NCBI GenBank assembly: GCA_965242535.1
Contig: OZ251458.1
Coordinates: 4,294,525 to 4,358,524 of the forward strand
Reading direction: 5' to 3'
Origin: Candidatus Latescibacterota bacterium
GTDB taxonomy: Bacteria > Latescibacterota > UBA2968
DNA length: 64,000 nt
The notes under the pieces are model-generated. The model saw only the letters and a list, made by a program, of their open reading frames with translations. It had not been told where the DNA came from and searched no databases. Within the stretch, counting starts at the first letter, position 1, and the number at the start of each line of letters is the position of its first letter. The position numbers and the translations under genes are program-made. Of the stretch, positions 1 through 64,000 are shown one piece after another.

Positions 1-2372
1 AAGCGTTTCGGGGCAAAGAAGTCATCGTCGTTGCGGACCGGGCGAAATTGCGCGAAACGCCCGTCGCATTTTCAGATGTGCCCAAAGCCGATCTGGACCG
101 CAAACTCGGATCGCGCGATGTGCCGATGATCCTCAACGACACGCCCGGGGTCTATGCCACCGAGCAAGGCGGCGGCGCAGGGGATGCGCGCATCAATGTG
201 CGGGGGTTCGACCAGCGCAACGTCGCCGTGATGATCAACGGCGTGCCGGTCAACGACATGGAAAACGGGTGGGTCTATTGGTCGAACTGGGATGGGCTGA
301 CCGATGCCGCGTCGTCCATTCAGGTGCAACGCGGGTTGGGGGCGTCCAATCTGGCTATCGCCTCGGTGGGCGGCACGTTGAATATCGTCACGGACATCGC
401 CCGACAAGTACGCGGGTTTAAGATCAAACAAGAGGCGGGGAACAACTCCTTTTACAAAACCACGGTCCATTTTTCCTCTGGCCTGATGAACGACAAAACC
501 GCGCTCACCATGGGCATCGCGCGCAAAATTGGCGATGGCCTCATCGATCAGACCTGGACGACTGCGTGGTCGTATTTTGGCGCGTTGAGCTTTGCGGCTT
601 CCGAAACGCACAAACTCGATCTGTTCGTCATCGGCGCGCCCCAACGCCACGGGCACCGCCTCTACAAGCAATCCATCGCCACGTTCGATGCCGCTTACGC
701 CCGATCCTTGGGCATAGACGTAACGGACGCGAAAAACTACGGCGTTCGGTACAATCCCAACTGGGGCCGCTCGCCGCTTTCGTCCTACCGCGTGTATTAC
801 AACGGCGGGGAGCACGACGCACGCGACAGCGGGATCATCATGGAGCGCGAGAATTTCTATCACAAACCCCAAGTCAATTTGAACTGGTACTGGACGCCCC
901 ACAAGGCGTTTGTTTTGTCCAACGTGTTTTACGTTTCCCTCGGCAAGGGCGGCGGCACCGGGCGGTTGGGCCGTTCCCCGGGCGCGTTGCCCGACGGCAG
1001 CGTCAACTGGAAACGCGCCGTCGATGAGTGGAATATCCAAACCGCGTCGGATGCCGATCCGGATCTCGTGGCCGCAGGCGAGGTGGCAGGCGATGAGATC
1101 GCGGCGCAGACCCTCATCCGCAACTCGGTCAACCGACACGCTTGGTATGGGTATTTGGGCACGGGTGAATATCGGTTGAACGACGCCTATACCCTCGCTT
1201 TTGGCATCGATTTGCGCCATTACAAGGGCGAGCACTGGCGCGAGGTTCGCAACTTGCTCGGCGCGGATTACTACGTTTTCCCGTGGGACAACAACGCCGC
1301 GACCTCCGTCAAACGCCTGGGCGACAAAGTGTCCTATCACAACGATGGCCTCACGCGCTGGGGCGGCGGGTTTGCCCAAGTCGAGGGCAGGTTTGACAAA
1401 TTGACGGCGTTTTTGAGCACGTCTGCATCCATCACCGGGTACAAGCGGATCGATTATTTTCGCGCCAAAGTCGATGGGCAATGGGATCAGACGAGTTGGA
1501 AAAACTTCGCGGGCTACACCGTCAAAGTGGGAGGCAATTACAACGCGACTTCCGCGATCAATCTGTACGCCAACGCGGGATGGCTTTCCACCGCGCCCAA
1601 ATTCGATGCCGTGTACCACTACGACAACAGCTTGTACGACCCCACGTTCAACGAAAAAGTCGCTTCGTTTGAACTGGGCGCGGGCTATCTCAAGCGCGGC
1701 GTGGTCACGGGCAACGCCAATTTTTACTACACCCGATGGATCGACCGCTCCTGGCCCAAGAGCGTGTACAGCGAACGCCTCGACCAGAGCTTTCGGTTTT
1801 TGCTCAACGGCATTGACGCCCTGCACAGAGGCGTGGAGTTCGACTTGAAGGCGCGCGTCCATCCCATGTTCGAGATGCGCGGCATGGTGTCGCTGGGCAA
1901 CTGGGAATGGCTCAACGATGCAAACGTCACATTTTCACCCGAAGAAGACCCCGCGGATATCCACACCTTTCAAGTCTATGCCAAAGGGCTGAAGGTGGGC
2001 GACGCGGCGCAAAAAACCCTCGCCCTAAGCGGCGCGGTCTTTCCCGTGCGCGGCCTCTACGCCTCGCTGGGCCTGCGCCGATTCATGGATCACTACGCCA
2101 AATTCGATCCCGCCAATCGCACCGATGCCGACGACCGCAGCCAGTCGTGGAAACTCCCGAATTACAATTTGGTGGATTTGCACGCGGGTTACACCTTGCC
2201 CGGCAATGCCTTTGGAAAGGGCAAATTGAAACTGCAGTTGCACGTTTTCAACTTGTTCAACGCGCGCTACGTATCCGACGCGGATGACGGCAACGCACAC
2301 GACGCAGGATCCGCCCGCGTCTTCCTCGGCCTCCCGCGCCGCTGGAATATCTCGCTATCCTACGATCATTAA
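1..2372 (+). CDS. TonB-dependent outer membrane receptor (5' end outside window)
   Basis: Open frame from window start; plug motif INVRGFDQRNVAVMINGVPVND; C-terminal LHVFNLFNARY...PRRWNISLSY beta-barrel end. Confidence 0.9.
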   Translation, partial: AFRGKEVIVVADRAKLRETPVAFSDVPKADLDRKLGSRDVPMILNDTPGVYATEQGGGAGDARINVRGFDQRNVAVMINGVPVNDMENGWVYWSNWDGLTDAASSIQVQRGLGASNLAIASVGGTLNIVTDIARQVRGFKIKQEAGNNSFYKTTVHFSSGLMNDKTALTMGIARKIGDGLIDQTWTTAWSYFGALSFAASETHKLDLFVIGAPQRHGHRLYKQSIATFDAAYARSLGIDVTDAKNYGVRYNPNWGRSPLSSYRVYYNGGEHDARDSGIIMERENFYHKPQVNLNWYWTPHKAFVLSNVFYVSLGKGGGTGRLGRSPGALPDGSVNWKRAVDEWNIQTASDADPDLVAAGEVAGDEIAAQTLIRNSVNRHAWYGYLGTGEYRLNDAYTLAFGIDLRHYKGEHWREVRNLLGADYYVFPWDNNAATSVKRLGDKVSYHNDGLTRWGGGFAQVEGRFDKLTAFLSTSASITGYKRIDYFRAKVDGQWDQTSWKNFAGYTVKVGGNYNATSAINLYANAGWLSTAPKFDAVYHYDNSLYDPTFNEKVASFELGAGYLKRGVVTGNANFYYTRWIDRSWPKSVYSERLDQSFRFLLNGIDALHRGVEFDLKARVHPMFEMRGMVSLGNWEWLNDANVTFSPEEDPADIHTFQVYAKGLKVGDAAQKTLALSGAVFPVRGLYASLGLRRFMDHYAKFDPANRTDADDRSQSWKLPNYNLVDLHAGYTLPGNAFGKGKLKLQLHVFNLFNARYVSDADDGNAHDAGSARVFLGLPRRWNISLSYDH

Positions 2373-2399
2373 AACCGCGAGAGACGAGCGGAACGGGAT

Positions 2400-2445
2400 A
2401 TGAAGGCGAGTAATCCGAGCATGAAGGCGAGTAATCCGAGCATGA
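2400..2445. repeat. 21-bp tandem duplication ATGAAGGCGAGTAATCCGAGC x2
   Basis: Seen directly. Confidence 0.85.
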
Positions 2446-2566
2446 CTGCGACGAGATGCGGCGGTTGTGGGATCGGGATTGAGAGGCGGGGCGTCGATCA
2501 ACATCTCACGTCGGGACAGAATCGAAACATGCCGTCGGGGCGAATGCGAAGATGCGAAAACAGAAC

Positions 2567-2594
2567 GTCGGGGCGAAAAATTTTTCGCCCCGAC
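2567..2594. repeat. REP-like perfect palindrome GTCGGGGCGAAAAATTTTTCGCCCCGAC, with partial copies at about 2510 and 2534
   Basis: Palindrome with the same architecture as the GTAAGGGCG family elsewhere in the window. Confidence 0.7.
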
Positions 2595-2678
2595 ATCCAT
2601 CGACATATCGGTCGCCTGCAAGATCCCTCGGTGAACTCGGCCCGCTGGACCTCAAAGTTCAAATGGAAGCATCCCCAA

Positions 2679-3341
2679 ATGACTGCCGACCTCAAACCCT
2701 ATCCCCACTACAAGCCCTCTGGCATCGAGTGGCTCGGCGACGTACCCGCGCATTGGGACGTGCGGCGGTTGAAATTTTCCGTAGAGAATGTTTCTGACCA
2801 AACACGCAAACGCAGAGAGCGCGAAATCTACCTTGCGATGGAACATGTTGAAAGTTGGACGGGCAAGTACAACGAAGCCGGGCCGGATGTGGTCTTTGAC
2901 AGTCAGGTTAAGCGATTCAAGGCGGGCGATGTGCTGTTCGGCAAGTTGCGGCCTTATTTGGCGAAGGTGACACGTCCTAATCGTCCGGGTGTCTGCGTAG
3001 GCGAATTTTTGGTATTGCGACCTCGTGCTCGTGATATGTCCCCCGGTTATTTGGAGTATCTGATGCGATCAAAGCCAGTTATAGATGCCATCAACGCTTC
3101 GACATTTGGAGCCAAGATGCCGCGTACAGACTGGCAATTTATCGGTGGTATGGTGCAACCCATCCCACCCCTCGCCGAGCAGGCCGCCATCGCCGCGTAT
3201 CTCGACGAACAGACCGCCGCGGTTGACGCCGCGATGGCCCGTGCCCGTCGGGAGATCGAATTGTTGACTGAGTATCGCATCCGCCTGATCGCCGATGTGG
3301 TCACCGGTCAAGTGGATGTGCGCGAGGTGGTCGGGCGTTGA
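2679..3341 (+). CDS. hsdS: Half-size (single-TRD) type I restriction-modification specificity subunit, orphan
   Basis: N-terminal KPYPHYKPSGIEWLGDVPAHW; FKAGDVLFGKLRPYL; GAKMPR; PPLAEQAAIAAYLD; C-terminal LIADVVTGQVDVR; about 220 aa. Confidence 0.8.
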   Translation: MTADLKPYPHYKPSGIEWLGDVPAHWDVRRLKFSVENVSDQTRKRREREIYLAMEHVESWTGKYNEAGPDVVFDSQVKRFKAGDVLFGKLRPYLAKVTRPNRPGVCVGEFLVLRPRARDMSPGYLEYLMRSKPVIDAINASTFGAKMPRTDWQFIGGMVQPIPPLAEQAAIAAYLDEQTAAVDAAMARARREIELLTEYRIRLIADVVTGQVDVREVVGR

Positions 3342-3358
3342 GGCTCTATATATAAATC

Positions 3359-3459
3359 ATTCTACTTGACGGGTACTTGATTGACAATCTATGAGGCGAG
3401 TCTCTATTTTTCCTAACTTGCTGAAGATACGACATTTATTCTACTTGACGGGTACTTGA
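3359..3459. repeat. 22-bp direct repeat ATTCTACTTGACGGGTACTTGA (3359-3380, 3438-3459)
   Basis: Seen directly, in an AT-rich intergenic stretch. Confidence 0.8.
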
Positions 3460-3646
3460 CTGGCGTTGCCATGACCGCCAAACCATCCGTTCATTTGCAA
3501 TCGGGCGGTAAATTGCCCCTTTCGCGCTTTTGCTGATGGCGTGCGCGTCTTTCACAGTGGTAGCCATCTCTCGCATCGCAATGCCCGTGCGAAATCCCAA
3601 ATCGAGTTCAGGCTCGATTCGGGATCACAAACTGGAGAATCCAATA

Positions 3647-3853
3647 ATGAGCGAAATCATTTTTGAAGTAACCGAGGCGACCGAAGGCGGCTATGACGCC
3701 AAGGCGTTGGGCCATAACATTTTTACGCAGGGCCGGGATTGGGCCGATCTGAAGGCCATGGCGAAAGACGCCGTACTCTGCCATTTCGACGAGGGCGGCG
3801 CGCCCCAAGTCATCCGGCTGCATCTCGTCAATGAAGAAGCCATCGCCGTATGA
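3647..3853 (+). CDS. HicB-like antitoxin (short form)
   Basis: EIIFEVTEATEGGYDAKALGHNIFTQG...DAVLCHF; GGAG RBS; ATGA overlap with the hicA-like start. Confidence 0.75.
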   Translation: MSEIIFEVTEATEGGYDAKALGHNIFTQGRDWADLKAMAKDAVLCHFDEGGAPQVIRLHLVNEEAIAV

Positions 3854-3945
3854 AACTGCCCCGCGACCTATCCGGCGATGACTTGGCGAAGTTACTACGC
3901 CATCACTATGGCTACCGGCTCATCCGGCAGAAAGGCAGTCGCCTG
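3850..3945 (+). pseudogene. HicA toxin N-terminal fragment
   Basis: MKLPRDLSGDDLAKLL..YGYRLIRQKGS; similarity stops exactly where the GSH catalytic His is expected, then heptamer repeats follow. Confidence 0.7.
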
Positions 3946-4005
3946 CCTCTTACCTCTTGCGTCTCCCGTCTCCCGTCTCCCCTTTCACCTCTCAAGGAGT
4001 TTTTC

Positions 4006-5082
4006 ATGCATGAACTCGTAAACGGAATCGTGCCGACACAGGCGGGGGAGCGAGAACGCTTGGTCCGCGTTGGCGCGTTGAAGAAGACCGCGCAGAGATT
4101 GTACGAAGCGGTTGGCGTGCCGAGGGCCGATGCGCGATTGATGGCGCAGTTGCAGGTGGAGACCGATGTGCGCGGGGTTCACTCGCACGGCACGCGGCAT
4201 GTGCCGAATTACTTGAAGCGCATTCAGACCGGGCACACCAATCCCAAACCCGAAATCCGCGTCGTGCGCGAAGGGCCTGCGTGGGCCACTGTGGATGGCG
4301 ATGGCGGACTGGGGCATCTGCCCTCGTATCGGGCCATGCAACTGGCTATCGCCAAAGCGGACGAACTGGGCATTGCCGCGACGACGGTGATCCACAGCCG
4401 GCACTACGGCGCAGCGGCGTGTTATGCCACCATGGCATTGGAACGCGACATGATCGGCTTTTGCGTGTCGAGCAGCAGCCGAGGCGTCGCGCCTTATGGG
4501 GGCGTCGACCGCCTGTTGGGCAACCACGCCTTGGCTTATGCGATCCCCGCGGGCCGGGAATATCCCATCGTGCTGGACATGGCCACGGGCCGCTCGGCAT
4601 GGGGCCGCGTGGCGACCATGCGCTTGTACGGGCGAAAATTAGAAGGCGCGTGGGTGTTGGACAAAGATGGGCAGGTGACGGACGATCCGCATCGCGCCCA
4701 CGCGCTCGTAGCGCCCGGCGGCGCGAAAGGGTCGGGACTGAATATCGTGATGGACGTGTTGAGCGGCATTCTCCCATTTGGCTTGGCCACGGTGAATCGG
4801 GAACCCGAACTCCAGGGACAACGGCGGGCGAGCCACTTTTTTCAAGCCATCAAAATCGAAACGTTTTGCGACGTATCGGATTTCAAACGGGAAGTGGATC
4901 GGATGATCCAAACCATCCGCGCGTCTCGGCCGCGCGAAGGCGTGGACCGCATCTACGTGCCGGGCGAGATCGAGTGGTTGAAAAAGGCAACGTGGGAAAA
5001 GACAGGGATCCCGTTGCACGAAACGCATGTGGAAAGCTTGGAAAACGCTGCCGCCGAACTGGACGTCGAGGTGGCATGGTGA
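4006..5082 (+). CDS. Ldh_2 family (malate/L-lactate/ureidoglycolate-type) oxidoreductase
   Basis: RGVHSHG, VDGDGGLG, HYGAA, LDMAT, KGSGL, YVPGE motifs; AAGGAG RBS. Confidence 0.88.
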   Translation: MHELVNGIVPTQAGERERLVRVGALKKTAQRLYEAVGVPRADARLMAQLQVETDVRGVHSHGTRHVPNYLKRIQTGHTNPKPEIRVVREGPAWATVDGDGGLGHLPSYRAMQLAIAKADELGIAATTVIHSRHYGAAACYATMALERDMIGFCVSSSSRGVAPYGGVDRLLGNHALAYAIPAGREYPIVLDMATGRSAWGRVATMRLYGRKLEGAWVLDKDGQVTDDPHRAHALVAPGGAKGSGLNIVMDVLSGILPFGLATVNREPELQGQRRASHFFQAIKIETFCDVSDFKREVDRMIQTIRASRPREGVDRIYVPGEIEWLKKATWEKTGIPLHETHVESLENAAAELDVEVAW

Positions 5083-5087
5083 GGGAT

Positions 5088-6146
5088 ATGGCCGATCAAA
5101 ACAAACCGCTGGTCTCGATCATCGTACCGCATTACTTGGGCGATATCCTCTCGGAGTGTCTGACGTTTGTGTACGAACGCACGTCAGACATTTCTTTTGA
5201 AGTCATCGTCGCAGACGACCAGCCCTATCCCGATGGCAGCCTGGCGCGGGCAAAAGAGCGATTTCCAGACATTCGCATCGTCAAAACCGGCGGGGGAAAT
5301 GGCACGCCGAGCAAGGGCATGGGCGCCGGGTGCAACCGGGGGTTGGAGGCGGCGCGGGGTACGTACGCGATGTTGCTCAATTCCGATGTGGAAGTGGGCG
5401 AGGGCTGGTTGCCGCCGCTGCTCGCTACCCTGCGTTCCGACGCGAGGATTGGCGCGTGCCAGCCTAGGGTGCGATCCCTGCGCGACCGCAAGATGTTCGA
5501 TTACGGCGGCGCCGCGGGCGGCCTGATGGACCGATGGGGATTTACGTTTTGCCAAGGCCGCATTTTTGAATTTGTCGAAGAGGACGTGGGGCAATACGAC
5601 CATCCCCGCGATATTTTTTGGGCCGTGGGCGGCGCGATGTTTTTGCGGATGGCGTGCCTCAAACAAACGGGCCTGATGGACGAGGGCTTTTTTATGCACA
5701 TGGAAGAGATCGATTTGTGCTGGCGATTTCACTTGGCCGGCTACCGCCTCGTGTACGTGCCGGATTCCGTTCTGTATCACTACAACGGCTTTACGCTGCG
5801 TGCAGACAGCTACAAAAAAGCGTATTTCAACCACCGCAACCAACTCGTGATGCTGCTGAAAAACCTCTCCCTGTCGCGCTTGCTGTACACAATCCCCATT
5901 CGCCTGGGCATGGAATTGGCAAATGTGGTGTTGTTGCTCAAGGGCAACTGGAAACACCCGGTCGCGGCACTCGCCGGCTTGCTGTGGGTCTTGTTGCATC
6001 CGGTCGATATCCTGCGGCGCAGGCGAAAAACCCAACGGATGAGAAGCGTGGGCGACAGCGAGATCGAACGCAAGTTGTTTCGGGGGTCCGTGGTGTACCG
6101 CCATTTCATCCGCGGCGCGAAAACCGTGCGCGACTTGGGCGCGTGA
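5088..6146 (+). CDS. Glycosyltransferase family 2
   Basis: VSIIVP, GCNRG, LLNSDVEV, FMHMEEIDLCWR motifs. Confidence 0.9.
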   Translation: MADQNKPLVSIIVPHYLGDILSECLTFVYERTSDISFEVIVADDQPYPDGSLARAKERFPDIRIVKTGGGNGTPSKGMGAGCNRGLEAARGTYAMLLNSDVEVGEGWLPPLLATLRSDARIGACQPRVRSLRDRKMFDYGGAAGGLMDRWGFTFCQGRIFEFVEEDVGQYDHPRDIFWAVGGAMFLRMACLKQTGLMDEGFFMHMEEIDLCWRFHLAGYRLVYVPDSVLYHYNGFTLRADSYKKAYFNHRNQLVMLLKNLSLSRLLYTIPIRLGMELANVVLLLKGNWKHPVAALAGLLWVLLHPVDILRRRRKTQRMRSVGDSEIERKLFRGSVVYRHFIRGAKTVRDLGA

Positions 6147-6180
6147 GGGAATATCGCGGGAGTGCCTCTATCCCCTATTT

Positions 6181-6300
6181 GTACCAACTCATTCTGTATT
6201 CCATCGTTGTAGGGACAGGCCCCCGTGCCTGTCCGAATGTTGGACAACCACAGGGGGTTGTCCCTACGAGGGCATTTTTATTTTGCACATCGAGTTGGTA
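6181..6300. mobile_element. 120-bp MITE-like unit with 10-bp TIR GTACCAACTC/GAGTTGGTAC, enclosing an inverted REP pair
   Basis: Perfect terminal inverted repeats; internal GTAGGGACAGGCCCCCGTGCCTGTCC and GGACAACCACAGGGGGTTGTCCCTAC. Confidence 0.65.
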
Positions 6301-6331
6301 CAGATTCCCTAGCCCTACCCGGAGAAATGTC

Positions 6332-7498
6332 ATGAAAGCAATCGGTCTCATGTCTGGCACGTCTGCCGATGGCGTGGATGCCGCGCTCGTGGAGATCGGC
6401 GAATCCGATGGGCGCGTGTTTTTGATCGGGTATTGCGAAGTGCCGTTCCCCGCGTCTGTCAGGCAGGAGATTTTGTCCCTTTGCGAAAGCGGGCGCGTGG
6501 ATGCGATCTGCCGCATGGACGCCGCATTGGGCGAGTGGTTTGCAGACGCCGCCCTGCGCGTGTGCGAACGAGCGGGCATCGGTCCCGAAGAAGTCGACGT
6601 GATCGGATCTCACGGGCAAACGATTCACCACCTGCCCGCACTCGGACAAAGCGCAGGCAAACGAGTGCGGTCAACCCTGCAAATCGGCAATCCCTCGGTC
6701 ATCGCAGAGCGCACGGGCATTGCGACCGTGTCGGACTTTCGGGCGCGGGATATGGCCGCAGGCGGGCAGGGCGCGCCGCTCGTGCCGCTGGTGGATTACC
6801 TTCTGTTTCGCTCCGAAAACGCGGGCCGCGTCATGCTCAACATCGGCGGCATCGCCAATGTCAATGTATTGCCCGCGGGGTGCGACATATCAGACGTATT
6901 CGCGTTCGACACCGGGCCTGGCAACATGGTCATCGACGGCGTCATGCAAGCACTTACGCATGGCAAACGCGCTTATGACCAAAACGGCGCACTCGCGGCC
7001 CAAGGCCGAGTCTGTCAATCCCTGTTGGACGACCTCATGGCGCACCCCTTCTTCGACCTGCCCCCTCCCAAATCGACCGGACGCGAGGACTTCGGGGATG
7101 CCGTGGTCCGCAAAATCCTCAACTGCGGCGGAACCCCGGAAGACCTCCTCCGAACGACGACGCAATGGACCGTGCAAACCATCGCACTCGGCCTCGAGCG
7201 ATTCGTTTTCCCCCGGTGCGAAATCCGCGAAGTCATCGCAAGCGGCGGCGGCGCGTACAACTCGACCCTCATGGCACTCTTGACCCGCACACTCGGTTGC
7301 ATCTCCCTGCGCCGACTGGACGACTTGGGCATGGCATCCAACGCAAAAGAAGCCATCGCCTTCGCAATTCTGGCGTGCCAAACCGTACAGGGCCTCCCCG
7401 GCAACGTGCCGAGCGTAACGGCCGCGTCCAAACGAGTGGTCCTCGGCAGCATCACCCCGGGCCGCCGTTTGCAAATAAAAATTGATTCCCCGCGCTGA
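6332..7498 (+). CDS. anmK: Anhydro-N-acetylmuramic acid kinase
   Basis: IGLMSGTSADGVD, GSHGQT, DFRARDMAAGGQGAPLVP, NIGGIAN, FDTGPGN, PKSTGRE. Confidence 0.96.
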   Translation: MKAIGLMSGTSADGVDAALVEIGESDGRVFLIGYCEVPFPASVRQEILSLCESGRVDAICRMDAALGEWFADAALRVCERAGIGPEEVDVIGSHGQTIHHLPALGQSAGKRVRSTLQIGNPSVIAERTGIATVSDFRARDMAAGGQGAPLVPLVDYLLFRSENAGRVMLNIGGIANVNVLPAGCDISDVFAFDTGPGNMVIDGVMQALTHGKRAYDQNGALAAQGRVCQSLLDDLMAHPFFDLPPPKSTGREDFGDAVVRKILNCGGTPEDLLRTTTQWTVQTIALGLERFVFPRCEIREVIASGGGAYNSTLMALLTRTLGCISLRRLDDLGMASNAKEAIAFAILACQTVQGLPGNVPSVTAASKRVVLGSITPGRRLQIKIDSPR

Positions 7499-7550
7499 GT
7501 TTGGTAATTTTCAATCGCTGAATGCGAAAAAACGAAAAGTCATTGGATTA

Positions 7551-7969
7551 CTTATTACTCTGTAAATGAAATGATACCAAATTTTGATACGCACCAACCC
7601 GCACCGACATTGCTCGCTTTTCTAAAGCGTTTGGTCCTATCGCAACGTTAGTTGCCTTTGATGCCTTCGGCGACCTACTTTTTGTCAACAGCAACAAAAA
7701 GTAGGCGAGCGGGGTACAACTGCCCTAGCAGTTCAAAAATGCCGCTCTCATGCGCCGAGGGGCTAGCACAGCGCAAATCGCTTTTGTAATCGCACGACAT
7801 GCGCCAGCCTGCAAAGTGGGTTGCAAAATGGATGTTGGTTGCGAAACGGACTTGCGCGCTGTGCCCGATGGCTTTCGTTGATGAACTTTTGGGATGGCAC
7901 GGGTTGCGATGGCTTCTCTGAAGGACGGTGGAACAGCAAAGCGATCCCGATAATGAATTAGTTGATACA
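7551..7969 (+). repeat. Large structured intergenic element, copy 1 (about 400 bp)
   Basis: Homologous to copies at 22.3, 25.9, 30.1, 47.6 and 57.7 kb; TACCAA-like inverted ends. Confidence 0.9.
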
Positions 7970-8017
7970 AATGGCCTCTCGCCTCTCCCGTCTCCCGTCT
8001 CCCCTCTCACCTGCCTT

Positions 8018-8839
8018 ATGTCCGACATCCTACTCATAGCAACCGCCAGTGCGTACATCGCCAGCGCGTTGGGGTACGCCCTCCACTTTCACCGGCCCAA
8101 AGCCCTGTGGCGCGGGTTGAGCACATGGGGCCTGTGGGCCGGGTGGGGCCTGCACACCGCGTTGTTGGGCGCGATAGCGATGGCCACGGGCGGCATCCCC
8201 TTGACCAATCAGGTCTTGCCCTCTTTGTGCGCGTGGTTGGTCGTGGTCGTTTACGCCTATCTCGAAATGAGTAGCCGAGACCGATCTTTGGGCGCGCTCA
8301 TCGTGCCCATCGTGGTGATCTTGCACCTGTTGACGCTGTCCAAATTGTTCGGCATCGAGCACATCCAAGGCACGGGATACAGCGGCGGGTGGTTCAAACT
8401 CCACGTCTTGGCGTATCTCCTCGCGTACACGGCATTTGCGATTTCCTGCGTCGGAGGCATCATGTACCTCATGCTCTTGGGCGAAATTCAGGCCAAGCAC
8501 TTTGGGTTTTTCTACGGTCGATTGCCGTCTCTCGAAGTGTTGAACCAGATCACCAACCGCGCCGCCACTTTTGGCTTTGTCTTCTTGACGAGTGGGTGCA
8601 TCGCCAGTTCGGTGTGGGCGTTTCAGCATCTCTCGCAGGTCTCGATTTGGCGCGAGCCCGTGTTTTTGCCCGTGCTCATCGCTTGGATCATCTACGCGGG
8701 CAACCTCGCGGCGCGCTTGTGGGGCGGCTGGCAGGGCAAGCGAGCCGCGTTTTTGTCCATCATCGGGTTCGCGCTCGTGGTGCTCGCCTTTCCCGTGGTG
8801 GGCGTTCTCTTTTCCGGCCCCCACAACGTAGGGCCTTGA
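8018..8839 (+). CDS. ccsA: Cytochrome c assembly protein (CcsA/HemX-like)
   Basis: Multiple TM helices; HV..Y, RLPSLEVL, GWQGKRAA; lies upstream of hemA. Confidence 0.85.
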   Translation: MSDILLIATASAYIASALGYALHFHRPKALWRGLSTWGLWAGWGLHTALLGAIAMATGGIPLTNQVLPSLCAWLVVVVYAYLEMSSRDRSLGALIVPIVVILHLLTLSKLFGIEHIQGTGYSGGWFKLHVLAYLLAYTAFAISCVGGIMYLMLLGEIQAKHFGFFYGRLPSLEVLNQITNRAATFGFVFLTSGCIASSVWAFQHLSQVSIWREPVFLPVLIAWIIYAGNLAARLWGGWQGKRAAFLSIIGFALVVLAFPVVGVLFSGPHNVGP

Positions 8840-8841
8840 CC

Positions 8842-9480
8842 ATGCGCTATCCCGTGTTTTTGAACTTGGAGGACAAGCCGTGTGTCGTCATCGGCGCGGG
8901 GCGGATTGCCGAGCGCAGGGTTCGCGGCCTGTGCGATGCAAATGCGCGCGTGAAAGTCGTGGGGATGATCGCGACTCCGGGCATCCTAAATCTGGCGGAC
9001 GCGGGTGCGATTCGCCTGTGCCAACGGGCGTTTGAACCCGCGGATCTCGAGGGCTGCTTTCTCGCCATCGCCGCGACCGACAATGCCTGCGTCAATCGGG
9101 CCGTGCAAAAGGCAGCGCGGCGCCGAGGCGTCTTGTTCTGCGGCGCGGATTCGCGCGCGGACGGCGATTTTACCGTGCCCGCCGTGGCGCGGCGCGGCGC
9201 GTTGCAACTGGCGATCTCCACAGGAGGAGGCAGTCCCGCGTACGCCAAGCTGTTGCGCCGCGAATTGGAACGCTATTTGGAAGAGGGCCACGCGCAGTTG
9301 TTGGACTTGCTGTGCGATTTGCGCCCCAAAGTCCAGGCGCGATTTCCCGACGCGCCAAAGCGTCGAGAAAAGTTTTGGCGAGCGTTGGTCACGGCCGATA
9401 TCCTGACCATGGCGCGAAGGGGTCAATGGGCCGAAATTGAGGAGCGGATAAAAGCATGTCTCTCGTCGTCATTGGACTGA
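8842..9480 (+). CDS. Precorrin-2 dehydrogenase/sirohydrochlorin ferrochelatase (SirC/CysG N-terminal)
   Basis: YPVFLNL, VIGAGRIAERR, AATDN, AISTGGGSP. Confidence 0.92.
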   Translation: MRYPVFLNLEDKPCVVIGAGRIAERRVRGLCDANARVKVVGMIATPGILNLADAGAIRLCQRAFEPADLEGCFLAIAATDNACVNRAVQKAARRRGVLFCGADSRADGDFTVPAVARRGALQLAISTGGGSPAYAKLLRRELERYLEEGHAQLLDLLCDLRPKVQARFPDAPKRREKFWRALVTADILTMARRGQWAEIEERIKACLSSSLD

Positions 9481-10751
9481 GCCATCGCACGGCGCCCGTC
9501 GATATCCGAGAGGGCGTGGCCGTCTTGCCCCATGCATTGGAAGGGGTTTTGCGCCGCTTTTCCGCCGTGCCCGAAATCGCCGAATGCGCGGTTTTATCCA
9601 CTTGCAATCGGTCGGAAGTCTATTGCGTGACGCCGGATATTCAAGCCGCCCGCGATGCCGTGATCGCCGAATGGCGCGACCACAGTGGCTTGAATGCCGA
9701 TGAGCTGTGCCGGCATCTGTTCGTCCATCGAGACGCAGACGTAGCGCGCCATCTGTTTGGCGTGGCATCTGGATTGGATTCGATGGTGATGGGCGAGCCG
9801 CAAATCGCCGCGCAGGTCAAAGAGGCAGGGGCCGCCGCGCTCTCTGTGGGAACGGGCAAAACCGTGCTCAACCGCCTGTTTCGCGCGGCGACCGAGGCAT
9901 CCAAACGGGCGCGCACGGAAACGGAGATCGCGACCGGCGCGGTGTCCATCAGCTTTGCGGCGGTGGAATTGGCAAAGAAAATTTTCGGCGATCTCGACGG
10001 GCAAACGGCCCTCGTGCTCGGCGCGGGCGAAATGAGCGAATTGACCGCGCGACACCTCGCGGACAATGGGGTGAAGTCTTTGTCGGTGACGAGCCGCACC
10101 TTAGCGCGGGCGCGCGACATGGCGATGCGCGTGGGCGGCCGCGCCGTTTCGTGGGATGAGGGCATGGACAATTTGCACCGTGCGGACGTGATCATCAGTT
10201 CCACGAGCGCGGAGACCTATGTTTTGGAACGCCACCACGTCGCGGCGGCGATGCAAAAACGCAAAAACCGCTCGGTGTTTTTGATCGACATCGCCGTGCC
10301 CCGCGACATCAACCCGGCCGTGGGCGATCTGTACAATGTGTTTCTCTACGACCTCGACGATTTGGAATCCGTCGTCGGCGCGAATTTGGAACGGCGAAAA
10401 ACCGAGGCGGAAAAGGTCCGCGCGATTTTGGACGAAGAGGTGATGGCGTTTTCCGCGTGGGTCAATTCCCTCGACGTCGTGCCCGCTATCGTGGCCCTGC
10501 GCCGGCATTTTCAAGCGTTCATGGACGCCGAACTCGCCCATGCCAAGTTGACCGAATTTTCAGACGACCAACGCGCACAAGTCGCCAATGTGGTGCGCCG
10601 GTTCATGAACAAAGTGTTGCACAAACCCGTGATACGCCTCAAAGAGGCAGCCGAAGAAGAAGACGGCGGCGCGTACGTGGCGGCCCTGTCCTACTTGTTC
10701 GATCTCACAGTGAACAAAAAAAAGGGGTGCGGGGATAATGATCATCGGTAG
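9456..10751 (+). CDS. hemA: Glutamyl-tRNA reductase
   Basis: GLSHRTAP, STCNRSE, GLDSMVMGEPQI, GAGEM, DIAVPRDI. Confidence 0.97.
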   Translation: MSLVVIGLSHRTAPVDIREGVAVLPHALEGVLRRFSAVPEIAECAVLSTCNRSEVYCVTPDIQAARDAVIAEWRDHSGLNADELCRHLFVHRDADVARHLFGVASGLDSMVMGEPQIAAQVKEAGAAALSVGTGKTVLNRLFRAATEASKRARTETEIATGAVSISFAAVELAKKIFGDLDGQTALVLGAGEMSELTARHLADNGVKSLSVTSRTLARARDMAMRVGGRAVSWDEGMDNLHRADVIISSTSAETYVLERHHVAAAMQKRKNRSVFLIDIAVPRDINPAVGDLYNVFLYDLDDLESVVGANLERRKTEAEKVRAILDEEVMAFSAWVNSLDVVPAIVALRRHFQAFMDAELAHAKLTEFSDDQRAQVANVVRRFMNKVLHKPVIRLKEAAEEEDGGAYVAALSYLFDLTVNKKKGCGDNDHR

Positions 10752-11640
10752 CCGAGGAAGCGCGCTGGCCCTGTGGCAGGCCAACTGGGCCAAGCGAAAA
10801 TTAGAGGACGCACATCCCGAACTCAAACCCGAAATCGCGGTTATTAAAACGCAGGGGGACCGCCTGTCCGAAACCCCGCTGTCCCAAATCGGCGGCAAAG
10901 AGGTGTGGACCAAAGAAATCGAAAATGCCCTGTTGGCCGGGCGCATCGATCTCGCGGTTCACAGCTTGAAAGACCTGCCCGCGCAGTTGCCCGACGGATT
11001 GGCCCTCGGCGCGATCGGCGCGCGCGAGGATGCGCGAGATGTGTTGGTGAGCAAGCGCGATATAGGGTTTTGGGATTTGCCGGAAGGCGCGGTGCTCGCA
11101 ACGAGCAGTTTGCGGCGGCGAGCACAACTGAGCCATGTACGCCCGGACCTGCGATTCGTGGAAATGCGCGGCAACGTGGATACGCGCCTCAAAAAACTCA
11201 ATGCGGAAAATATAGATGGCATCGTCCTCGCCGCAGCGGGTTTGAATCGCTTGGGATTGGGACATTGCATCACCGAGATTTTCGATCCCGACCTGTGTTT
11301 GCCCGCGCCCGGCCAAGCCGCCCTCGGCATCGAAATACGCGCGGAGGATCGCGAGGTTTCAGATCTGATCGGCGTTTTGAATTGCGTTGAAACGCAGCGC
11401 GCCGTCACCGCAGAACGCACCATGCTTTCGGCCCTGGGCGGTGGCTGCCGCGTCCCCATCGGCGGTTTGGCGACCTGTGAGGCGTCGATGTTGGATCTAT
11501 GCGGAATCGTCGCAGCGCCCGATGGCAGTCAGGTCGTCCTAGCGCAGATGGCGAGTGACGGCGCCCCCGAAGAATTGGGTCTGAGGATTGCACAAGCGTT
11601 GCTCTTCCAAGGCGCGGCAAACTTTTTGGAATTGGAATAA
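10738..11640 (+). CDS. hemC: Hydroxymethylbilane synthase
   Basis: IGSRGSALALWQA, AVHSLKD, TSSLRR, RGNVDTRL, GGGCRVP. Confidence 0.97.
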   Translation: MIIGSRGSALALWQANWAKRKLEDAHPELKPEIAVIKTQGDRLSETPLSQIGGKEVWTKEIENALLAGRIDLAVHSLKDLPAQLPDGLALGAIGAREDARDVLVSKRDIGFWDLPEGAVLATSSLRRRAQLSHVRPDLRFVEMRGNVDTRLKKLNAENIDGIVLAAAGLNRLGLGHCITEIFDPDLCLPAPGQAALGIEIRAEDREVSDLIGVLNCVETQRAVTAERTMLSALGGGCRVPIGGLATCEASMLDLCGIVAAPDGSQVVLAQMASDGAPEELGLRIAQALLFQGAANFLELE

Positions 11641-11700
11641 CGCGGCGATAGCCGATGGACTCCCGCTGTAGAGAAACCATGAGACACAACGGGGTTTGGC

Positions 11701-11785
11701 GTGGACTACGAACTGACGCAACACGCCCGCGAAAATCTCCAAATTCGTCCCAATATCCAAATAGCGCGGATCGAGCGGATCCGTA
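11701..11785 (+). pseudogene. DUF4258-like toxin N-terminal fragment
   Basis: MDYELTQHARENLQIRPNI..; lies upstream of a DUF2283 gene, a typical partner; broken by a palindrome. Confidence 0.5.
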
Positions 11786-11810
11786 AGGGCGTAAAATTTT
11801 ACGCCCTTAC
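11783..11810. repeat. Perfect palindrome GTAAGGGCGTAAAATTTTACGCCCTTAC (also 52404-52431 and 60757-60784)
   Basis: Three identical copies. Confidence 0.9.
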
Positions 11811-11852
11811 GTGCCAAGTCCCAACTGCAACGCAGATCTTGAGAGCTAACTC

Positions 11853-11898
11853 ATGCAAACCGGATGCGTATATCTCGTCGGCGCCGGGCCGGGCGATG
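11853..11898 (+). pseudogene. cobA 5' fragment (MQTGCVYLVGAGPGD)
   Basis: Identical to the start of full-length cobA-hemD at 52366; a third degenerate copy lies at 12133-12189. Confidence 0.85.
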
Positions 11899-11909
11899 AG
11901 GAACCGATT

Positions 11910-12134
11910 ATGAAACTCAAAATTGACGAAGAAGCCGATGCGTTGCATCTGTGCCTGACCGATGGGCCGGCCGTAGAGTCCGAGGAAGTCGCTCCCGGCA
12001 TTATCCTCGATTACGACGCCGACGATCAAGTGATCGGCGTTGAAATTCTGTATCTCTCCAAACGGCATCAGCCCATCAATTTGATGGACATTCAACTCGA
12101 AACGCGGCGAACCAAACTCGCAGAAAGCGCGTAA
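11910..12134 (+). CDS. DUF2283 domain protein (putative antitoxin)
   Basis: MKLKIDEEADALHL...ESEEVAPGIILDYDADDQVIGVEIL. Confidence 0.82.
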   Translation: MKLKIDEEADALHLCLTDGPAVESEEVAPGIILDYDADDQVIGVEILYLSKRHQPINLMDIQLETRRTKLAESA

Positions 12135-12217
12135 GTCCCAACCGCAACGCAGATCTGAGAGCTAACCCATGCCAACCGGATGCGTATATTTGAGGAAATG
12201 AGCGCGACATAAAGCAC

Positions 12218-12256
12218 AAGCCCGAGTTCTTTGCGAACTCGGGCTATTATTTTTTT
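12218..12256. terminator. Intrinsic terminator-like hairpin
   Basis: AGCCCGAGTTC-tttgc-GAACTCGGGCT followed by a T tract; lies between convergent genes. Confidence 0.65.
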
Positions 12257-12322
12257 GAACGGGCTTGTAGAACGTTTAATCCAGTGACCGTATCCCTACG
12301 ATTTTATCTCCCGTCTCCCACC

Positions 12323-13831
12323 CTATCGCTGCTTCGCGTAATTCAATATTCCCCGAAAAATGCGATCGGCATCGGCTTCTCGCTTGTCGTGAAAGCGCAA
12401 GGCAAACGCTTCGCCCGTGTCGTGTACATTGCGTATCTCCACCAGAACTTCTGCATGCGCCGTATTGCTCCGCGACAACACCGCCAGATTGCGCGCCCCA
12501 ATTTGCGAAGTCACGCCCCGCACTTCGAGGGCCTTTTGCATAACCCGCGCAAACGCTCGAGATGGCGAATCGCTTTTGCTCTGCCCCCGGTGAACCCGAT
12601 AAATAACCATAGGCCCTTTTTTGCGGCCGGGGCTGTTGTCCGCATGCAGCGATACGAACAGGGTCTTTCCCGCGCTTGCCCCTCGGAAAAATCGATTGGC
12701 TATTTTGACCCGTTGAATAATATTGCTCAACCCCGGGCGCACTGAAAAACTGTTCTTTCTATTGTAGGCTTCATCGTTATAGACTTCATTTTGCTCGTGT
12801 ACAAATGTCTTTATGGCCGGATTATTGTCTCGGATGAGATGATTCGGACTGACCACCGTCATTTCCACCGCGGCGCCTGCGAATCTCAGCTTTTGGTAGA
12901 GGCGCAACCCGATATCGTACACAAATTCGTCCTCGACCACATAGACCGTTTCGTCGCCCGCTTTATTGGGCACAATCGCGCCCGGATCGCGCCCTCCGTG
13001 CCCCGGGTCGAGCACGATGCGCCATCCTTTTAAGGGCTGTGATTTACGCCCCTCTCGGCGCATTTGCAAATCGATCCCCGCATTGAAACCGCGCAACAAA
13101 TTGATGGCCTTTCGATAATCCTCTATCGGCTTGTTTTTGGATTCTTCCCGATAGTTCCGGCTTCGCTGTGCGGCCGCTTTGGGCTGAAAAAAATAATACG
13201 GGCCATTGGGCGCCGCGATTTCTTTCCCCTGCGTCCGTATCTTTAACTTTTGTCCCACGTAAATGCGATCCGATTTGAGGCCATTGGCGCGTCTGAGTTC
13301 CGATAACCCGATGGCAAACCGCGTGGCGATTTTAGAAAGCGAATCCCCCGATTTTACCACGTATTCCATTTCGCCAAAAGAGGGCTGAACGCGAGTGGGC
13401 GATTGTCGTGCAGAAGCAGCGCGCACGCGGAGGCGTTGACCGGGGCGAATGAGATTCGACGTGAGGCCATTGAGCCGCTTGAGTTCCTCCACGCTCATGG
13501 AAAACCGATCGGCGATTTTCGTCAGCGAGTCTCCTCGTTGCACCACGTATTCCGCATCTCCCGTCGGTGCAGAAGGTGGGCGCGCCTGTGGCCGTTGCCC
13601 AGAAGCAGCGCGCACGCGGAGGCGTTGGCCGGGGCGAATGAGATTCGACGTGAGGCCATTGAGCCGCTTGAGTTCCTCCACGCTCATGGAAAACCGATCG
13701 GCGATTTTCGTCAGCGAATCCCCCGGTTGTACCACGTAAATTTTGGTATGAATTTTTGTCGTAGGCGTCTGCGCGGCGCACGACCACACGAGGCAGGCGA
13801 TCAGCAGAAGGCGGATGTAGTGAAAGATCAT
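12323..13831 (-). CDS. N-acetylmuramoyl-L-alanine amidase with 3 LysM domains, probable lipoprotein
   Basis: LVWSC lipobox-like motif; three YVV..GDSL.KIA LysM repeats; VLDPGHGG.D.GA and SLHAD motifs. Confidence 0.9.
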   Translation of the reverse strand: MIFHYIRLLLIACLVWSCAAQTPTTKIHTKIYVVQPGDSLTKIADRFSMSVEELKRLNGLTSNLIRPGQRLRVRAASGQRPQARPPSAPTGDAEYVVQRGDSLTKIADRFSMSVEELKRLNGLTSNLIRPGQRLRVRAASARQSPTRVQPSFGEMEYVVKSGDSLSKIATRFAIGLSELRRANGLKSDRIYVGQKLKIRTQGKEIAAPNGPYYFFQPKAAAQRSRNYREESKNKPIEDYRKAINLLRGFNAGIDLQMRREGRKSQPLKGWRIVLDPGHGGRDPGAIVPNKAGDETVYVVEDEFVYDIGLRLYQKLRFAGAAVEMTVVSPNHLIRDNNPAIKTFVHEQNEVYNDEAYNRKNSFSVRPGLSNIIQRVKIANRFFRGASAGKTLFVSLHADNSPGRKKGPMVIYRVHRGQSKSDSPSRAFARVMQKALEVRGVTSQIGARNLAVLSRSNTAHAEVLVEIRNVHDTGEAFALRFHDKREADADRIFRGILNYAKQR

Positions 13832-13996
13832 GATACCAGTCCGGAAACAGTTGGAACGAACTTGTGACGAGATGATAAATATATAGACCTTTTGCGCGGA
13901 AAAGACAAGGAATGACTTGCGGTGAAAACCCGTCATCCCGAACGAGGTACAACTGCGTAGCGGTTTATCTACGAAACGGGGCACCGCTGAGTTTGT

Positions 13997-14049
13997 ACTG
14001 ATTTGTGCGTAATCAAAATTGAGAATAACTTAATTTACAGAGTACTAAC
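13997..14049 (-). repeat. Isolated terminus of the large structured element
   Basis: TGATTTG..GCGTA.TCAAAATTGAGAATAAC.TAATTTACAGAGTACTAA matches 22620-22669. Confidence 0.8.
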
Positions 14050-14055
14050 CACTTT

Positions 14056-14092
14056 TGGTCAATCCCGCCAGCACGCATGGCAACATTTGCCA
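14056..14092. promoter_or_regulatory. Two tandem TGG-N9-CCA boxes, putative PspF-type upstream activator sequences
   Basis: TGGTCAATCCCGCCA (14056-70) and TGGCAACATTTGCCA (14078-92); 22-bp periodicity; about 80-110 bp upstream of the sigma54 site. Confidence 0.6.
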
Positions 14093-14168
14093 AATGGATT
14101 TGCTCGTCTCATCGGCACAAAATATCTATATGGTTGAAAAACAAGGCGTAATGCAGAACGCGCAACTT

Positions 14169-14184
14169 TGGCACGCGCCTTGCG
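14169..14184 (+). promoter_or_regulatory. Sigma54 -24/-12 promoter of pspA
   Basis: TGGCACGCGCCTTGCG fits TGGCACG-N4-TTGC with exact GG/GC spacing. Confidence 0.85.
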
Positions 14185-14240
14185 TAAAAAGGGCGTCAGA
14201 TTAAACCCACATTCCCCAAGTCCCACGAAAGGAGCAAAGC

Positions 14241-14918
14241 ATGGCACGCGGAATTTTTTCGAGAATGGCCGACATCCTCAAGGCCAATGTCAACGACCTC
14301 ATCACCCGGGCCGAAGACCCGGAAAAGATGATCCGGCAGATGATCTTGGAAATGGAAGAAGCCGTCAACAAAGCCACGGCCTCGGTCGGCACGGCGGTCG
14401 CCAATGAAAAACGCTTGGAGAGACAACACATCGAAAAGCGAGATCAGATCGAAGCGTGGCAAAACAAGGCCGAATTGGCCGTTGAAGCCGGCGCAGACGA
14501 CCTCGCCCGTCGCGCCCTCGAGCGCAAAGCCGCGACGCAAGAAGCGGCCCGCGACCTCGAAGCGGCTTTGGCGGAAAGCCAAAAGACGTCTGCCCAACTC
14601 AAGCGACAACTCACCCAACTCAAAGCCAAACTCGACGAAGCGCGCACCCGCCAAGGCGCGCTGATTGCCCGCCGGCGCGCCGCCGAAGCCCGCAAGCAAA
14701 TCGCCCAGGGCCTCTCGGGCGTGGGCGACGACGCGTTTTCGAGCTTTGAGCGATTCCGCCAGCGCATCGAATCCGAAGAAGCCGAGGCCGAAGCGCATCA
14801 GGCCATGGCCGACTCCGACCCCTCGCTGGAAGAGGAATTTTCCCGCCTCGAGCGCAAAAATGCGGTTGAAGACGAGCTCAACGCGCTGAAACAGAAACTG
14901 GGGCAAAAAGATGCGTGA
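14241..14918 (+). CDS. pspA: Phage shock protein A (PspA/IM30)
   Basis: GIFSRMADILKANVN..AEDPEKMIRQMILEME; DLARRAL; coiled coil; AAAGGAG RBS. Confidence 0.95.
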   Translation: MARGIFSRMADILKANVNDLITRAEDPEKMIRQMILEMEEAVNKATASVGTAVANEKRLERQHIEKRDQIEAWQNKAELAVEAGADDLARRALERKAATQEAARDLEAALAESQKTSAQLKRQLTQLKAKLDEARTRQGALIARRRAAEARKQIAQGLSGVGDDAFSSFERFRQRIESEEAEAEAHQAMADSDPSLEEEFSRLERKNAVEDELNALKQKLGQKDA

Positions 14919-15561
14919 GCTGGAAAAACTCGCCGACGAAATCGCCCGCAAAATCGACCGTGCGGTCAGCCGGGCCGAACAAAAAGCCAAAACGAGATGG
15001 AAACGGCAATGGGAGGCACGCGCTCACAGCGCGACCCATCCGCTCAAGCGCGTGCCCGACCGCCTCTCCGATCTCGCCACGGATGGGAGTTGTGCTATGC
15101 GTTATCTCTTTGCTTATGGGTTTATCGGCATGGCCGCGATGCAGGGATTTAGCGGTCTCATGCTCGTGCTGTATTCATTGGCGGAACACCGACCTTGGGC
15201 AAATGGCACGACGTCTGCAATGCTCGAACCCGTCAGCATCGGCCTCGTGCTGATGGTCATGGCGCAGGTCACCTATTGGGCAGGCCGCCGAATCAAGCGA
15301 TCCGCAGACGAGAAAGCGCGCGCCAAAAATCAGAATCGCATCCTGCGTCTCGCCCGGGAAAAAGGGGGCAGTCTCACGGTGATAGAAGCGGCGACAGAGA
15401 GCAAAATCACGGTGGAAAAAACCGAGGAAATCCTGCGCGAATTGGTCTTGAGCGGTTACGCGGAAATGCGAATCTCCGAATCGGGGCTGGTCGTGTACCA
15501 CTTCTTGGAAATCGAACGCTGGAATGAAAAGCACTGGGCGCGGCCCGTGGATGAACTTTAA
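14911..15561 (+). CDS. Membrane protein with 2 TM and a C-terminal winged-helix-like domain
   Basis: Overlaps pspA; ILRLAREKGGSLT...ISESGLVVYHF C-terminal domain. Confidence 0.7.
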   Translation: MRELEKLADEIARKIDRAVSRAEQKAKTRWKRQWEARAHSATHPLKRVPDRLSDLATDGSCAMRYLFAYGFIGMAAMQGFSGLMLVLYSLAEHRPWANGTTSAMLEPVSIGLVLMVMAQVTYWAGRRIKRSADEKARAKNQNRILRLAREKGGSLTVIEAATESKITVEKTEEILRELVLSGYAEMRISESGLVVYHFLEIERWNEKHWARPVDEL

Positions 15562-15587
15562 TCGCCGGCAGGAGGGAGGGCAAAACC

Positions 15588-15785
15588 ATGTTTGAAATTG
15601 GCATCATGGTCGCGATCATCATTCTCGCATCTGCGGTACACAAATACGTCGAGCGACGCACCAAAGGCTCTATTCCCAGCGACGCGGAAGCGCGCCTGTC
15701 CGCGAGAATGGACGAACTCGAGCGCAGGTTGACGGACATTCAGGACGTCATGATCGCCATCGACGAAAAACTCAGCGCCAAATAA
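15588..15785 (+). CDS. Small PspB-like protein (1 TM + coiled coil)
   Basis: GGAGG RBS; RMDELERRLTDIQDVM. Confidence 0.65.
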   Translation: MFEIGIMVAIIILASAVHKYVERRTKGSIPSDAEARLSARMDELERRLTDIQDVMIAIDEKLSAK

Positions 15786-15796
15786 GGGAGGACGAC

Positions 15797-16141
15797 ATGC
15801 GTATCTTTTTTGTGATCATCACCGGCATCAGCTTGCTTATTCTCGCGTGCGGCACGATTGCCTACGTTCTCGACGGGCCGACATTTGGCGGCGGTTGCAT
15901 CTTGGTGGCCGCTTGGGCCGCGCTGACGGTTCTCGCCATTGTCATCGTCGACGAAGGCAAATCGCACGCACGCCGAGGAACGAAACATGCAGATTCGGAA
16001 GAACAGGCCAAACGCCTGACAGAATGCGAGGGACGCCTCAGAGACCTTCAAGACATCGCGCTTGCCAACGATGAGAAGATCGAGCGTCTCGAACGAGAAA
16101 CCCTCGTCACGCCAATCCAACCGCAGACCATTCGGGATTAA
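15797..16141 (+). CDS. Membrane protein with PspB-like C-terminal coiled coil
   Basis: 2 TM helices; RLTECEGRLRDLQDIALANDEK is paralogous to the preceding ORF; GGAGG RBS. Confidence 0.6.
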   Translation: MRIFFVIITGISLLILACGTIAYVLDGPTFGGGCILVAAWAALTVLAIVIVDEGKSHARRGTKHADSEEQAKRLTECEGRLRDLQDIALANDEKIERLERETLVTPIQPQTIRD

Positions 16142-16156
16142 CGGAAAGGACATTCC

Positions 16157-16315
16157 ATGTTCGCAAAACTCATCGGCCTCGTGCTCATCGTCATCGGCGG
16201 CATTATCTTCTTCAAGGTTCTCTTTCCGCTCATCAGCTCTCTCCTTCTCTGGCTCCAACTCGCCCTTGCCATCGGCTTCATCGCGGTCGGCTATCGGTTG
16301 ATCCAGCGGGATTGA
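16157..16315 (+). CDS. 52-aa two-TM small membrane protein (not in ORF track)
   Basis: MFAKLIGLVLIVIGGIIFFKVLFPLISSLLLWLQLALAIGFIAVGYRLIQRD; AAAGGA RBS. Confidence 0.65.
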   Translation: MFAKLIGLVLIVIGGIIFFKVLFPLISSLLLWLQLALAIGFIAVGYRLIQRD

Positions 16316-16405
16316 GGGGGACGGAGCGAGTTGTCAGCCCACCTTGACCCCATTCGTTGTCGCGACGGGCCCAGTGCCCGTCAGTTGTCATAGAGGAGGT
16401 TCAAC

Positions 16406-17611
16406 GTGAAAAATCGAGATGGTACACCCGTTCGCAGGCTCGCGCGGTTTCCGCGATGGGGCCTCGGCGTTTTGATGGTGGCAACGCTCATGGGTTGCCA
16501 GATGCAGATGGTCGATGGGCATGCCGAGTCCAAGGTGTACGATTTGAGCGGTTTTACCGGGGTGCGTGCCAGCGTTGCGGTCGATGTCGAGTTCGCGCAG
16601 GGCGATTCGTTCGGCGTGGTGGCCCATGCCGAGTACGGGGATTTCAGCGGTTTGGAGATCGAGGTGGCGGATGGCGTGCTCATCGCTACGCGGCCCGAAG
16701 AGGTGTGGAAGCGCAAAAGTGTTTCGGTCCGGCTCAGAGGTGATCGGCGCGTTGTCGAGATAGACGGCAAGCGCGTGCCCGCGTACACCGTGCGCGTCAC
16801 AGCACCCCGCATTGCGTATCTCGGCGCGTCTGTCAGCAGCAAGGTCACGGCAAAGGGGATCGAAACCGAAAAACTCGCCATCCATGCGTCGTCCGTTGCG
16901 GATGTCGACGCCGAAGTCACCGGTGGCGATGTGTCCGTGGATGCGAGCAGCAATGGGGATGTGACCGTGTCCGGGACTTATGACAAATTGAAAATCGAGG
17001 CGAATAGCAGCGCGGATGTGACCGCGTCCGGAACGTGCGACAAATTGGATATTAACGCGAGCAGCAACGCGGCTGTGAAAGCCGATGGCTTGACCTGTCA
17101 GCACGGCGATTTGCGTGCGTCGTCCGCTGCGAATATCGAGGCCAAAGTTTCCGGCGGCGATGTGTCCGTAGATGCGAGCAGCAGTGGCGATGTGTCCGTG
17201 TCCGGAACGTGCGGCGATTTGGACGTCGAGGCGAATAGCAGCGCGGCTGTGAAAGCCGATGACCTGACCTGTCAGCGCGGCAAATTTCGGGCGTCGTCCG
17301 CTGCGGATATCGAGGCCAAAGTTTCCGGCGGCGATGTGTCCGTAGATGCGAACAGCAGTGGCGATGTGACCTTGTCTGGAACGTGCGACAAATTGGATAT
17401 TAACGCGAGTAGCAGCGCGGCTGTGAAAGCCGATGGCCTGACCTGTCAGCGTGGCGACTTGCGGGCGACCAGTGGGGCCGATGTCGCCGTGCGGTTGACG
17501 GAGACCGTCACAGCCCATGCTAGTTTTGGCGGCGATATCGCGGTCCGCGGCGGTGCGACGCCCGTGAAGGTGAAAGAGTTGAGCGGCGGCGATGTTTCGA
17601 TTCGGGATTGA
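16406..17611 (+). CDS. DUF2807/GIN beta-helix lipoprotein with expanded 60-aa repeats
   Basis: LMGC lipobox-like motif; YDLSGFTGV; repeated ASSSGDV..SGTC..L...A.S.A.V.A..L. Confidence 0.8.
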   Translation: MKNRDGTPVRRLARFPRWGLGVLMVATLMGCQMQMVDGHAESKVYDLSGFTGVRASVAVDVEFAQGDSFGVVAHAEYGDFSGLEIEVADGVLIATRPEEVWKRKSVSVRLRGDRRVVEIDGKRVPAYTVRVTAPRIAYLGASVSSKVTAKGIETEKLAIHASSVADVDAEVTGGDVSVDASSNGDVTVSGTYDKLKIEANSSADVTASGTCDKLDINASSNAAVKADGLTCQHGDLRASSAANIEAKVSGGDVSVDASSSGDVSVSGTCGDLDVEANSSAAVKADDLTCQRGKFRASSAADIEAKVSGGDVSVDANSSGDVTLSGTCDKLDINASSSAAVKADGLTCQRGDLRATSGADVAVRLTETVTAHASFGGDIAVRGGATPVKVKELSGGDVSIRD

Positions 17612-17678
17612 TGTGTAGCGGTCCGTTCCCCAACCGCACGGCCCCAAGCGGTCAGTCTCCCCACCCCATCAACTCGCC

Positions 17679-17704
17679 GTAGGGACAGGCCCCCGTGCCT
17701 GTCC
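17679..17704 (+). repeat. GTAG-type REP GTAGGGACAGGCCCCCGTGCCTGTCC
   Basis: Copies at 6209, 20724(-), 24138(-), 24236(-), 40936(-), 60182, 60565 and 60651; partial copies at 39282 and 55183. Confidence 0.85.
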
Positions 17705-17829
17705 TCGCAGTCAGCAACCCGTTCCCCAACCGCCCATCCGCGTTTCGTCACTCCGGCATGGCCGTAGCCAACGCCGAAGTCCAGCGACTTTTGTCTTTCT
17801 TCTTTTTTCTCTTAACCAACGGAGACGCG

Positions 17830-18408
17830 ATGAAAACCCCTGACCACATCTTGATTCGCAAAGCCATCGCGGGCGACCGCCGTGCGTTTGAGCAACTCTA
17901 CCACAAATACCACGTCCAGATTTACAGCACTTTGGCGCAGCGCATTTCGGACCGCGACGCGGTTGACGACCTGGTGCAAAACACGTTCTTCCGCGCGTAT
18001 CGGTCCCTGCACACTTTCAAAGGCCGCGCGGCATTTTCGACTTGGCTCACGCAAATTGCCCTCAACGCCTATCGGTCGCACCTGCGCTCGCAACACGTCC
18101 GACAAAACTGGATCCGCCAAACCGAAGACCCGGAAGCCGTTCACAACGTCCTCCGCGACCTCGCGCCCGACAATCGCCCCGATCGGATTGTGGAACATCG
18201 GGAACGCATTGCACTGGTCCAAAAGAGCATCCAAAACTTGCCCGAACGCTATCGCAAAGCCATGTGGCTGCGCTATGTGATGGACTGGTCTTACGAGGAA
18301 ATCACGCAGGTGCTCCAAGTCCCGCTCGGCACTTTGAAGACCTGGATGTTCCGCGCGCGGCAACAACTCAAAGCCGAATTTCTCAAACTCGATTTACAGC
18401 CCGGGTGA
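17830..18408 (+). CDS. ECF RNA polymerase sigma factor
   Basis: GDRRAFEQL, DDLVQNTFFRAY, FSTWL, SYEEI..L.VPLGT.K..MFRAR. Confidence 0.92.
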   Translation: MKTPDHILIRKAIAGDRRAFEQLYHKYHVQIYSTLAQRISDRDAVDDLVQNTFFRAYRSLHTFKGRAAFSTWLTQIALNAYRSHLRSQHVRQNWIRQTEDPEAVHNVLRDLAPDNRPDRIVEHRERIALVQKSIQNLPERYRKAMWLRYVMDWSYEEITQVLQVPLGTLKTWMFRARQQLKAEFLKLDLQPG

Positions 18409-18485
18409 TAAATACCCGTTGCGTTTCAGTGTTTGGACATACATATTTGGGATGCGGGCGTACAATGGATTTTAAGGAGGTCGCG

Positions 18486-19067
18486 ATGCAAATTTGGTGG
18501 ACCGAGCTCACCGTGCTCAACCAAGTGTTCTACGGCATTGCCGTGTTCTTCAGTTTCTTGTTTTTGTGGCAACTCATCACCACGCTCACCGGCTTGGGCG
18601 ATTCGGTCGATGGCTTTGGCGCGACGGATGCGGGGCCAGATGTCGATGGTTTCGACGCAGGCGTCGCCACCTTTCAACTGCTCTCGATCCGATCTGTGAT
18701 CGCCTTTGGGATGCTCTTTGGCTGGGCGGCCGCGCTCTATCTCGACTCGGGCCATCCCGTCGAACAGGCCGTTATTAGCGGCGTTGTCTGGGGGGCAGCG
18801 GGGATGGTCATCGTGGCCTACTTTTTTTACAAAGTGCAACAACTCTCCGAATCCCATACCCGCAACCTGTCGTCCTGCATTGGCAATGAGGGCGAAGTCT
18901 ATATCGACATCCCCGAAAACGGCACCGGCCAAATTCGCGTGCTAGAAAGCGGCGCCGTCAACTACGTCTCTGCCCGTAGCAAGGGCGGACAGTCCATCGC
19001 GCACAAGACGCAGGTGCGCGTGTTGCGTACTCTCAACACCACCACCGTCGAAGTCGAACCCATTTAA
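18486..19067 (+). CDS. NfeD-like membrane protein
   Basis: TM helices plus C-terminal OB fold IGNEGEVYIDIP..G.GQI; precedes flotillin. Confidence 0.82.
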   Translation: MQIWWTELTVLNQVFYGIAVFFSFLFLWQLITTLTGLGDSVDGFGATDAGPDVDGFDAGVATFQLLSIRSVIAFGMLFGWAAALYLDSGHPVEQAVISGVVWGAAGMVIVAYFFYKVQQLSESHTRNLSSCIGNEGEVYIDIPENGTGQIRVLESGAVNYVSARSKGGQSIAHKTQVRVLRTLNTTTVEVEPI

Positions 19068-19081
19068 CCACGGGAGGGGCT

Positions 19082-20662
19082 ATGCCTACCGAACTCATTC
19101 TCATCCTCATTTTGGGAACCGTTGTCTTTCTGCTGTTCCTCACCTTCATCTCGCGGTACAAGCGTTGTCCGTCGAACAAAATTCTCGTCATCTACGGCAA
19201 AACGGGTGGCGAGTCGGCTTCGAAATGCGTTCACGGCGGCGCGGCGTTCGTCCTGCCCCTGTTGCAGGATTACGAATACCTCGACCTCGAACCCTTTGTC
19301 GTGCCCATCAATTTGGACAACGCGCTTTCGCAGGAAAACATCCGCATATCCGTGCCCACCACGGTCACGGCGGCCGTTTCCAACCAGCCCGGGATCATGC
19401 AAAACGCGGCGATTCGCCTCTTGGGCCTGTCCCGAGAAAAAATCCAAAGCCAATCGCAAGACATCATCCTCGGGCAGATGCGCGCGGTGATTGCCACCAT
19501 GCAGATCGAGGAAATCAACCGCGACCGGCAGGCATTTATGGCGAAAGTCAACGAAGCCGTTTCCACGGAAATGGAAAAAATTGGCCTGTCCGTGATCAAC
19601 GTCAACATCAAAGACATCGACGACGAAAGCGGGTACATCAAAGCCATTGGCCAAAAAGCCGCCGCCGAAGCCGTGAATCAGGCGTCTATTGACGTGGCCG
19701 AACAAGAACGCCATGGGCAAGTCGGCGTGGCCGAACGCGCGCGCGACAGGCGGCGAGACGTCGCCGCAGCCGAATCCGAGGCCGAAATTGGCGAAGCCGA
19801 AGCCGCGCGCAACAGGCGCCGACAGGTCGCCGCGCTCGAATCCGAGGCCGAAGTGGGCGAATCCGAAGCCGCGCGCGACAGACGCCGGCAAGTGGCCGCG
19901 CTCGAATCACAAGCCGAAATCGGCGAAGCCGAGGCCGGGCGCGACAAGCGTCAAAATGTCGCGTCCCTCGAAGCCGAAGCCGTGCAATCCGAAACCGAGG
20001 CCGATGCGAAAAAAGCCGGGTATCGCGCAGAGCAGCGCGTCGCAGAAGAAGAGGCGCGCAGAAAATCCGAAGAGGCGACCAAAGCCACGGATGGCGCGGT
20101 TCGCGTGGCCCAAGAGACCGCGGAAAAAGCCGCCGAAGACGCCCGAGCACTGCGCGAAGAAGCGCGGTTGCGCGCGGAAATCGTGGTGCAGGCCGAGGCC
20201 GAGAAACAACGCCAAGTCGTGGAAGCCGAAGCCGAAAAAGCGCAGCGACAACTGATTGCCGAAGGCGAAGCCGCCGCCATTCTCGCGCAAAAACAGGCCG
20301 AGGCCCAAGGCACGCAGGCCATTCTCAACGCCAAGGCCGAGGGGTACAAACAACTCGTCGCGGCCTGTGGCGACAACGACCAAGCCGCGGCCGCCTTCCT
20401 GATCATCGAACGCCTCACCGAAGTCGCCGGCATTCAAGCCGAAGCCATTCGCAACCTGCCCATCGACAAAGTGATGGTGTGGGACGGTGGCAATGGCGAC
20501 AGCGGCATGTCCAACCTCGGCCAACGCCTGATGGGCGCGTTGCCCCCCATGCACGATCTCGCGCGCCTGGCCGGCCTCGAATTGCCCGAATTTTTGGGCA
20601 AAATGAACGCGGACCAAGCGGCTGGGGAAAATGGCAAATCCGATGCGTCAAAAGACGAATAG
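19082..20662 (+). CDS. Flotillin/SPFH family protein
   Basis: RYKRCPSNKILVIYG, GQMRAVIATMQIEEINRDR, INVNIKDIDD, AEA-rich coiled coil. Confidence 0.93.
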   Translation: MPTELILILILGTVVFLLFLTFISRYKRCPSNKILVIYGKTGGESASKCVHGGAAFVLPLLQDYEYLDLEPFVVPINLDNALSQENIRISVPTTVTAAVSNQPGIMQNAAIRLLGLSREKIQSQSQDIILGQMRAVIATMQIEEINRDRQAFMAKVNEAVSTEMEKIGLSVINVNIKDIDDESGYIKAIGQKAAAEAVNQASIDVAEQERHGQVGVAERARDRRRDVAAAESEAEIGEAEAARNRRRQVAALESEAEVGESEAARDRRRQVAALESQAEIGEAEAGRDKRQNVASLEAEAVQSETEADAKKAGYRAEQRVAEEEARRKSEEATKATDGAVRVAQETAEKAAEDARALREEARLRAEIVVQAEAEKQRQVVEAEAEKAQRQLIAEGEAAAILAQKQAEAQGTQAILNAKAEGYKQLVAACGDNDQAAAAFLIIERLTEVAGIQAEAIRNLPIDKVMVWDGGNGDSGMSNLGQRLMGALPPMHDLARLAGLELPEFLGKMNADQAAGENGKSDASKDE

Positions 20663-20852
20663 GCGTCTCCCGTCTTGCCTCTTCCGTCTGTGGCGGTGTG
20701 GCCTTCTCCCGTCTTGTATCTTCGGACAGGCACGGGGGCCTGTCCCTACGATTGCGATTGCGTCTCCCGTCTTCCCTCTCCCCTTGTATCTTTGGGGGTA
20801 AGGATTGCATCTCTACGGTTTCGCTTCTCGATTTTGAGGTGGCGGGGGGTGG

Positions 20853-21023
20853 CCGTCTTCCGTCTTCCGTCTTCCGTCTTCCGTCTCCCGTCTCCCGTCT
20901 TCCGTCTTCCGTCTTCCGTCTTCCGTCTTCCGTCTTCCGTCTTCCGTCTTCCGTCTTCCGTCTTCCGTCTTCCGTCTTCCGTCTCCCGTCTCCCGTCTTC
21001 CCGCCTCTTCCGTCTCCCGTCTC
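20853..21023. repeat. Heptamer tandem array (CCGTCTY) x about 24
   Basis: 21 contiguous units to 20999 plus about 3 more, ending 3 nt before the kinase ATG. Confidence 0.95.
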
Positions 21024-21026
21024 CAA

Positions 21027-22274
21027 ATGTCCAACTCCCAAACCACAGCCGAAGCCCGTTTCCAACGGGCGTTGCACCACGCACGCGGCGCGACGCCTGG
21101 GTCAGACGACTACAAAAAAGCCGTCGACCACCTCGGCGCGATTCTGTCCGACAACGAGCGGGACAAAAGCCATGCCCTCATCGATCGCGCGTGTTTTTTG
21201 TTGGGTAGCTTGCTCGACGATCTGCCGGAAAATGCCGCCCGCGCCATTGCGGTTTATCGCAGGGGGTTGGAAGCCGACCCGCTCTTCGCGCCCGGGCACA
21301 ACAACCTCGGGGTTTTGCTCATGCAAAATGGGCAAATTTTGTCGGCCTTGGGCGAACTCAAAATCGCCATCCACCTCGAACCCGATTACATGCTGCCCTA
21401 TCGCAACCTCGCGCGGTTGCTCTTTCAATACATGACCCCCAAGCAAATGGAAAGCGAATACGCGAGCATCGCCGAGGAATTTGGCGTCCGCGCACCGAGC
21501 ATCCTCGCCCGGTTGTCTCTCGAGCTCATCGACCTCGGCCGCGCACAGGTGTACGAAAGCCTGTACACGCACGGGCACCGCATCAAGAACCTGATGGGGC
21601 TTTCCGGCAGCCGCATGCGCCGCGCCATCCGCGCATTGTCATCGGACACCTGCGGCCTCGACGATTTGAAAGACATCGCGCGCGAGCAAGAACACATCTA
21701 CGACCAATGGGTCGCGTACCTGCGGTCGATGAAGCAAGACGCGATGAACCCCTCGTTGGTCGACGTGGTGCAACTCGCCGTGCAGACGACCGACAAACTC
21801 GCGGCCCGCGCAGGCGAAATCGCCTTTGCCGCCGAACCGCGAGTGCCGCAGGTCAAAGCGGACGCGGGCATGCTGTCCGAAGCCGTGACCAATCTCATCC
21901 TCAATGCCCTCGAAGCCGTTGAGACCGGCGGCCGGGTAACCGTCCAAGTCGGCGCAGATGCCGAACGCGGGTCGGTCTATATCGAGGTGGAAGACGATGG
22001 CCCCGGCATCCCCGAACATCTGCAAACGCGCATTTTTGACCCGGGGTTTTCGACGCGAAAAAGCGGCAATGGCTATGGCTTGAGCATCTGTGCGCGCATT
22101 GCCGCGGCGCATCGGGGCACGTTGCGCGTGATCAGCCGCCCGAGCGCAGGGGCGGTTTTTCGCATCGATCTGCCCGTGGATTTCGAGGTCTCGGCCCGCG
22201 AAGACAGCATTGGCCTGCAACGCGGCGCGACCGACATCTCGCGCGATCCCATCGCCGAAGAATTTATCCCATAG
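21027..22274 (+). CDS. Cytoplasmic TPR-domain sensor histidine kinase
   Basis: TPR motif (GHNNLGVLL); H-box HRIKNL; N box NLILNALEA; DDGPGI, IFDPGFST, GNGYGL; no TM seen. Confidence 0.88.
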   Translation: MSNSQTTAEARFQRALHHARGATPGSDDYKKAVDHLGAILSDNERDKSHALIDRACFLLGSLLDDLPENAARAIAVYRRGLEADPLFAPGHNNLGVLLMQNGQILSALGELKIAIHLEPDYMLPYRNLARLLFQYMTPKQMESEYASIAEEFGVRAPSILARLSLELIDLGRAQVYESLYTHGHRIKNLMGLSGSRMRRAIRALSSDTCGLDDLKDIAREQEHIYDQWVAYLRSMKQDAMNPSLVDVVQLAVQTTDKLAARAGEIAFAAEPRVPQVKADAGMLSEAVTNLILNALEAVETGGRVTVQVGADAERGSVYIEVEDDGPGIPEHLQTRIFDPGFSTRKSGNGYGLSICARIAAAHRGTLRVISRPSAGAVFRIDLPVDFEVSAREDSIGLQRGATDISRDPIAEEFIP

Positions 22275-22330
22275 ATAATTATGGATTTCAATTTTTTAAG
22301 AGCGTGCCGGTCGTGATGCCGTACATCAAT

Positions 22331-22669
22331 TAAGCCATCGCAACAAGTGCCATCCCAAAACACTATCGCCGAAAGCCATCGGGCACAGCGCGCAAGTCCG
22401 TCTCGCAATCCACATCTTTGTTGCAACCCATTTTGTAGGCTGACTCATGTCGTGCGATTACAAAAGCGATTTGCGCTGTGCCTAGCCCCTCGGCGTATGA
22501 GAGCGGCATTTTTTGCCTACTTTTTTTTGCTGTTGAAAAAAAGTAGGTCGCCGAAGGCATCGAAGGCAACCCACGATGCTTTAGGACCAAAGTTGTTAGA
22601 AAAGCGAGCAATGTCGGTGCTGATTTGTTGCGTATCAAAATTGAGAATAACCTAATTTACAGAGTACTA
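22331..22669 (-). repeat. Large structured intergenic element, copy 2
   Basis: Homology to copy 1 in reverse orientation; sits between kinase and regulator. Confidence 0.9.
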
Positions 22670-22676
22670 AACTCCC

Positions 22677-24089
22677 ATGACCGAAATCATCGTTGCTGAC
22701 GACCAGATCGAAGTCCTCGACATGCTGATCGAAAGCCTGCAAAGCGATACGCGCAGGGTGCGGGCATTTTCGACCGCCCGCGAGGCGTTGGCCTATCTCA
22801 AACAGCATCCGGACCGCATCGGCCTCGCGATCCTCGACCTCGACTTCGGGCCGGACGAACCCGATGGCCTCGAAATTTTGCCGCGCATGCTCGCCGCAGT
22901 GCCGGATTTGCCCATCATCATGCTGACCGGGCAAGGCACCATAGATACGGCGGTGGCCGCGCTGCGCTTGGGCGCGACGGACTTCATCGAAAAAGATTTT
23001 TACTTGGAAGACAAAATCGAACTCAGCGTCAAAAAACTCGACCGCGTGTACCGTGCGCTCCGGGAAAACGCCCAACTGCGCGCCGAGGTTCGGGACTTGG
23101 GTCGGGAAAACCAATTTTACCGAGACGAATTTGGCAAGCGGTATCGGATCATCGGCAACAGCGCGAAATTTCGCCGCATTCTCCAACAAGCCCAAACCGT
23201 CGCGCCCATCCCTCGGCCCGCGCTCATCGTGGGCGAACCCGGCACGGGCAAGGAACTCGTCGCCGCGGCCATCCACTACGGCGGTGCGCGCAAGGATCGG
23301 CCCTTTGTCAAGGTCAACTGCGCGGCTTTGGCGGATCAGTTGCTCCAAAGCGAACTCTTCGGGCACGAGAAAGGGGCTTTTACCGGCGCGACGAGCGCGC
23401 GTCCGGGCAAATTTGAAGCCGCGAGTGGGGGCACGATATTCCTCGACGAAATCGGCAATACCACCCCCGAATTTCAGCAAAATATCCTGCGCGCCATCGA
23501 ATACGGCGAAATTCAGCGCGTGGGCAGCGCGGTGCCCATCTCCTCGACCGACGTGCGCGTGATCGCCGCGACCAATGCCGATCTCGAAACCGAGATCGCC
23601 GAGGGCCGATTCCGCCGCGACCTCTACGACCGATTGCGCTTTGAGGTGTTGCGGCTTCCTCCGTTGCGCGAACGCCGCGAAGACATTCCCCCATTGGCCC
23701 ATTATTTTGTCGCGCAAATCGTCGAGGAAGTCCCCGGCCTTCCAAAGCGCGAATTTTCCGATTCGGCGATGGAACACCTGATGGCGTATCGCTGGCCGGG
23801 CAATGTGCGCGAACTCAAATTCGCGGTCGAGCGCGCCGCCTGTGTGGCGCGGGGAAGCGCGATTTCCCCCGGCGATCTGCCGCCCGAAGTGGCCCAACAC
23901 GCGCCCGCATCCGTCGGTCTGAGCAGTGGATTTGAAGCACAGGTGCGATCCTTTGAACTCGGCCTGTTGCGCCGCGTTCTCCACGACGTCTCCTGGAACC
24001 AAGGCAAAGCCGCGGACCAACTCAAACTCAGCTACGACCAATTCCGCCACCTGTACCGCAAGTACGGGCTAAAAAAAGAAAAACCTTAA
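22677..24089 (+). CDS. Sigma54-dependent response regulator: receiver + PspF-like AAA+ and HTH
   Basis: REC (ADD, LDLD, TG, K); GEPGTGKE; GAFTGA; PspF-like IEYGE, DRLRFEV and LSYDQFR signatures. Confidence 0.92.
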
Positions 24090-24107
24090 GCGGACTGACA
24101 ACGGACT

Positions 24108-24322
24108 GCGAGGACAGGCACGGGGCCGCTATCATTCGGACAGGCACAGGGGCCTGTCCCTACGGGGCGTTCTATCGTTCATTAGGCACCCCAAATGGCA
24201 TTGTAGGGACAACCCCCTGTGGTTGTCCAGTATTCGGACAGCACGGGGGCCTGTCCCTACGGTTGATGAGGGTAGGACTGGCAACCGACGACCGACAACG
24301 GACAACTGACCACCGACCACTC
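24108..24322. repeat. Cluster of REP palindromes and heptamers (BIME-like)
   Basis: Four GGACA(GG/AC)...TGTCCCTAC-type units plus CCGAC(A/C)A heptamers. Confidence 0.75.
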
Positions 24323-24324
24323 CC

Positions 24325-25907
24325 ATGGCTTTCGACATTCCCGTTCGGGCAAATCTCCGATTTTTTCGCTGTCTCAACGACAGCCTCTCCACTTGGGCGA
24401 GCCACCTTCCCCTTTTGTTTTTGGCGTCATCTTTGGCGACGATCCTGAGTATGGCGTCGGGCACCTTGCTCTTGGGCAGCCTGTACGCGGGCTTTGCCAT
24501 GATGATTTTGCGCGCCCAACGAGGCGAGCAACCCCACCTGCGCGATCTGTTTGGGCAGATCATTCGATTCGCGCGCTTTTTTCGATGAACATTTTCGTGC
24601 TGCTGTTCTTTATTCTCGGCATCCTCATCATCGCCGTGCCGGTGTTTTTGAGCAGCGATGCTTTCGCGGTCGCGTTCGATTCGTTCCGACGAGTTGTCGC
24701 CCGAGAAACGCCGTGGGTCATCGCCATTGGGCCGGAAGACATCGAAAACTTTTTAGGCGAAAAAAACATCGTCTTCTACGCCGCTATTTTGGCGTCTTGC
24801 CTGTTGTTTTTGCCCGGCCTCATCTTTGTCGTCAAGTGTTTCTACATCTATCTGCTGGCCGCAGACCGCGGCATGCGCGTTGACGAAGCCCATGTGGAAA
24901 GCCGCAAAGCCGTCGAACGCTATGGCTTTTTCCGCCATTTCGCCCTCGTCCTCGCCGCGCTTGGGATTCTCGTCGTCGCGATCGCGTTGATCGACCGCGT
25001 TGCCGACAATTCCCTCGTTCAGTTCGGCATTTTCCTCCTCTTGCAACCCCTCGCCCTCGGGATTTTTGCATCGGCGTACAACCAAACCCTTTGCGAAGAA
25101 GCCCGGCAGTGGGAGAATTACAAACGACAATTTTCAGAAATGCGCGACGAGTTGCAAACCGCGCACGACATGCAAATGAGCCTGTTGCCGCAATCCAGCC
25201 CAGAACTGCCCGGGTTTGAACTCGCCGGGACGTGCATCCCCGCCAACAGCGTGGGGGGAGATTATTACGCGTACCGCTATTTGGACGACGACCGGACAAA
25301 ACTCGGCATCGTGGTCGCCGATGTCTCTGGCAAAGCGATGGAAGCGGCGGTGACGGCTTTGCGTTTCAATGAGATGCTGCGCTACGAATGCCAAAATCGC
25401 ACCGCGCCAGGCGATATTCTCGATGGGTTGAACGCCGCCCTCGAAGGTCAAATTGACCCCGCCACCTTTATCACCTGTTGCATCGCCGTGCTCGACATAA
25501 CCACCGCCGAGGTCACCATCGCGAGCGCGGGACACTGCCCGCCGATTCACCTTTCCAACCGATCTCAATTTCTCGACCTCACGGGGTACCCTCTCGGCCT
25601 CCCGGCGGTTGTGCGGCCCGAAGCGCCCTATCGCACCATCCGTCTCACCCTGAACCCGGGGGATCGCTTGGTGCTCTATTCCGATGGCGTCGTGGAAGCG
25701 CAAAATGCCCAGCGCGACTTTTTTGACGACGATCGATTCGTCCGCCGCCTCGATCGCGCCCTCCCCTCCCAACCCCCCGCGGATTTGATCGCGGGCCTCG
25801 TCTCGGACGTCACCTCTTTTATCGGCGACGCGCGGCGCACAGACGATATCACCCTCGTCGTTCTCCAGCGCGATCCGTCCAAAAATCAGCAGTCGATCCT
25901 CGCCTAA
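24325..25907 (+). CDS. Membrane-bound PP2C/SpoIIE phosphatase, split by an apparent frameshift at about 24580 (ORFs 24325-24588 and 24585-25907)
   Basis: ELQTAHDMQMSLLP, VGGDYY, ADVSGK, SAGH, YSDGVVE, DDITLV; one extra T in the T6 run fuses the two TM-rich ORFs. Confidence 0.8.
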
Positions 25908-25936
25908 TTCCCAAAATCAAGACCCCCGTGCCATTT

Positions 25937-26305
25937 GTACCAACTCATTCATTATCGGGATCGCTTTGCTGTTCCCCTGTCCTTCAGAAAAGCCATCGCC
26001 AACCGTGCCATCCCAAAAGTCCATCAACGAAAGCCATCAAGCACAGCGCGCAAGTCCATTTCGCAACCAACATCCATTATGCAACCCACTTTGCAGGCCA
26101 ACGCATGTCGTGCGATTACAAAAGCGCTTTGCGCTGTGCCTAGCCCCTCGGCGCATGAGAGCGGCATTTTTTGCCTACTTTTTTTTGCTGTTGAAAAAAA
26201 GTAGGTCGCCGCACGCCGTAGGCACAGGCGTAGCCAACGCATCAAAGGCAACAAACGATGCGATAGGACCAAACGCTTTAGACAAGCGAGCCACGTCGGT
26301 GCGGA
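25937..26305 (-). repeat. Large structured intergenic element, copy 3
   Basis: Begins GTACCAACTCATTCATTATCGGGATCGC. Confidence 0.9.
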
Positions 26306-26439
26306 TGGCCCCCGTGCCCGTCCGAATCAGCGGTATGCCCCATCCTTTGTATTTTCTCCACCTCTCGCCTTGACAAAGTGTGGTCGGAACGGGATATTGT
26401 TTTGTCCGTTTCAAACCCGTCCAATCTATTTTTTTGACG

Positions 26440-27606
26440 ATGAACGACGACCGCTTCATTCTCATCCACTATCACGAAATCGGCCTCAAGGGCAAAAATC
26501 GCGGCCGATTTGAACGCCTTCTGATGACCAACATCAACCGCGCGCTCAAGGGGTTGCCGCGGGGGAATGTCCAACGCCTGTCGGGTCGCATGATGCTCGC
26601 GCTCGCCCCGGAATCGCCGACAGAGGCAATCTGCGATCGGCTCGCAACGGTCTTTGGCATCGCCAATTTTTCCGAGGCCATCGTCGTGAACCGCGAGATA
26701 AGGGCCATCCGGGAAACCGCCTGGGCACTGGCACAAAAAGCCGAGTTCGCATCGTTCAAAATCGTGACCAAGCGCGGGGACAAAACCTTTCCGCTCAATT
26801 CCGAGCAAATCAACCGAGACGTGGGCCATCACATCCAAACCCTTTCGGGCGCCCGCGTGCAGATGGACGCGCCCGATCTCACCTGTTTTATCGAAATCGC
26901 CCCGCAACGCATCTTTGTCTATGCCGAAAAAATCCCCGCGCCCGGGGGGTTGCCCGTGGGCGCGGGGGAACGCGCGGTCAGCCTCATCTCGTCCGGGATC
27001 GACTCGCCCGTGGCCTCTTACAAACTGATGAAGCGCGGCGTCACCCTGACCTATGTGCATTTCCACAGCCAGCCCTATACCAATCGCAACTCGCAGCGCA
27101 ACACCGAAGACCTCGTGCGCCTCCTCAACCGGCATCAATTCGCGTCGGACTTGTACCTCGTCCCCTTCGTGGAAATTCAACGCCATATCATGACGCGCGC
27201 CCCCGCGAGTTATCGCGTCATTCTCTACCGCCGCGCGATGTTGCGGATCGCAGAAGCCATCGCCAAACAGGTGGATGCCCAAGCCCTCGTCACGGGCGAA
27301 AACGTCGGTCAGGTCGCCTCGCAAACCCTGTCGAACCTGCGCGCCATCGAAGAAGTCACCGCGCTGCCCATCTTGCGTCCGTTGGCCGGCGACAACAAAG
27401 AGGAGATCATCGCGCTCGCTCGGCGCATCGGCACCTATGAGATCTCCATCGAGCCCTACGAGGATTGTTGCTCGGTCTTCGTGCCCAAACACCCGGAAAC
27501 GCGCGCCGACTTACAAAAAGTCCGCGCCATCGAATCCGCGCTCGACCTCGCCCCCCTCATCGCGCAGACCCTCGCGCAAACCGAACGCGAAACCTTCAAA
27601 TTGTAA
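26440..27606 (+). CDS. thiI: tRNA 4-thiouridine synthase (THUMP + PP-loop, no rhodanese domain)
   Basis: HYHEIGLKGKNR, GGLPVG, SSGIDSPVA, GENVGQVASQTL, EDCC. Confidence 0.95.
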   Translation: MNDDRFILIHYHEIGLKGKNRGRFERLLMTNINRALKGLPRGNVQRLSGRMMLALAPESPTEAICDRLATVFGIANFSEAIVVNREIRAIRETAWALAQKAEFASFKIVTKRGDKTFPLNSEQINRDVGHHIQTLSGARVQMDAPDLTCFIEIAPQRIFVYAEKIPAPGGLPVGAGERAVSLISSGIDSPVASYKLMKRGVTLTYVHFHSQPYTNRNSQRNTEDLVRLLNRHQFASDLYLVPFVEIQRHIMTRAPASYRVILYRRAMLRIAEAIAKQVDAQALVTGENVGQVASQTLSNLRAIEEVTALPILRPLAGDNKEEIIALARRIGTYEISIEPYEDCCSVFVPKHPETRADLQKVRAIESALDLAPLIAQTLAQTERETFKL

Positions 27607-27818
27607 CGCCTCGCACCCAATGCAAAACGCCCGAAACAAAGGATCGTTTCGAGCGCGCCATCGAAATGTGCGTTCCACGGGGCATCTGCTCCCCTGCCTC
27701 CACCTTGTATCTTCAAGCGGCCGCGGTGGCCTGACCACTGACCACCGGATCCGCGTTTTTTGAACTGCTGATGAGGCGTCGCAGTTGTACACCGCCCCGC
27801 GTTTTTCGTCGTTTGTTT

Positions 27819-28763
27819 TTATGGACCACTGACCGCTACCCGTCTCTCGTCTCCCACCTTTTTTTGCCACACCTCCATCCCTTGGTACGCTTCAAAAATC
27901 GCTTCGAGCAAATGCCGAATCGCCGGGCCGAAATACCGGCCTTTTCGCCAAGCGATGCCGATCTCGCGGCGAAAGGATACGCCCTCGACGTCCACCACTT
28001 TCAACACCCCGTCCTTTAGGGACTCGCGCACGGCCAACATCGGCAAGAACGAAATGCCAACGCCCACCTCGACCAACTTTCGCATGGCTTCGGGGCTTCG
28101 CATTTCCATCACCACGCCGGGGGATAGGCCCGCTTCGGCGAATCGCTCGTCCACGATTTTGCGCGATATGGAATCGGTGTGAAACAGCATCAGCGGCTCT
28201 TGCACGACCTCTTGCAAAGTCGCTTTTTTTTTCGCGGCAAAAGGATGCGATGCCCCCACGACCAGCGGCATGGAATCCCGGTAGATCGACACGGTCTCCA
28301 CGCGCGGATGCTCGAATGGCAACGAGATGACCGCGAACTCGGAGCGATTCATCAGCAGATCATCCACCAGATAGCGCGAGGGCGCCACCTGTGCGGTCAG
28401 GGAAATCTCGGGGTATGCGCGCATGTAATCCTTCAAAATATCCGGCAACAAATACGTCACGGCCGCGTCGATCGCGCCAAACTGAAAGCCCTCGCCCGGC
28501 AATACGTCGCGCCGTTGCAACCGGTCTTCGGCCTCTTCGATCAGGTCTTGAATCTGCATCGCGTAATGCACCAGTGCGCGCCCTTCCATCGTGAGCGTCG
28601 CCTGCTTATTTCCCCGATTGAACAGGCGCACGCCCATCGTCCGTTCCAATTCGGCGACCCCACTGCTCACCGTGGGCTGCGTCACGTGCATCTCGCGGGC
28701 CGCGCGGCTAAAACTCCCGGTTTGTGCCACAGAAAGAAAATAGCGCAAATGATACAAGTTCAT
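27819..28763 (-). CDS. LysR family transcriptional regulator
   Basis: MNLYHLRYF..VAQTGSFSRAAREMHVTQPTVS. Confidence 0.95.
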   Translation of the reverse strand: MNLYHLRYFLSVAQTGSFSRAAREMHVTQPTVSSGVAELERTMGVRLFNRGNKQATLTMEGRALVHYAMQIQDLIEEAEDRLQRRDVLPGEGFQFGAIDAAVTYLLPDILKDYMRAYPEISLTAQVAPSRYLVDDLLMNRSEFAVISLPFEHPRVETVSIYRDSMPLVVGASHPFAAKKKATLQEVVQEPLMLFHTDSISRKIVDERFAEAGLSPGVVMEMRSPEAMRKLVEVGVGISFLPMLAVRESLKDGVLKVVDVEGVSFRREIGIAWRKGRYFGPAIRHLLEAIFEAYQGMEVWQKKVGDERRVAVSGP

Positions 28764-28776
28764 ATCCCATCTCCCA

Positions 28777-28793
28777 TATAGATTTTTTCTATA
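28777..28793. promoter_or_regulatory. Putative LysR operator (T-N11-A dyad)
   Basis: TATAGATTTTTTCTATA inverted repeat in the divergent lysR/ino1 spacer. Confidence 0.55.
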
Positions 28794-28881
28794 ACAAATA
28801 TAGTAATTATTGATTTGTCAAATAGAGAAAAATGGCGGACATTTTGCGCGACCCATCGATCCCTATCTCAAGGAGAAGACC

Positions 28882-29967
28882 ATGAACCGCAAAGTCCGAG
28901 TCGCCATCATCGGCGTGGGCAACTGCGCGTCCTCGCTCGTGCAGGGCATTGAGTATTACAAGAACGCCGCCGAGGATGCGTTCATCCCCGGCTTGATGCA
29001 CCCCAACTTGGGGGGGTATCACATCCGCGACATCGAATTTTCCGCCGCGTTTGACATCAATGCCGAAAAAGTGGGCCAAGACTTGAGCGAAGCCATCTTT
29101 GCCCATCCCAACAACACCGTCAAATTCGCCGACGTGCCCCATCTCGACGTGCCGGTTTCCCGCGGCATGACCCACGATGGCTTGGGCAAATACCTCGACC
29201 GCGTCATTCCCAAAGCCGGCGGCGACACGGTGGATGTCGCCGAAGTCCTCAAAGCCACGCGCACGGATGTCGTTGTCAACTACCTGCCCGTGGGCAGCGA
29301 ACAGGCCACCAAGTGGTATGTCGAGCAAGTTCTCCAAGCCGGATGCGCGTTTGTCAACTGCATGCCCGTGTTCATCGCCAGCGCGGGGCATTGGCCCGAG
29401 CGGTTTGAAAAACGCGGCCTGCCCATCATCGGCGACGACATCAAATCGCAGGTCGGCGCGACCATCACCCACCGCGTGCTCACCCGGTTGTTCCGCGAGC
29501 GCGGCGTCAAGCTCACCAAGACGTACCAGCTCAATTTTGGCGGCAACACGGATTTTTACAACATGCTCGAACGCGAACGCTTGGAGTCGAAAAAAATCTC
29601 CAAAACGCAAGCCGTCACGTCGCAACTCGACTACGACCTCGGCGAGGACAACATCCACGTTGGCCCCAGCGACCACATCCCGTGGTTGGAAGACCGCAAG
29701 TGGTGTCACATCCGCATGGAAGGCGAAACCTTTGGCGGCGTGCCCCTCAATTTGGAACTCAAACTCGAAGTCTGGGACTCGCCGAACTCGGCCGGTGTGG
29801 TCATCGACGCGGTCAGACTCTGCAAACTCGCCCTCAACCACGGCCTCAAAGGCCCGTTGATGGGCCCCTCGTCCTACTTGATGAAATCCCCACCCAAACA
29901 ATTCAGCGACGACCGCGCCCGCGAAATGACCGATGGCTTCATCCTGCAATACGGCATCAAAAAATAA
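28882..29967 (+). CDS. ino1: Inositol-3-phosphate synthase
   Basis: [52 protein letters not shown]. Confidence 0.96.
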
Positions 29968-29990
29968 CCCCGCCCCATCGGACGCGGCAC

Positions 29991-30026
29991 AAAAAAGCCC
30001 CCAGTATTCGATGGGGGCTTTTGTTT
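29991..30026. terminator. Bidirectional intrinsic terminator
   Basis: AAAAGCCCCCA-N8-TGGGGGCTTTT. Confidence 0.75.
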
Positions 30027-30056
30027 TGGTCGGGGACAGATGCCTGTAAAATGACG

Positions 30057-30135
30057 GGTCGAGCGTGCGGGCTATCGCATTGAGAATCGGCAATTCGCGG
30101 TCGCGCTGTTCGATTTGGTCGGTTTGCGTTCGCAT
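30057..30135 (-). pseudogene. N-terminal relic of a probable GAF sensor protein
   Basis: MRTQTDQIEQRDRELPILNAIARTL resembles the REL.ILN.IA..L entry into GAF domains; start is duplicated at about 30337-30360. Confidence 0.4.
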
Positions 30136-30142
30136 GGTATCT

Positions 30143-30314
30143 GTACCAACTCATTCATTATCGGGATCGCTTTGCAGTTCCACCGTCCTTCAAAGAAGCC
30201 ATCGCCAAACAGGCCATCGCAAAAGTCCATCAACGAAAGCCATCACGCACAGCGCGCAAGTCCGTCTCGTAACCAACATCCTTGTTGCAACACGCTTTAG
30301 AAAAGCGAGCAACG
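30143..30314 (-). repeat. Large structured element, copy 4 (internally deleted)
   Basis: First about 145 bp joined to the ACGCTTTAGAAAAGCGAGC end module. Confidence 0.85.
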
Positions 30315-30369
30315 GCGAGGCGAGCGCGTTCGAGTCGGTCGGTTTGCGTTCGCGTGGACATCTCCGATC

Positions 30370-31284
30370 TTAACACTTCCGAATCGGATTTTCTTCTCCC
30401 GCGACCCGATGCCGGTACAAATCCTTGACCCCATCCGGAAAGTTTTCAAACACATCCCGCGGCACGAGGGAGCGATTCCGCCCGCCAAATTCGAGGCTGA
30501 TCCACCACGGCGAATACCGCGTCAGCACCGTCACGCGAGGCGCCTCACTCGGATTGTTCGCCGTCGAATGCCAGATTCGGCTGTCCAAAATCAACACGCT
30601 ACCGGCCGGCCCCTGCAACTGGATCTCCCCGGGAATGGCCGCGCTGGGATCGATGCCGTCGTGCATGTGGGGCGGATTGCGCGGATCGAGATGGCTGCGC
30701 GGATTGCGGATGTCCAAATGACTGCGCGGCACAACCCAGGTGCCCCCGTTTTCAGCCGAAAATTCCGACAACATCCACAACGCGGTGAGGCCCATGGTCA
30801 CATTGGGAAATGGCATGCGAATCGCGCCTGCGCGATCCCGATCCAGAATATCGTGCGGCCAATCCGAGTGAAAGCCCCTGCGGTGAATATTTTTCTCCCC
30901 CGGCGGTCGCGTCTTAAATTCGGTTTGTGCAATCCGCACGTGCGGATCCAACATCGCCTTTGCGATGCCCAACACGCGCTCGTCGCCAAAATACGGCGCG
31001 AGATCGGGCACATACGCCACCGCGTTGGTGCTCGGCTTTCCGTTTGCGTCGGCTTGAAACGCGAGTGACCCACCCCGCGCCTCGTAATCTCGCAGGGCCT
31101 TCGCGTGCCCTTGCATCACATGGCCGCGGAGATACGCGATTCGATCTTCGGGAATCACGCCCTCGATGAGACACCACCCCTCGGCTTTGATCTGCGCGAC
31201 GCCGGTTTCAATGGTGGTTTTGGATGCCAAAATATCTTCCTTTGTTTTTTTTGGCGATTCCCAATCATCGATCTCTAAATTCAT
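30370..31284 (-). CDS. Phytanoyl-CoA dioxygenase (PhyH) family protein
   Basis: HSD, ENGGTWVVPRSH, AGSVLILDSRIWH, R motifs. Confidence 0.9.
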   Translation of the reverse strand: MNLEIDDWESPKKTKEDILASKTTIETGVAQIKAEGWCLIEGVIPEDRIAYLRGHVMQGHAKALRDYEARGGSLAFQADANGKPSTNAVAYVPDLAPYFGDERVLGIAKAMLDPHVRIAQTEFKTRPPGEKNIHRRGFHSDWPHDILDRDRAGAIRMPFPNVTMGLTALWMLSEFSAENGGTWVVPRSHLDIRNPRSHLDPRNPPHMHDGIDPSAAIPGEIQLQGPAGSVLILDSRIWHSTANNPSEAPRVTVLTRYSPWWISLEFGGRNRSLVPRDVFENFPDGVKDLYRHRVAGEENPIRKC

Positions 31285-32552
31285 GGCGCAAATTGAGCCA
31301 GTTTCTCAAAATCCCGCCCCGTTGGCGCTTGAAAGACGCGGAGATCGAACTCGGGCGCCACCGCGAGGAGGTGATCGAAAATATCCGCCTGAACAGCCTC
31401 GTAACGCGCCCAAGCCGTGTCGTTGCAAAAGACGTAAATTTCAATCGGCAAGCCGTTTTCCCCAGGTGCCAGTTGCCGCACTAAAAACGTCATGTCCCGA
31501 TCGATCTTCGGGTGATTTTTCAAATACGCGACGACATAAGCCCGAAACGTGCCGATATTGGTCAGGTGCCGGCCGTTCGCCAGGCTCGATTCATCCACCC
31601 CTCGTTCCTCGTTGAACCGCGCCAGTTCTCGCTGTTTTTTTTTCAGATACGCCGCGATGTATTCAATTTTTGAAAACCGCGCGAGCATCTCCGCGTCGCA
31701 AAACGCAATCGTCTGAATATCTATTGAAATCGCGCGCTTGATCCGCCGCCCGCCCGCCTCTTGCATGCCCCGCCAGTTTTTGAACGAATCGCCGATGAGG
31801 GAATACGCTGGAATCGCGGTAATCGTCTTGTCCCAATTTTGCACCTTCACCGTGGTCAACGCCACCTCGACGACCTCTCCATCCGCGTCGTACTTCGGCA
31901 TCTCGATCCAATCGCCCACCGCCACCATTTTATTTGCGCTGAGTTGTATGCCCGCCGCGAATCCCAAGAGCGCGTCCTTAAATACCAACAAAAGCACGGC
32001 GGTCAACGCGCCCAACGCGCTCAAAAAATACATGGGGTTGCGGTCTAACAAAATCGAGAGGATCAAAACCCCGCCGACAAAAATATTCAGAATTTTCAAG
32101 ACCTGTGCAAAACCATTGCCGGGGCGTTCGCGCGAGACCTCAAAGGTCTGATAGACGGACAGCGCGGCGTCGAGCGAGGCGCCAACGACCCGAATGCCGG
32201 TGATCGCGACAAAAATCAGCAGGGCATCGCGCGCGATCGCCGCGCAATAATCCCGGTTTTCCGCCGTCATTTCCGCGAGGGGCAAATCGATCAAAGCGTA
32301 AATGGCGAATGCGGGCACGAGGGGCATCAACCGATTGAGCACCCGAATCGCGCCGACCGCGATTTCCAAGGACGCTTGCGTTTTTGCTATCGCGTATTTC
32401 AGCGCCCGCAAGGCCACGCGCTTCACGGCAAAATGGGCGATCGCGCTCATCGCCAAAATACACAGCCCGACCAACGCAGGGGCGATCCCGTATTGAACCA
32501 CCCCCTGTCCGATGCCCAAACCGATTAGCCAGTCGTAGATGTGTTCTCGCAT
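31281..32552 (-). CDS. Mechanosensitive channel, MscS family (YbdG-like)
   Basis: GDWIEMPKYDADG, TTVKVQNWDKT, NWRGMQEAGGRRIKR, TNIGTFRAY. Confidence 0.93.
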   Translation of the reverse strand: MREHIYDWLIGLGIGQGVVQYGIAPALVGLCILAMSAIAHFAVKRVALRALKYAIAKTQASLEIAVGAIRVLNRLMPLVPAFAIYALIDLPLAEMTAENRDYCAAIARDALLIFVAITGIRVVGASLDAALSVYQTFEVSRERPGNGFAQVLKILNIFVGGVLILSILLDRNPMYFLSALGALTAVLLLVFKDALLGFAAGIQLSANKMVAVGDWIEMPKYDADGEVVEVALTTVKVQNWDKTITAIPAYSLIGDSFKNWRGMQEAGGRRIKRAISIDIQTIAFCDAEMLARFSKIEYIAAYLKKKQRELARFNEERGVDESSLANGRHLTNIGTFRAYVVAYLKNHPKIDRDMTFLVRQLAPGENGLPIEIYVFCNDTAWARYEAVQADIFDHLLAVAPEFDLRVFQAPTGRDFEKLAQFAP

Positions 32553-32569
32553 CGCGTCTGTCTCGCCGA

Positions 32570-34642
32570 TTACAAAAGCCCGTTGTGGCGCAGCAACGCC
32601 TCGGTGCTCGGTTCGCGCCCGCGAAATTCTCGGTACACGTCCATGGGGTGTTTGCTGCCGCCCAATGCGAGAATCGTATCTCGAAACCTGCGCCCGGTCG
32701 CTTTCACCGCCGCTTCGTCGCCTAGCCCGGCCTCTTCAAACGCGCCAAACGCATCCGCGCTCAACACCTCGGACCACTTGTAGCTGTAATACCCGGCCGC
32801 GTATCCGCCGGCAAAAATATGGGAGAACGAGCACAAAAAGCGGCTTTCGGGCAGCGGGGGCAGTACGGCCATTTCTTCGATGACGCGGCGTTCCACATCA
32901 AACGCGGTTTCTGTGCCTTCGGGGTCGTAAGTCGAATGCAACAGCATGTCGATCTTGCCAAAGGACAACTGCCGCATCATCAGGGACCCGGCTTGGAACG
33001 TGCGCGCGGCCGCGATTTTTTCAAACAGCGCGTCCGGCAAGGGGGCGCCCGTCTCCACATGCGCGGTCATCCCGATCAGCGTGGGTTTGTGATAACACCA
33101 GTTTTCCATGAACTGGCTGGCGATCTCCACGGCGTCCCATTCCACGCCGCTCAACCCGGCCACGTCTGCGTAATCGACGGTGGTCAACATGCCCTGCAAG
33201 CCGTGTCCAAACTCGTGGAACAGGGTCTCCACCTCTGAAAAACTCATCAGCGACGGCGTATCGCCCACAGGCGGCGTCCCGTTGCACACGAGATGCACCA
33301 CGGGCAAGCGCAACGCGCCCTCGACCCATAGCCGCCCCAAACAATCGTCCATCCACGCGCCCCCGCGCTTTTCCGCCGGGCGCGAGTAGGGATCCAAATA
33401 AAACGACGCCACGCGCTCGCCATCGCGCAACACATTGAAAAACTGCACGTCTTCGTGCCACTCGTGCGCGGCTTCGCCCTCTGCCCGCGCGATCTCGATG
33501 TCGAACAGCCGCTCGGAGAGGGCGAACATGCCGTCGAGCACTTTGGGCAGGGGAAAATAGGGGCGCAACTGATCGTCGGTATAGTCGAATTTTTGCTCGC
33601 GCAACCGCTCGGACCAAAACGACACATCCCAGTGCATCACCGGCTCTGTTTGCCCATTCGCCGTCGCCAATCCCTGCAACGCCTCAAAATCGCGCTCGCT
33701 ACGGGCTTGTGCCGCGGCTTGCAACTCGTCGATCATGCGCGATACCGCCGCGACATCGGGCGCCATCTTGGCGTCTAAGCTCCAGTCCGCGTACGTATCA
33801 AATCCCAAGAGCGCGGCCTGTTCGAGTCGCAAGTTTAAGGTGCGGGCGATCAACGCGCTGTTGTCCCACTCGCCCGAAGACGCGCGTTGGGCATACGCTT
33901 TGTACACCTGCTCGCGGTGGTCGCGCACCCGATGGTGTTGCATGAAGGGGAAAAAACTCGGAAAATCCAGCGTGATGCGCCACGGGCCGTCTTCCGCGGT
34001 CGCGTCGCTGCCCGCATTGGCTTGGCGATGGGATTGTGCGGCCACTTGCCGCAAGCTGTTCGGCCAGCCCTCGGCGTCATTTTTGTCGTCGATGATCAAC
34101 TCGTAAGCCTTGGTCGCATCCAGTACGTGGTTGGAAAAATCCGTGCCGATCTGCGACAGGGTTTTGGCGATCTCGTTGAAGCGTTCTTTTGCCCGCCCGG
34201 TCAAAGCCACGCCCGCGCGTTCGGCCGCGCGAATTTTCAGCGCGACACACCGCTGTTGCGCCCCGTCGAGTTTTGCCCATTCCCCGCCCGCTCGAAGCGC
34301 GACCAGGCCTTCGTAGATGGGACGGCTTTGCTGCACGCGCAAACCATAAGCCACCACGTCTTGCAAGACGTCCTCGTGTGCGCGGCGCAATTCATCCGAA
34401 TTTTTCACCCCCATCAAATGCCCGACCGGCTCCCACGCATAAGAAAAGGGCAGGTGGATCTCCTCGAGCGGCGCGAGCAAGCCCTCCCAAGTGGGAGTCA
34501 AAGTTTGCTCCAAGGCCGCGATTCGTTTCTCGGCCTCTGACAACACATGTTTGACCCCCGGCACGACGTGCTCGGGCAAAATTTCACCGTAGCGCGGCAA
34601 GCCCTCTGTCGCCAGCAGGGGATTGGTTTTTGAATTGCTCAT
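32570..34642 (-). CDS. prlC: Oligopeptidase A (M3 family)
   Basis: KRGGAWM, HEFGH, VEWDAVE..SQFMENW, HIFAGGYAAGYYSYKW. Confidence 0.94.
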   Translation of the reverse strand: MSNSKTNPLLATEGLPRYGEILPEHVVPGVKHVLSEAEKRIAALEQTLTPTWEGLLAPLEEIHLPFSYAWEPVGHLMGVKNSDELRRAHEDVLQDVVAYGLRVQQSRPIYEGLVALRAGGEWAKLDGAQQRCVALKIRAAERAGVALTGRAKERFNEIAKTLSQIGTDFSNHVLDATKAYELIIDDKNDAEGWPNSLRQVAAQSHRQANAGSDATAEDGPWRITLDFPSFFPFMQHHRVRDHREQVYKAYAQRASSGEWDNSALIARTLNLRLEQAALLGFDTYADWSLDAKMAPDVAAVSRMIDELQAAAQARSERDFEALQGLATANGQTEPVMHWDVSFWSERLREQKFDYTDDQLRPYFPLPKVLDGMFALSERLFDIEIARAEGEAAHEWHEDVQFFNVLRDGERVASFYLDPYSRPAEKRGGAWMDDCLGRLWVEGALRLPVVHLVCNGTPPVGDTPSLMSFSEVETLFHEFGHGLQGMLTTVDYADVAGLSGVEWDAVEIASQFMENWCYHKPTLIGMTAHVETGAPLPDALFEKIAAARTFQAGSLMMRQLSFGKIDMLLHSTYDPEGTETAFDVERRVIEEMAVLPPLPESRFLCSFSHIFAGGYAAGYYSYKWSEVLSADAFGAFEEAGLGDEAAVKATGRRFRDTILALGGSKHPMDVYREFRGREPSTEALLRHNGLL

Positions 34643-34667
34643 TGAAACACCTCCAGAAAAATAATCC

Positions 34668-35306
34668 TCAACAGAATCTCTCAACCTCATCCACGACCTC
34701 GCGCACCGAGTTCAGAACTTTGTACGCGGACGAAAAATCGCCGCGTTGCGACAACGCATTGGGAACGGCGAGCACGCGCAACCCGGCCCGCGATGCGGCC
34801 ACGCATCCGCGTTCGGAATCCTCCACGACAACGCACGACTCGGGGCTCAAGCCGTGTAAGCGCATCGCGGTTAAATACGCATCCGGATGGGGCTTTGCCT
34901 CTTGGTAATCTTCCCGCGCGATAACGAACTCGAAAAAGGGGAGCAACGGCGTTTGCGCGTGGACGATATCGAAGTGATCCCTTTGAGACCCGGTCACGAT
35001 GCCCATCCGCACGCGGCCCTCTAACGCGCGCAGCGTTTCCACCACGCCCGGCAAAACCCGCACGCCTGCTTGCAGCAACGCGCTGTATCGCGCATTGCGT
35101 TTGACGCGCAATCGCTCGATCGATTCGGCATTTTGATCGGGCAGGAAATCGAAGACACTTTGCCCCTTTTTGAGCGACTGGTCGGCAAAATCCCTTTGCG
35201 TCAACGCGACGCCCTGCGACGCCAAAATTTCCCGTCCCGCCTGAAAAAACAGCCCCTCGGTATCCACGAGCACCCCATCGTTGTCCCACAAAATGGCGCG
35301 GATCAC
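34668..35306 (-). CDS. HAD family phosphatase
   Basis: WDNDGVLVDTE, KPHPD, VEDS..G. Confidence 0.92.
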   Translation of the reverse strand: MIRAILWDNDGVLVDTEGLFFQAGREILASQGVALTQRDFADQSLKKGQSVFDFLPDQNAESIERLRVKRNARYSALLQAGVRVLPGVVETLRALEGRVRMGIVTGSQRDHFDIVHAQTPLLPFFEFVIAREDYQEAKPHPDAYLTAMRLHGLSPESCVVVEDSERGCVAASRAGLRVLAVPNALSQRGDFSSAYKVLNSVREVVDEVERFC

Positions 35307-35719
35307 GACGCCTCCTCTCCGTTCAAAAAATCTTCAAGTGAAACCGCGGTATCGGGAAAAGTCATCGAGATTTTTCGATCTGCGGTAACGAGAGGCACGC
35401 CCAATTCTCGGGCCAAAACGACAAACTCGCAGTCGTACGCCGAGCATCTCGACTCGGTCGCCAGTTCCATCACCTGCACAGAAGAAATGGTATCTTCTCT
35501 GTCCAGCATGATTTCTTCCGCATTTTCGAGAAGGCTAATCGCGTGATCCAGATCGAAAATTTTTTGTCGAATGTACAACGACAAAAGATTCCGAAATTCA
35601 CTGCGCCAAAGCACGGGGGCTACCCATTCGGGGTCTCGCCTCTTCACGTCTTCTGCCCGTCGCGTCTGTTCGCCGTTGATCAGAAGATAGGCGATTACGT
35701 TTGTATCGACGACGATCAT
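35303..35719 (-). CDS. VapC/PIN toxin
   Basis: IVVDTNV, SEFRN, SAYDCEFV, LVTADRK. Confidence 0.9.
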   Translation of the reverse strand: MIVVDTNVIAYLLINGEQTRRAEDVKRRDPEWVAPVLWRSEFRNLLSLYIRQKIFDLDHAISLLENAEEIMLDREDTISSVQVMELATESRCSAYDCEFVVLARELGVPLVTADRKISMTFPDTAVSLEDFLNGEEAS

Positions 35720-35958
35720 GGCCGACCTTCTTCTTTGGCTTTTCGCAAAAACTCATCTGTCAAAGGCGGCGCGTCGGAAACGCGATTTCTCAATTCCTCG
35801 ATTCTGGCGAGCATTTTTTCCACGCGCTGGGGGTTCAAGACTTCATCGAGGCAACGGATCACCTCGCAGTTTATGCTGTTGCGGTGCGCGGCGGCGCGCG
35901 CCTCCAGTTTTTTGTAGAGTTTGGGCGGGATATGTTTTATCGTGATATCGACAGCCAT
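35716..35958 (-). CDS. FitA/Arc-like ribbon-helix-helix antitoxin
   Basis: ITIKHIP..LYKKL..RAAAHRNSINCE; ..AKEEGRP; overlaps vapC. Confidence 0.85.
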   Translation of the reverse strand: MAVDITIKHIPPKLYKKLEARAAAHRNSINCEVIRCLDEVLNPQRVEKMLARIEELRNRVSDAPPLTDEFLRKAKEEGRP

Positions 35959-36011
35959 AATGACCTCCGTGAGTAAGGGTGACGGGACGCTTTTCAAAAT
36001 TTACGGGATCT

Positions 36012-37592
36012 ATGGACGCACGTCAACACATCCGCGCATTTTTCGCGCAAACGACCGAAGGCTTGGTCGCGCAAAACGACCGCGGCCGCATTTTGCTCTC
36101 GCCCGTGCAGGGCTTCGATGGCGACTACCTCGCGGAAGCCACCGAATGCAACTGCCTCATCCGCCCGCGCAATGGCGAAAACTTCTCGGTTTTCATCGAC
36201 GGCCGACCCGCCGAGGCGATGGGCTTTCTCCGCGATGGGCACGCGCTTTGGGGACGGCTCGCAACCGGGGAGCATCCGGGGCACATCCGCTTTTGCATTC
36301 GCGCAGGCGGCGAGGACATCCTCTATGCCGAACTCGAAGTGCGCCCGTCGCGCTTGGACTACGAAACCGATTATCACGTCATGCGCGATGATCTCCAGCG
36401 CGTCAGCCGCGAACTCCTGTACCTATTGCCCGATCACGCGCAGATCGCGACGCGCTTGACAGACGCCCAAGGCGGCGCGTTGGACTTTCACCAAGTGCTC
36501 GATCGGCTCCTCGACCAACTCGTCCGCACCTTGCACGCGATCGCCAAACGCCCGGATCGCCACCTCAAAACCGCGCAACGCATCCGTCCGGTCGACCGCG
36601 CATCGGGCCGCGATCCCCATGCCATCGCCCATTTGATCCGCTCGCCGCAATTTTGGACCTCCGACACAAAGAGCCGCCCGTACCTGCATTTGGCAGATGG
36701 GATGGGCTATACGCACGTGCGCGAAACCCATCGGCATCCGGACATCGACACCCCGCGCAATCGCCATCTCGTCGCCCGCCTCGAGCGCGTGGCGCGGCGC
36801 GGTCAAACGACGGCCCTCGGCCATCGCCTGAAAACGAATGTCAATCGCTTTTCGCGCTTGCTCCCGGTATCCCCCGCGCGGCGCAACGATCCCATGCCCG
36901 TCCATCTCGATGCGCGTTACCAAACGGCTTTCGCGCTGATCCGCGCCCTCAACCGCGCCCTCGCCCCATGCGTGGGGGGGCCGTTTGACCTGTCCTATCG
37001 GGATACGCATGTGCTCTACGAATACTGGATTTACTTTGCCCTCGTCCAAGCCCTGCGCGACCTCGGATTTGCCCCGACCTCCGACAGCAATCTCTTTCAC
37101 CTCACCGAGCGCGGGCTGCGCGTGTCCCCAACCCAGGGCGAACCCTCTGCGATCCATCTCCGGCGCGATGCGCGTCAAATCCGCTGCCTGTACAACCCGA
37201 CCTATTCCACCGCGTCCGGACGCGCCCTCACGCACGATTTGAGGCCCGATATCGTCCTTGAAGTTCACGCGCCCGGCCACAGGCGCGCCATTCACGCTTT
37301 CGACGCCAAATACCGCCGCGAGGATCGCGATGGGGTGTGGATTCCCATGCGCGAAGACATCGACAAAATGCACGCGTACCGAGACGCCATCGGTCAGGTG
37401 ACGCCCACGGCTTTTCAGCGCGTCCTCAAAAGTGCCATCGTCCTGTTTCCCGCGCAGGCCGATCCCGCGTATCACGCGCACGCTTTTTACACCAGCTTGC
37501 CCCACGGCATCGGCGGTCTGCCGCTCCTTCCCGGCGATGCAAAGACCGCATCCGCTTTGCGGGAATACATCGCAGAATGCGTTTTGATGTGA
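36012..37592 (+). CDS. DUF2357 + PD-(D/E)XK nuclease (McrC-like partner)
   Basis: DTPRNR, LYEYW, RPDIVL..FDAKYR, EDIDKMHAYRDAI, IGGLPLLPG. Confidence 0.8.
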   Translation: MDARQHIRAFFAQTTEGLVAQNDRGRILLSPVQGFDGDYLAEATECNCLIRPRNGENFSVFIDGRPAEAMGFLRDGHALWGRLATGEHPGHIRFCIRAGGEDILYAELEVRPSRLDYETDYHVMRDDLQRVSRELLYLLPDHAQIATRLTDAQGGALDFHQVLDRLLDQLVRTLHAIAKRPDRHLKTAQRIRPVDRASGRDPHAIAHLIRSPQFWTSDTKSRPYLHLADGMGYTHVRETHRHPDIDTPRNRHLVARLERVARRGQTTALGHRLKTNVNRFSRLLPVSPARRNDPMPVHLDARYQTAFALIRALNRALAPCVGGPFDLSYRDTHVLYEYWIYFALVQALRDLGFAPTSDSNLFHLTERGLRVSPTQGEPSAIHLRRDARQIRCLYNPTYSTASGRALTHDLRPDIVLEVHAPGHRRAIHAFDAKYRREDRDGVWIPMREDIDKMHAYRDAIGQVTPTAFQRVLKSAIVLFPAQADPAYHAHAFYTSLPHGIGGLPLLPGDAKTASALREYIAECVLM

Positions 37593-37674
37593 ATTTGTTC
37601 TCCGTCCATTTGTGTATTTTCTTTTAACTCGCTATATTTGTCTCGACCCAACAACTCCAACAAAGGATACGTTC

Positions 37675-37917
37675 ATGCGCTTTTTCAACACCACCGGCCC
37701 GGTGGTAGCAACCGACCACTACTGCATCCCGCCCTTGGAGCGATTGAATATCGCCGAGGGCTTGGAACAGACCGCCGAGTACATGGATCGCTGCGATGCC
37801 GAGGCGGGGCATCTGGTGATCTTCGACCGCCGCGCAGACAGGCTTTGGTCGGACAAGGTGTTTCGAGATCGCCGAACGTCTGATAGTGGCGTGGCGATCG
37901 ACATCTGGGGTATGTGA
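37675..37917 (+). pseudogene. Internally deleted AAA-ATPase-like gene (N- and C-termini only)
   Basis: MRFFNTTGPV...HYCIPPLERL fused to EGLEQTAEYMDRC..GHLVIFDR..IWGM, the two ends of a family I recall as about 500 aa. Confidence 0.7.
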
Positions 37918-38020
37918 CTGTATTTGGTTTGCACGCCCCTTCCTTTCCCACATCCAACACTGCCCCACCGATAGCCCAGAGTTCCCCCCGTTCCCATTCC
38001 CCAACCCCCGATTCTATCCC

Positions 38021-38284
38021 ATGACCGATTCCCAACTCCTTCAAGAATTCGAAGCCCTCGCCCATCGCTTGGACATTCCCATCTCCCGCGAAGACCTCAT
38101 GGGCGGCACGGGTGGGTTGTGCATCGTGCGCGGCGAACAGCGCATCATTCTCGATTACCGCCTCGATGTGCCCACGCAGGTCGAAATTCTCGCCCGCGCG
38201 TTTTCTCAACTGCCCCTCGACGAGATCTTCCTCAAGCCCTCCCTCCGAGAACGCATCGACCTCTACGGCGAAGCACGGGTTTAG
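38021..38284 (+). CDS. Conserved hypothetical protein
   Basis: LA.RL.I....E...GGLC.VRG....I.D...P.LRE pattern; host-like codon usage. Confidence 0.7.
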   Translation: MTDSQLLQEFEALAHRLDIPISREDLMGGTGGLCIVRGEQRIILDYRLDVPTQVEILARAFSQLPLDEIFLKPSLRERIDLYGEARV

Positions 38285-38288
38285 CAAT

Positions 38289-39257
38289 TTATCCAACAGA
38301 AGATGAAATCAGATACTCCGCCCATCCCTTGGGCGAGACCGCGAGGGTGCGATTGGCAGAAATAAAAAAGGTGTCGCCTGGTCGCGCTGCGAAGGTGTCG
38401 TTTAATCTGGCCGCACCATTGATGAGGGTGAGTGTTGTAAAGGTGGGATAGGTGTGTTGCGCTGGGCGTGTAGGGGCAAAGCGTTGGAGGTAAAAGTGTT
38501 CGGATTCCACGAGTGTGGCGCGTTCATCGGTCGCGTCGGGCAGGCGGCTCCAGTGCTGGGGTTCGGGTGCGGTCGCGTCAAAGGCGATGACGTCGAGGGC
38601 GCGGTCGATGTGCAACTCGCGCGGCTTGCCATCGCTACCGAGGCGGTTGTAATCCCATATCCGAAAGGTGAGATCGCTGGCTTGTTGCACTTCGTAGATC
38701 ATGACGTTCTGGCACAAGGCATGCACCGTGCCGGGGGGGACAAAGACCACATCGCCTTCGCGCACGTCGAAAAATCGCACGGAGTCCTGCACGCGGTTTT
38801 CGCGGATGGACAATTCAAAACCGCGCTTGTCAACGCCGTCTTTGAGGCCGCAAGCCACGCGGCCGCGCTGTGATTTGAGTATGTACCACGCTTCCATTTT
38901 ACCATACGCGCCCAAATTTTCTGCGCGCACATAAGCGTCATCCGGATGCACCTGAATGGACAGATCGTCTCTGGCGTCGATCAGTTTGACGAGCATGGGA
39001 AACGCCGCGCCGTAGCGTTGGACAACGCTTGGGCCGAGGAGTTCTGCGCCGTAAGTCGCGACGAGATCCGCGAGGGTCTGGCCTGCGAGGGGGCCGCCTA
39101 CAATGACGCTCGGCCTGTCTTCAAACGCCGAAACCTCCCACGATTCGCCGATGGGCGCATCTGGAGGCAGGGCTTTATTGTAGTGCGTACCGAGACCGCG
39201 TCCACCCCAAACGGTTTCGCAAAGGTGGGGTTTAAGTGGGAGAATATCCGGAATCAT
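38289..39257 (-). CDS. manA: Mannose-6-phosphate isomerase, class I
   Basis: VWGG, IGESWE, LVKLIDARDDLSIQVHPDD, GKMEAWY, GTVHA, R.LH. Confidence 0.9.
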   Translation of the reverse strand: MIPDILPLKPHLCETVWGGRGLGTHYNKALPPDAPIGESWEVSAFEDRPSVIVGGPLAGQTLADLVATYGAELLGPSVVQRYGAAFPMLVKLIDARDDLSIQVHPDDAYVRAENLGAYGKMEAWYILKSQRGRVACGLKDGVDKRGFELSIRENRVQDSVRFFDVREGDVVFVPPGTVHALCQNVMIYEVQQASDLTFRIWDYNRLGSDGKPRELHIDRALDVIAFDATAPEPQHWSRLPDATDERATLVESEHFYLQRFAPTRPAQHTYPTFTTLTLINGAARLNDTFAARPGDTFFISANRTLAVSPKGWAEYLISSSVG

Positions 39258-39367
39258 AAGCAAGTCCTGAATTGGGGATCAAGGACAGGCACGGGAATGG
39301 ACAAGGCGGGATATCCCTGCGCCAAACTCTGCACCAGCGGATCGTCCAAATGGTGATAATTCAACGC

Positions 39368-40915
39368 TCACGCTTGCGCCACTTCAAAGGCCACCAAGTT
39401 GCGGGTCTTTTTGCTAAATGTCACCGCGATCAGGTGAATCGGCAGGCCCGCGTCTCGATACTTTTCCGCATAGTGCCGCGCGCGCAGTTGCGCCATCGCT
39501 GCGCCATCGGATTCCGATTCGACCACTTTGAACTCGAACAAATAGATGTTGTCATTGAAGCGCACCGCCATGTCCAAACGCCCGTGGCTGCTGCTGTCCT
39601 CTACAGTGATGTCCAATCCCACCGACGCGAAATAGGAGTAGAACACGCTGGCGTAGTAGCCTTCGTAGTCGGCGATGTCGTTTTTGGTGTGCCACTGGTA
39701 GGGGATGCTGGCGAAGAATGCCTTGAACAGCGTCTCGAGGCCGGCGAAATCGTTGATTGACAGCCGTTTGTATAACTGGACGATGTGCGCGGTCTGGGTG
39801 GGCGCATTCCGTAGCAAGTGACGCAACAGGCTTTGGTTCAAGCTTTGCCGCACCTCTTGGTTGGGATACCCCAATTCATAGAGGGGTTGCCCGCCGAGAT
39901 CCTCCTCGCCCTGGAGGGTGAGATAGCCGGTCTGAAACAACAATGCTTCGGTGGCAATGTGGTCAATGTCGAAAGCCGACAGCAACTCGTCGGTGCCGAT
40001 CATGTGCTCTAGATCAAAGGAACTGACCTTGCGCGAGATCAGCGTCTCGATCAGAAAGGTCGGCGTGCCCGTCTCGAACCAGTAGGCGCCGAATCGGCGA
40101 CGGCGAAAGAGCAGGAGTACATCAAAGGGGTTATAGACCCTCTCGTCCCCCAGCCAGTTGTAGCCGTTGTACCAGCGGCGGATTTCGTCGCGATCCAAAC
40201 CCGGGAGTTCCGGCGCGAATACCGTGTCCAAGTCTGCGTCCGTGTACCCACAAAGCGCGGAGTAATGCGAATCGAGGGTGATGTCGATGAGATTGTTGAG
40301 GCCAGAGAACAGGCTGACCTTGGAGAACTTGCTCACGCCGGTGAGAAATACAAACGCGATGTGCGCGTCGTTGTCTTTGATCGTGGCGTATAGGCCACGC
40401 AGAAAGTCGCGGTTGACGCGGGCGATGTCCGGCTCCTCGAGCGCGTCCAAAATCGGCTTGTCGTACTCGTCGATCAGCACCACCACCCGTTGCTCCGCAC
40501 GCTCGTGCAAGGCCCGGATCAGAAAGGCAAAACGCCCCGGAGCCGTGGCGTACTCGGAGATTAATCCCTCCCCGGATTCGATGGTAGCCAGTTGTTCCAT
40601 CACATTCGCTTGCAGATAGCCCGGCTCCTTGAAGTTGCCACTGCCAAAACTCAGGCGCACCACGGGATGGCGAACCGACCAATCCCAATGATCGTGGATG
40701 TCGAGCCCCTCGAACAGCGGCGCGTTGCCCTCGAACAATTCCTTCAACGTGTCGAGGAACAGACTCTTCCCAAAGCGACGCGGGCGAGACAAAAAGAAAT
40801 GGCTCCCCTCATCCACCAGTTGCCGCATGTAGGCGGTCTTATCGACATAGTAGCAGTTTTCCTCTCGAATCTTGCGAAAGGTCTGAATGCCGATGGGCAG
40901 TTTGCGTTTGTTCAT
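39368..40915 (-). CDS. AAA-ATPase-like + PD-(D/E)XK nuclease domain protein
   Basis: LPIGIQTF, YVDKT, SRPRRFGKS, LIDEYDKP, WYNGY, YPNQEV, GRLD..FEFK. Confidence 0.92.
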   Translation of the reverse strand: MNKRKLPIGIQTFRKIREENCYYVDKTAYMRQLVDEGSHFFLSRPRRFGKSLFLDTLKELFEGNAPLFEGLDIHDHWDWSVRHPVVRLSFGSGNFKEPGYLQANVMEQLATIESGEGLISEYATAPGRFAFLIRALHERAEQRVVVLIDEYDKPILDALEEPDIARVNRDFLRGLYATIKDNDAHIAFVFLTGVSKFSKVSLFSGLNNLIDITLDSHYSALCGYTDADLDTVFAPELPGLDRDEIRRWYNGYNWLGDERVYNPFDVLLLFRRRRFGAYWFETGTPTFLIETLISRKVSSFDLEHMIGTDELLSAFDIDHIATEALLFQTGYLTLQGEEDLGGQPLYELGYPNQEVRQSLNQSLLRHLLRNAPTQTAHIVQLYKRLSINDFAGLETLFKAFFASIPYQWHTKNDIADYEGYYASVFYSYFASVGLDITVEDSSSHGRLDMAVRFNDNIYLFEFKVVESESDGAAMAQLRARHYAEKYRDAGLPIHLIAVTFSKKTRNLVAFEVAQA

Positions 40916-41083
40916 CCGTTCCTCCTTGTATCTTCGGACAGGCACGGGGGCCTGTCCCTACGGTTAATGGGGTTGGATGGATTGCCCCCTGTTCACCGGA
41001 TCAGCGTTTTTCGTCGTTTGTTTTCATTGACCACTGATCACTGATCGCTACCCGTCTCCCTACACGCTGATCGCCTTTTCGTC

Positions 41084-44000
41084 TCAATACACATACCGCA
41101 AGCCGATTTGCACTTCGCGCGGATTGCCCAAGCCCGATTGCACGGTGCCGTCAAAATTGAACAGCAGGCCCGCGCTGGAGGGGTCGCGGAAATTGTCCGC
41201 GTTGAGCAGGTTGAAGACCTCGACTATCGCCTCCAACTGGCCGTTGCCCAATGGGATGGGGCGCGACAAGCGGGCGTCCCACGAGAAAAACGCATTGTCC
41301 TTTCGCAGGGTGTTGCGCGGGATAATGCTGCCATTCGCGCATATCCGATCCGAGGCCGCGCCCCACGGATTGACCGAGGGCATGCGCGATCCGCGGTTGC
41401 CGCTGCCGCAGGATTCGGAAACCGGTTGCGCCGAATAATAGCTTATGCGGTTGTTGAGAAAAACTTCGCCGGGCAATTTTGCCAAGGCCCACGCATTGAA
41501 GCGATGGCGTTGATCGCGGTCCGAATAGCCCCACTCGCGGTCTAGCTGCATGGGATCGACATAGCGGAACGTGAAGGGATCGCGCTCGTTGTCGTCGTTG
41601 GATCGATCCCACGACAGCGTGTAGTTGATCTGAAATTGCAGATCGTCTCGCGCCTGATGCCGCAACCCAAAGCCGATCCCGTGATAGCGCGACTCGGCCG
41701 TGCTTTCGGCCACCGTCAAAATGCCGATGCCATTGTCGCCATCCGGGCCCAAGCCCTTGGCCCACGGAGAACCGAAGACCGCGTCGTTGCGGTTGACGAA
41801 GCGCGTCAAGCGGTCCGTGCGGGCGTATGTATAGCCGACAGAACCGACCAACCCCCGCGCGTGCAATTCGCGTTCCATGCCCACATGCGCGCTGAGGGTG
41901 CGCGGGTTTTTGAAATTTTGGTCGACGACCCTGATGTCCGGCCGAAAGGGATCGCCCTCGGGCACGGGCAACAACGCGCCGTACGCAGGCGGCGGGCCCA
42001 AAACAGGCGTTAGCGCGCTGGATCGAAAAATGGTCTGGCCGCGCGAGCCATTGGTCGAGCGCGAACCGGCCACGTTCAAGCCCGGGACGCGCGCGTAGTA
42101 AATGCCAACGTTGCCGCGCAACAGGGTCTTGCTGTCGCCCTGCACGTCGTAGGCCATGCCGATGCGGGGCTGGAACATCGTCCAGTCCGAGGGGATTTTG
42201 CCGTTGGACGGGAAGGCGTATGTCCCCGTGTCGTTGCGCGCTGTTTTGCCGATGAAATCCGAGAAGAAGACTTCGTCTGGCGGCGTGAGCACATCCGGCT
42301 GAATTTGCGCCTCCCAGCGCAGGCCGTAATTGAGCGTCAGTTTGTCCGAGACTTGCCAACTGTCTTGCACAAACGCGGCCAACTCGTGCTGTGGGATGCT
42401 CTGCGTGCCCGCTTCTTCCACCGTGAGCCCCCCGACGCCTGCCTGTTGCAAATAGACCAGGACCGGGCCGACGATCTCGCCCCCATCCGAACATGCCCCG
42501 GTGTTGCTCGTGCTGCCGTCGGCGCACTCGACGTACGCGTTGCCGCGTTCCACAAAATTGAGAAAGCCGTCGACCGAGTTGAAGATGTATCGGCCATTGG
42601 CAAAACCGATGAAGGTCTGCGTGGATTCGGTTCGGTTCCACTCCACGCCTGCTTTGATCAAGTGATCGCCCACGCCCCAAGAGAGGTTGTCGAGGAATTG
42701 GAGGCGGGAATCGTAGTAATCCACCGGGATGAAAAAGGGCAGGCCAAAGCGGTACGCGCCCACAAAATCCATCGCCGTGTCGGGGAAGGGCCGCGCGGTA
42801 TTGGGGTTGATCGGCCCTTCGTAAGGGCGCGGGCGATCCTCGCGGGCGATTTGGAACCGGAACTCGTTGATCGCGTTGCCCGGCAAGAGCGATACCAAGC
42901 TGCCGTTGAACGCATGCGACCAGTCCCGTTCCACCGCATTCGCGCTGCGCGCCCACGAATCCACGTCAAAGGTGCCGTTTTTCTGCTCGGACCACGTGTA
43001 GTTGTATTTGAAGGTGGCCGAGTGATTTTCCGACACATGGTAGTCGATCTTGGCGAGAAAAGCGCGGGCGTCGTTGGTGCGGTCGATGGGGCCGTAGTCG
43101 CCTGCGAGCGCGCCGTTGAACGCGGTGTCCATGAAGTTTCGCACGCGGGGATCGATGCGGTCGATGTCGTCCTGCTTGGTGTCTCGAAAAATTTGCTGGT
43201 CGTAGGCCGCAAAGAAAAACGCCTTGTTTTTGACCAGCGGGCCGCCCAGTGTGAAGCCGAACTGCCCTTGCCCAAAATCGGGCGTGCGCGTCAGGCCCTT
43301 GTGCTCGGCGGTTGCGGACAAGGCGCTGTGTTTGCCAAAAAAGTGCAGGGAGCCGTGCAATTCGTTGGTGCCGGACTTGGTGATGGCGTTGACAAAGCCC
43401 CCGCTGGATCGACCAAATTCGGCGTTGGCCCCTTGGGGAATCACCACGATTTCCTCGACTGCGTCCATGTTGAAGGTGAAGGCCGGGCGCTGCCCGCCGC
43501 GTTGCTCGCCAAAGAAGGGGTTGTTGAAATCCGCGCCATCGACCGAGACGTTGTTGTGAATGCCGCGTTGCCCGGCGATGGTCAATTCATCGCCATCCGG
43601 CCCTTGCACGATGCCCACGCCCGGAGTCAACAGGGTGAGGTTGAGGAAGTTGCGCCCGTTGTTGGGCAAGTCCGCCACCGCTTCTTCGGACAGGCGCGTG
43701 GCCGGCTCGCTCTGCGCGATGTCCACCGCGGGCCGCACCGCTTCGATGAGGGTTTCTTCCAGGATCATCGTCCTGATGTTCTCCGCCGGTCGTTGCACCA
43801 TTTTGACGTTCAGTTCCACGGTCTCGCCGACCCGAACCCGTATGCCCGTCTGACGCACATCGGCGCGGCCTTCTGCTCGCACGGCGATGTCGTAAAAGCC
43901 CAAGGGCAACAAGGTCGCGGCGAACACCCCCTCGTCAGACGACCGCAGAACGCGCCGATAGTTGGTGCGCGTCTCGGTCAACGAAATGGTGGCATTGCCA

Positions 44001-44134
44001 ACGGGCTTGCCGAACTGGTCCCAAACCGCGCCGCGAATAACCCCCGTGGTCGCCTGGGACTGCGCCCATGTAGAACCTGCCAACACAGCGCACAAAAAGA
44101 GGAAGGACGAGATGCGAAAAGCGTTTGTTTGCAT
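41084..44134 (-). CDS. TonB-dependent receptor (Oar-like, with carboxypeptidase-regulatory N-domain)
   Basis: Signal peptide; LPNNGRNF, AEFGRSSGG.VNAITKSGTN, NYGLRWE; ends PREVQIGLRYVY. Confidence 0.93.
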   Translation of the reverse strand: MQTNAFRISSFLFLCAVLAGSTWAQSQATTGVIRGAVWDQFGKPVGNATISLTETRTNYRRVLRSSDEGVFAATLLPLGFYDIAVRAEGRADVRQTGIRVRVGETVELNVKMVQRPAENIRTMILEETLIEAVRPAVDIAQSEPATRLSEEAVADLPNNGRNFLNLTLLTPGVGIVQGPDGDELTIAGQRGIHNNVSVDGADFNNPFFGEQRGGQRPAFTFNMDAVEEIVVIPQGANAEFGRSSGGFVNAITKSGTNELHGSLHFFGKHSALSATAEHKGLTRTPDFGQGQFGFTLGGPLVKNKAFFFAAYDQQIFRDTKQDDIDRIDPRVRNFMDTAFNGALAGDYGPIDRTNDARAFLAKIDYHVSENHSATFKYNYTWSEQKNGTFDVDSWARSANAVERDWSHAFNGSLVSLLPGNAINEFRFQIAREDRPRPYEGPINPNTARPFPDTAMDFVGAYRFGLPFFIPVDYYDSRLQFLDNLSWGVGDHLIKAGVEWNRTESTQTFIGFANGRYIFNSVDGFLNFVERGNAYVECADGSTSNTGACSDGGEIVGPVLVYLQQAGVGGLTVEEAGTQSIPQHELAAFVQDSWQVSDKLTLNYGLRWEAQIQPDVLTPPDEVFFSDFIGKTARNDTGTYAFPSNGKIPSDWTMFQPRIGMAYDVQGDSKTLLRGNVGIYYARVPGLNVAGSRSTNGSRGQTIFRSSALTPVLGPPPAYGALLPVPEGDPFRPDIRVVDQNFKNPRTLSAHVGMERELHARGLVGSVGYTYARTDRLTRFVNRNDAVFGSPWAKGLGPDGDNGIGILTVAESTAESRYHGIGFGLRHQARDDLQFQINYTLSWDRSNDDNERDPFTFRYVDPMQLDREWGYSDRDQRHRFNAWALAKLPGEVFLNNRISYYSAQPVSESCGSGNRGSRMPSVNPWGAASDRICANGSIIPRNTLRKDNAFFSWDARLSRPIPLGNGQLEAIVEVFNLLNADNFRDPSSAGLLFNFDGTVQSGLGNPREVQIGLRYVY

Positions 44135-44149
44135 GGGATACTCCGGAGG

Positions 44150-44228
44150 TGAGACGGGAGATGGGAGATGGGAGACGGGAGACGGGGTTAGCCACAAAAG
44201 GCACAAAAGGCACAAAAACACAAAAAGG
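44150..44228. repeat. Heptamer (GGGAGAY) and nonamer (CACAAAAGG) arrays upstream of the receptor gene
   Basis: Seen directly. Confidence 0.8.
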
Positions 44229-44298
44229 CGATGCCCCGTGCTCGACCAAAGATACAAGACGGGAGATGGAAGTTTAGCCATGAGCGAGTTGCGACTGG

Positions 44299-44387
44299 GT
44301 GATAGCCGAAAACGCGCTCGGTTGCGGCATTGAGCGATTGGACACATGGTTGTCGATGATCGCGATCGCGTCGACCGTGGTTTCAAG
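44299..44387 (-). pseudogene. Frameshifted PAS-domain relic
   Basis: LETTVDAIAIIDNH / VQSLNAATERVFGYH in two frames, FixL-like PAS signature. Confidence 0.55.
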
Positions 44388-44535
44388 CTCTGGCTTGGAG
44401 TCTCTTCCAATGCGCTACCGCAGTTGAGCAAATTCTTTGTGGGCGTTTTGGTCTTTCATTTTTTTTTAAAAAAAAGCACTTGATGTGCTCAAGTGTCCAA
44501 ATCGCAACGGTGGAACAAAGCGGCATGGTGCTTGC

Positions 44536-45342
44536 TCACTGCCCTATTTTTGATTGGGTCGCGAGTACAAAGACCTCTTCGAGATTGTGAAAATTCACGG
44601 AGGGCGCGAGAATCACCTCGCGGAACAACCCCTGCACTTCATCCCCTATCTCGACGACCCGCCCCACGTAAAGCCCTTTGGGAAACAGGTCGCCCAAACC
44701 GGACGACACCACCAAATCGCCGACTTCGATATCGGCCCGAAGCGGCACATTTTTTAGGTAGAACCTGCCGTCTTCAAAAGACACGATGCCGCTGGTTCGG
44801 CTTTCGCGCTGCACCACCGCGCTGACCCGGCAGTTGCGGTTGATGAGCAACTGCACGATAGACGACTGTTCGTGCGCCACCAAAACGCGCCCCACCAAGC
44901 CATCCGCAGTCACGACCGGCATGCGGGCTTGGATACCATCGGCTCGCCCAACATCGATCAACACTGTACTGGACACTCGGGCGGGGGCGCGAGCGATCAC
45001 CCGCGCAACGCTGTAGGATTTTGCGGTCTCTTGATGCGACCGGAAATGCAACAGCGCGTGGAGGCGCGCATTTTCCAACTCGGCTTCTCTGAGCGCGAGC
45101 AAAGCGAGGGAAAGGCGCAGATTCTGATCGCGCAACACCTCATTTTCGTAGCGCAGGGACGAGAGTTCGATAGGCCATGCAAAAACCCGATGCCCCACAG
45201 ATGTCAGCCCAAACACAACGCTGTTTGCAACGCGCATCTGGAGGGCCGAATCGAACAGCATCAGGACCAACGACACAAAAATCGCAACGGCCAGCACGAC
45301 TTGCTCGCGGCGATCACTTAGAAATTCGTAAAATCGTTGCAT
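44536..45342 (-). CDS. mreC: Rod shape-determining protein MreC
   Basis: ENARLHALL, IDVG..DGI...MPVV..GLVGRV, GDLVVSSGL..FPKGL.VG. Confidence 0.94.
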   Translation of the reverse strand: MQRFYEFLSDRREQVVLAVAIFVSLVLMLFDSALQMRVANSVVFGLTSVGHRVFAWPIELSSLRYENEVLRDQNLRLSLALLALREAELENARLHALLHFRSHQETAKSYSVARVIARAPARVSSTVLIDVGRADGIQARMPVVTADGLVGRVLVAHEQSSIVQLLINRNCRVSAVVQRESRTSGIVSFEDGRFYLKNVPLRADIEVGDLVVSSGLGDLFPKGLYVGRVVEIGDEVQGLFREVILAPSVNFHNLEEVFVLATQSKIGQ

Positions 45343-45343
45343 G

Positions 45344-46363
45344 TCATTCCAAAACGTTCTTGTAGCTGTTGAGGTCTGCGAGCACTTTCCCGGTTCCTCG
45401 CACCACGCAGGTTAGGGGCTCATCGGCCACGATAACGGGCAAGTCGGTCTCTTTTTTCAGCCGCTGATCCAGCCCGCGCAACAGGGCGCCGCCGCCGGTT
45501 AAGATGATGCCGTGGTCGAGGATGTCGGCGGCCAGTTCGGGCGGGGTCTGTTCGAGTGTTTGCCGCACCGCGTTGATGATCGCAGCGACGGACTCGGACA
45601 GGGCCTCGCTGATTTCTTTTGAGTCCACGACAATGGTTCGGGGGATGGCTTGCAGTTGTTCCAAACCGCGGCAGGTGTGTTGCAATTCTTCTTCGAGCAT
45701 GCAGGCCGCGCCAACGGCGCACTTGATTTGCTCTGCGCTGCGGCTTCCCACCAGCAAATTGTGTTTGCGCTTGAGGAATTGCACGATGACTTCCGTCATT
45801 TCGTCGCCTGCGATTTTGATCGATTTGGACGTCACGATGCCGGACAGGGCAATCACCGCGATCTCGGTCGTCCCCCCGCCGATATCCACGACCATCGATC
45901 CCAATGCCTCGGCCACGGGCAGGTCAACGCCAATCGCAGCGGCCATAGGCTCTTTGATCAAATAGACCTCGCGGGCGCCTGCCCTATCGGCGGCTTCTCT
46001 GACCGCGCGCATCTCTACGGGCGTGACGCCGGAGGGCACGCAGATCACCACGCGCGGGCGCACCAGCAATTTGTTCTTTTGCACTTTGGAGATAAAAAAG
46101 CGCAGCATTTCCTCGGTCACGTCAAAATCGGCGATCACGCCATCGCGCAGGGGGCGCACGACCTCTATATCCGGTTTTTCGCGGCCGAGCATTTCCCGGG
46201 CGGGCTTGCCTATCGCGAGCGGCTTGCGCGACTGCCGCTCGAGGGCGACAATGGAAGGTTCATTGATCAAAATGCCCTGCCCCTTGACGTAAACCAGCGT
46301 ATTGGCGGTTCCCAAATCGATGCCAATATCGTTTGAAAACCAATTCGAAAACCAAAAAGCCAT
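45344..46363 (-). CDS. mreB: Rod shape-determining protein MreB
   Basis: IGIDLGTANT, RPLRDGVIADF, EPMAAAIG, DIGGGTTE, LTGGGALL. Confidence 0.97.
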   Translation of the reverse strand: MAFWFSNWFSNDIGIDLGTANTLVYVKGQGILINEPSIVALERQSRKPLAIGKPAREMLGREKPDIEVVRPLRDGVIADFDVTEEMLRFFISKVQKNKLLVRPRVVICVPSGVTPVEMRAVREAADRAGAREVYLIKEPMAAAIGVDLPVAEALGSMVVDIGGGTTEIAVIALSGIVTSKSIKIAGDEMTEVIVQFLKRKHNLLVGSRSAEQIKCAVGAACMLEEELQHTCRGLEQLQAIPRTIVVDSKEISEALSESVAAIINAVRQTLEQTPPELAADILDHGIILTGGGALLRGLDQRLKKETDLPVIVADEPLTCVVRGTGKVLADLNSYKNVLE

Positions 46364-46637
46364 AGACCATCTCTCCCACCGGAAGCCGTGGGGCCATCCG
46401 GCAAAATCGGTTAAAAACGAGGTGCGAGTTCGGAATCCAGATCGCCAAAAAAATAAACCGCTATGACAGATGCGGCAAAAATAACGGTTCGCTCGAATGA
46501 TACATGTTTGCCCCGATAAAGTCAAGCGACGCGAAACAGCGCGAAATCGGAAAATACCCTTGACATTTTTTTAAGGCAGTCTGAAATTTGGTCATCCAAT
46601 CGCTCTAAAAAATTTGAATGACATCGGGGAGGTCGCG

Positions 46638-47540
46638 TTGAAAATTCGGAAAGCCGTTATCTCAGCCGCGGGGCACGGCAGTCGCATGTTGCCGGCGACC
46701 AAGGCCCTGCCCAAAGAAATGATGCCCATTGTCGATAAGCCCGCGATTCAGTACATCATCGAGGAACTCGTCGATTCGGGCATCGAAGACATTTTGATCA
46801 TCACGGGCCGGGGGAAACGCGCCATTGAAGATCACTTCGATCGCAATATCGAGATCAAGCAAACATTGCACGAGCGCGCGGATTGGGAAATGCTCGAAAC
46901 TCTAGAGCGCATCGAACAACTGGCCGACATCCACTACGTGCGGCAAAAAGACCAGTTGGGCACCGGGCACGCGGTTCTCAAAGCCCGCAAACACGTCGGC
47001 AACGAGCCCTTTGCGGTTCTGTACGGCGACGACCTCGTGGTGTCGCAAACCCCGTGCATCGGGCAGATGATCGATCAATACACCCGGTACAGCAGTTCGA
47101 TCCTCGCGGTAAAAGAAGTGCCGCCCGAACACATTGGCAACTACGGCGTGATTCAGGCCAAGCGCGTCATTCAGGCCAAGCGCGTCAACGATGTGTATCT
47201 CGTCAAGGACCTCGTCGAAAAACCCGACCCGGCAAACGCGCCTTCCAATCTCGCCACCCTGGGCCGCTACATTTTTGAACCGGAAATTTTCGATTTCCTC
47301 GAACAGATCGATCCGGCCGAGAATGGCGAGTACCAACTCACAGACGCCATTGAACTGATGATCCAATCCCGTGCGGTGTACGCCTGCGCCATCGAAGGCG
47401 AGTGGCACACAGTCGGCGATCTCCTGTCCTACCTCAAAACCACGGTGGCCTTTTCCCTCAATCATCCGACCATTGCCGAGGATTTTCTCACCCACCTCCA
47501 AGAACTCGCGCCCATGCTCCAAAAAGACATGGACGAATAG
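46638..47540 (+). CDS. galU: UTP--glucose-1-phosphate uridylyltransferase
   Basis: KAVISAAG.GSRMLPATKALPKEM, RQK..LG.GHA, LVEKP, GEYQLTDA. Confidence 0.94.
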   Translation: MKIRKAVISAAGHGSRMLPATKALPKEMMPIVDKPAIQYIIEELVDSGIEDILIITGRGKRAIEDHFDRNIEIKQTLHERADWEMLETLERIEQLADIHYVRQKDQLGTGHAVLKARKHVGNEPFAVLYGDDLVVSQTPCIGQMIDQYTRYSSSILAVKEVPPEHIGNYGVIQAKRVIQAKRVNDVYLVKDLVEKPDPANAPSNLATLGRYIFEPEIFDFLEQIDPAENGEYQLTDAIELMIQSRAVYACAIEGEWHTVGDLLSYLKTTVAFSLNHPTIAEDFLTHLQELAPMLQKDMDE

Positions 47541-47556
47541 ACGCCCTCGCCCCGGC

Positions 47557-48024
47557 CTAAGTATTCCAAAAATTAAATGATACCAAATTTTGATACACAC
47601 AAATCAGCACCTGAATGACTCGCTTTTCTAACAACTTTGGTCCTACAGCATCGTGGGTTGCCTCCGATGCGTTGGCTACGCCTGTGCCTACGGCGTGCGG
47701 CGACCTACTTTTTTTCAACAGCAAAAAAAAGTAGGCGAGCGGGGTACAACTGCCCGAGCAGTTCAAAAATGCCGCTCTCATGCGCCGAGGGGCTAGCACA
47801 GCGCGAGCGGGGTACAACTGCCCCAGCAGTTCAATCGCTTTTGTAGTAGTACGACATGCGTCGGCCTGCAAGGTGGGTTGCAAAATGGATGTGGGTTGCG
47901 AGACGGACTTACGCGCTGTGCCTGACGGCTTTCGTTGATGAACTTTTGGGATGGCACTTTGGCGATGGCTTCTTTGAAGGACGGTGGAACGGCAAAGCGA
48001 TCCCGATAATGAATGAGTTGGTCA
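47557..48024 (+). repeat. Large structured element, copy 5 (longest, with three insertion modules)
   Basis: Homologous to copy 1 over its full length. Confidence 0.9.
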
Positions 48025-48030
48025 AATGCC

Positions 48031-48531
48031 TTATACCCCGTTCAGTCGATTCGTCGATTCCCTCATTTTCCCCTCCATCTCGCGCACGAGTTCGGGCCAG
48101 TGTGCCACAATCCGTTTCTCCTCTGTCGCGATGAGTTGCAGATCGCCCTCGGACAACTGACCCGCCTTGCGACAGGCATCGACCTCCTCGCGATCTAACA
48201 CTGTGACCCCGCCATCGAAATCGATCCAGATATCCAACAGCAGATCCAGATAATCCACCCTATTTTCCTCCACGCGCACATCTCGGCACACATGAAACAA
48301 ATGCCCCTTCAGTTCGCCTGAAGGGGCATTCATGCGCCACAAAACGCGCTCGATCCCGGTTTGGTAAAACGCCAGCGTTTGCGAACCCGCTGGCAAATGG
48401 GTATCCGCGACTTGCCAAGAGCGGCGCGATACGTAGGACAACACCACCCAGTCTGCGCCGCGTGCGACCAAATCGCACATGTATTCTTCATCGGGCTTGT
48501 TGAGATGGCGTTTCAATTCGCGGAACGACAC
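48031..48531 (-). CDS. DUF402 family protein
   Basis: YLDLLLDIWI...G..VLDREE. Confidence 0.75.
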   Translation of the reverse strand: MSFRELKRHLNKPDEEYMCDLVARGADWVVLSYVSRRSWQVADTHLPAGSQTLAFYQTGIERVLWRMNAPSGELKGHLFHVCRDVRVEENRVDYLDLLLDIWIDFDGGVTVLDREEVDACRKAGQLSEGDLQLIATEEKRIVAHWPELVREMEGKMRESTNRLNGV

Positions 48532-48541
48532 GGCGGTAGCC

Positions 48542-48697
48542 CTATACGATGAGATAGCAGATCAGCATGGTCAAACTCGCGATGAGCCAGCACAACCACT
48601 GCACGGACCAGCCGCGCTTTCCGCCCATGCCAGAAGATACGGACTGCCCGAGATAACAAAGCGTAAAAATGACAAACATCGCGATGCCCCACAGCAT
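48542..48697 (-). CDS. 51-aa two-TM small protein (not in ORF track)
   Basis: MLWGIAMFVIFTLCYLGQSVSSGMGGKRGWSVQWLCWLIASLTMLICYLIV; AAAGGA RBS. Confidence 0.55.
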   Translation of the reverse strand: MLWGIAMFVIFTLCYLGQSVSSGMGGKRGWSVQWLCWLIASLTMLICYLIV

Positions 48698-48844
48698 AAT
48701 CAGGTCCTTTCAGGTCAGTATCATTCTCCGCCTAGCCCACCCCAAATGAAATATTGAGACCGCAGGGACGTTACCCTCGCGCCCTCGGTTCTCCCTTTCG
48801 CAGTCGCCATTCCCTAACCGACCGCCCCATCCGTCGATCCGTTT

Positions 48845-49891
48845 TCATTTTAGCGCGACCACCTCTTCGCGTTCTGCCGAGTGTCGGATGGCGTCGATCA
48901 CGCGGATGGCTTCCAAACATTCCTCGGGTTTGACCAGCAATTCTTCCCCACGCACGAGTGCCGTACCCACATTGTCGTAATACGTGCGGTACTTGCCGAA
49001 TTCGGGCGCCGCGGATCGTTCCACGGTTTGCCCGCGGTCATCGGTCACGCGCAGGTGATAGCGCGCGGGGTCTTCCGGCACGGGCATGCCAAAAACGCCC
49101 GCCTTCATCGCCGCCTCTTGGGGATCGACCCCGTACTTTCTGAAACTGCCGAGGGAACCGCGCGCGTGATAGCGCGGCTTGGCGTACATCCACGCGCTAC
49201 CCAATTCGATGAAAAAGCGCGTCCCGTTTGCAAATCGCAAGTGGATGAGGGCTAGGGCCTCGACATCGGCTTTGTCTTTGGGATAGCGGTATTGCAAATC
49301 CGCAAAAACGGTTTCCACGGTCGGCCCGTATAACTGGAGGGCCTGATCGACCAAATGCGCGCCCCAGTCGAGGACGCGCCCACCGCCGTATTTTTTCCAC
49401 GCTCGCCATCCGCTGTGCGGCCCGCCAAAGCTCGTGATGTTGGATTCAATCGTATAAATATCGCCTAAGACGCCCGATTCGAGCAGGCGTTGCAAGGTCA
49501 AAAAATCGCCATCCCACCGCCGATTTTGAAACACGCTCAAGAGCACCCCATTGCGCTCGGACGCTTCGATCATCGCCCGCGCTTCGGTCTCGTTCAAGCA
49601 CATGATCTTATCCGTGACGAGGTGTTTGCCCGCATCCATCGCCCGAATGCCCATCGGCGCGTGCGTATCGTGCGGTGTGGCGAGTACGACGAGATCGACC
49701 TCGTCGTCGTCCAACAGCGCGTCATACGCGCCATAGGTCTTGACCGAGGGAAAATCCGCCATTGCCGCTTGGCGTTTTTCCAAGGACCGCGAGCAGATCG
49801 CGTACAGCGCGAGGTCGGGCGCGAGGTCGATCAGCGGCGCGTGAAAGACTTTGCCGCCCAAGCCATATCCGACCAAACCGACGCGAATCAT
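48845..49891 (-). CDS. Gfo/Idh/MocA oxidoreductase (IolW/YdgJ-like)
   Basis: GLVGYGLGGKVFHAP, VFQNRRWDGDFLT, DWGAHLVDQ, DPQE. Confidence 0.92.
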   Translation of the reverse strand: MIRVGLVGYGLGGKVFHAPLIDLAPDLALYAICSRSLEKRQAAMADFPSVKTYGAYDALLDDDEVDLVVLATPHDTHAPMGIRAMDAGKHLVTDKIMCLNETEARAMIEASERNGVLLSVFQNRRWDGDFLTLQRLLESGVLGDIYTIESNITSFGGPHSGWRAWKKYGGGRVLDWGAHLVDQALQLYGPTVETVFADLQYRYPKDKADVEALALIHLRFANGTRFFIELGSAWMYAKPRYHARGSLGSFRKYGVDPQEAAMKAGVFGMPVPEDPARYHLRVTDDRGQTVERSAAPEFGKYRTYYDNVGTALVRGEELLVKPEECLEAIRVIDAIRHSAEREEVVALK

Positions 49892-49909
49892 AATGGGCCT
49901 CCAAAAAGA

Positions 49910-49941
49910 AAAGGCCACCTACCATGAGGTAAGCGGCCTTG
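49910..49941 (-). terminator. Probable terminator
   Basis: Imperfect AAGGCC..GGCCTT hairpin with a U tract on the minus strand. Confidence 0.45.
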
Positions 49942-49959
49942 CAAACTTCAAACGCGCCA

Positions 49960-50766
49960 TTACTTCAGCAACATCATGCGGCGCACCTGCGTGAAGTTGG
50001 TGGCGGACAAGCGGTAAATGTAAATCCCGCTGGCGACTTGCTTGCCGTATTCGTCCATGCCATCCCAAACGATCGAGTGAAAACCCGCGTCCATCGCTTC
50101 CCGAACCAGGGTGCGAACTTCCTGCCCGAGCAGGTTGTAGATCACCAGTTGGACTTCGCCGGCTTCGGGCAACTGGTAGTTGATGGTGGTGGAGGGGTTA
50201 AAGGGATTGGGGATGTTTTGATTGAGGGCGTAATCCGTGGGCACGGGCTTGAGATTGCCGATTTCGATGTTGGTAATCGGATCTATGCCGCCGGACAGAT
50301 CGACCATCACGCCGTCGAGAACTTGGAAATCCGTGGGCACTGGCGTGTGCGTGGTGTTAAACGTGAACTCGACCAAACTGCCATCGCCGCTTGCAGCCTG
50401 CCCATCGACCTTCATCGACCCAACAGCCACTTGGCCGGGGGTTTTGGTGGATGCGAGAAACAGCGGGGATTGTCCACTGCCCGTGTTGAGCAGATTTTGA
50501 TCGATCTCGCGAGCCTCGACAAATTCGTACTTGGCCTGATCGTACTGCAACACAAAGCCATAGCCCTTCAACTTCTGGGCGTGATTGATGGAGACCTGCA
50601 ACTTCAGCACGCCATCTTCGGCGACGATGCTCTGTGCGCGTTGCAACACGAGATTGGCGAGGCTATTTTGCCCGCCCGTGAATTCCAGCCCCTGCGTCAA
50701 GGGACCGGCAATGGCCGAACCGACCAAACTCAGCCCCAGACCTACGGCAACCATCATGCGCTTCAT
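49960..50766 (-). CDS. Secreted protein with cohesin-like domain and FlgD-Ig/T9SS-type C-terminal domain
   Basis: Signal peptide; YALNQNIPNPFNPSTTI.Y.LP...IYNLLGQEVRTLV...WDG....VASGIYIY. Confidence 0.85.
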   Translation of the reverse strand: MKRMMVAVGLGLSLVGSAIAGPLTQGLEFTGGQNSLANLVLQRAQSIVAEDGVLKLQVSINHAQKLKGYGFVLQYDQAKYEFVEAREIDQNLLNTGSGQSPLFLASTKTPGQVAVGSMKVDGQAASGDGSLVEFTFNTTHTPVPTDFQVLDGVMVDLSGGIDPITNIEIGNLKPVPTDYALNQNIPNPFNPSTTINYQLPEAGEVQLVIYNLLGQEVRTLVREAMDAGFHSIVWDGMDEYGKQVASGIYIYRLSATNFTQVRRMMLLK

Positions 50767-50869
50767 AACTTCCTCCTGTGAAAAAGGTGATTGGTTCTGG
50801 TTTCAGCACAAATTTACTATGTCTCTGTGTATATGTCAACCGCATTTTTGCCGATAGTTACATTTTTTT

Positions 50870-52366
50870 CTACTGCGCTTCGATGGCCTGCACCAAGGCG
50901 GAAATGGACGCCGATGACGCGGGGAGTTCCACGACCACGTCGAATCCATGTGCGGCTGCGGTTTGTGCCGTGATGGGGCCGATGCACGCGGCGCGCAAGC
51001 GTTCTCTGCCGGTTTGTCGCAGGGCATCGCCGAGCAAGTCTATGAGATTGGCGACTGTGGATGAACTCGTAAAGGTGATCAAGTCGATCTCATCCCGGGC
51101 GAGATGTTGCAAAAATTCAGCGGGCAAACCATCGGGCCGCACGGTTTTATAGACGATCACTTCGCGGACTTGGCCCCCGCGCTGGCGAATCCCCTCGCCG
51201 AGCACATCGCGGGATTTTTCGGGCCGGGGCAACAAAAATCGCCGCGAGGAGAGATCGCTGCCGAGCGCGTCGAGCAAGCCTTCGGAGGTGCGGTCAACCG
51301 CTTCGAGATCCACATCGAGATGCCATGCGCGCACTCGGGCCGAAGTCGCCGCGCCGACGCTCGCGATTTTTATCTTTTCCAACGCGCGCAGGTCGCGGCC
51401 CTGCTGAAACAAACGCCCGAAAAAGCGATCCGTTGCATTTGCACTCGTCAATATGAGCCAATCGCACGCATGCAGTTCTGCTATGGCGCGATCCACATCG
51501 CGCCAATCCTCGGGTTCGGCAAATGCAATGGTCGGCACTTCGATGACCCACGCGCCCAATGCCCGCAACTCGCGTGTCAAGTCACTCGCCTGAATACGCG
51601 CCCTCGTCACGGCGATCCGCCGTCCAAACAGGGGCTTGGACGCAAACCAATCCAAGTCCATCGCCGCGACTTTGCCTATGACGATCACCGCGGGGTTGGT
51701 CATTTCGACATCGCCCATTTTCGCCAGCGTGGTTCGCACGGTGCGTTGCGCGGGCAACGATCCCCATTGAATAGCCGCGACGGGCGTGTCGCCCGCCCGC
51801 CCCCCCGCGATGAGGCGGCGGGCAATTTCACCGCGTTTGCGCGTGCCCATCAAAATGAGGAGCGTGCCCCCCACTTTTGCCAGCCCTTCCCAATCGACTT
51901 CCCCGTGGCCTTTGAGTGAGGCGGTCGTCCCGGTGACTATCGTCACATGGGGGGAGATGCCCCTGTGCGTGGCGGGGATGCCGGCATAGGCGGGCGCGGC
52001 AATGGCACTCGTAACCCCCGGCACGATCTCAAACGGAATGTCGCGTTCTTTCAACGCCTCGGCTTCCTCGCCCCCGCGGCCAAACACCATCGGGTCGCCC
52101 CCTTTTAAGCGCACGACGCGCAAGCCCTTTTTGGCGCGGTCGATCATGAGATGGTCGATTTCCGCTTGTTGCACGCGCTGATACCCCGGGCGTTTTTCCA
52201 CGTTGATGCACTCGCACTTCGGGGATGCGTCCTGCAATAACGCGGGATTCGCCAACCCGTCATACAGGATCACATCCGCCTCTCGGATGAGGCGCAAGCC
52301 CTTCACGGTGAGCAATTCCACATCGCCCGGCCCGGCGCCGACGAGATATACGCATCCGGTTTGCAT
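50870..52366 (-). CDS. cobA: Uroporphyrinogen-III C-methyltransferase / uroporphyrinogen-III synthase fusion (CobA-HemD)
   Basis: VYLVGAGPGD, RLKGGDP.VFGRGGEE, PLFGRRIAVTR, FTSSSTV, CIGP.T. Confidence 0.96.
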   Translation of the reverse strand: MQTGCVYLVGAGPGDVELLTVKGLRLIREADVILYDGLANPALLQDASPKCECINVEKRPGYQRVQQAEIDHLMIDRAKKGLRVVRLKGGDPMVFGRGGEEAEALKERDIPFEIVPGVTSAIAAPAYAGIPATHRGISPHVTIVTGTTASLKGHGEVDWEGLAKVGGTLLILMGTRKRGEIARRLIAGGRAGDTPVAAIQWGSLPAQRTVRTTLAKMGDVEMTNPAVIVIGKVAAMDLDWFASKPLFGRRIAVTRARIQASDLTRELRALGAWVIEVPTIAFAEPEDWRDVDRAIAELHACDWLILTSANATDRFFGRLFQQGRDLRALEKIKIASVGAATSARVRAWHLDVDLEAVDRTSEGLLDALGSDLSSRRFLLPRPEKSRDVLGEGIRQRGGQVREVIVYKTVRPDGLPAEFLQHLARDEIDLITFTSSSTVANLIDLLGDALRQTGRERLRAACIGPITAQTAAAHGFDVVVELPASSASISALVQAIEAQ

Positions 52367-52514
52367 GAGTTAGCTCTTCAGAGTTGCGGTTGGGACTTGA
52401 CATGTAAGGGCGTAAAATTTTACGCCCTTACGGATCACGCGCTATTTGGATTTGGGACGAATTTGGAGATTTTCGCGGGCGCGTTGCGTCAGTTCGTAGT
52501 CCACGCCAAATCCC
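52316..52514 (-). repeat. About 200-bp repeat, copy B (inverted relative to 11691-11903)
   Basis: Roughly 90% identical by eye; the last about 55 bp are identical. Confidence 0.9.
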
Positions 52515-52542
52515 TCGCAAAATCCATAATGAATCGCGCCGT

Positions 52543-54015
52543 TCACAGTTGAATCGATTTTTTGAGTGCCCTGAGTGCCGCGCCTTCGGGGGATTTTTTG
52601 TAGTAGGGATCGAGGGGGAAGCAACCCGAGATCATGCCATTGCGAGGGGCCGTGGTGCAATCGCTGAAGGTTCGGCAGAATTTGCGTTTGGCGGTTTCGC
52701 CCTTTTGGAGCACGTCTGCGGGCAAGTCGGGGTAGGACAGCACCACGCGCCCGAGGCCGATGAAATCGACCATGCCATCGCGCACGAGCGGTTGGGCGAC
52801 GTGGGGCAGAAATTCTTGCAGATAGGAATAGGCCGTGCCCACGATGAGCAGGTCGGGAAATCGCTTTTTGATTTGCGCGACCATGCCCACTTGCCGGGCG
52901 ACGCCCACGAGCGGATCCTCGGGAGGTTGGTAGCCGTCCGACGGAGGAAAATAAGCCGGGCGTTGGATGTGGGGGTTGTAGTAGGGGCTGCCGGCCGAGA
53001 GATTGACGAGCGCGATGTCGAGTTCGCGCAGCAGGTCGAGGAATCGGCAGGTCTCGGCGAGATTGGCGGCGGTGGGATCGTTTTCGTCGATGCCAAAGCC
53101 GTACTTGTAGGGCAGGCAGTCGTCAAAATTTTCGGGAATGCCCGGGCCGAGTTTTTTGCCTTCGGATCGGTCGGGATCCGGATAAAAGGGCACGAAGTCG
53201 AACGCGCTGAGGCGCACGCCAATTTGGAGGTCGGGACACTCGGCGCGAATCCCCGCGACGATTTCGCGGAGAAATCGGGTGCGGTTTTCAAAGCGGCCGC
53301 CATAGGGGCCCGGACGGGTGAACGCGCTCAAAAACTCGTGGCCGAGATAGCCGTGGCAGTGTTTGATATCCACGAACCGATAGCCGAGGTCGTCTGCCAT
53401 GCGCGCCGCGTTGAGGTAGTCGTCGATCAGGCTTTTGATCTCGCTGTCGGACAGGATGGGATCGTCCGAGTCAATGCCGAATTTGCGGTCGAGGATCGGA
53501 TGGCGATACGCGATGCGGGGTTCGAGTTTGACTTTGTCATTCGGCCTGCAAAAGCGCCCCGAATGCGTCAGTTGAAGGCCGACGAGCAGGTCGTCGGCGT
53601 CGCCGATGTGTTCGCGGTGCGCGGACAGGAGCGCCTCGCGGAGTTGCCCGAGGCCGGCTTTGGTGTGTTCGGCGGCGTAGAGTTGGTTGGGATTTGCGCG
53701 GCCTTCAGCGCGCACGGCAACCGCTTCGCCCCCCCAGATCAATTTGGCGCCGCTCAATCCGAAGTTGTGCCAGCGGCGCAAGGTGTATGGCGAGGGGTTG
53801 CCATCGGGTTCGCCATCCCAGCCCTCCATGGGGTGAATGCAGAAGCGATTCCCAATGCGAAACCCGTGGCAGTCGGCCGGTTGGGCGAGGGGCGATTCGC
53901 CCGCGGTGAGAATTTCCCCATCGCAGGGCAGGTCGAGGCCCAGGCTTTTGACTTGCGCTTTGAATGCGTCGACGGTTTTGTGATGTCCGATGCGTTGGTA
54001 CTTTGCCAGAGGCAT
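52543..54015 (-). CDS. NADH:flavin oxidoreductase (Old Yellow Enzyme family)
   Basis: [39 protein letters not shown]. Confidence 0.9.
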
Positions 54016-54116
54016 TGGCACTCCTTTGGCGATAAATGGGTTGCGTTGAACGGCGCAGAAGACTATGAATATACCAAAGGATGTTTTGTCGGGCAATGTT
54101 TCTGAAAGGAGTGGCT

Positions 54117-55079
54117 ATGGAGGGACGTGTGCAAATCGTGGTGCCGGGCGATGATCCCGTGCAGATCGCGGGGTCGCCCCATCTCGAGAAATTGGCGCCT
54201 TACGGCGATGTGGTGCTCTACGATACGCGGCCCGCGTCATCGGCAGAGAAAATCGCCCGGGTGCGAGACGCCGATGTGATCGTGAACACGCGCGGCGCAG
54301 TCACATGGGGCGAGGCCGAGTTTTCCCACTTGCCCAAGTTGAAGATGATCGCGACCTGTTCGATCGGCACGGACATGTTCGATTTGGACGCCGCAAAAGC
54401 GCGGGGGATTGCGATTTGCAACCAGCCGGGCAGAACCGCGCCCGTGGTGGCCGAACACATTTTCGGGCTGATGTTCGCGGTGGCAAAACGCGCGGCGTAT
54501 TTTACCGCAGCGATGAAAAACGGGGGCTGGCCTCGGCTGGACAACGCGATGCTCCAGGGCAAGACATTGGGGATCATCGGCGCGGGCAATACCGGGGCGG
54601 AGATGGCGCGCCTCGCGCGGGCCATTGGCATGGACGTGACCGCGTGGACCTTTCACCCATCCGTTGAACGAGGCGAACGACTCGGCGTGCGATTCGTGGA
54701 ATGGGACGCGCTGCTCGAAACCGCGGATGTGATCAGTTTGCACGTCGCGCTGACAGAGGATACCGAAGGGTTGATCGGAAAGGCCGAGTTGGCGAAGATG
54801 AAAAAGGGCGCGTTGTTGCTAAACGGCGCGCGCGGCGCGATCGTCGATACGGCCGCGCTCGCAGACGCGCTAAATCGCGGGCATATCGGCGGGGCGGGCA
54901 TCGATGTGTACGAGGATGAACCCCCGCCATCGGATCATCCCCTGTTTGCGTGCGAACAAGTGGTGCTCACCCCGCATTGCGCGGACATGACCCCCGAAGG
55001 CGTGGATTTGCTCAACAGCGGCGCGGTGGAAAATGTGATCGCATTTTTGGAAGGCAGAACGCAAAATGCGGTGGGGTGA
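54117..55079 (+). CDS. D-2-hydroxyacid dehydrogenase
   Basis: GKTLGIIGAGNTG, DVISLH, N.ARG, GIDVYEDEP, TPH. Confidence 0.92.
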   Translation: MEGRVQIVVPGDDPVQIAGSPHLEKLAPYGDVVLYDTRPASSAEKIARVRDADVIVNTRGAVTWGEAEFSHLPKLKMIATCSIGTDMFDLDAAKARGIAICNQPGRTAPVVAEHIFGLMFAVAKRAAYFTAAMKNGGWPRLDNAMLQGKTLGIIGAGNTGAEMARLARAIGMDVTAWTFHPSVERGERLGVRFVEWDALLETADVISLHVALTEDTEGLIGKAELAKMKKGALLLNGARGAIVDTAALADALNRGHIGGAGIDVYEDEPPPSDHPLFACEQVVLTPHCADMTPEGVDLLNSGAVENVIAFLEGRTQNAVG

Positions 55080-55084
55080 GGCGG

Positions 55085-55178
55085 GGAGACGGGAGAGGCG
55101 AGAGGCGAGAGGCGAGAGGCGAGAGGCGAGAGGCGAGAGGCGAGAGGCGAGAGGCGAGAGGCGAGAGGCGAGAGGCGA
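55085..55178. repeat. Heptamer array (GAGAGGC) x12
   Basis: 12 perfect units at 55093-55176, followed by a partial REP. Confidence 0.95.
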
Positions 55179-55203
55179 GCTAGTAGGGACAGGCCCTTCG
55201 CAT

Positions 55204-56289
55204 TCAGGCAGTTGCGATATACCCCTCGCGCGTCAAGAGTTCGGCCATGAGGACGGCACCGCCGGCTGCGCCGCGCACGGTGTTGTGGCTCAAGGCGATG
55301 AATTTGTAGTCGAAAATGGCGTCTTCGCGCAGGCGGCCAAGCGCGATGCCCATGCCATTGCCCGAGTCGCGGTCCAAGCGCGTTTGCGGGCGGTCATCGC
55401 CTTCGAGGTACTCGATGAATGTTTTGGGCGAGGAGGGCAGGCCCGCGGCTTTGGGATGGCTCGTGAAATCCCGCCACCGCACGAGGATGTCTTGGAGATC
55501 GGGTTTTTTGTCGAACGAGACGGATACGGCGGCCATGTGTCCATCGCTGACCGGCACGCGGACGCATTGGGCGGAAATGACGGGCGTGCGCGTGGGCGCG
55601 ATTTCGCCCTTGGCGATGTGCCCCCAAATTTTGAGGGGTTCGCGCTCGCTCTTTTCCTCTTCCCCGCCGATGTAGGGGATGACGTTGTCCGCCATTTCCG
55701 GCCATGACGCAAAGGTCTCTCCCGCGCCGGAGATGGCCTGATAGGTGCAGACAGAGGCTTTGGCAGGGCCAAATTCCGACAAGGCGTGCAAGGCCGGGAC
55801 GTAGGGCTGGATGGAGCAGTTGGGTTTGACGGCGATAAAGCCGCGTTGGACGCGCAGGCGTTTGCGTTGCGCTGGGATGATTTCCGCGTGTTGCGGGTTG
55901 ATTTCGGGCAAGAGCATGGGCACATCCGGAGTCCAGCGGTGCGCCGAGTTGTTGGAAATGACCGGGGTTTCCGCTTTGGCGTAATTTTCTTCGAGGATGC
56001 GGATCTCCCCTTTTTCCATGTCGAGGGCACAGCAGACGAAATCGACCTGAGACGCGATGGCGTCGATTTCCCGCACGTCTTGGACGACGAGGTCAGCGGC
56101 CGTTGAGGGAATGGCGACATCGGGTTGCGTCCACCGGCCCGCCACGGCTTCCCGATACGTTTTGCCGGCAGAGCGCGGGCTGGCCGCCACCGCGGCGATT
56201 TCGTACCACGGGTGATCCGCGAGCGAGGTGACAAAGCGTTGCCCGACCATGCCGGTCGCGCCGAGCACGCCTACTTTGAGCTTGGACAT
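55204..56289 (-). CDS. asd: Aspartate-semialdehyde dehydrogenase
   Basis: GVLGATGMVGQRF, KPNCS, QAISGAG, GEEEKS, RVPVSDGH, HNTVRGAAG. Confidence 0.96.
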   Translation of the reverse strand: MSKLKVGVLGATGMVGQRFVTSLADHPWYEIAAVAASPRSAGKTYREAVAGRWTQPDVAIPSTAADLVVQDVREIDAIASQVDFVCCALDMEKGEIRILEENYAKAETPVISNNSAHRWTPDVPMLLPEINPQHAEIIPAQRKRLRVQRGFIAVKPNCSIQPYVPALHALSEFGPAKASVCTYQAISGAGETFASWPEMADNVIPYIGGEEEKSEREPLKIWGHIAKGEIAPTRTPVISAQCVRVPVSDGHMAAVSVSFDKKPDLQDILVRWRDFTSHPKAAGLPSSPKTFIEYLEGDDRPQTRLDRDSGNGMGIALGRLREDAIFDYKFIALSHNTVRGAAGGAVLMAELLTREGYIATA

Positions 56290-56518
56290 GGATTTCCTTT
56301 GAAAAGAATACCGATAGACTACGGGGGGTTGGCGTTTGCCCGTTCCGTATCGCATCGAGAGTTGCGTGTGAATTTTGGATACCAACCCCGTCGTTCAGAA
56401 AAAGGGTTAGCGAATCACAAAATGGCTTTGCGTTTGGAATATACCATTTACCCGCTTGGGAACAATGAAAAGTTCTCCTTTCTAAACGGAATGAAAGCGG
56501 TTGCTGAGGTGATCTCCC

Positions 56519-57523
56519 ATGAACTATTCAATTTCAGAAATCAAAGCGGCATTGGGAACGTGCAGCCGATTGTCGCTGGCCGATTTGCCCACGCCGTTGA
56601 CCGAGTGTGCGCGGTTGGCAAAGACCTTGGGCGGGCCGCGTCTGTTGGTCAAGCGCGAGGATCAAACCGGCTTGGCGTTTGGGGGCAACAAGGTGCGCGA
56701 GTTCGAGTATTCGGTCGCGCCCGCTGTGGATGAGGGGTATGACGTGTTGTTGCACGGCGCGGCGTCGCAGTCGAATCAATCGCGGCTGACCGCAGCGGTT
56801 GCGGCTAAATTGGGCATGAAAGCGGTGATGGTCGGGCGCAAGGACGATCGTGCAACCCCGGTGAATGGCAATTTATTGCTCGCGCATCTGTTCGGCGCGA
56901 CCGTGCATCTGATCGAGCGCGAAGAGGAAAAAGAAGCCGTCATCGCAAACTTAAAAGCCGAGGGGCACAAGGTCTATAACACGAGCTCGGACGGGTATTA
57001 CTACCGCAGCGTCTCGTATGTGGATGGGTTTTTGGAATTGTGGGAACAGGTGCGGGCATTGGATGTGCGCCCCGATGCGATCTATGTCTGCGCGGGTGTG
57101 CATACGCATGTCGGGCTGGCGGTCGGCGCGAAAGCCTTGGGCGTGGACGTGCGGATTGTCGGCATCAGCCCAAGCCCACAGGACGATGCGGCGAAGAATG
57201 TGCAACTCGCGGACGTGGCAAATGAGGTGTGCAACATTCTGAAATTGGACGTGCATTTTACAGCGCGGGATTTTGAGAGCTGCGGCGAGTACGCAGGCCC
57301 TGCTTACGGCGTATTGACGCCCGAGGCGCGAGAGGCGGTTTTGATCGCCGCGCAAACCGAGGGATTGTTGCTCGACCCGGTTTATGCGGGCAAGACATTT
57401 GGCGCGCTGATCGATCACATCCGCGCGGGGTGGTACGCCGAGGATCAAACCGTGGTCTTCGTCCATACGGGCGGCACGCCTGCGCTGTTCGCGTATGGCG
57501 ATGAATTGCTGGCCGGTGGTTAG
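56519..57523 (+). CDS. PLP-dependent D-cysteine desulfhydrase/ACC deaminase family protein
   Basis: PTPL, KRED.TG..GGNKVR, EGLLLDPVY.GK, VHTGG. Confidence 0.85.
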   Translation: MNYSISEIKAALGTCSRLSLADLPTPLTECARLAKTLGGPRLLVKREDQTGLAFGGNKVREFEYSVAPAVDEGYDVLLHGAASQSNQSRLTAAVAAKLGMKAVMVGRKDDRATPVNGNLLLAHLFGATVHLIEREEEKEAVIANLKAEGHKVYNTSSDGYYYRSVSYVDGFLELWEQVRALDVRPDAIYVCAGVHTHVGLAVGAKALGVDVRIVGISPSPQDDAAKNVQLADVANEVCNILKLDVHFTARDFESCGEYAGPAYGVLTPEAREAVLIAAQTEGLLLDPVYAGKTFGALIDHIRAGWYAEDQTVVFVHTGGTPALFAYGDELLAGG

Positions 57524-57741
57524 GAATCAGACCGCACGCATGTGCGTTGTCCCAATCTCCAATCCCGTTAGCCAAAGGCAAAAGGCGAGAACGACGAAAA
57601 ATGGGATCACAGGGACGGTGCTCCCGTGCCTCGCCCAAAGATGTAATGCTAAATTGATTTTCTGTTGACCGGCTGTGATGCAATATGCGACCTGCAAATG
57701 ATCTCCTTGCCGTTACACAGTACGTCAAATAAGCCCTGACA

Positions 57742-58005
57742 AAATGCCATCCCCAAAGACCATCAGCTAAAGCCATCACGCACAGCGCGCAAGTCCGTCT
57801 CGCAACGCACTTTTATTTTTTACCCACCTTGCAGGCCGACGCATGTCGTTCTGTTACAAAAGCGCTTTGCGCTGTGCCTAGCCCCTCGGCGTTTGAGAGC
57901 GGCATTTTTTGCCTACTTTTTTTTGCTGTTGAAAAAAAGTAGGTCGCCGAAGGCATCAAAGGCAACCCACGATGCTTTAGAGCCAAATGCTTGAAACAAG
58001 CAACG
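57742..58005 (-). repeat. Large structured element, copy 6
   Basis: Core GCACAGCGCGCAAGTCC...GCGCTGTGCCTAGCCCCTCGGCG...CCTACTTTT..AAAAGTAGGTCGCCGAAGGCATC. Confidence 0.88.
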
Positions 58006-58065
58006 CATGAGTGCTACGGAACGTCCGTTCCTCATGCCTCATTCCTCCTAGATGAGAGGCAAAAC

Positions 58066-58112
58066 AAAAAAATAGCCGCCGAGGCTTGGCCCTCAGCGGC
58101 TGTTCTTTTTTT
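58066..58112. terminator. Bidirectional terminator-like hairpin
   Basis: A tract, AGCCGC.GAGG...CCTC.GCGGCT, T tract. Confidence 0.6.
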
Positions 58113-58121
58113 GGACGCCGA

Positions 58122-58910
58122 TCACGCGCCCTCGACGGCTTTTCTCAGTGCGTCGCCGTTGTTTCGCCACCAGGAATGCAGGATTGAAATATCGACCCCG
58201 ATGTTGAAGTGCCGCACGCCCATGTCGAGATACGCCTTGGCCTCGTCGGACGACATGATCTCTGCGCGGGGGGGAACGCCCATGCTCAACGCGGTCTTGA
58301 ACACCTCGTTGTGCGCGTCCAACACGCCCGGATCATTGCGATGCCCGGCCTTGCCGACGCTCATCGAATAATCCGAAGGGCCCCACTGCACCATATCCAC
58401 GCCCGGAACCGAGAGAATCGCCTCCAGATTTTCCACCGCCTCCTTTTTTTCGATCATCAGCACGACCACGGTATCCCGCATGGCCTTCACGTAGTCGGCG
58501 CCGCCGCCGTAGCCCATATACGTATTGCGCCGCGTGTACACGCTGTAAAGACCGCCGTCTTCGGGCGTATCGGGCAGGGTCACGCGCACGCACGTTCTCG
58601 CGTCTTCTTCCGTGCGGCAATCGGTGAACAAAATGCTGCCGAATCCGGACCCAATCGCCCGTTGCGCCAAGTAGTGCTGATGGCTGCGGTCGATCTTAAA
58701 CATCATGCCCATGTCGTACAACTCGGCTGCGCGGCACAGATTGTCGAGATCGTAGAGGTCAAACGTGCCGTATTCGCCGACGTATTCGACATAGTCGTAC
58801 AGCCCCGTATGTCCAATCGCTTCCACAATCGCCGGCCAACTCGAGTGGATGCGCGTGCCGATGGTCGGCTCGCCCGCATCCAGTTTTTCTCGAATGATGT
58901 TGGGTTTCAC
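58122..58910 (-). CDS. HpcH/HpaI aldolase family protein
   Basis: EYG, MIEK.EAVENLEAILSVPGVD..WGPSDYS. Confidence 0.88.
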   Translation of the reverse strand: MKPNIIREKLDAGEPTIGTRIHSSWPAIVEAIGHTGLYDYVEYVGEYGTFDLYDLDNLCRAAELYDMGMMFKIDRSHQHYLAQRAIGSGFGSILFTDCRTEEDARTCVRVTLPDTPEDGGLYSVYTRRNTYMGYGGGADYVKAMRDTVVVLMIEKKEAVENLEAILSVPGVDMVQWGPSDYSMSVGKAGHRNDPGVLDAHNEVFKTALSMGVPPRAEIMSSDEAKAYLDMGVRHFNIGVDISILHSWWRNNGDALRKAVEGA

Positions 58911-59827
58911 AATGCACTCCTTTGGTTTGAAGGTGATGTTCCAAACAACGCCTGAAAAGCCCGCTTCGTTTTTTGCAACACGTCTTTGGGCAATGTTTCG
59001 CCATCCGAAATTTTCACATTCTCCGCGAGGTGATCCGCGTCGGTCGATCCCACGATGGCCGTACACACATCGGGATGCGACAGCGCGAAACGCAACGCGA
59101 ATTCGATCAAGGGCATGCCGCCCGCCAATTCTTTTAGGGGCATGAGCTGCGCGCGATCCCACGGATCGCCCATATACGCCCCATCTGGCCTCGCAGCCAT
59201 GAGATACACCCCATTTGCAATGGGTCGCTTGATGATCGTCCCGATATGTCGGGCGTGCAAAACGGGCATCAAATTTTCCGCGGATTCCTGATATAGCGCG
59301 TTGTAGGTAAATTCCTGCGTATCCAAATCCCACTTTGTCGCCGCCTCAGCCGCTATTGGGCCATCTGCCGACACGCCGACAAATCTCGCCCATCCCTTGG
59401 CCTTGGCTTCAAACAGCGCGTCAAACGCCGCGTTCCAATCGCTACCTTCACTCGGCAAGCCGTGAAATTGCACGATATCGATCACATCCATCTTCAGCTT
59501 TGATCGGCTCGTATCTATCGTCTGCAAAATGCCTTTGGGCGAATAATCCTTCACAGTCTCGCGCTTGCCGCCTTTGATCACTTGATAATCGCCGCACTTG
59601 GTGGCGAGGATAAATTCGTCTTTGCGATGGGCGATAAATTTCCCGATCCGCGATTCGCTGTCGCCATACATAGCAGCGGTATCTAGAAATGTGATGCCCA
59701 AATCGAGCGTGCGGTTTAGCACGGCTTCAACCTGCGCGTTGGGCAATGCGGGATTGCCGATTTGCGCGGCGCCGAAACCGATTTCCGACACTTGCAAGCC
59801 CGTCTCTCCCAATGTCCGAAATTTCAT
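58907..59827 (-). CDS. Aldo/keto reductase
   Basis: LGETGLQVSEIGFG, DTAAMYG.SE..IG, ATKCG, ALRF.LS.P. Confidence 0.92.
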   Translation of the reverse strand: MKFRTLGETGLQVSEIGFGAAQIGNPALPNAQVEAVLNRTLDLGITFLDTAAMYGDSESRIGKFIAHRKDEFILATKCGDYQVIKGGKRETVKDYSPKGILQTIDTSRSKLKMDVIDIVQFHGLPSEGSDWNAAFDALFEAKAKGWARFVGVSADGPIAAEAATKWDLDTQEFTYNALYQESAENLMPVLHARHIGTIIKRPIANGVYLMAARPDGAYMGDPWDRAQLMPLKELAGGMPLIEFALRFALSHPDVCTAIVGSTDADHLAENVKISDGETLPKDVLQKTKRAFQALFGTSPSNQRSAL

Positions 59828-60144
59828 GCCAGCCTCCAATGTGCCCGTGTGCCTACTTGCACGAGTCGTAAAAATGTCGTATATAATACGGCCAAACGCC
59901 GCTGAAATCACTAAAAAAACAATGGGATAAAATCATGCATACCCATGATAGCTTTTGATCAGTAGCCTCGCTTACGGGCCGTCCACGCGCCGGTCAATGA
60001 ATTGATTGTGATGAAAGACGGATCGCGGATTACACAGATTAAGGGATTAAAGGCGGATTAAAAACGAGAGTAGGGCAAAGGGCAGAGAGGCGGATGAAAG
60101 ATCGCGGAGGACGCGGAGGACGCAGATGAAAGGCGAGAAGCGGT

Positions 60145-60735
60145 GGTCATCGGTCAATCAGCCGCCAAGTCCCCATCAATTGTAGGGACAGGCCCCCGTG
60201 CCTGTCCGCGAATCCAGCGGTGAAACGATCAGGGGGCAGTCCACCCCAAAAACGGATCTCGGAGGTCGCACGATGAACGTACAGACAAAACCGCTCAATG
60301 ACATCACGCAACAGGCCCTTGCTTTATTGACCAAAGAACTCGGGATTGCGAACACCGTGCGTTTTCTCAATCAGTTTTCACCCGGTTATGGCGACTATAC
60401 TGTGGAACGGGACGCGCTGTTTGCAGATTTGACCCTCGACGAAATTCTCGCGGCGATCAAAAACCAGAAAGCAACCACAGATGAACACGGATGGCAGATC
60501 GCGGCGGAAAGAAGAAAATAGGGTAGCGGGTCATCGGTCCATCAGCCGCCATGCCCCATCAATCGTAGGGACAGGCCCCCGTGCCTGTCCGCGAATCCAG
60601 CGGCGAAACGATCAGCGACCATCGGGCCATCGGCCATGCCCCCATCAATCGTAGGGACAGGCCCCCGTGCCTGTCCGCGAATCCAGCGGGGAAACGATCA
60701 GCGAGCCATCGGGCCATCAGCCATGCCCCTATCGC
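60145..60735 (+). repeat. About 85-bp REP-containing direct repeats (60145-60232, 60529-60615, 60619-60701, partial at about 60705)
   Basis: CATCGG..ATC.GCC..CCCCATCAAT.GTAGGGACAGGCCCCCGTGCCTGTCCGCGAATCCAGCGG.GAAACGATCAG. Confidence 0.9.
60273..60521 (+). CDS. Small conserved protein, probable orphan antitoxin-like partner of PIN toxins
   Basis: L.KELG...T.RFL.QF..G.GDYT.ER motif; GGAGG RBS. Confidence 0.7.
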   Translation: MNVQTKPLNDITQQALALLTKELGIANTVRFLNQFSPGYGDYTVERDALFADLTLDEILAAIKNQKATTDEHGWQIAAERRK

Positions 60736-60845
60736 GTACGTAAGGGCGCAATGTACGTAAGGGCGTAAAATTTTACGCCCTTACGTACCCCCTATGTACC
60801 TCTTAAGTACGCCACACCCGTACAGGTCTGAAAAACGGAGATGCC

Positions 60846-61817
60846 ATGAATCAACTCATCTATCGAGACGGTCGGGCCATGCCCCTCGCGTCTGTGGCGG
60901 CGTGGGAAGAGAAGCGCGAGCGCGTTCTCGAGGCCGCGCAAGAAATTATGGGTCGCCTGCCGGGCGATGAGAAGCGGTGTCCGCTCGCGGTGGAGGTGGT
61001 CGAGGAAGTCGATTGCGGGAGCTATCTGCGGCGGTCGATCGCGTATGCGTCTGAACCCGGCAACCGGGCGCGGGCTTATGTGCTCATCCCAAAAGCCGCA
61101 CGGGATGGGCAGGCGCGTCCGGCGATCCTGTGTTTGCATCCCACGCACGCGGCGTTGGGATACAAGACGGTGGTGGGGCTGGGCGACCGTCCCAATCGCA
61201 GTTATGCCAGTGAATTGGCAGAGCGCGGGTTTGTCGCCCTGGCGCCGTCCTATCCGATGCTGGCAGACTATTGGCCCGATGTGTTTGGCTTGGGGTACGA
61301 AAGCGGCACGATGAAGGCGATTTGGGACAATGTGCGCGCGATTGATCTGCTGGAAACCCTGCCGTATGTCAAGCGCGGTCCCGTCGGCGCGATCGGGCAT
61401 TCCCTCGGCGGGCACAATGCGGTGTACACCGCGGTTTTCGAGCCGCGCATCGGCGTTGTGGTGTCGAGTTGCGGATTGGATTCGTACCTGGATTACAAAG
61501 ACGGCGATCTCGCCGGTTGGACGCAGGATCGGTATATGCCCAAGTTGCGGGAGTACGCCCATCGGCTGTGGGAGATCCCCTTTGATTTTCACGACTTGAT
61601 CGCGGCGTTGGCCCCTCGGCCGTGTTTTATTTGCGCGCCGTTGCGCGATAGCAATTTCAAATGGCAAAGCGTGGATGCCATCGCCCATGCCGCGTCTCGC
61701 GTGTACGCGCTCTACAACGCATCGGAAAATCTGACTGTGGCCCACCCCGATAGCGAACACGATTTTCCCGATGCCATGCGCGAGCGGGCGTATCGCGCGT
61801 TTGAAAAACATCTTTAG
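60846..61817 (+). CDS. Alpha/beta hydrolase (dienelactone hydrolase/acetylxylan esterase-like)
   Basis: ELAERGFV.LAP, GHSLGG, ALAPRP, H.FP. Confidence 0.88.
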   Translation: MNQLIYRDGRAMPLASVAAWEEKRERVLEAAQEIMGRLPGDEKRCPLAVEVVEEVDCGSYLRRSIAYASEPGNRARAYVLIPKAARDGQARPAILCLHPTHAALGYKTVVGLGDRPNRSYASELAERGFVALAPSYPMLADYWPDVFGLGYESGTMKAIWDNVRAIDLLETLPYVKRGPVGAIGHSLGGHNAVYTAVFEPRIGVVVSSCGLDSYLDYKDGDLAGWTQDRYMPKLREYAHRLWEIPFDFHDLIAALAPRPCFICAPLRDSNFKWQSVDAIAHAASRVYALYNASENLTVAHPDSEHDFPDAMRERAYRAFEKHL

Positions 61818-61830
61818 ATTTGGAGTTCCC

Positions 61831-63102
61831 ATGCAAAGCAAAGTCGCCGTTCTCCGCACTGCGCCGCGGACGGTTTTTGAAGACTACCATCGCCTGCTCA
61901 ATCTCGCGGATTATCGACAGGTGATTGCCAAAGACGTGGAAACCGCGCTCAAGATCAACATTTCCTGGCACTTCTTCTACCCCGGCAGTTCCACGACGCC
62001 GTGGCAACTCGACGGGGTCATCCGCGCGATGAAACGGGATGGCTACGATCAAAACCTCATTCACGGCTGCCACAACCGAACCGTGGTCATCGACGCGCAT
62101 TTGGGCGAGCGGGAAAACAAACACCTCCCGGTCGTCGAAGCGCACGGCATAAAAAATATCCATCTCTACGAGGGCGAAGAGTGGATCGACGTGCGCGATG
62201 CCGTGGGCGATCTGACCGAAAAATTTCTTTGCCTAAACCAGGTCTATCCCAAGGGCTTTCGGATTCCCAAACGCTTTCTCGGGGAAAACATCATCCACTT
62301 TCCCACGGTCAAAACCCACGTTTTTACCACCACCACAGGCGCGATGAAAAACGCCTTTGGCGGCCTGCTCAACGAGCGGCGGCACTGGACGCATCCCGTG
62401 ATTCACGAGACCCTGGTCGATCTGCTGATGATCCAACAAAAAATCCACCGCGGCGTCTTTGCCGTGATGGATGGCACGTTTGCAGGCGATGGGCCGGGGC
62501 CGCGCTGTATGATTCCGCATGCCAAAAACGTCATCCTCGCCAGCGCGGATCAGGTCGCCATCGACGCGGTCGCCGCCAAAATGATGGGCTTCGATCCCCT
62601 GTCGATCAAATACATCCGCCTCGCGCACGACCTCGGCCTCGGCTGCGGAGACCCCGCGCAAATCGAAATTGCCGGCGATGTGGAAGCCGCAAAAGAGAAT
62701 TGGCACTTTGTCGGCCCGTACGACAACATGACCTTCGCCTCAAAAATGCAGCACAAAATCTACTGGGGCCCCCTCAACAAGCCCATTGAATGGTCGCTCA
62801 AAACCATCCTCGCGCCGTGGGCTTACCTCGCTTCGGTGCTCTACCACGACAGCTTTTGGTATCCCTTTCTCGCCAAGTCCAAAATGCGAGACGTGCTCGC
62901 CAGCGACTGGGGCCGCCTCTTCCGCAACTGGGAACACCTCACCCCAGACGCGCGGGGTTTTTCCCATGTGGGCGATACCGCGTCCGAACTCAAAAAAACG
63001 GGCCTCCGCGCATTCCGCGATTCCCTCGGAATCTTGGGCACTTGCATCGCCGAAGCCCCCGAGTTCATCCGCACGCGCAGAAAAACCGCACACCGGGGAT
63101 AA
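61831..63102 (+). CDS. DUF362 domain protein
   Basis: LKINISW, PTVKTH..TTGAMKNAFG, MDGT..G.GPGP, D.VAID. Confidence 0.88.
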   Translation: MQSKVAVLRTAPRTVFEDYHRLLNLADYRQVIAKDVETALKINISWHFFYPGSSTTPWQLDGVIRAMKRDGYDQNLIHGCHNRTVVIDAHLGERENKHLPVVEAHGIKNIHLYEGEEWIDVRDAVGDLTEKFLCLNQVYPKGFRIPKRFLGENIIHFPTVKTHVFTTTTGAMKNAFGGLLNERRHWTHPVIHETLVDLLMIQQKIHRGVFAVMDGTFAGDGPGPRCMIPHAKNVILASADQVAIDAVAAKMMGFDPLSIKYIRLAHDLGLGCGDPAQIEIAGDVEAAKENWHFVGPYDNMTFASKMQHKIYWGPLNKPIEWSLKTILAPWAYLASVLYHDSFWYPFLAKSKMRDVLASDWGRLFRNWEHLTPDARGFSHVGDTASELKKTGLRAFRDSLGILGTCIAEAPEFIRTRRKTAHRG

Positions 63103-63173
63103 AGAGAACAGAGACGCACAGACACAAACAGGCGGATGATCGCGAAGACCATCCGCCCATTCTATTTTTGCAT

Positions 63174-63493
63174 AGAAGCCATCTAAAAACTCGGCCCGCC
63201 ATTGAGAGAGCCACAAAAGCATTCGCTTTTCGCAGATTAAAACCCAAGAATAAGGGCCTTTATTCCCCCTTTCCTGATAGGAAAGGGGGCTAGGGGGTTA
63301 GGTCCCGATAATTTTTAGATGGCTTCTTAGAAGCCATCTAAAAACTCGGCCCGCCATTGAGAGAGCCACAAAAGCATTCGCTTTTCCCAGGTCAAAACCC
63401 TACCTATCGCAAAAATAGGATGCCTTGATTCCCCCCTTCCTCGCAGGAAGGGGGGCTAGGGGGGTAGGTCCCAATAATTTTTAGACAGCTTCT
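63174..63493. mobile_element. Two tandem MITEs (about 155 and 165 bp) with 16-bp TIR AGAAGCCATCTAAAAA
   Basis: TIRs at 63174/63327 and 63329/63493; TTA at junctions; internal CCCCCTTCC..GGAAGGGGGCTAGGGGG hairpin. Confidence 0.8.
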
Positions 63494-63519
63494 TAGGCGA
63501 GGCGAGGAATGCCGACCGC

Positions 63520-64000
63520 TTATACCGTATAGTTTTCTTGCGAGTACGCACGGTTGCCGCCGGGGGGGCCGCCGATAGCCCATGTGCCTCGGAACAGGGA
63601 TTGGCGTTTGGGCGGCATGGTTGCGATGGTCTCATGGCTTAGGTTGAGGCGATGCCATTGCGCCCAAAGCGAGTTGTAGCAGTTAAACACCGCGCACCGC
63701 GGATTGGAGGTTTGCGTCCAGTCGTTCGCCGCGTGGACGAGGCTTTCGGTAAATATGACTACGGAGCCGGCCGGGCAAGTGTAATCCTCCATTGCCGCGC
63801 GCATGTTCTCCTCCCACGGCGAGTCGCCGATATTGGGCCGGTACGGATCCGGCCCCCCGTAGTTGAAATGCGCCTTGTGCGATCCGCTCAGAAAGGACGT
63901 GCCCCCTTTTCCGGCTTCTACGTCCTCGAGTTCCCACACCACGCGGGTCAGCCCCGAAAATATCTTTCCGCCCGCGACCTGATACCGCATGGCATTGGCC
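63520..64000 (-). CDS. PhyH family dioxygenase (5' end outside window)
   Basis: GGTSFLSGSHK, AGSVVIFTESLVH. Confidence 0.85.
   Translation of the reverse strand, partial: ANAMRYQVAGGKIFSGLTRVVWELEDVEAGKGGTSFLSGSHKAHFNYGGPDPYRPNIGDSPWEENMRAAMEDYTCPAGSVVIFTESLVHAANDWTQTSNPRCAVFNCYNSLWAQWHRLNLSHETIATMPPKRQSLFRGTWAIGGPPGGNRAYSQENYTV

Follow-up and report, generated by a model that had tools for sequence, protein, structure and literature searches.

A 346-locus repeat family in a Latescibacterota genome, probably a composite non-autonomous transposon with a conserved four-helix interior

Results

The window, the 64,000-nucleotide stretch of Latescibacterota DNA analysed here, contains six copies and one isolated end fragment of a dispersed repeat (Table 1). 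To place these in the whole 4.95-Mb genome (G000), we performed blastn with window positions 7531-7990 as the query. The search returned 405 HSPs that merged into 346 loci, 190 on the plus strand and 156 on the minus strand, distributed all around the chromosome. All seven window sites are members of this one family, as an earlier note on this DNA had proposed, and the two sets of coordinates agree within ~40 bases. Its extrapolation to hundreds of copies per genome also holds, and the copies are not confined to this region. The coordinates of the window copies in Table 1 are matches to a family consensus of 406 nt, which was built from 57 genomic copies; independent repeat finding in the window recovered the same copy pairs (D2, D7, D14-D16, D18, I1-I19). 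The copies are intergenic, as claimed: of 279 loci with a length of at least 250 bp, none falls within a gene in a crude gene call. The repeat yielded no conserved ORF; the longest open frame is on the minus strand and lacks a start codon, and its copy 1 version had no Pfam match. An intact left terminal repeat is present in none of the window copies.

Table 1. Repeat copies in the window, parts of copy 1, and the partner element elsewhere in the genome
Feature	Position	Strand	Description
Copy 1	7550..7973	+	Consensus 11-406, match 7550-7972; left terminal repeat degenerate
Copy 1, right end	7960-7973	+	...AGTTGATACAAATG
Copy 1, P1	7662..7672	+	Short hairpin UGCC-UUC-GGCG; first conserved element of the cargo module
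Copy 1, P2	7674..7705	+	A/T-rich hairpin CCTACTTTTTGT-loop-ACAAAAAGTAGG
Copy 1, mini-insert	7707..7734	+	Optional 28-nt hairpin GAGCGGGGTACAACTG...CAGTTC
Copy 1, P3	7744..7763	+	Hairpin CTCTC / GAGGG
Copy 1, P4	7766..7864	+	Long stem; outer helix GCACAGCGC / GCGCTGTGC
Copy 1, 3' tail	7868..7930	+	GATGG every ~12-14 nt, read from the sequences, no statistic
Left-end fragment, isolated	14000..14044	-	Consensus 17-60
Copy 2	22319..22666	-	Consensus 17-362; P1-P3 module 22467-22559
Copy 3	25932..26307	-	Consensus 58-406 matched at 25933-26306; CAT...ATG ends; consensus 4-57 deleted; P1-P3 module 26125-26224
Copy 4	30139..30317	-	30139-30298 is consensus 247-406, 30292-30317 is consensus 66-91; internally deleted, without P1-P3
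Copy 5	47557..48028	+	Consensus 12-406, match 47557-48027; P1-P3 module 47685-47810; left terminal repeat lost, right end GTTGGTCAAATG; two 28-nt mini-inserts, 47737-47764 and 47805-47832
Copy 6	57700..58001	-	Consensus 77-380; P1-P3 module 57863-57955; cargo only, without IS4-type ends
Partner element	genome 1857010-1858437		1,428 bp, outside the window; single intact copy; same ends as the repeat

The ends of the element are 5'-CATYTGTACCAACT...AGTTGGTACARATG-3', with terminal inverted repeats of roughly 17 bp (5'-CATYTGTACCAACTAAWT ... AKTTAGTTGGTACARATG-3'). They were examined in a two-ended set of 84 elements, in which both terminal repeats lie 300-650 bp apart; C precedes ATYTG in 82 of these elements and G follows CARAT in 83. 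The description of the ends in the earlier note, TACCAA-like motifs inside a TTA(G/T)TACTCTGTAAAT shell, was wrong, and the inner GATACCAAATTTTGAT motif belongs to a sister-species version of the element, where it forms the terminal repeat. The target duplication is 10 bp: the flanking 10 bases are identical in 23 of the 84 elements and match at 9 of 10 positions in a further 17. Mean flank identity was 6.98 compared to 5.41 +/- 0.18 for shuffled partners, and it peaked at shift 0, with at most 4.74 at any shift of one base or more. Copy 3 is flanked by such a duplication, GCACGGGGGC (26317-26308) and GCACGGGGGT (25931-25922).

Many elements lie in a REP-like palindrome, GGACAG-GCACGGGGGC-CTGTCC, 661 intact examples of which are present in the genome. 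Both arms flank 64 of the 84 two-ended elements compared to 9 of 5000 random positions. The insertion is at the centre of the palindrome, so that the 10-nt centre is duplicated; non-palindromic targets also show perfect duplications. At the single site examined in other genomes, that of copy 1, the element is missing from G001 (flanks 46 bp apart) and G006, an IS110-type gene stands in its place in G011, and G017 carries its own version of the element. The repeat is a non-autonomous transposon, in agreement with the candidate put forward in the earlier note: it is shorter than 600 bp, has no transposase gene, and has inverted repeats, a fixed 10-bp duplication, a target preference, ends that match those of an IS4-family element and, at one site, an empty site in sister species. 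Apart from the target preference, these are the features by which a MITE is recognised.

The element sharing these ends is a partner of 1,428 bp, flanked by a perfect 10-bp duplication (CCCTCTCCCG), close to one helical turn and of the same length as that of the repeat. Its one ORF (435-462 aa) matches PF01609 at 64.2 bits (cut-off 23) and the NCBIfam IS4 model NF033592 at 127.2 bits (cut-off 115). The translation YARRWDIEMAFAWVK fits Y(2)R(3)E(6)K, given as an IS4 motif in PMC2266710. At position 14 one end of the partner differs from the other (A versus C), and the MITE ends show the corresponding difference. Over the whole genome, blastn with the partner recovered only itself and three fragments, and the MITE interior was unmatched. 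Its ends and duplication length fit, as a tentative subgroup assignment, the IS231 or ISH8 rows in Table 1 of PMC2266710, where these subgroups are listed with CAT ends and a 10-12 bp duplication. On this sequence evidence, the partner is the likely source of the repeat's transposase.

Between the ends lies a cargo of ~190-250 nt with four helices, P1-P4. Model R1, which covers P1-P3, matches copy 1 at 7662-7780. The A/T hairpin and the long stem of the earlier note are both present, as P2 and P4, respectively. Its inner hairpin AGCCTGC-AAA-GTGGGTT exists in the sequence, but that region is not conserved in other species; the apical part of P4 is variable and RNAalifold gave no consistent inner P4 structure. 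The 28-nt mini-insert is missing from most copies. Elsewhere in the genome, a second IS4-family element inserts preferentially into the P2 loop, with a 7-bp duplication.

The helices are maintained by compensatory changes across genera in P2, P3 and P4, the covariation whose absence the earlier note had regarded as decisive. In an alignment of 63 distinct P1-P3 rows, 96.7% of the cells were paired compared to 86.8% when shuffled, the pairing counts being inflated by the fitting of alignment A4 to the model's own structure. Both sides had changed in 19 of 24 pairs compared to 7.4 +/- 1.3 when shuffled, and the covariation score was 0.283 compared to 0.114 for shuffled and at most 0.075 for slid partners. 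Compensatory changes were seen in 10 of the 12 P2 pairs and all five P3 pairs covary, with U-G frequent. The outer helix of P4 is 99% paired, and five of its eight pairs are swapped on both sides, GCACAGCGC/GCGCTGTGC in 17 rows versus GATTTTCCGC/GCGGAAAATC in 9 rows, a swap that possibly happened only once in evolution. The second P4 helix is G-U-rich and, outside the genus g1 register, only 70.7% paired.

The earlier note had argued for a strand-specific fold under selection as a single strand. The comparative counts agree: on the plus strand, G-U cells outnumber A-C cells 113:19 in P1-P3, where one nearly invariant P1 pair supplies 61 of the 113, and 77:21 in P4. Folding energy, on the other hand, is weak and not strand-specific, with z-scores of -1.9 (plus) and -3.3 (minus) for the whole copy and -2.2 and -2.0, respectively, for the long stem, so that single sequences fold barely better than shuffles and similarly on both strands. 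From the compensatory changes in three helices and the G-U excess, we infer that selection acts on a single-stranded fold of the cargo.

Model R1 matches 26 of the 31 genomes of the Latescibacterota family, G000 included. Leaving G000 aside, it is present in each of the 20 species sampled in genus g1 (20/20). Among ten genomes from five other genera it matches five, which fall in three of these genera (g9 3/3, g4 1/1, g5 1/1, g3 0/3, g2 0/2). Most species of genus g1 have 1-12 cargo copies; high numbers occur in three of its species (88 matches or more) and in two other genera, where four genomes have 49-103. The cargo in other species has different or no recognisable ends, one sister species carrying different terminal repeats, and in other genera the conservation begins sharply at P1 with no terminal repeat visible. 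Judged by this distribution, the cargo module is older and more widespread than the IS4-type ends.

Within G000, the core has approximately one third as many private variants per cell as the arms (22/28,779 versus 86/40,746 cells, p = 5e-6), and variants common to 2-5 copies are 6-30 times rarer there. Selection on the resident copies is partly supported by these counts; the depletion of shared variants is also expected from selection at the level of the element, which suffices without any benefit to the host. An ordinary selfish MITE, its fold functionless, its hairpins incidental palindromes and its core conserved through recent descent from a few masters, would suit the weak folding z-scores and the absence of orientation bias described below. 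It would also suit the private divergence of only ~0.2% per copy, which points to a young or homogenised family; shared subfamily polymorphism accounts for most of the ~10% distance from the consensus. However, recency in one genome cannot yield compensatory changes between genera (19/24 in P1-P3, 5/8 in outer P4), and both the persistence of the same module with different ends and the threefold scarcity of private core variants are left unexplained. We regard this explanation as quite unlikely.

The mobile structured ncRNA that the earlier note gave as an alternative is a candidate only, and several observations weigh against an RNA gene. Rfam 15 produced no gathering-score match over the window and none at E up to 10 over 7500-8030; the Rfam match that, by the earlier note, would have refuted its proposal did not appear. 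Neither a sigma-70-type promoter nor a terminator is present in copy 1. In other species a terminator-like site was found downstream of 15 loci out of 55, several of these 15 being orthologous; the control gave 7 of 55. The copies show no orientation bias towards genes, with 74 co-oriented with tandem neighbours and 81 opposed in G000, and with the downstream gene on the plus strand 17 times and on the minus strand 17 times over 37 loci in other species. This even split, in both sets, speaks against a role as riboswitch or cis-regulatory leader for the gene that follows. In genome G008 seven of eight copies do face the next gene, as a leader would, but those genes are unrelated (MacB/FtsX, DruA, HNH, PhyH, HisG, LD-carboxypeptidase), and in some cases a terminator lies downstream of the copy, with a separate promoter-like site beyond it. 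We consider a leader very improbable.

We also examined the protein genes near the copies. TnpB-type hits (PF07282) are not beside copies, by coordinate comparison in the genome, and a search for RVT_1 gave no hits. A guide-RNA module of a TnpB, IS110 or reverse-transcriptase element was set aside, as the module was not found inside or beside a matching protein gene. The genome has 18 IS110-type genes; some are near copies, only because they target adjacent heptamer arrays.

The strand-asymmetric, G-T-tolerant hairpins, the sharp start of conservation at P1 in other genera with no visible terminal repeat, and the indifference of the module to gene orientation are also what a remnant of a single-strand DNA transposon would show. 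Such a remnant, of the IS200/IS605-PATE or REPIN kind, would have its hairpins read by a HUH/Y1 transposase, co-evolution with which is expected to produce hairpin covariation, and the IS4-type ends would be a secondary vehicle. Of the two Y1_Tnp matches in G000, however, the only strong one is an IS200-type gene flanked by unrelated hairpins, and no Y1 gene was found beside a copy. By eye, 22 loci share no conserved short target 5' of P1, and the terminal repeats and 10-bp duplications of the G000 copies are not products of HUH transposition. This origin appears unlikely. As to the form in which the cargo acts, we favour RNA read from the plus strand, which we hold to be quite possible though short of even, over single-stranded DNA, which is rather less probable.

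Discussion

Collectively, these results suggest that the repeat is, with good confidence, a composite non-autonomous transposon: a MITE that resembles a mobile insertion cassette in its construction and carries a conserved folded cargo. Its outer shell is a pair of IS4-family insertion sequence ends bracketing the cargo, and the DDE transposase of the 1,428-bp element may bind these shared ends in trans. The element of roughly 400 bp would then be cut and pasted with staggered cuts 10 bp apart, preferentially at the centre of a REP-like palindrome. The cargo itself is the four-helix module rather than a deleted transposase gene.

Known bacterial MITEs include Correia/NEMIS, ERIC, RUP and Nezha. 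Like bacterial MITEs in general, the repeat is small, non-coding, high-copy and intergenic, with terminal inverted repeats, target duplications and ends that a resident insertion sequence also has. Unlike them, its interior did not arise from the parent element by deletion, its fold is an internal four-helix module rather than a pairing of the two ends, and its interior is more conserved than its ends and is found with other ends in sister species.

The cargo of the known mobile insertion cassettes is protein-coding. A close parallel is the IS231-MIC231 cassettes of the Bacillus cereus group, cited in PMC2266710, in which IS4-family ends surround foreign cargo mobilised in trans, as we infer here; the CAT termini and ~10 bp duplication resemble those of the IS231 and ISH8 subgroups in the same source. 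In contrast to those cassettes, the cargo here is a non-coding structured module, and there are hundreds of copies rather than few. A strict mobile insertion cassette of the MIC231 type, which would carry a passenger protein-coding gene, was rejected, as no conserved ORF was found; the element nevertheless works like one.

Published cases of REP-targeting insertion sequences belong mostly to IS3, IS110 and related families. Insertion into a repeated extragenic palindrome is common to the repeat and to the elements treated in PMC1525189, on insertion sequences that target REP palindromes, and PMC12288879, where ISPpu9 is described with a small-RNA gene module plus extra solo copies elsewhere in the genome. 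The difference is that a DDE IS4-family element here duplicates exactly the palindrome's 10-nt centre, and that a second IS4-family element does likewise, with 7 bp, in the MITE's P2 loop. REPIN/RAYT systems, as presented in PMC3116915 and PMC3333891, are likewise long-lived, vertically persistent structured intergenic repeats with covarying hairpins. A RAYT-like gene was not found beside the module, unlike in those systems, and the G000 copies have terminal repeats and duplications.

The module may be an undescribed class of structured non-coding RNA, or another element acting as a single strand, of this Latescibacterota family, and the selected unit in its own right, borrowing as vehicles the IS4-type transposase ends in this genome and different ones in a sister species. 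The conserved unpaired motifs GCAAAU, GGCCUAC/GGCCUGC and ACGGAAU/GGGAAU and the GAUGG repeats would be putative protein or ligand contacts. MITEs are usually regarded as decayed transposons with unimportant interiors, whereas the conserved part here is the interior. In no fewer than four genera its helices are preserved by compensatory changes, and it is the transposase-recognition ends that are exchanged. Should the module prove to be an RNA, it would represent a new abundant non-coding RNA class in an uncultured phylum and show clearly, for bacteria, a structured RNA gene being raised to hundreds of copies by DNA transposition. If it is the selected unit, it would be a bacterial counterpart of the SINEs derived from RNA genes, spread by DNA transposition.

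Three repeat-aimed insertions are defined by sequence in this genome: an IS4-family element into the centre of a REP-like palindrome (10 bp), a second IS4-family element into the P2 loop (7 bp) and an IS110-type element into heptamer arrays. They can serve as models for testing how a DDE transposase recognises a palindromic target. Because of these repeat layers, short-read assemblies of these genomes break at the repeat sites.

A dispersed MITE of cassette build

The ~400-bp repeat in the window is a real, abundant MITE of cassette build. As cargo it carries a module of four helices (P1 to P4), flanked by two arms, that is conserved, covaries and shows a strand bias. As a mobile element the repeat is of an ordinary kind; what is noteworthy is the cargo. 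The dispersed blocks delineated in the earlier note were recovered as the same blocks by an independent repeat search of the window, and a search with the consensus of genomic copies found seven matching places (table). The window is part of a single 4.95-Mb contig with a G+C content of 57% (genome G000). A blastn search of this genome with window 7531-7990 gave 405 HSPs, which merged into 346 loci (190 on the + strand, 156 on the - strand) distributed around the entire chromosome. Of these loci, 279 were at least 250 bp long, and none of the 279 lay inside a called gene, gene calls here being those of our own crude longest-ORF heuristic and not an annotation. No description of this element was found in the openly accessible literature.

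Repeat features located in the window
Feature	Window positions	Strand	Remark
MITE consensus match	7550-7972	+	consensus search of window
MITE consensus match	14000-14044	-	consensus search of window
MITE consensus match	22319-22666	-	consensus search of window
MITE consensus match	25933-26306	-	consensus search of window
MITE consensus match	30139-30317	-	consensus search of window
MITE consensus match	47557-48027	+	consensus search of window
MITE consensus match	57700-58001	-	consensus search of window
REP-like palindrome GTAGGGACAGGCCCCCGTGCCTGTCC	6208-6245, 17678-17715, 20713-20753, 24127-24167, 24224-24264, 40925-40965, 60181-60218, 60564-60601, 60650-60687		
7-nt repeat arrays (CCGTCTY or CGAGAGG, variants)	3938-4009, 7975-8012, 20825-21036, 44134-44195, 55069-55200		up to ~30 units
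Hairpin mini-insert GAGCGGGGTACAACTG...CAGTTC, 28-38 nt	7707-7734, 47737-47764, 47805-47832		also at loci L013 and L117
Dispersed repeat around palindrome CGTAAGGGCGTAAAATTTTACGCCCTTACG	11691-11903, 52316-52514 (inverted), 60756-60789, 2566-2599		
Tandem repeats of 186-189, 174 and 66 nt	13262-13738, 16885-17518, 19694-19957		inside long ORFs
Tandem duplication, unit ~155-166 nt (96%, 87% identity)	63173-63496		contains hairpin CCCCCTTTCCTGATAGGAAAGGGGG

The MITE shares its ends with a resident IS4-family element

The ends were aligned in 57 near-full copies shorter than 430 bp, drawn from 90 loci reaching both ends, and similarity among them broke off sharply on the left and on the right. Ends and duplications were counted over 84 elements that had both terminal repeats at a spacing of 300-650 bp. 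C preceded ATYTGTACCAACT in 82 of these and G followed the inverted copy of the terminal repeat in 83, so that the MITE reads 5'-CAT...ATG-3'. The outer 10 bases were identical on both sides in 23/84 and carried one mismatch in 17/84; their mean identity was 6.98 of 10, whereas shuffling the partners gave 5.41 ± 0.18 and shifting the register gave no more than 4.74. Insertions usually fall, in one orientation or the other, at the centre of a REP-like palindrome (GGACAG-GCACGGGGGC-CTGTCC), and the junctions of copy 3 in the window read GCACGGGGGC/CAT...ATG/GCACGGGGGT. Both stem arms of the palindrome stood beside 64 of the 84 elements and at least one arm beside 75, compared to both arms at 9 of 5000 random positions. 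Perfect duplications were also observed at other targets, such as GCACGATGGT and GGACGAGGGC. Uninterrupted palindromes (up to two mismatches) number 661 in the genome, several of them within the window.

A scan for the terminal repeats outside the 400-bp copies revealed one 1.4-kb element at genome positions 1857011-1858436. With the CAT/ATG bases included it occupies 1857010-1858437 (1,428 bp) and is flanked by a perfect 10-bp duplication, CCCTCTCCCG. Its one ORF, read as a 435-aa transposase, matched Pfam DDE_Tnp_1 (64 bits) and, with 127 bits against a cut-off of 115, the NCBIfam IS4 equivalog NF033592. In the translation, YARRWDIEMAFAWVK conforms to the Y(2)R(3)E(6)K motif. PMC2266710 lists this motif among the hallmarks of the IS4 family, together with one ORF and a duplication close to one helical turn, and gives CAT ends and 10-12 bp duplications for the IS231 and ISH8 subgroups; by its ends and duplication length, the partner element may belong to either of these. 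Position 14 differs between the two ends of the partner (A versus C), and the same difference is found between the two ends of the MITE. Blastn with the partner in G000 returned only itself and three fragments, with nothing in common with the MITE beyond the ends. Since only the ends are shared, the MITE did not arise from the partner by deletion and is built like a cassette. The resident IS4-family transposase would mobilise it, and its insertion is aimed at the palindrome centre.

The transposase had its best relative, at 75% identity, in a record labelled Candidatus Latescibacterota MAG, and further relatives (65-70% identity) were in MAGs labelled Dehalococcoidia, Binatia, Poribacteria and Chloroflexota. 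Close relatives (65-75% amino acid identity; loci L016-L092) occur in many copies in MAGs carrying these last four labels, which suggests that the partner IS was transferred between phyla.

The site of copy 1 has different occupants within the genus. In species G001 the two flanking genes are direct neighbours only 46 bp apart, and the element is likewise missing from G006. The nearest relative, G011, whose flanks are 91-93% identical, carries an IS110-type gene and no module, and G017 carries its own version of the element. The site was therefore hit independently. Contigs of four public DNA runs on window 7000-26999 stopped at repeat borders, so that no clean empty-site joint was obtained from them.

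The cargo predates its shell

Blastn with the window copy gave matches in every one of the 20 other species of the genus, but only one short match in 20 genomes of seven other genera. The version in G017 is ~450-500 bp long and has a different terminal inverted repeat, ATACCAAWTTGATTTT, with 207 matches in that genome versus 0 for a control pattern. This repeat persists in the G000 MITE as internal sequence, just inside the IS4-type end. The earlier note had placed TACCAA-like end motifs inside an outer shell; the motif is indeed present, but as an internal remnant of the G017-type terminal repeat. Two candidate pairs of G017-type ends were checked for an autonomous partner and enclosed no transposase. 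Between inverted ATACCAAWTTGATTTT matches 1,285 bp apart, each with one mismatch, lies a PhyH-type dioxygenase gene (locus L176, G000:C1:392702-394186), an arrangement that may represent a cassette whose passenger encodes a protein.

Only the central part of the element is common to 20 loci from 14 other species. A covariance model of P1-P3 (92 positions) matched 26 of the 31 family genomes, a count that includes G000. In genus g1 it matched 20/20, with 1-12 matches in 18 species; the high-copy genomes were G000 and G017, with at least 138 each (every scored candidate matched), and G011 with 88. Among other genera, the model matched 3/3 genomes of g9 (52-103 matches), 1/1 of g4 (49 matches) and 1/1 of g5 (4 matches), and 0/3 of g3 and 0/2 of g2. 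The cargo is thus older than the shell.

The module covaries and favours one strand

Single-sequence support for a selected fold is weak, and comparative support is much stronger. Against the built-in shuffles of the folding tool, z was -1.9 (+ strand) and -3.3 (- strand) for the whole copy and -2.2 and -2.0 for the long stem; the A/T hairpin alone stood out, at -4.5 and -3.3. Covariation in P1 (UGCCUUCGGCG), P2 and P3 was measured after 63 distinct sequences, drawn from four genera, had been aligned to the model. In this alignment, which was fitted to the structure and whose relatives are non-independent, 96.7% of cells were paired versus 86.8% after shuffling, 19 of 24 pairs showed changes on both sides versus 7.4 ± 1.3, and the covariation score was 0.283 versus 0.114 after shuffling and no more than 0.075 when partners were slid. 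Double changes were found at 10/12 pairs of P2, one of which occurs as U-A (30), C-G (26) and A-U (6), and at 5/5 pairs of P3.

P4, the long stem, was assessed with hand-given pairs on a 26-sequence MAFFT alignment. Its outer helix was 99% paired, and five of its eight pairs were swapped on both sides (GCACAGCGC/GCGCTGTGC in 17 rows versus GATTTTCCGC/GCGGAAAATC in 9), a swap that may represent one event. The register of the next helix fits genus g1 only; it was 70.7% paired overall, with G-U at 5 of 10 consensus pairs. RNAalifold returned the outer helix only. Conservation in other species does not extend to apical P4, where the inner hairpin of the earlier note lies.

G-U cells pair on the + strand only, and A-C cells are the G-U cells of the - strand. 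G-U outnumbered A-C by 113:19 in P1-P3, where 61 of the 113 G-U cells belong to one nearly invariant U-G pair of P1 (52:19 without that pair), and by 77:21 in P4. The strand asymmetry argued in the earlier note from G-U pairs that work on one strand only thus holds in the comparative counts. We consider it probable that selection has acted on the structured module in single-stranded form.

The 3' tail of the module (window 7868-7930, with equivalents in other copies) carries three to four GATGG motifs at 12-14-nt spacing, and other genera have GTGATGG repeats at the equivalent place. The tail could be a protein-binding array, on RNA or DNA.

Low-frequency variants are commoner in the arms than in the core

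Identity of 243 near-full copies to the consensus was 80-95% (median 90%). Most differences were shared polymorphisms in mosaic combinations, and private variants were rare. Per 1000 cells, private variants numbered 2.13 and 2.09 in the left and right arms and 0.71 and 1.03 in core parts A and B (core versus arms: odds ratio 0.36, p = 5e-6), and variants present in 2-5 copies numbered 12.65 and 11.07 in the arms and 1.88 and 0.41 in the core. The rarity of private variants, and their 3-fold greater scarcity in the core, indicate that the family is young or homogenised and that the core is constrained. A wholly incidental fold, with no function beyond the element's own spread, appears improbable to us. 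Selection acting on the element itself could account for the deficit of shared variants in the core, since a copy whose core is damaged fails to spread; the 3-fold shortage of private variants may point to some constraint on resident copies too.

Readings of what the module does

Rfam gave no match at gathering score or at E up to 10. A small core ORF (MPLSCAEGLAQRKSLL) was rejected on a gap in ~75 copies and amino-acid-changing polymorphisms in the alignment, and the long open frame on the - strand was rejected as a gene, having no start codon and no Pfam match. A leader or riboswitch was rejected because the genes downstream are unrelated and orientation is balanced. Relative to their neighbours, 74 copies in G000 were co-oriented and 81 opposed, and at 37 loci of other species the gene downstream of the module was on the + strand in 17 and on the - strand in 17. 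In species G008, 7/8 copies point toward the next gene, but those genes are unrelated. The recurrent neighbours at 38 module loci were sulfatases (7), MR/MLE enzymes (4) and PhyH dioxygenases (3), with mobility genes not among them. No link of the module to TnpB-type, IS110-type or Y1 genes was found, nor any RVT_1 match in G000.

Within the single-strand reading, RNA is tentatively favoured and single-stranded DNA is the less likely form. Terminator-like hairpins followed the + strand end at 15/55 loci compared to 7/55 in a mirror control, and good examples recur at orthologous loci, in one case in four species and in another in two; these sites are at most a hint. Copy 1 was without a sigma-70-type promoter or terminator, in a phylum whose promoters may differ. 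No replichores were visible in G000 by GC skew or gene-strand bias.

Other repeats and mobile elements nearby

A second element of the IS4 family, 1,198 bp long (G000:C1:616692-617889, inside locus L002), has the terminal repeat CCATACTACGCGACAAAA, 7-bp duplications and an ORF matching NF033591 (242 bits). It has 26 full copies in G000, none in the window. Fifteen of the 26 lie in the loop of the MITE P2 hairpin, in both orientations, with the duplication TCAACAG or TCTACAG, and one more copy lies in a variant P2 loop.

An IS110-family element (PF01548) of ~1.3 kb is present in 18 copies, for example at G000:C1:4283221-4284535, and occurs as well at the orthologous copy 1 site of G011 (locus L115). 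It targets the heptamer arrays, inserting at ...CCTCT/TGTATCTTTCGAGCG...GAGAGTATCT/CCCGTCT. These arrays adjoin palindromes and MITE ends, and because they adjoin palindromes, IS110-family elements often lie beside MITE copies. The sequence TTGTATCTTCGGACAGG, 5' of palindrome GTAGGGACAGGCCCCCGTGCCTGTCC, resembles TGTATCTTTCGAGCG, the left end of the IS110-type element, and the palindrome and this element may be related.

The hairpin mini-insert occurs at two positions of the module, after GTAGGC and after CAGCGC, and each time a run of A follows it; it behaves like a tiny insertion in its own right. A second optional insert, AGAAGACGCGATTGAGCGTCTGAAG, is present in the P2 loop of some copies. 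The tandem repeats of 186-189, 174 and 66 nt probably encode protein repeat domains. The two longest copies of the CGTAAGGGCGTAAAATTTTACGCCCTTACG repeat are 92-97% complementary over ~200 nt, and this repeat is probably a second MITE-like family.
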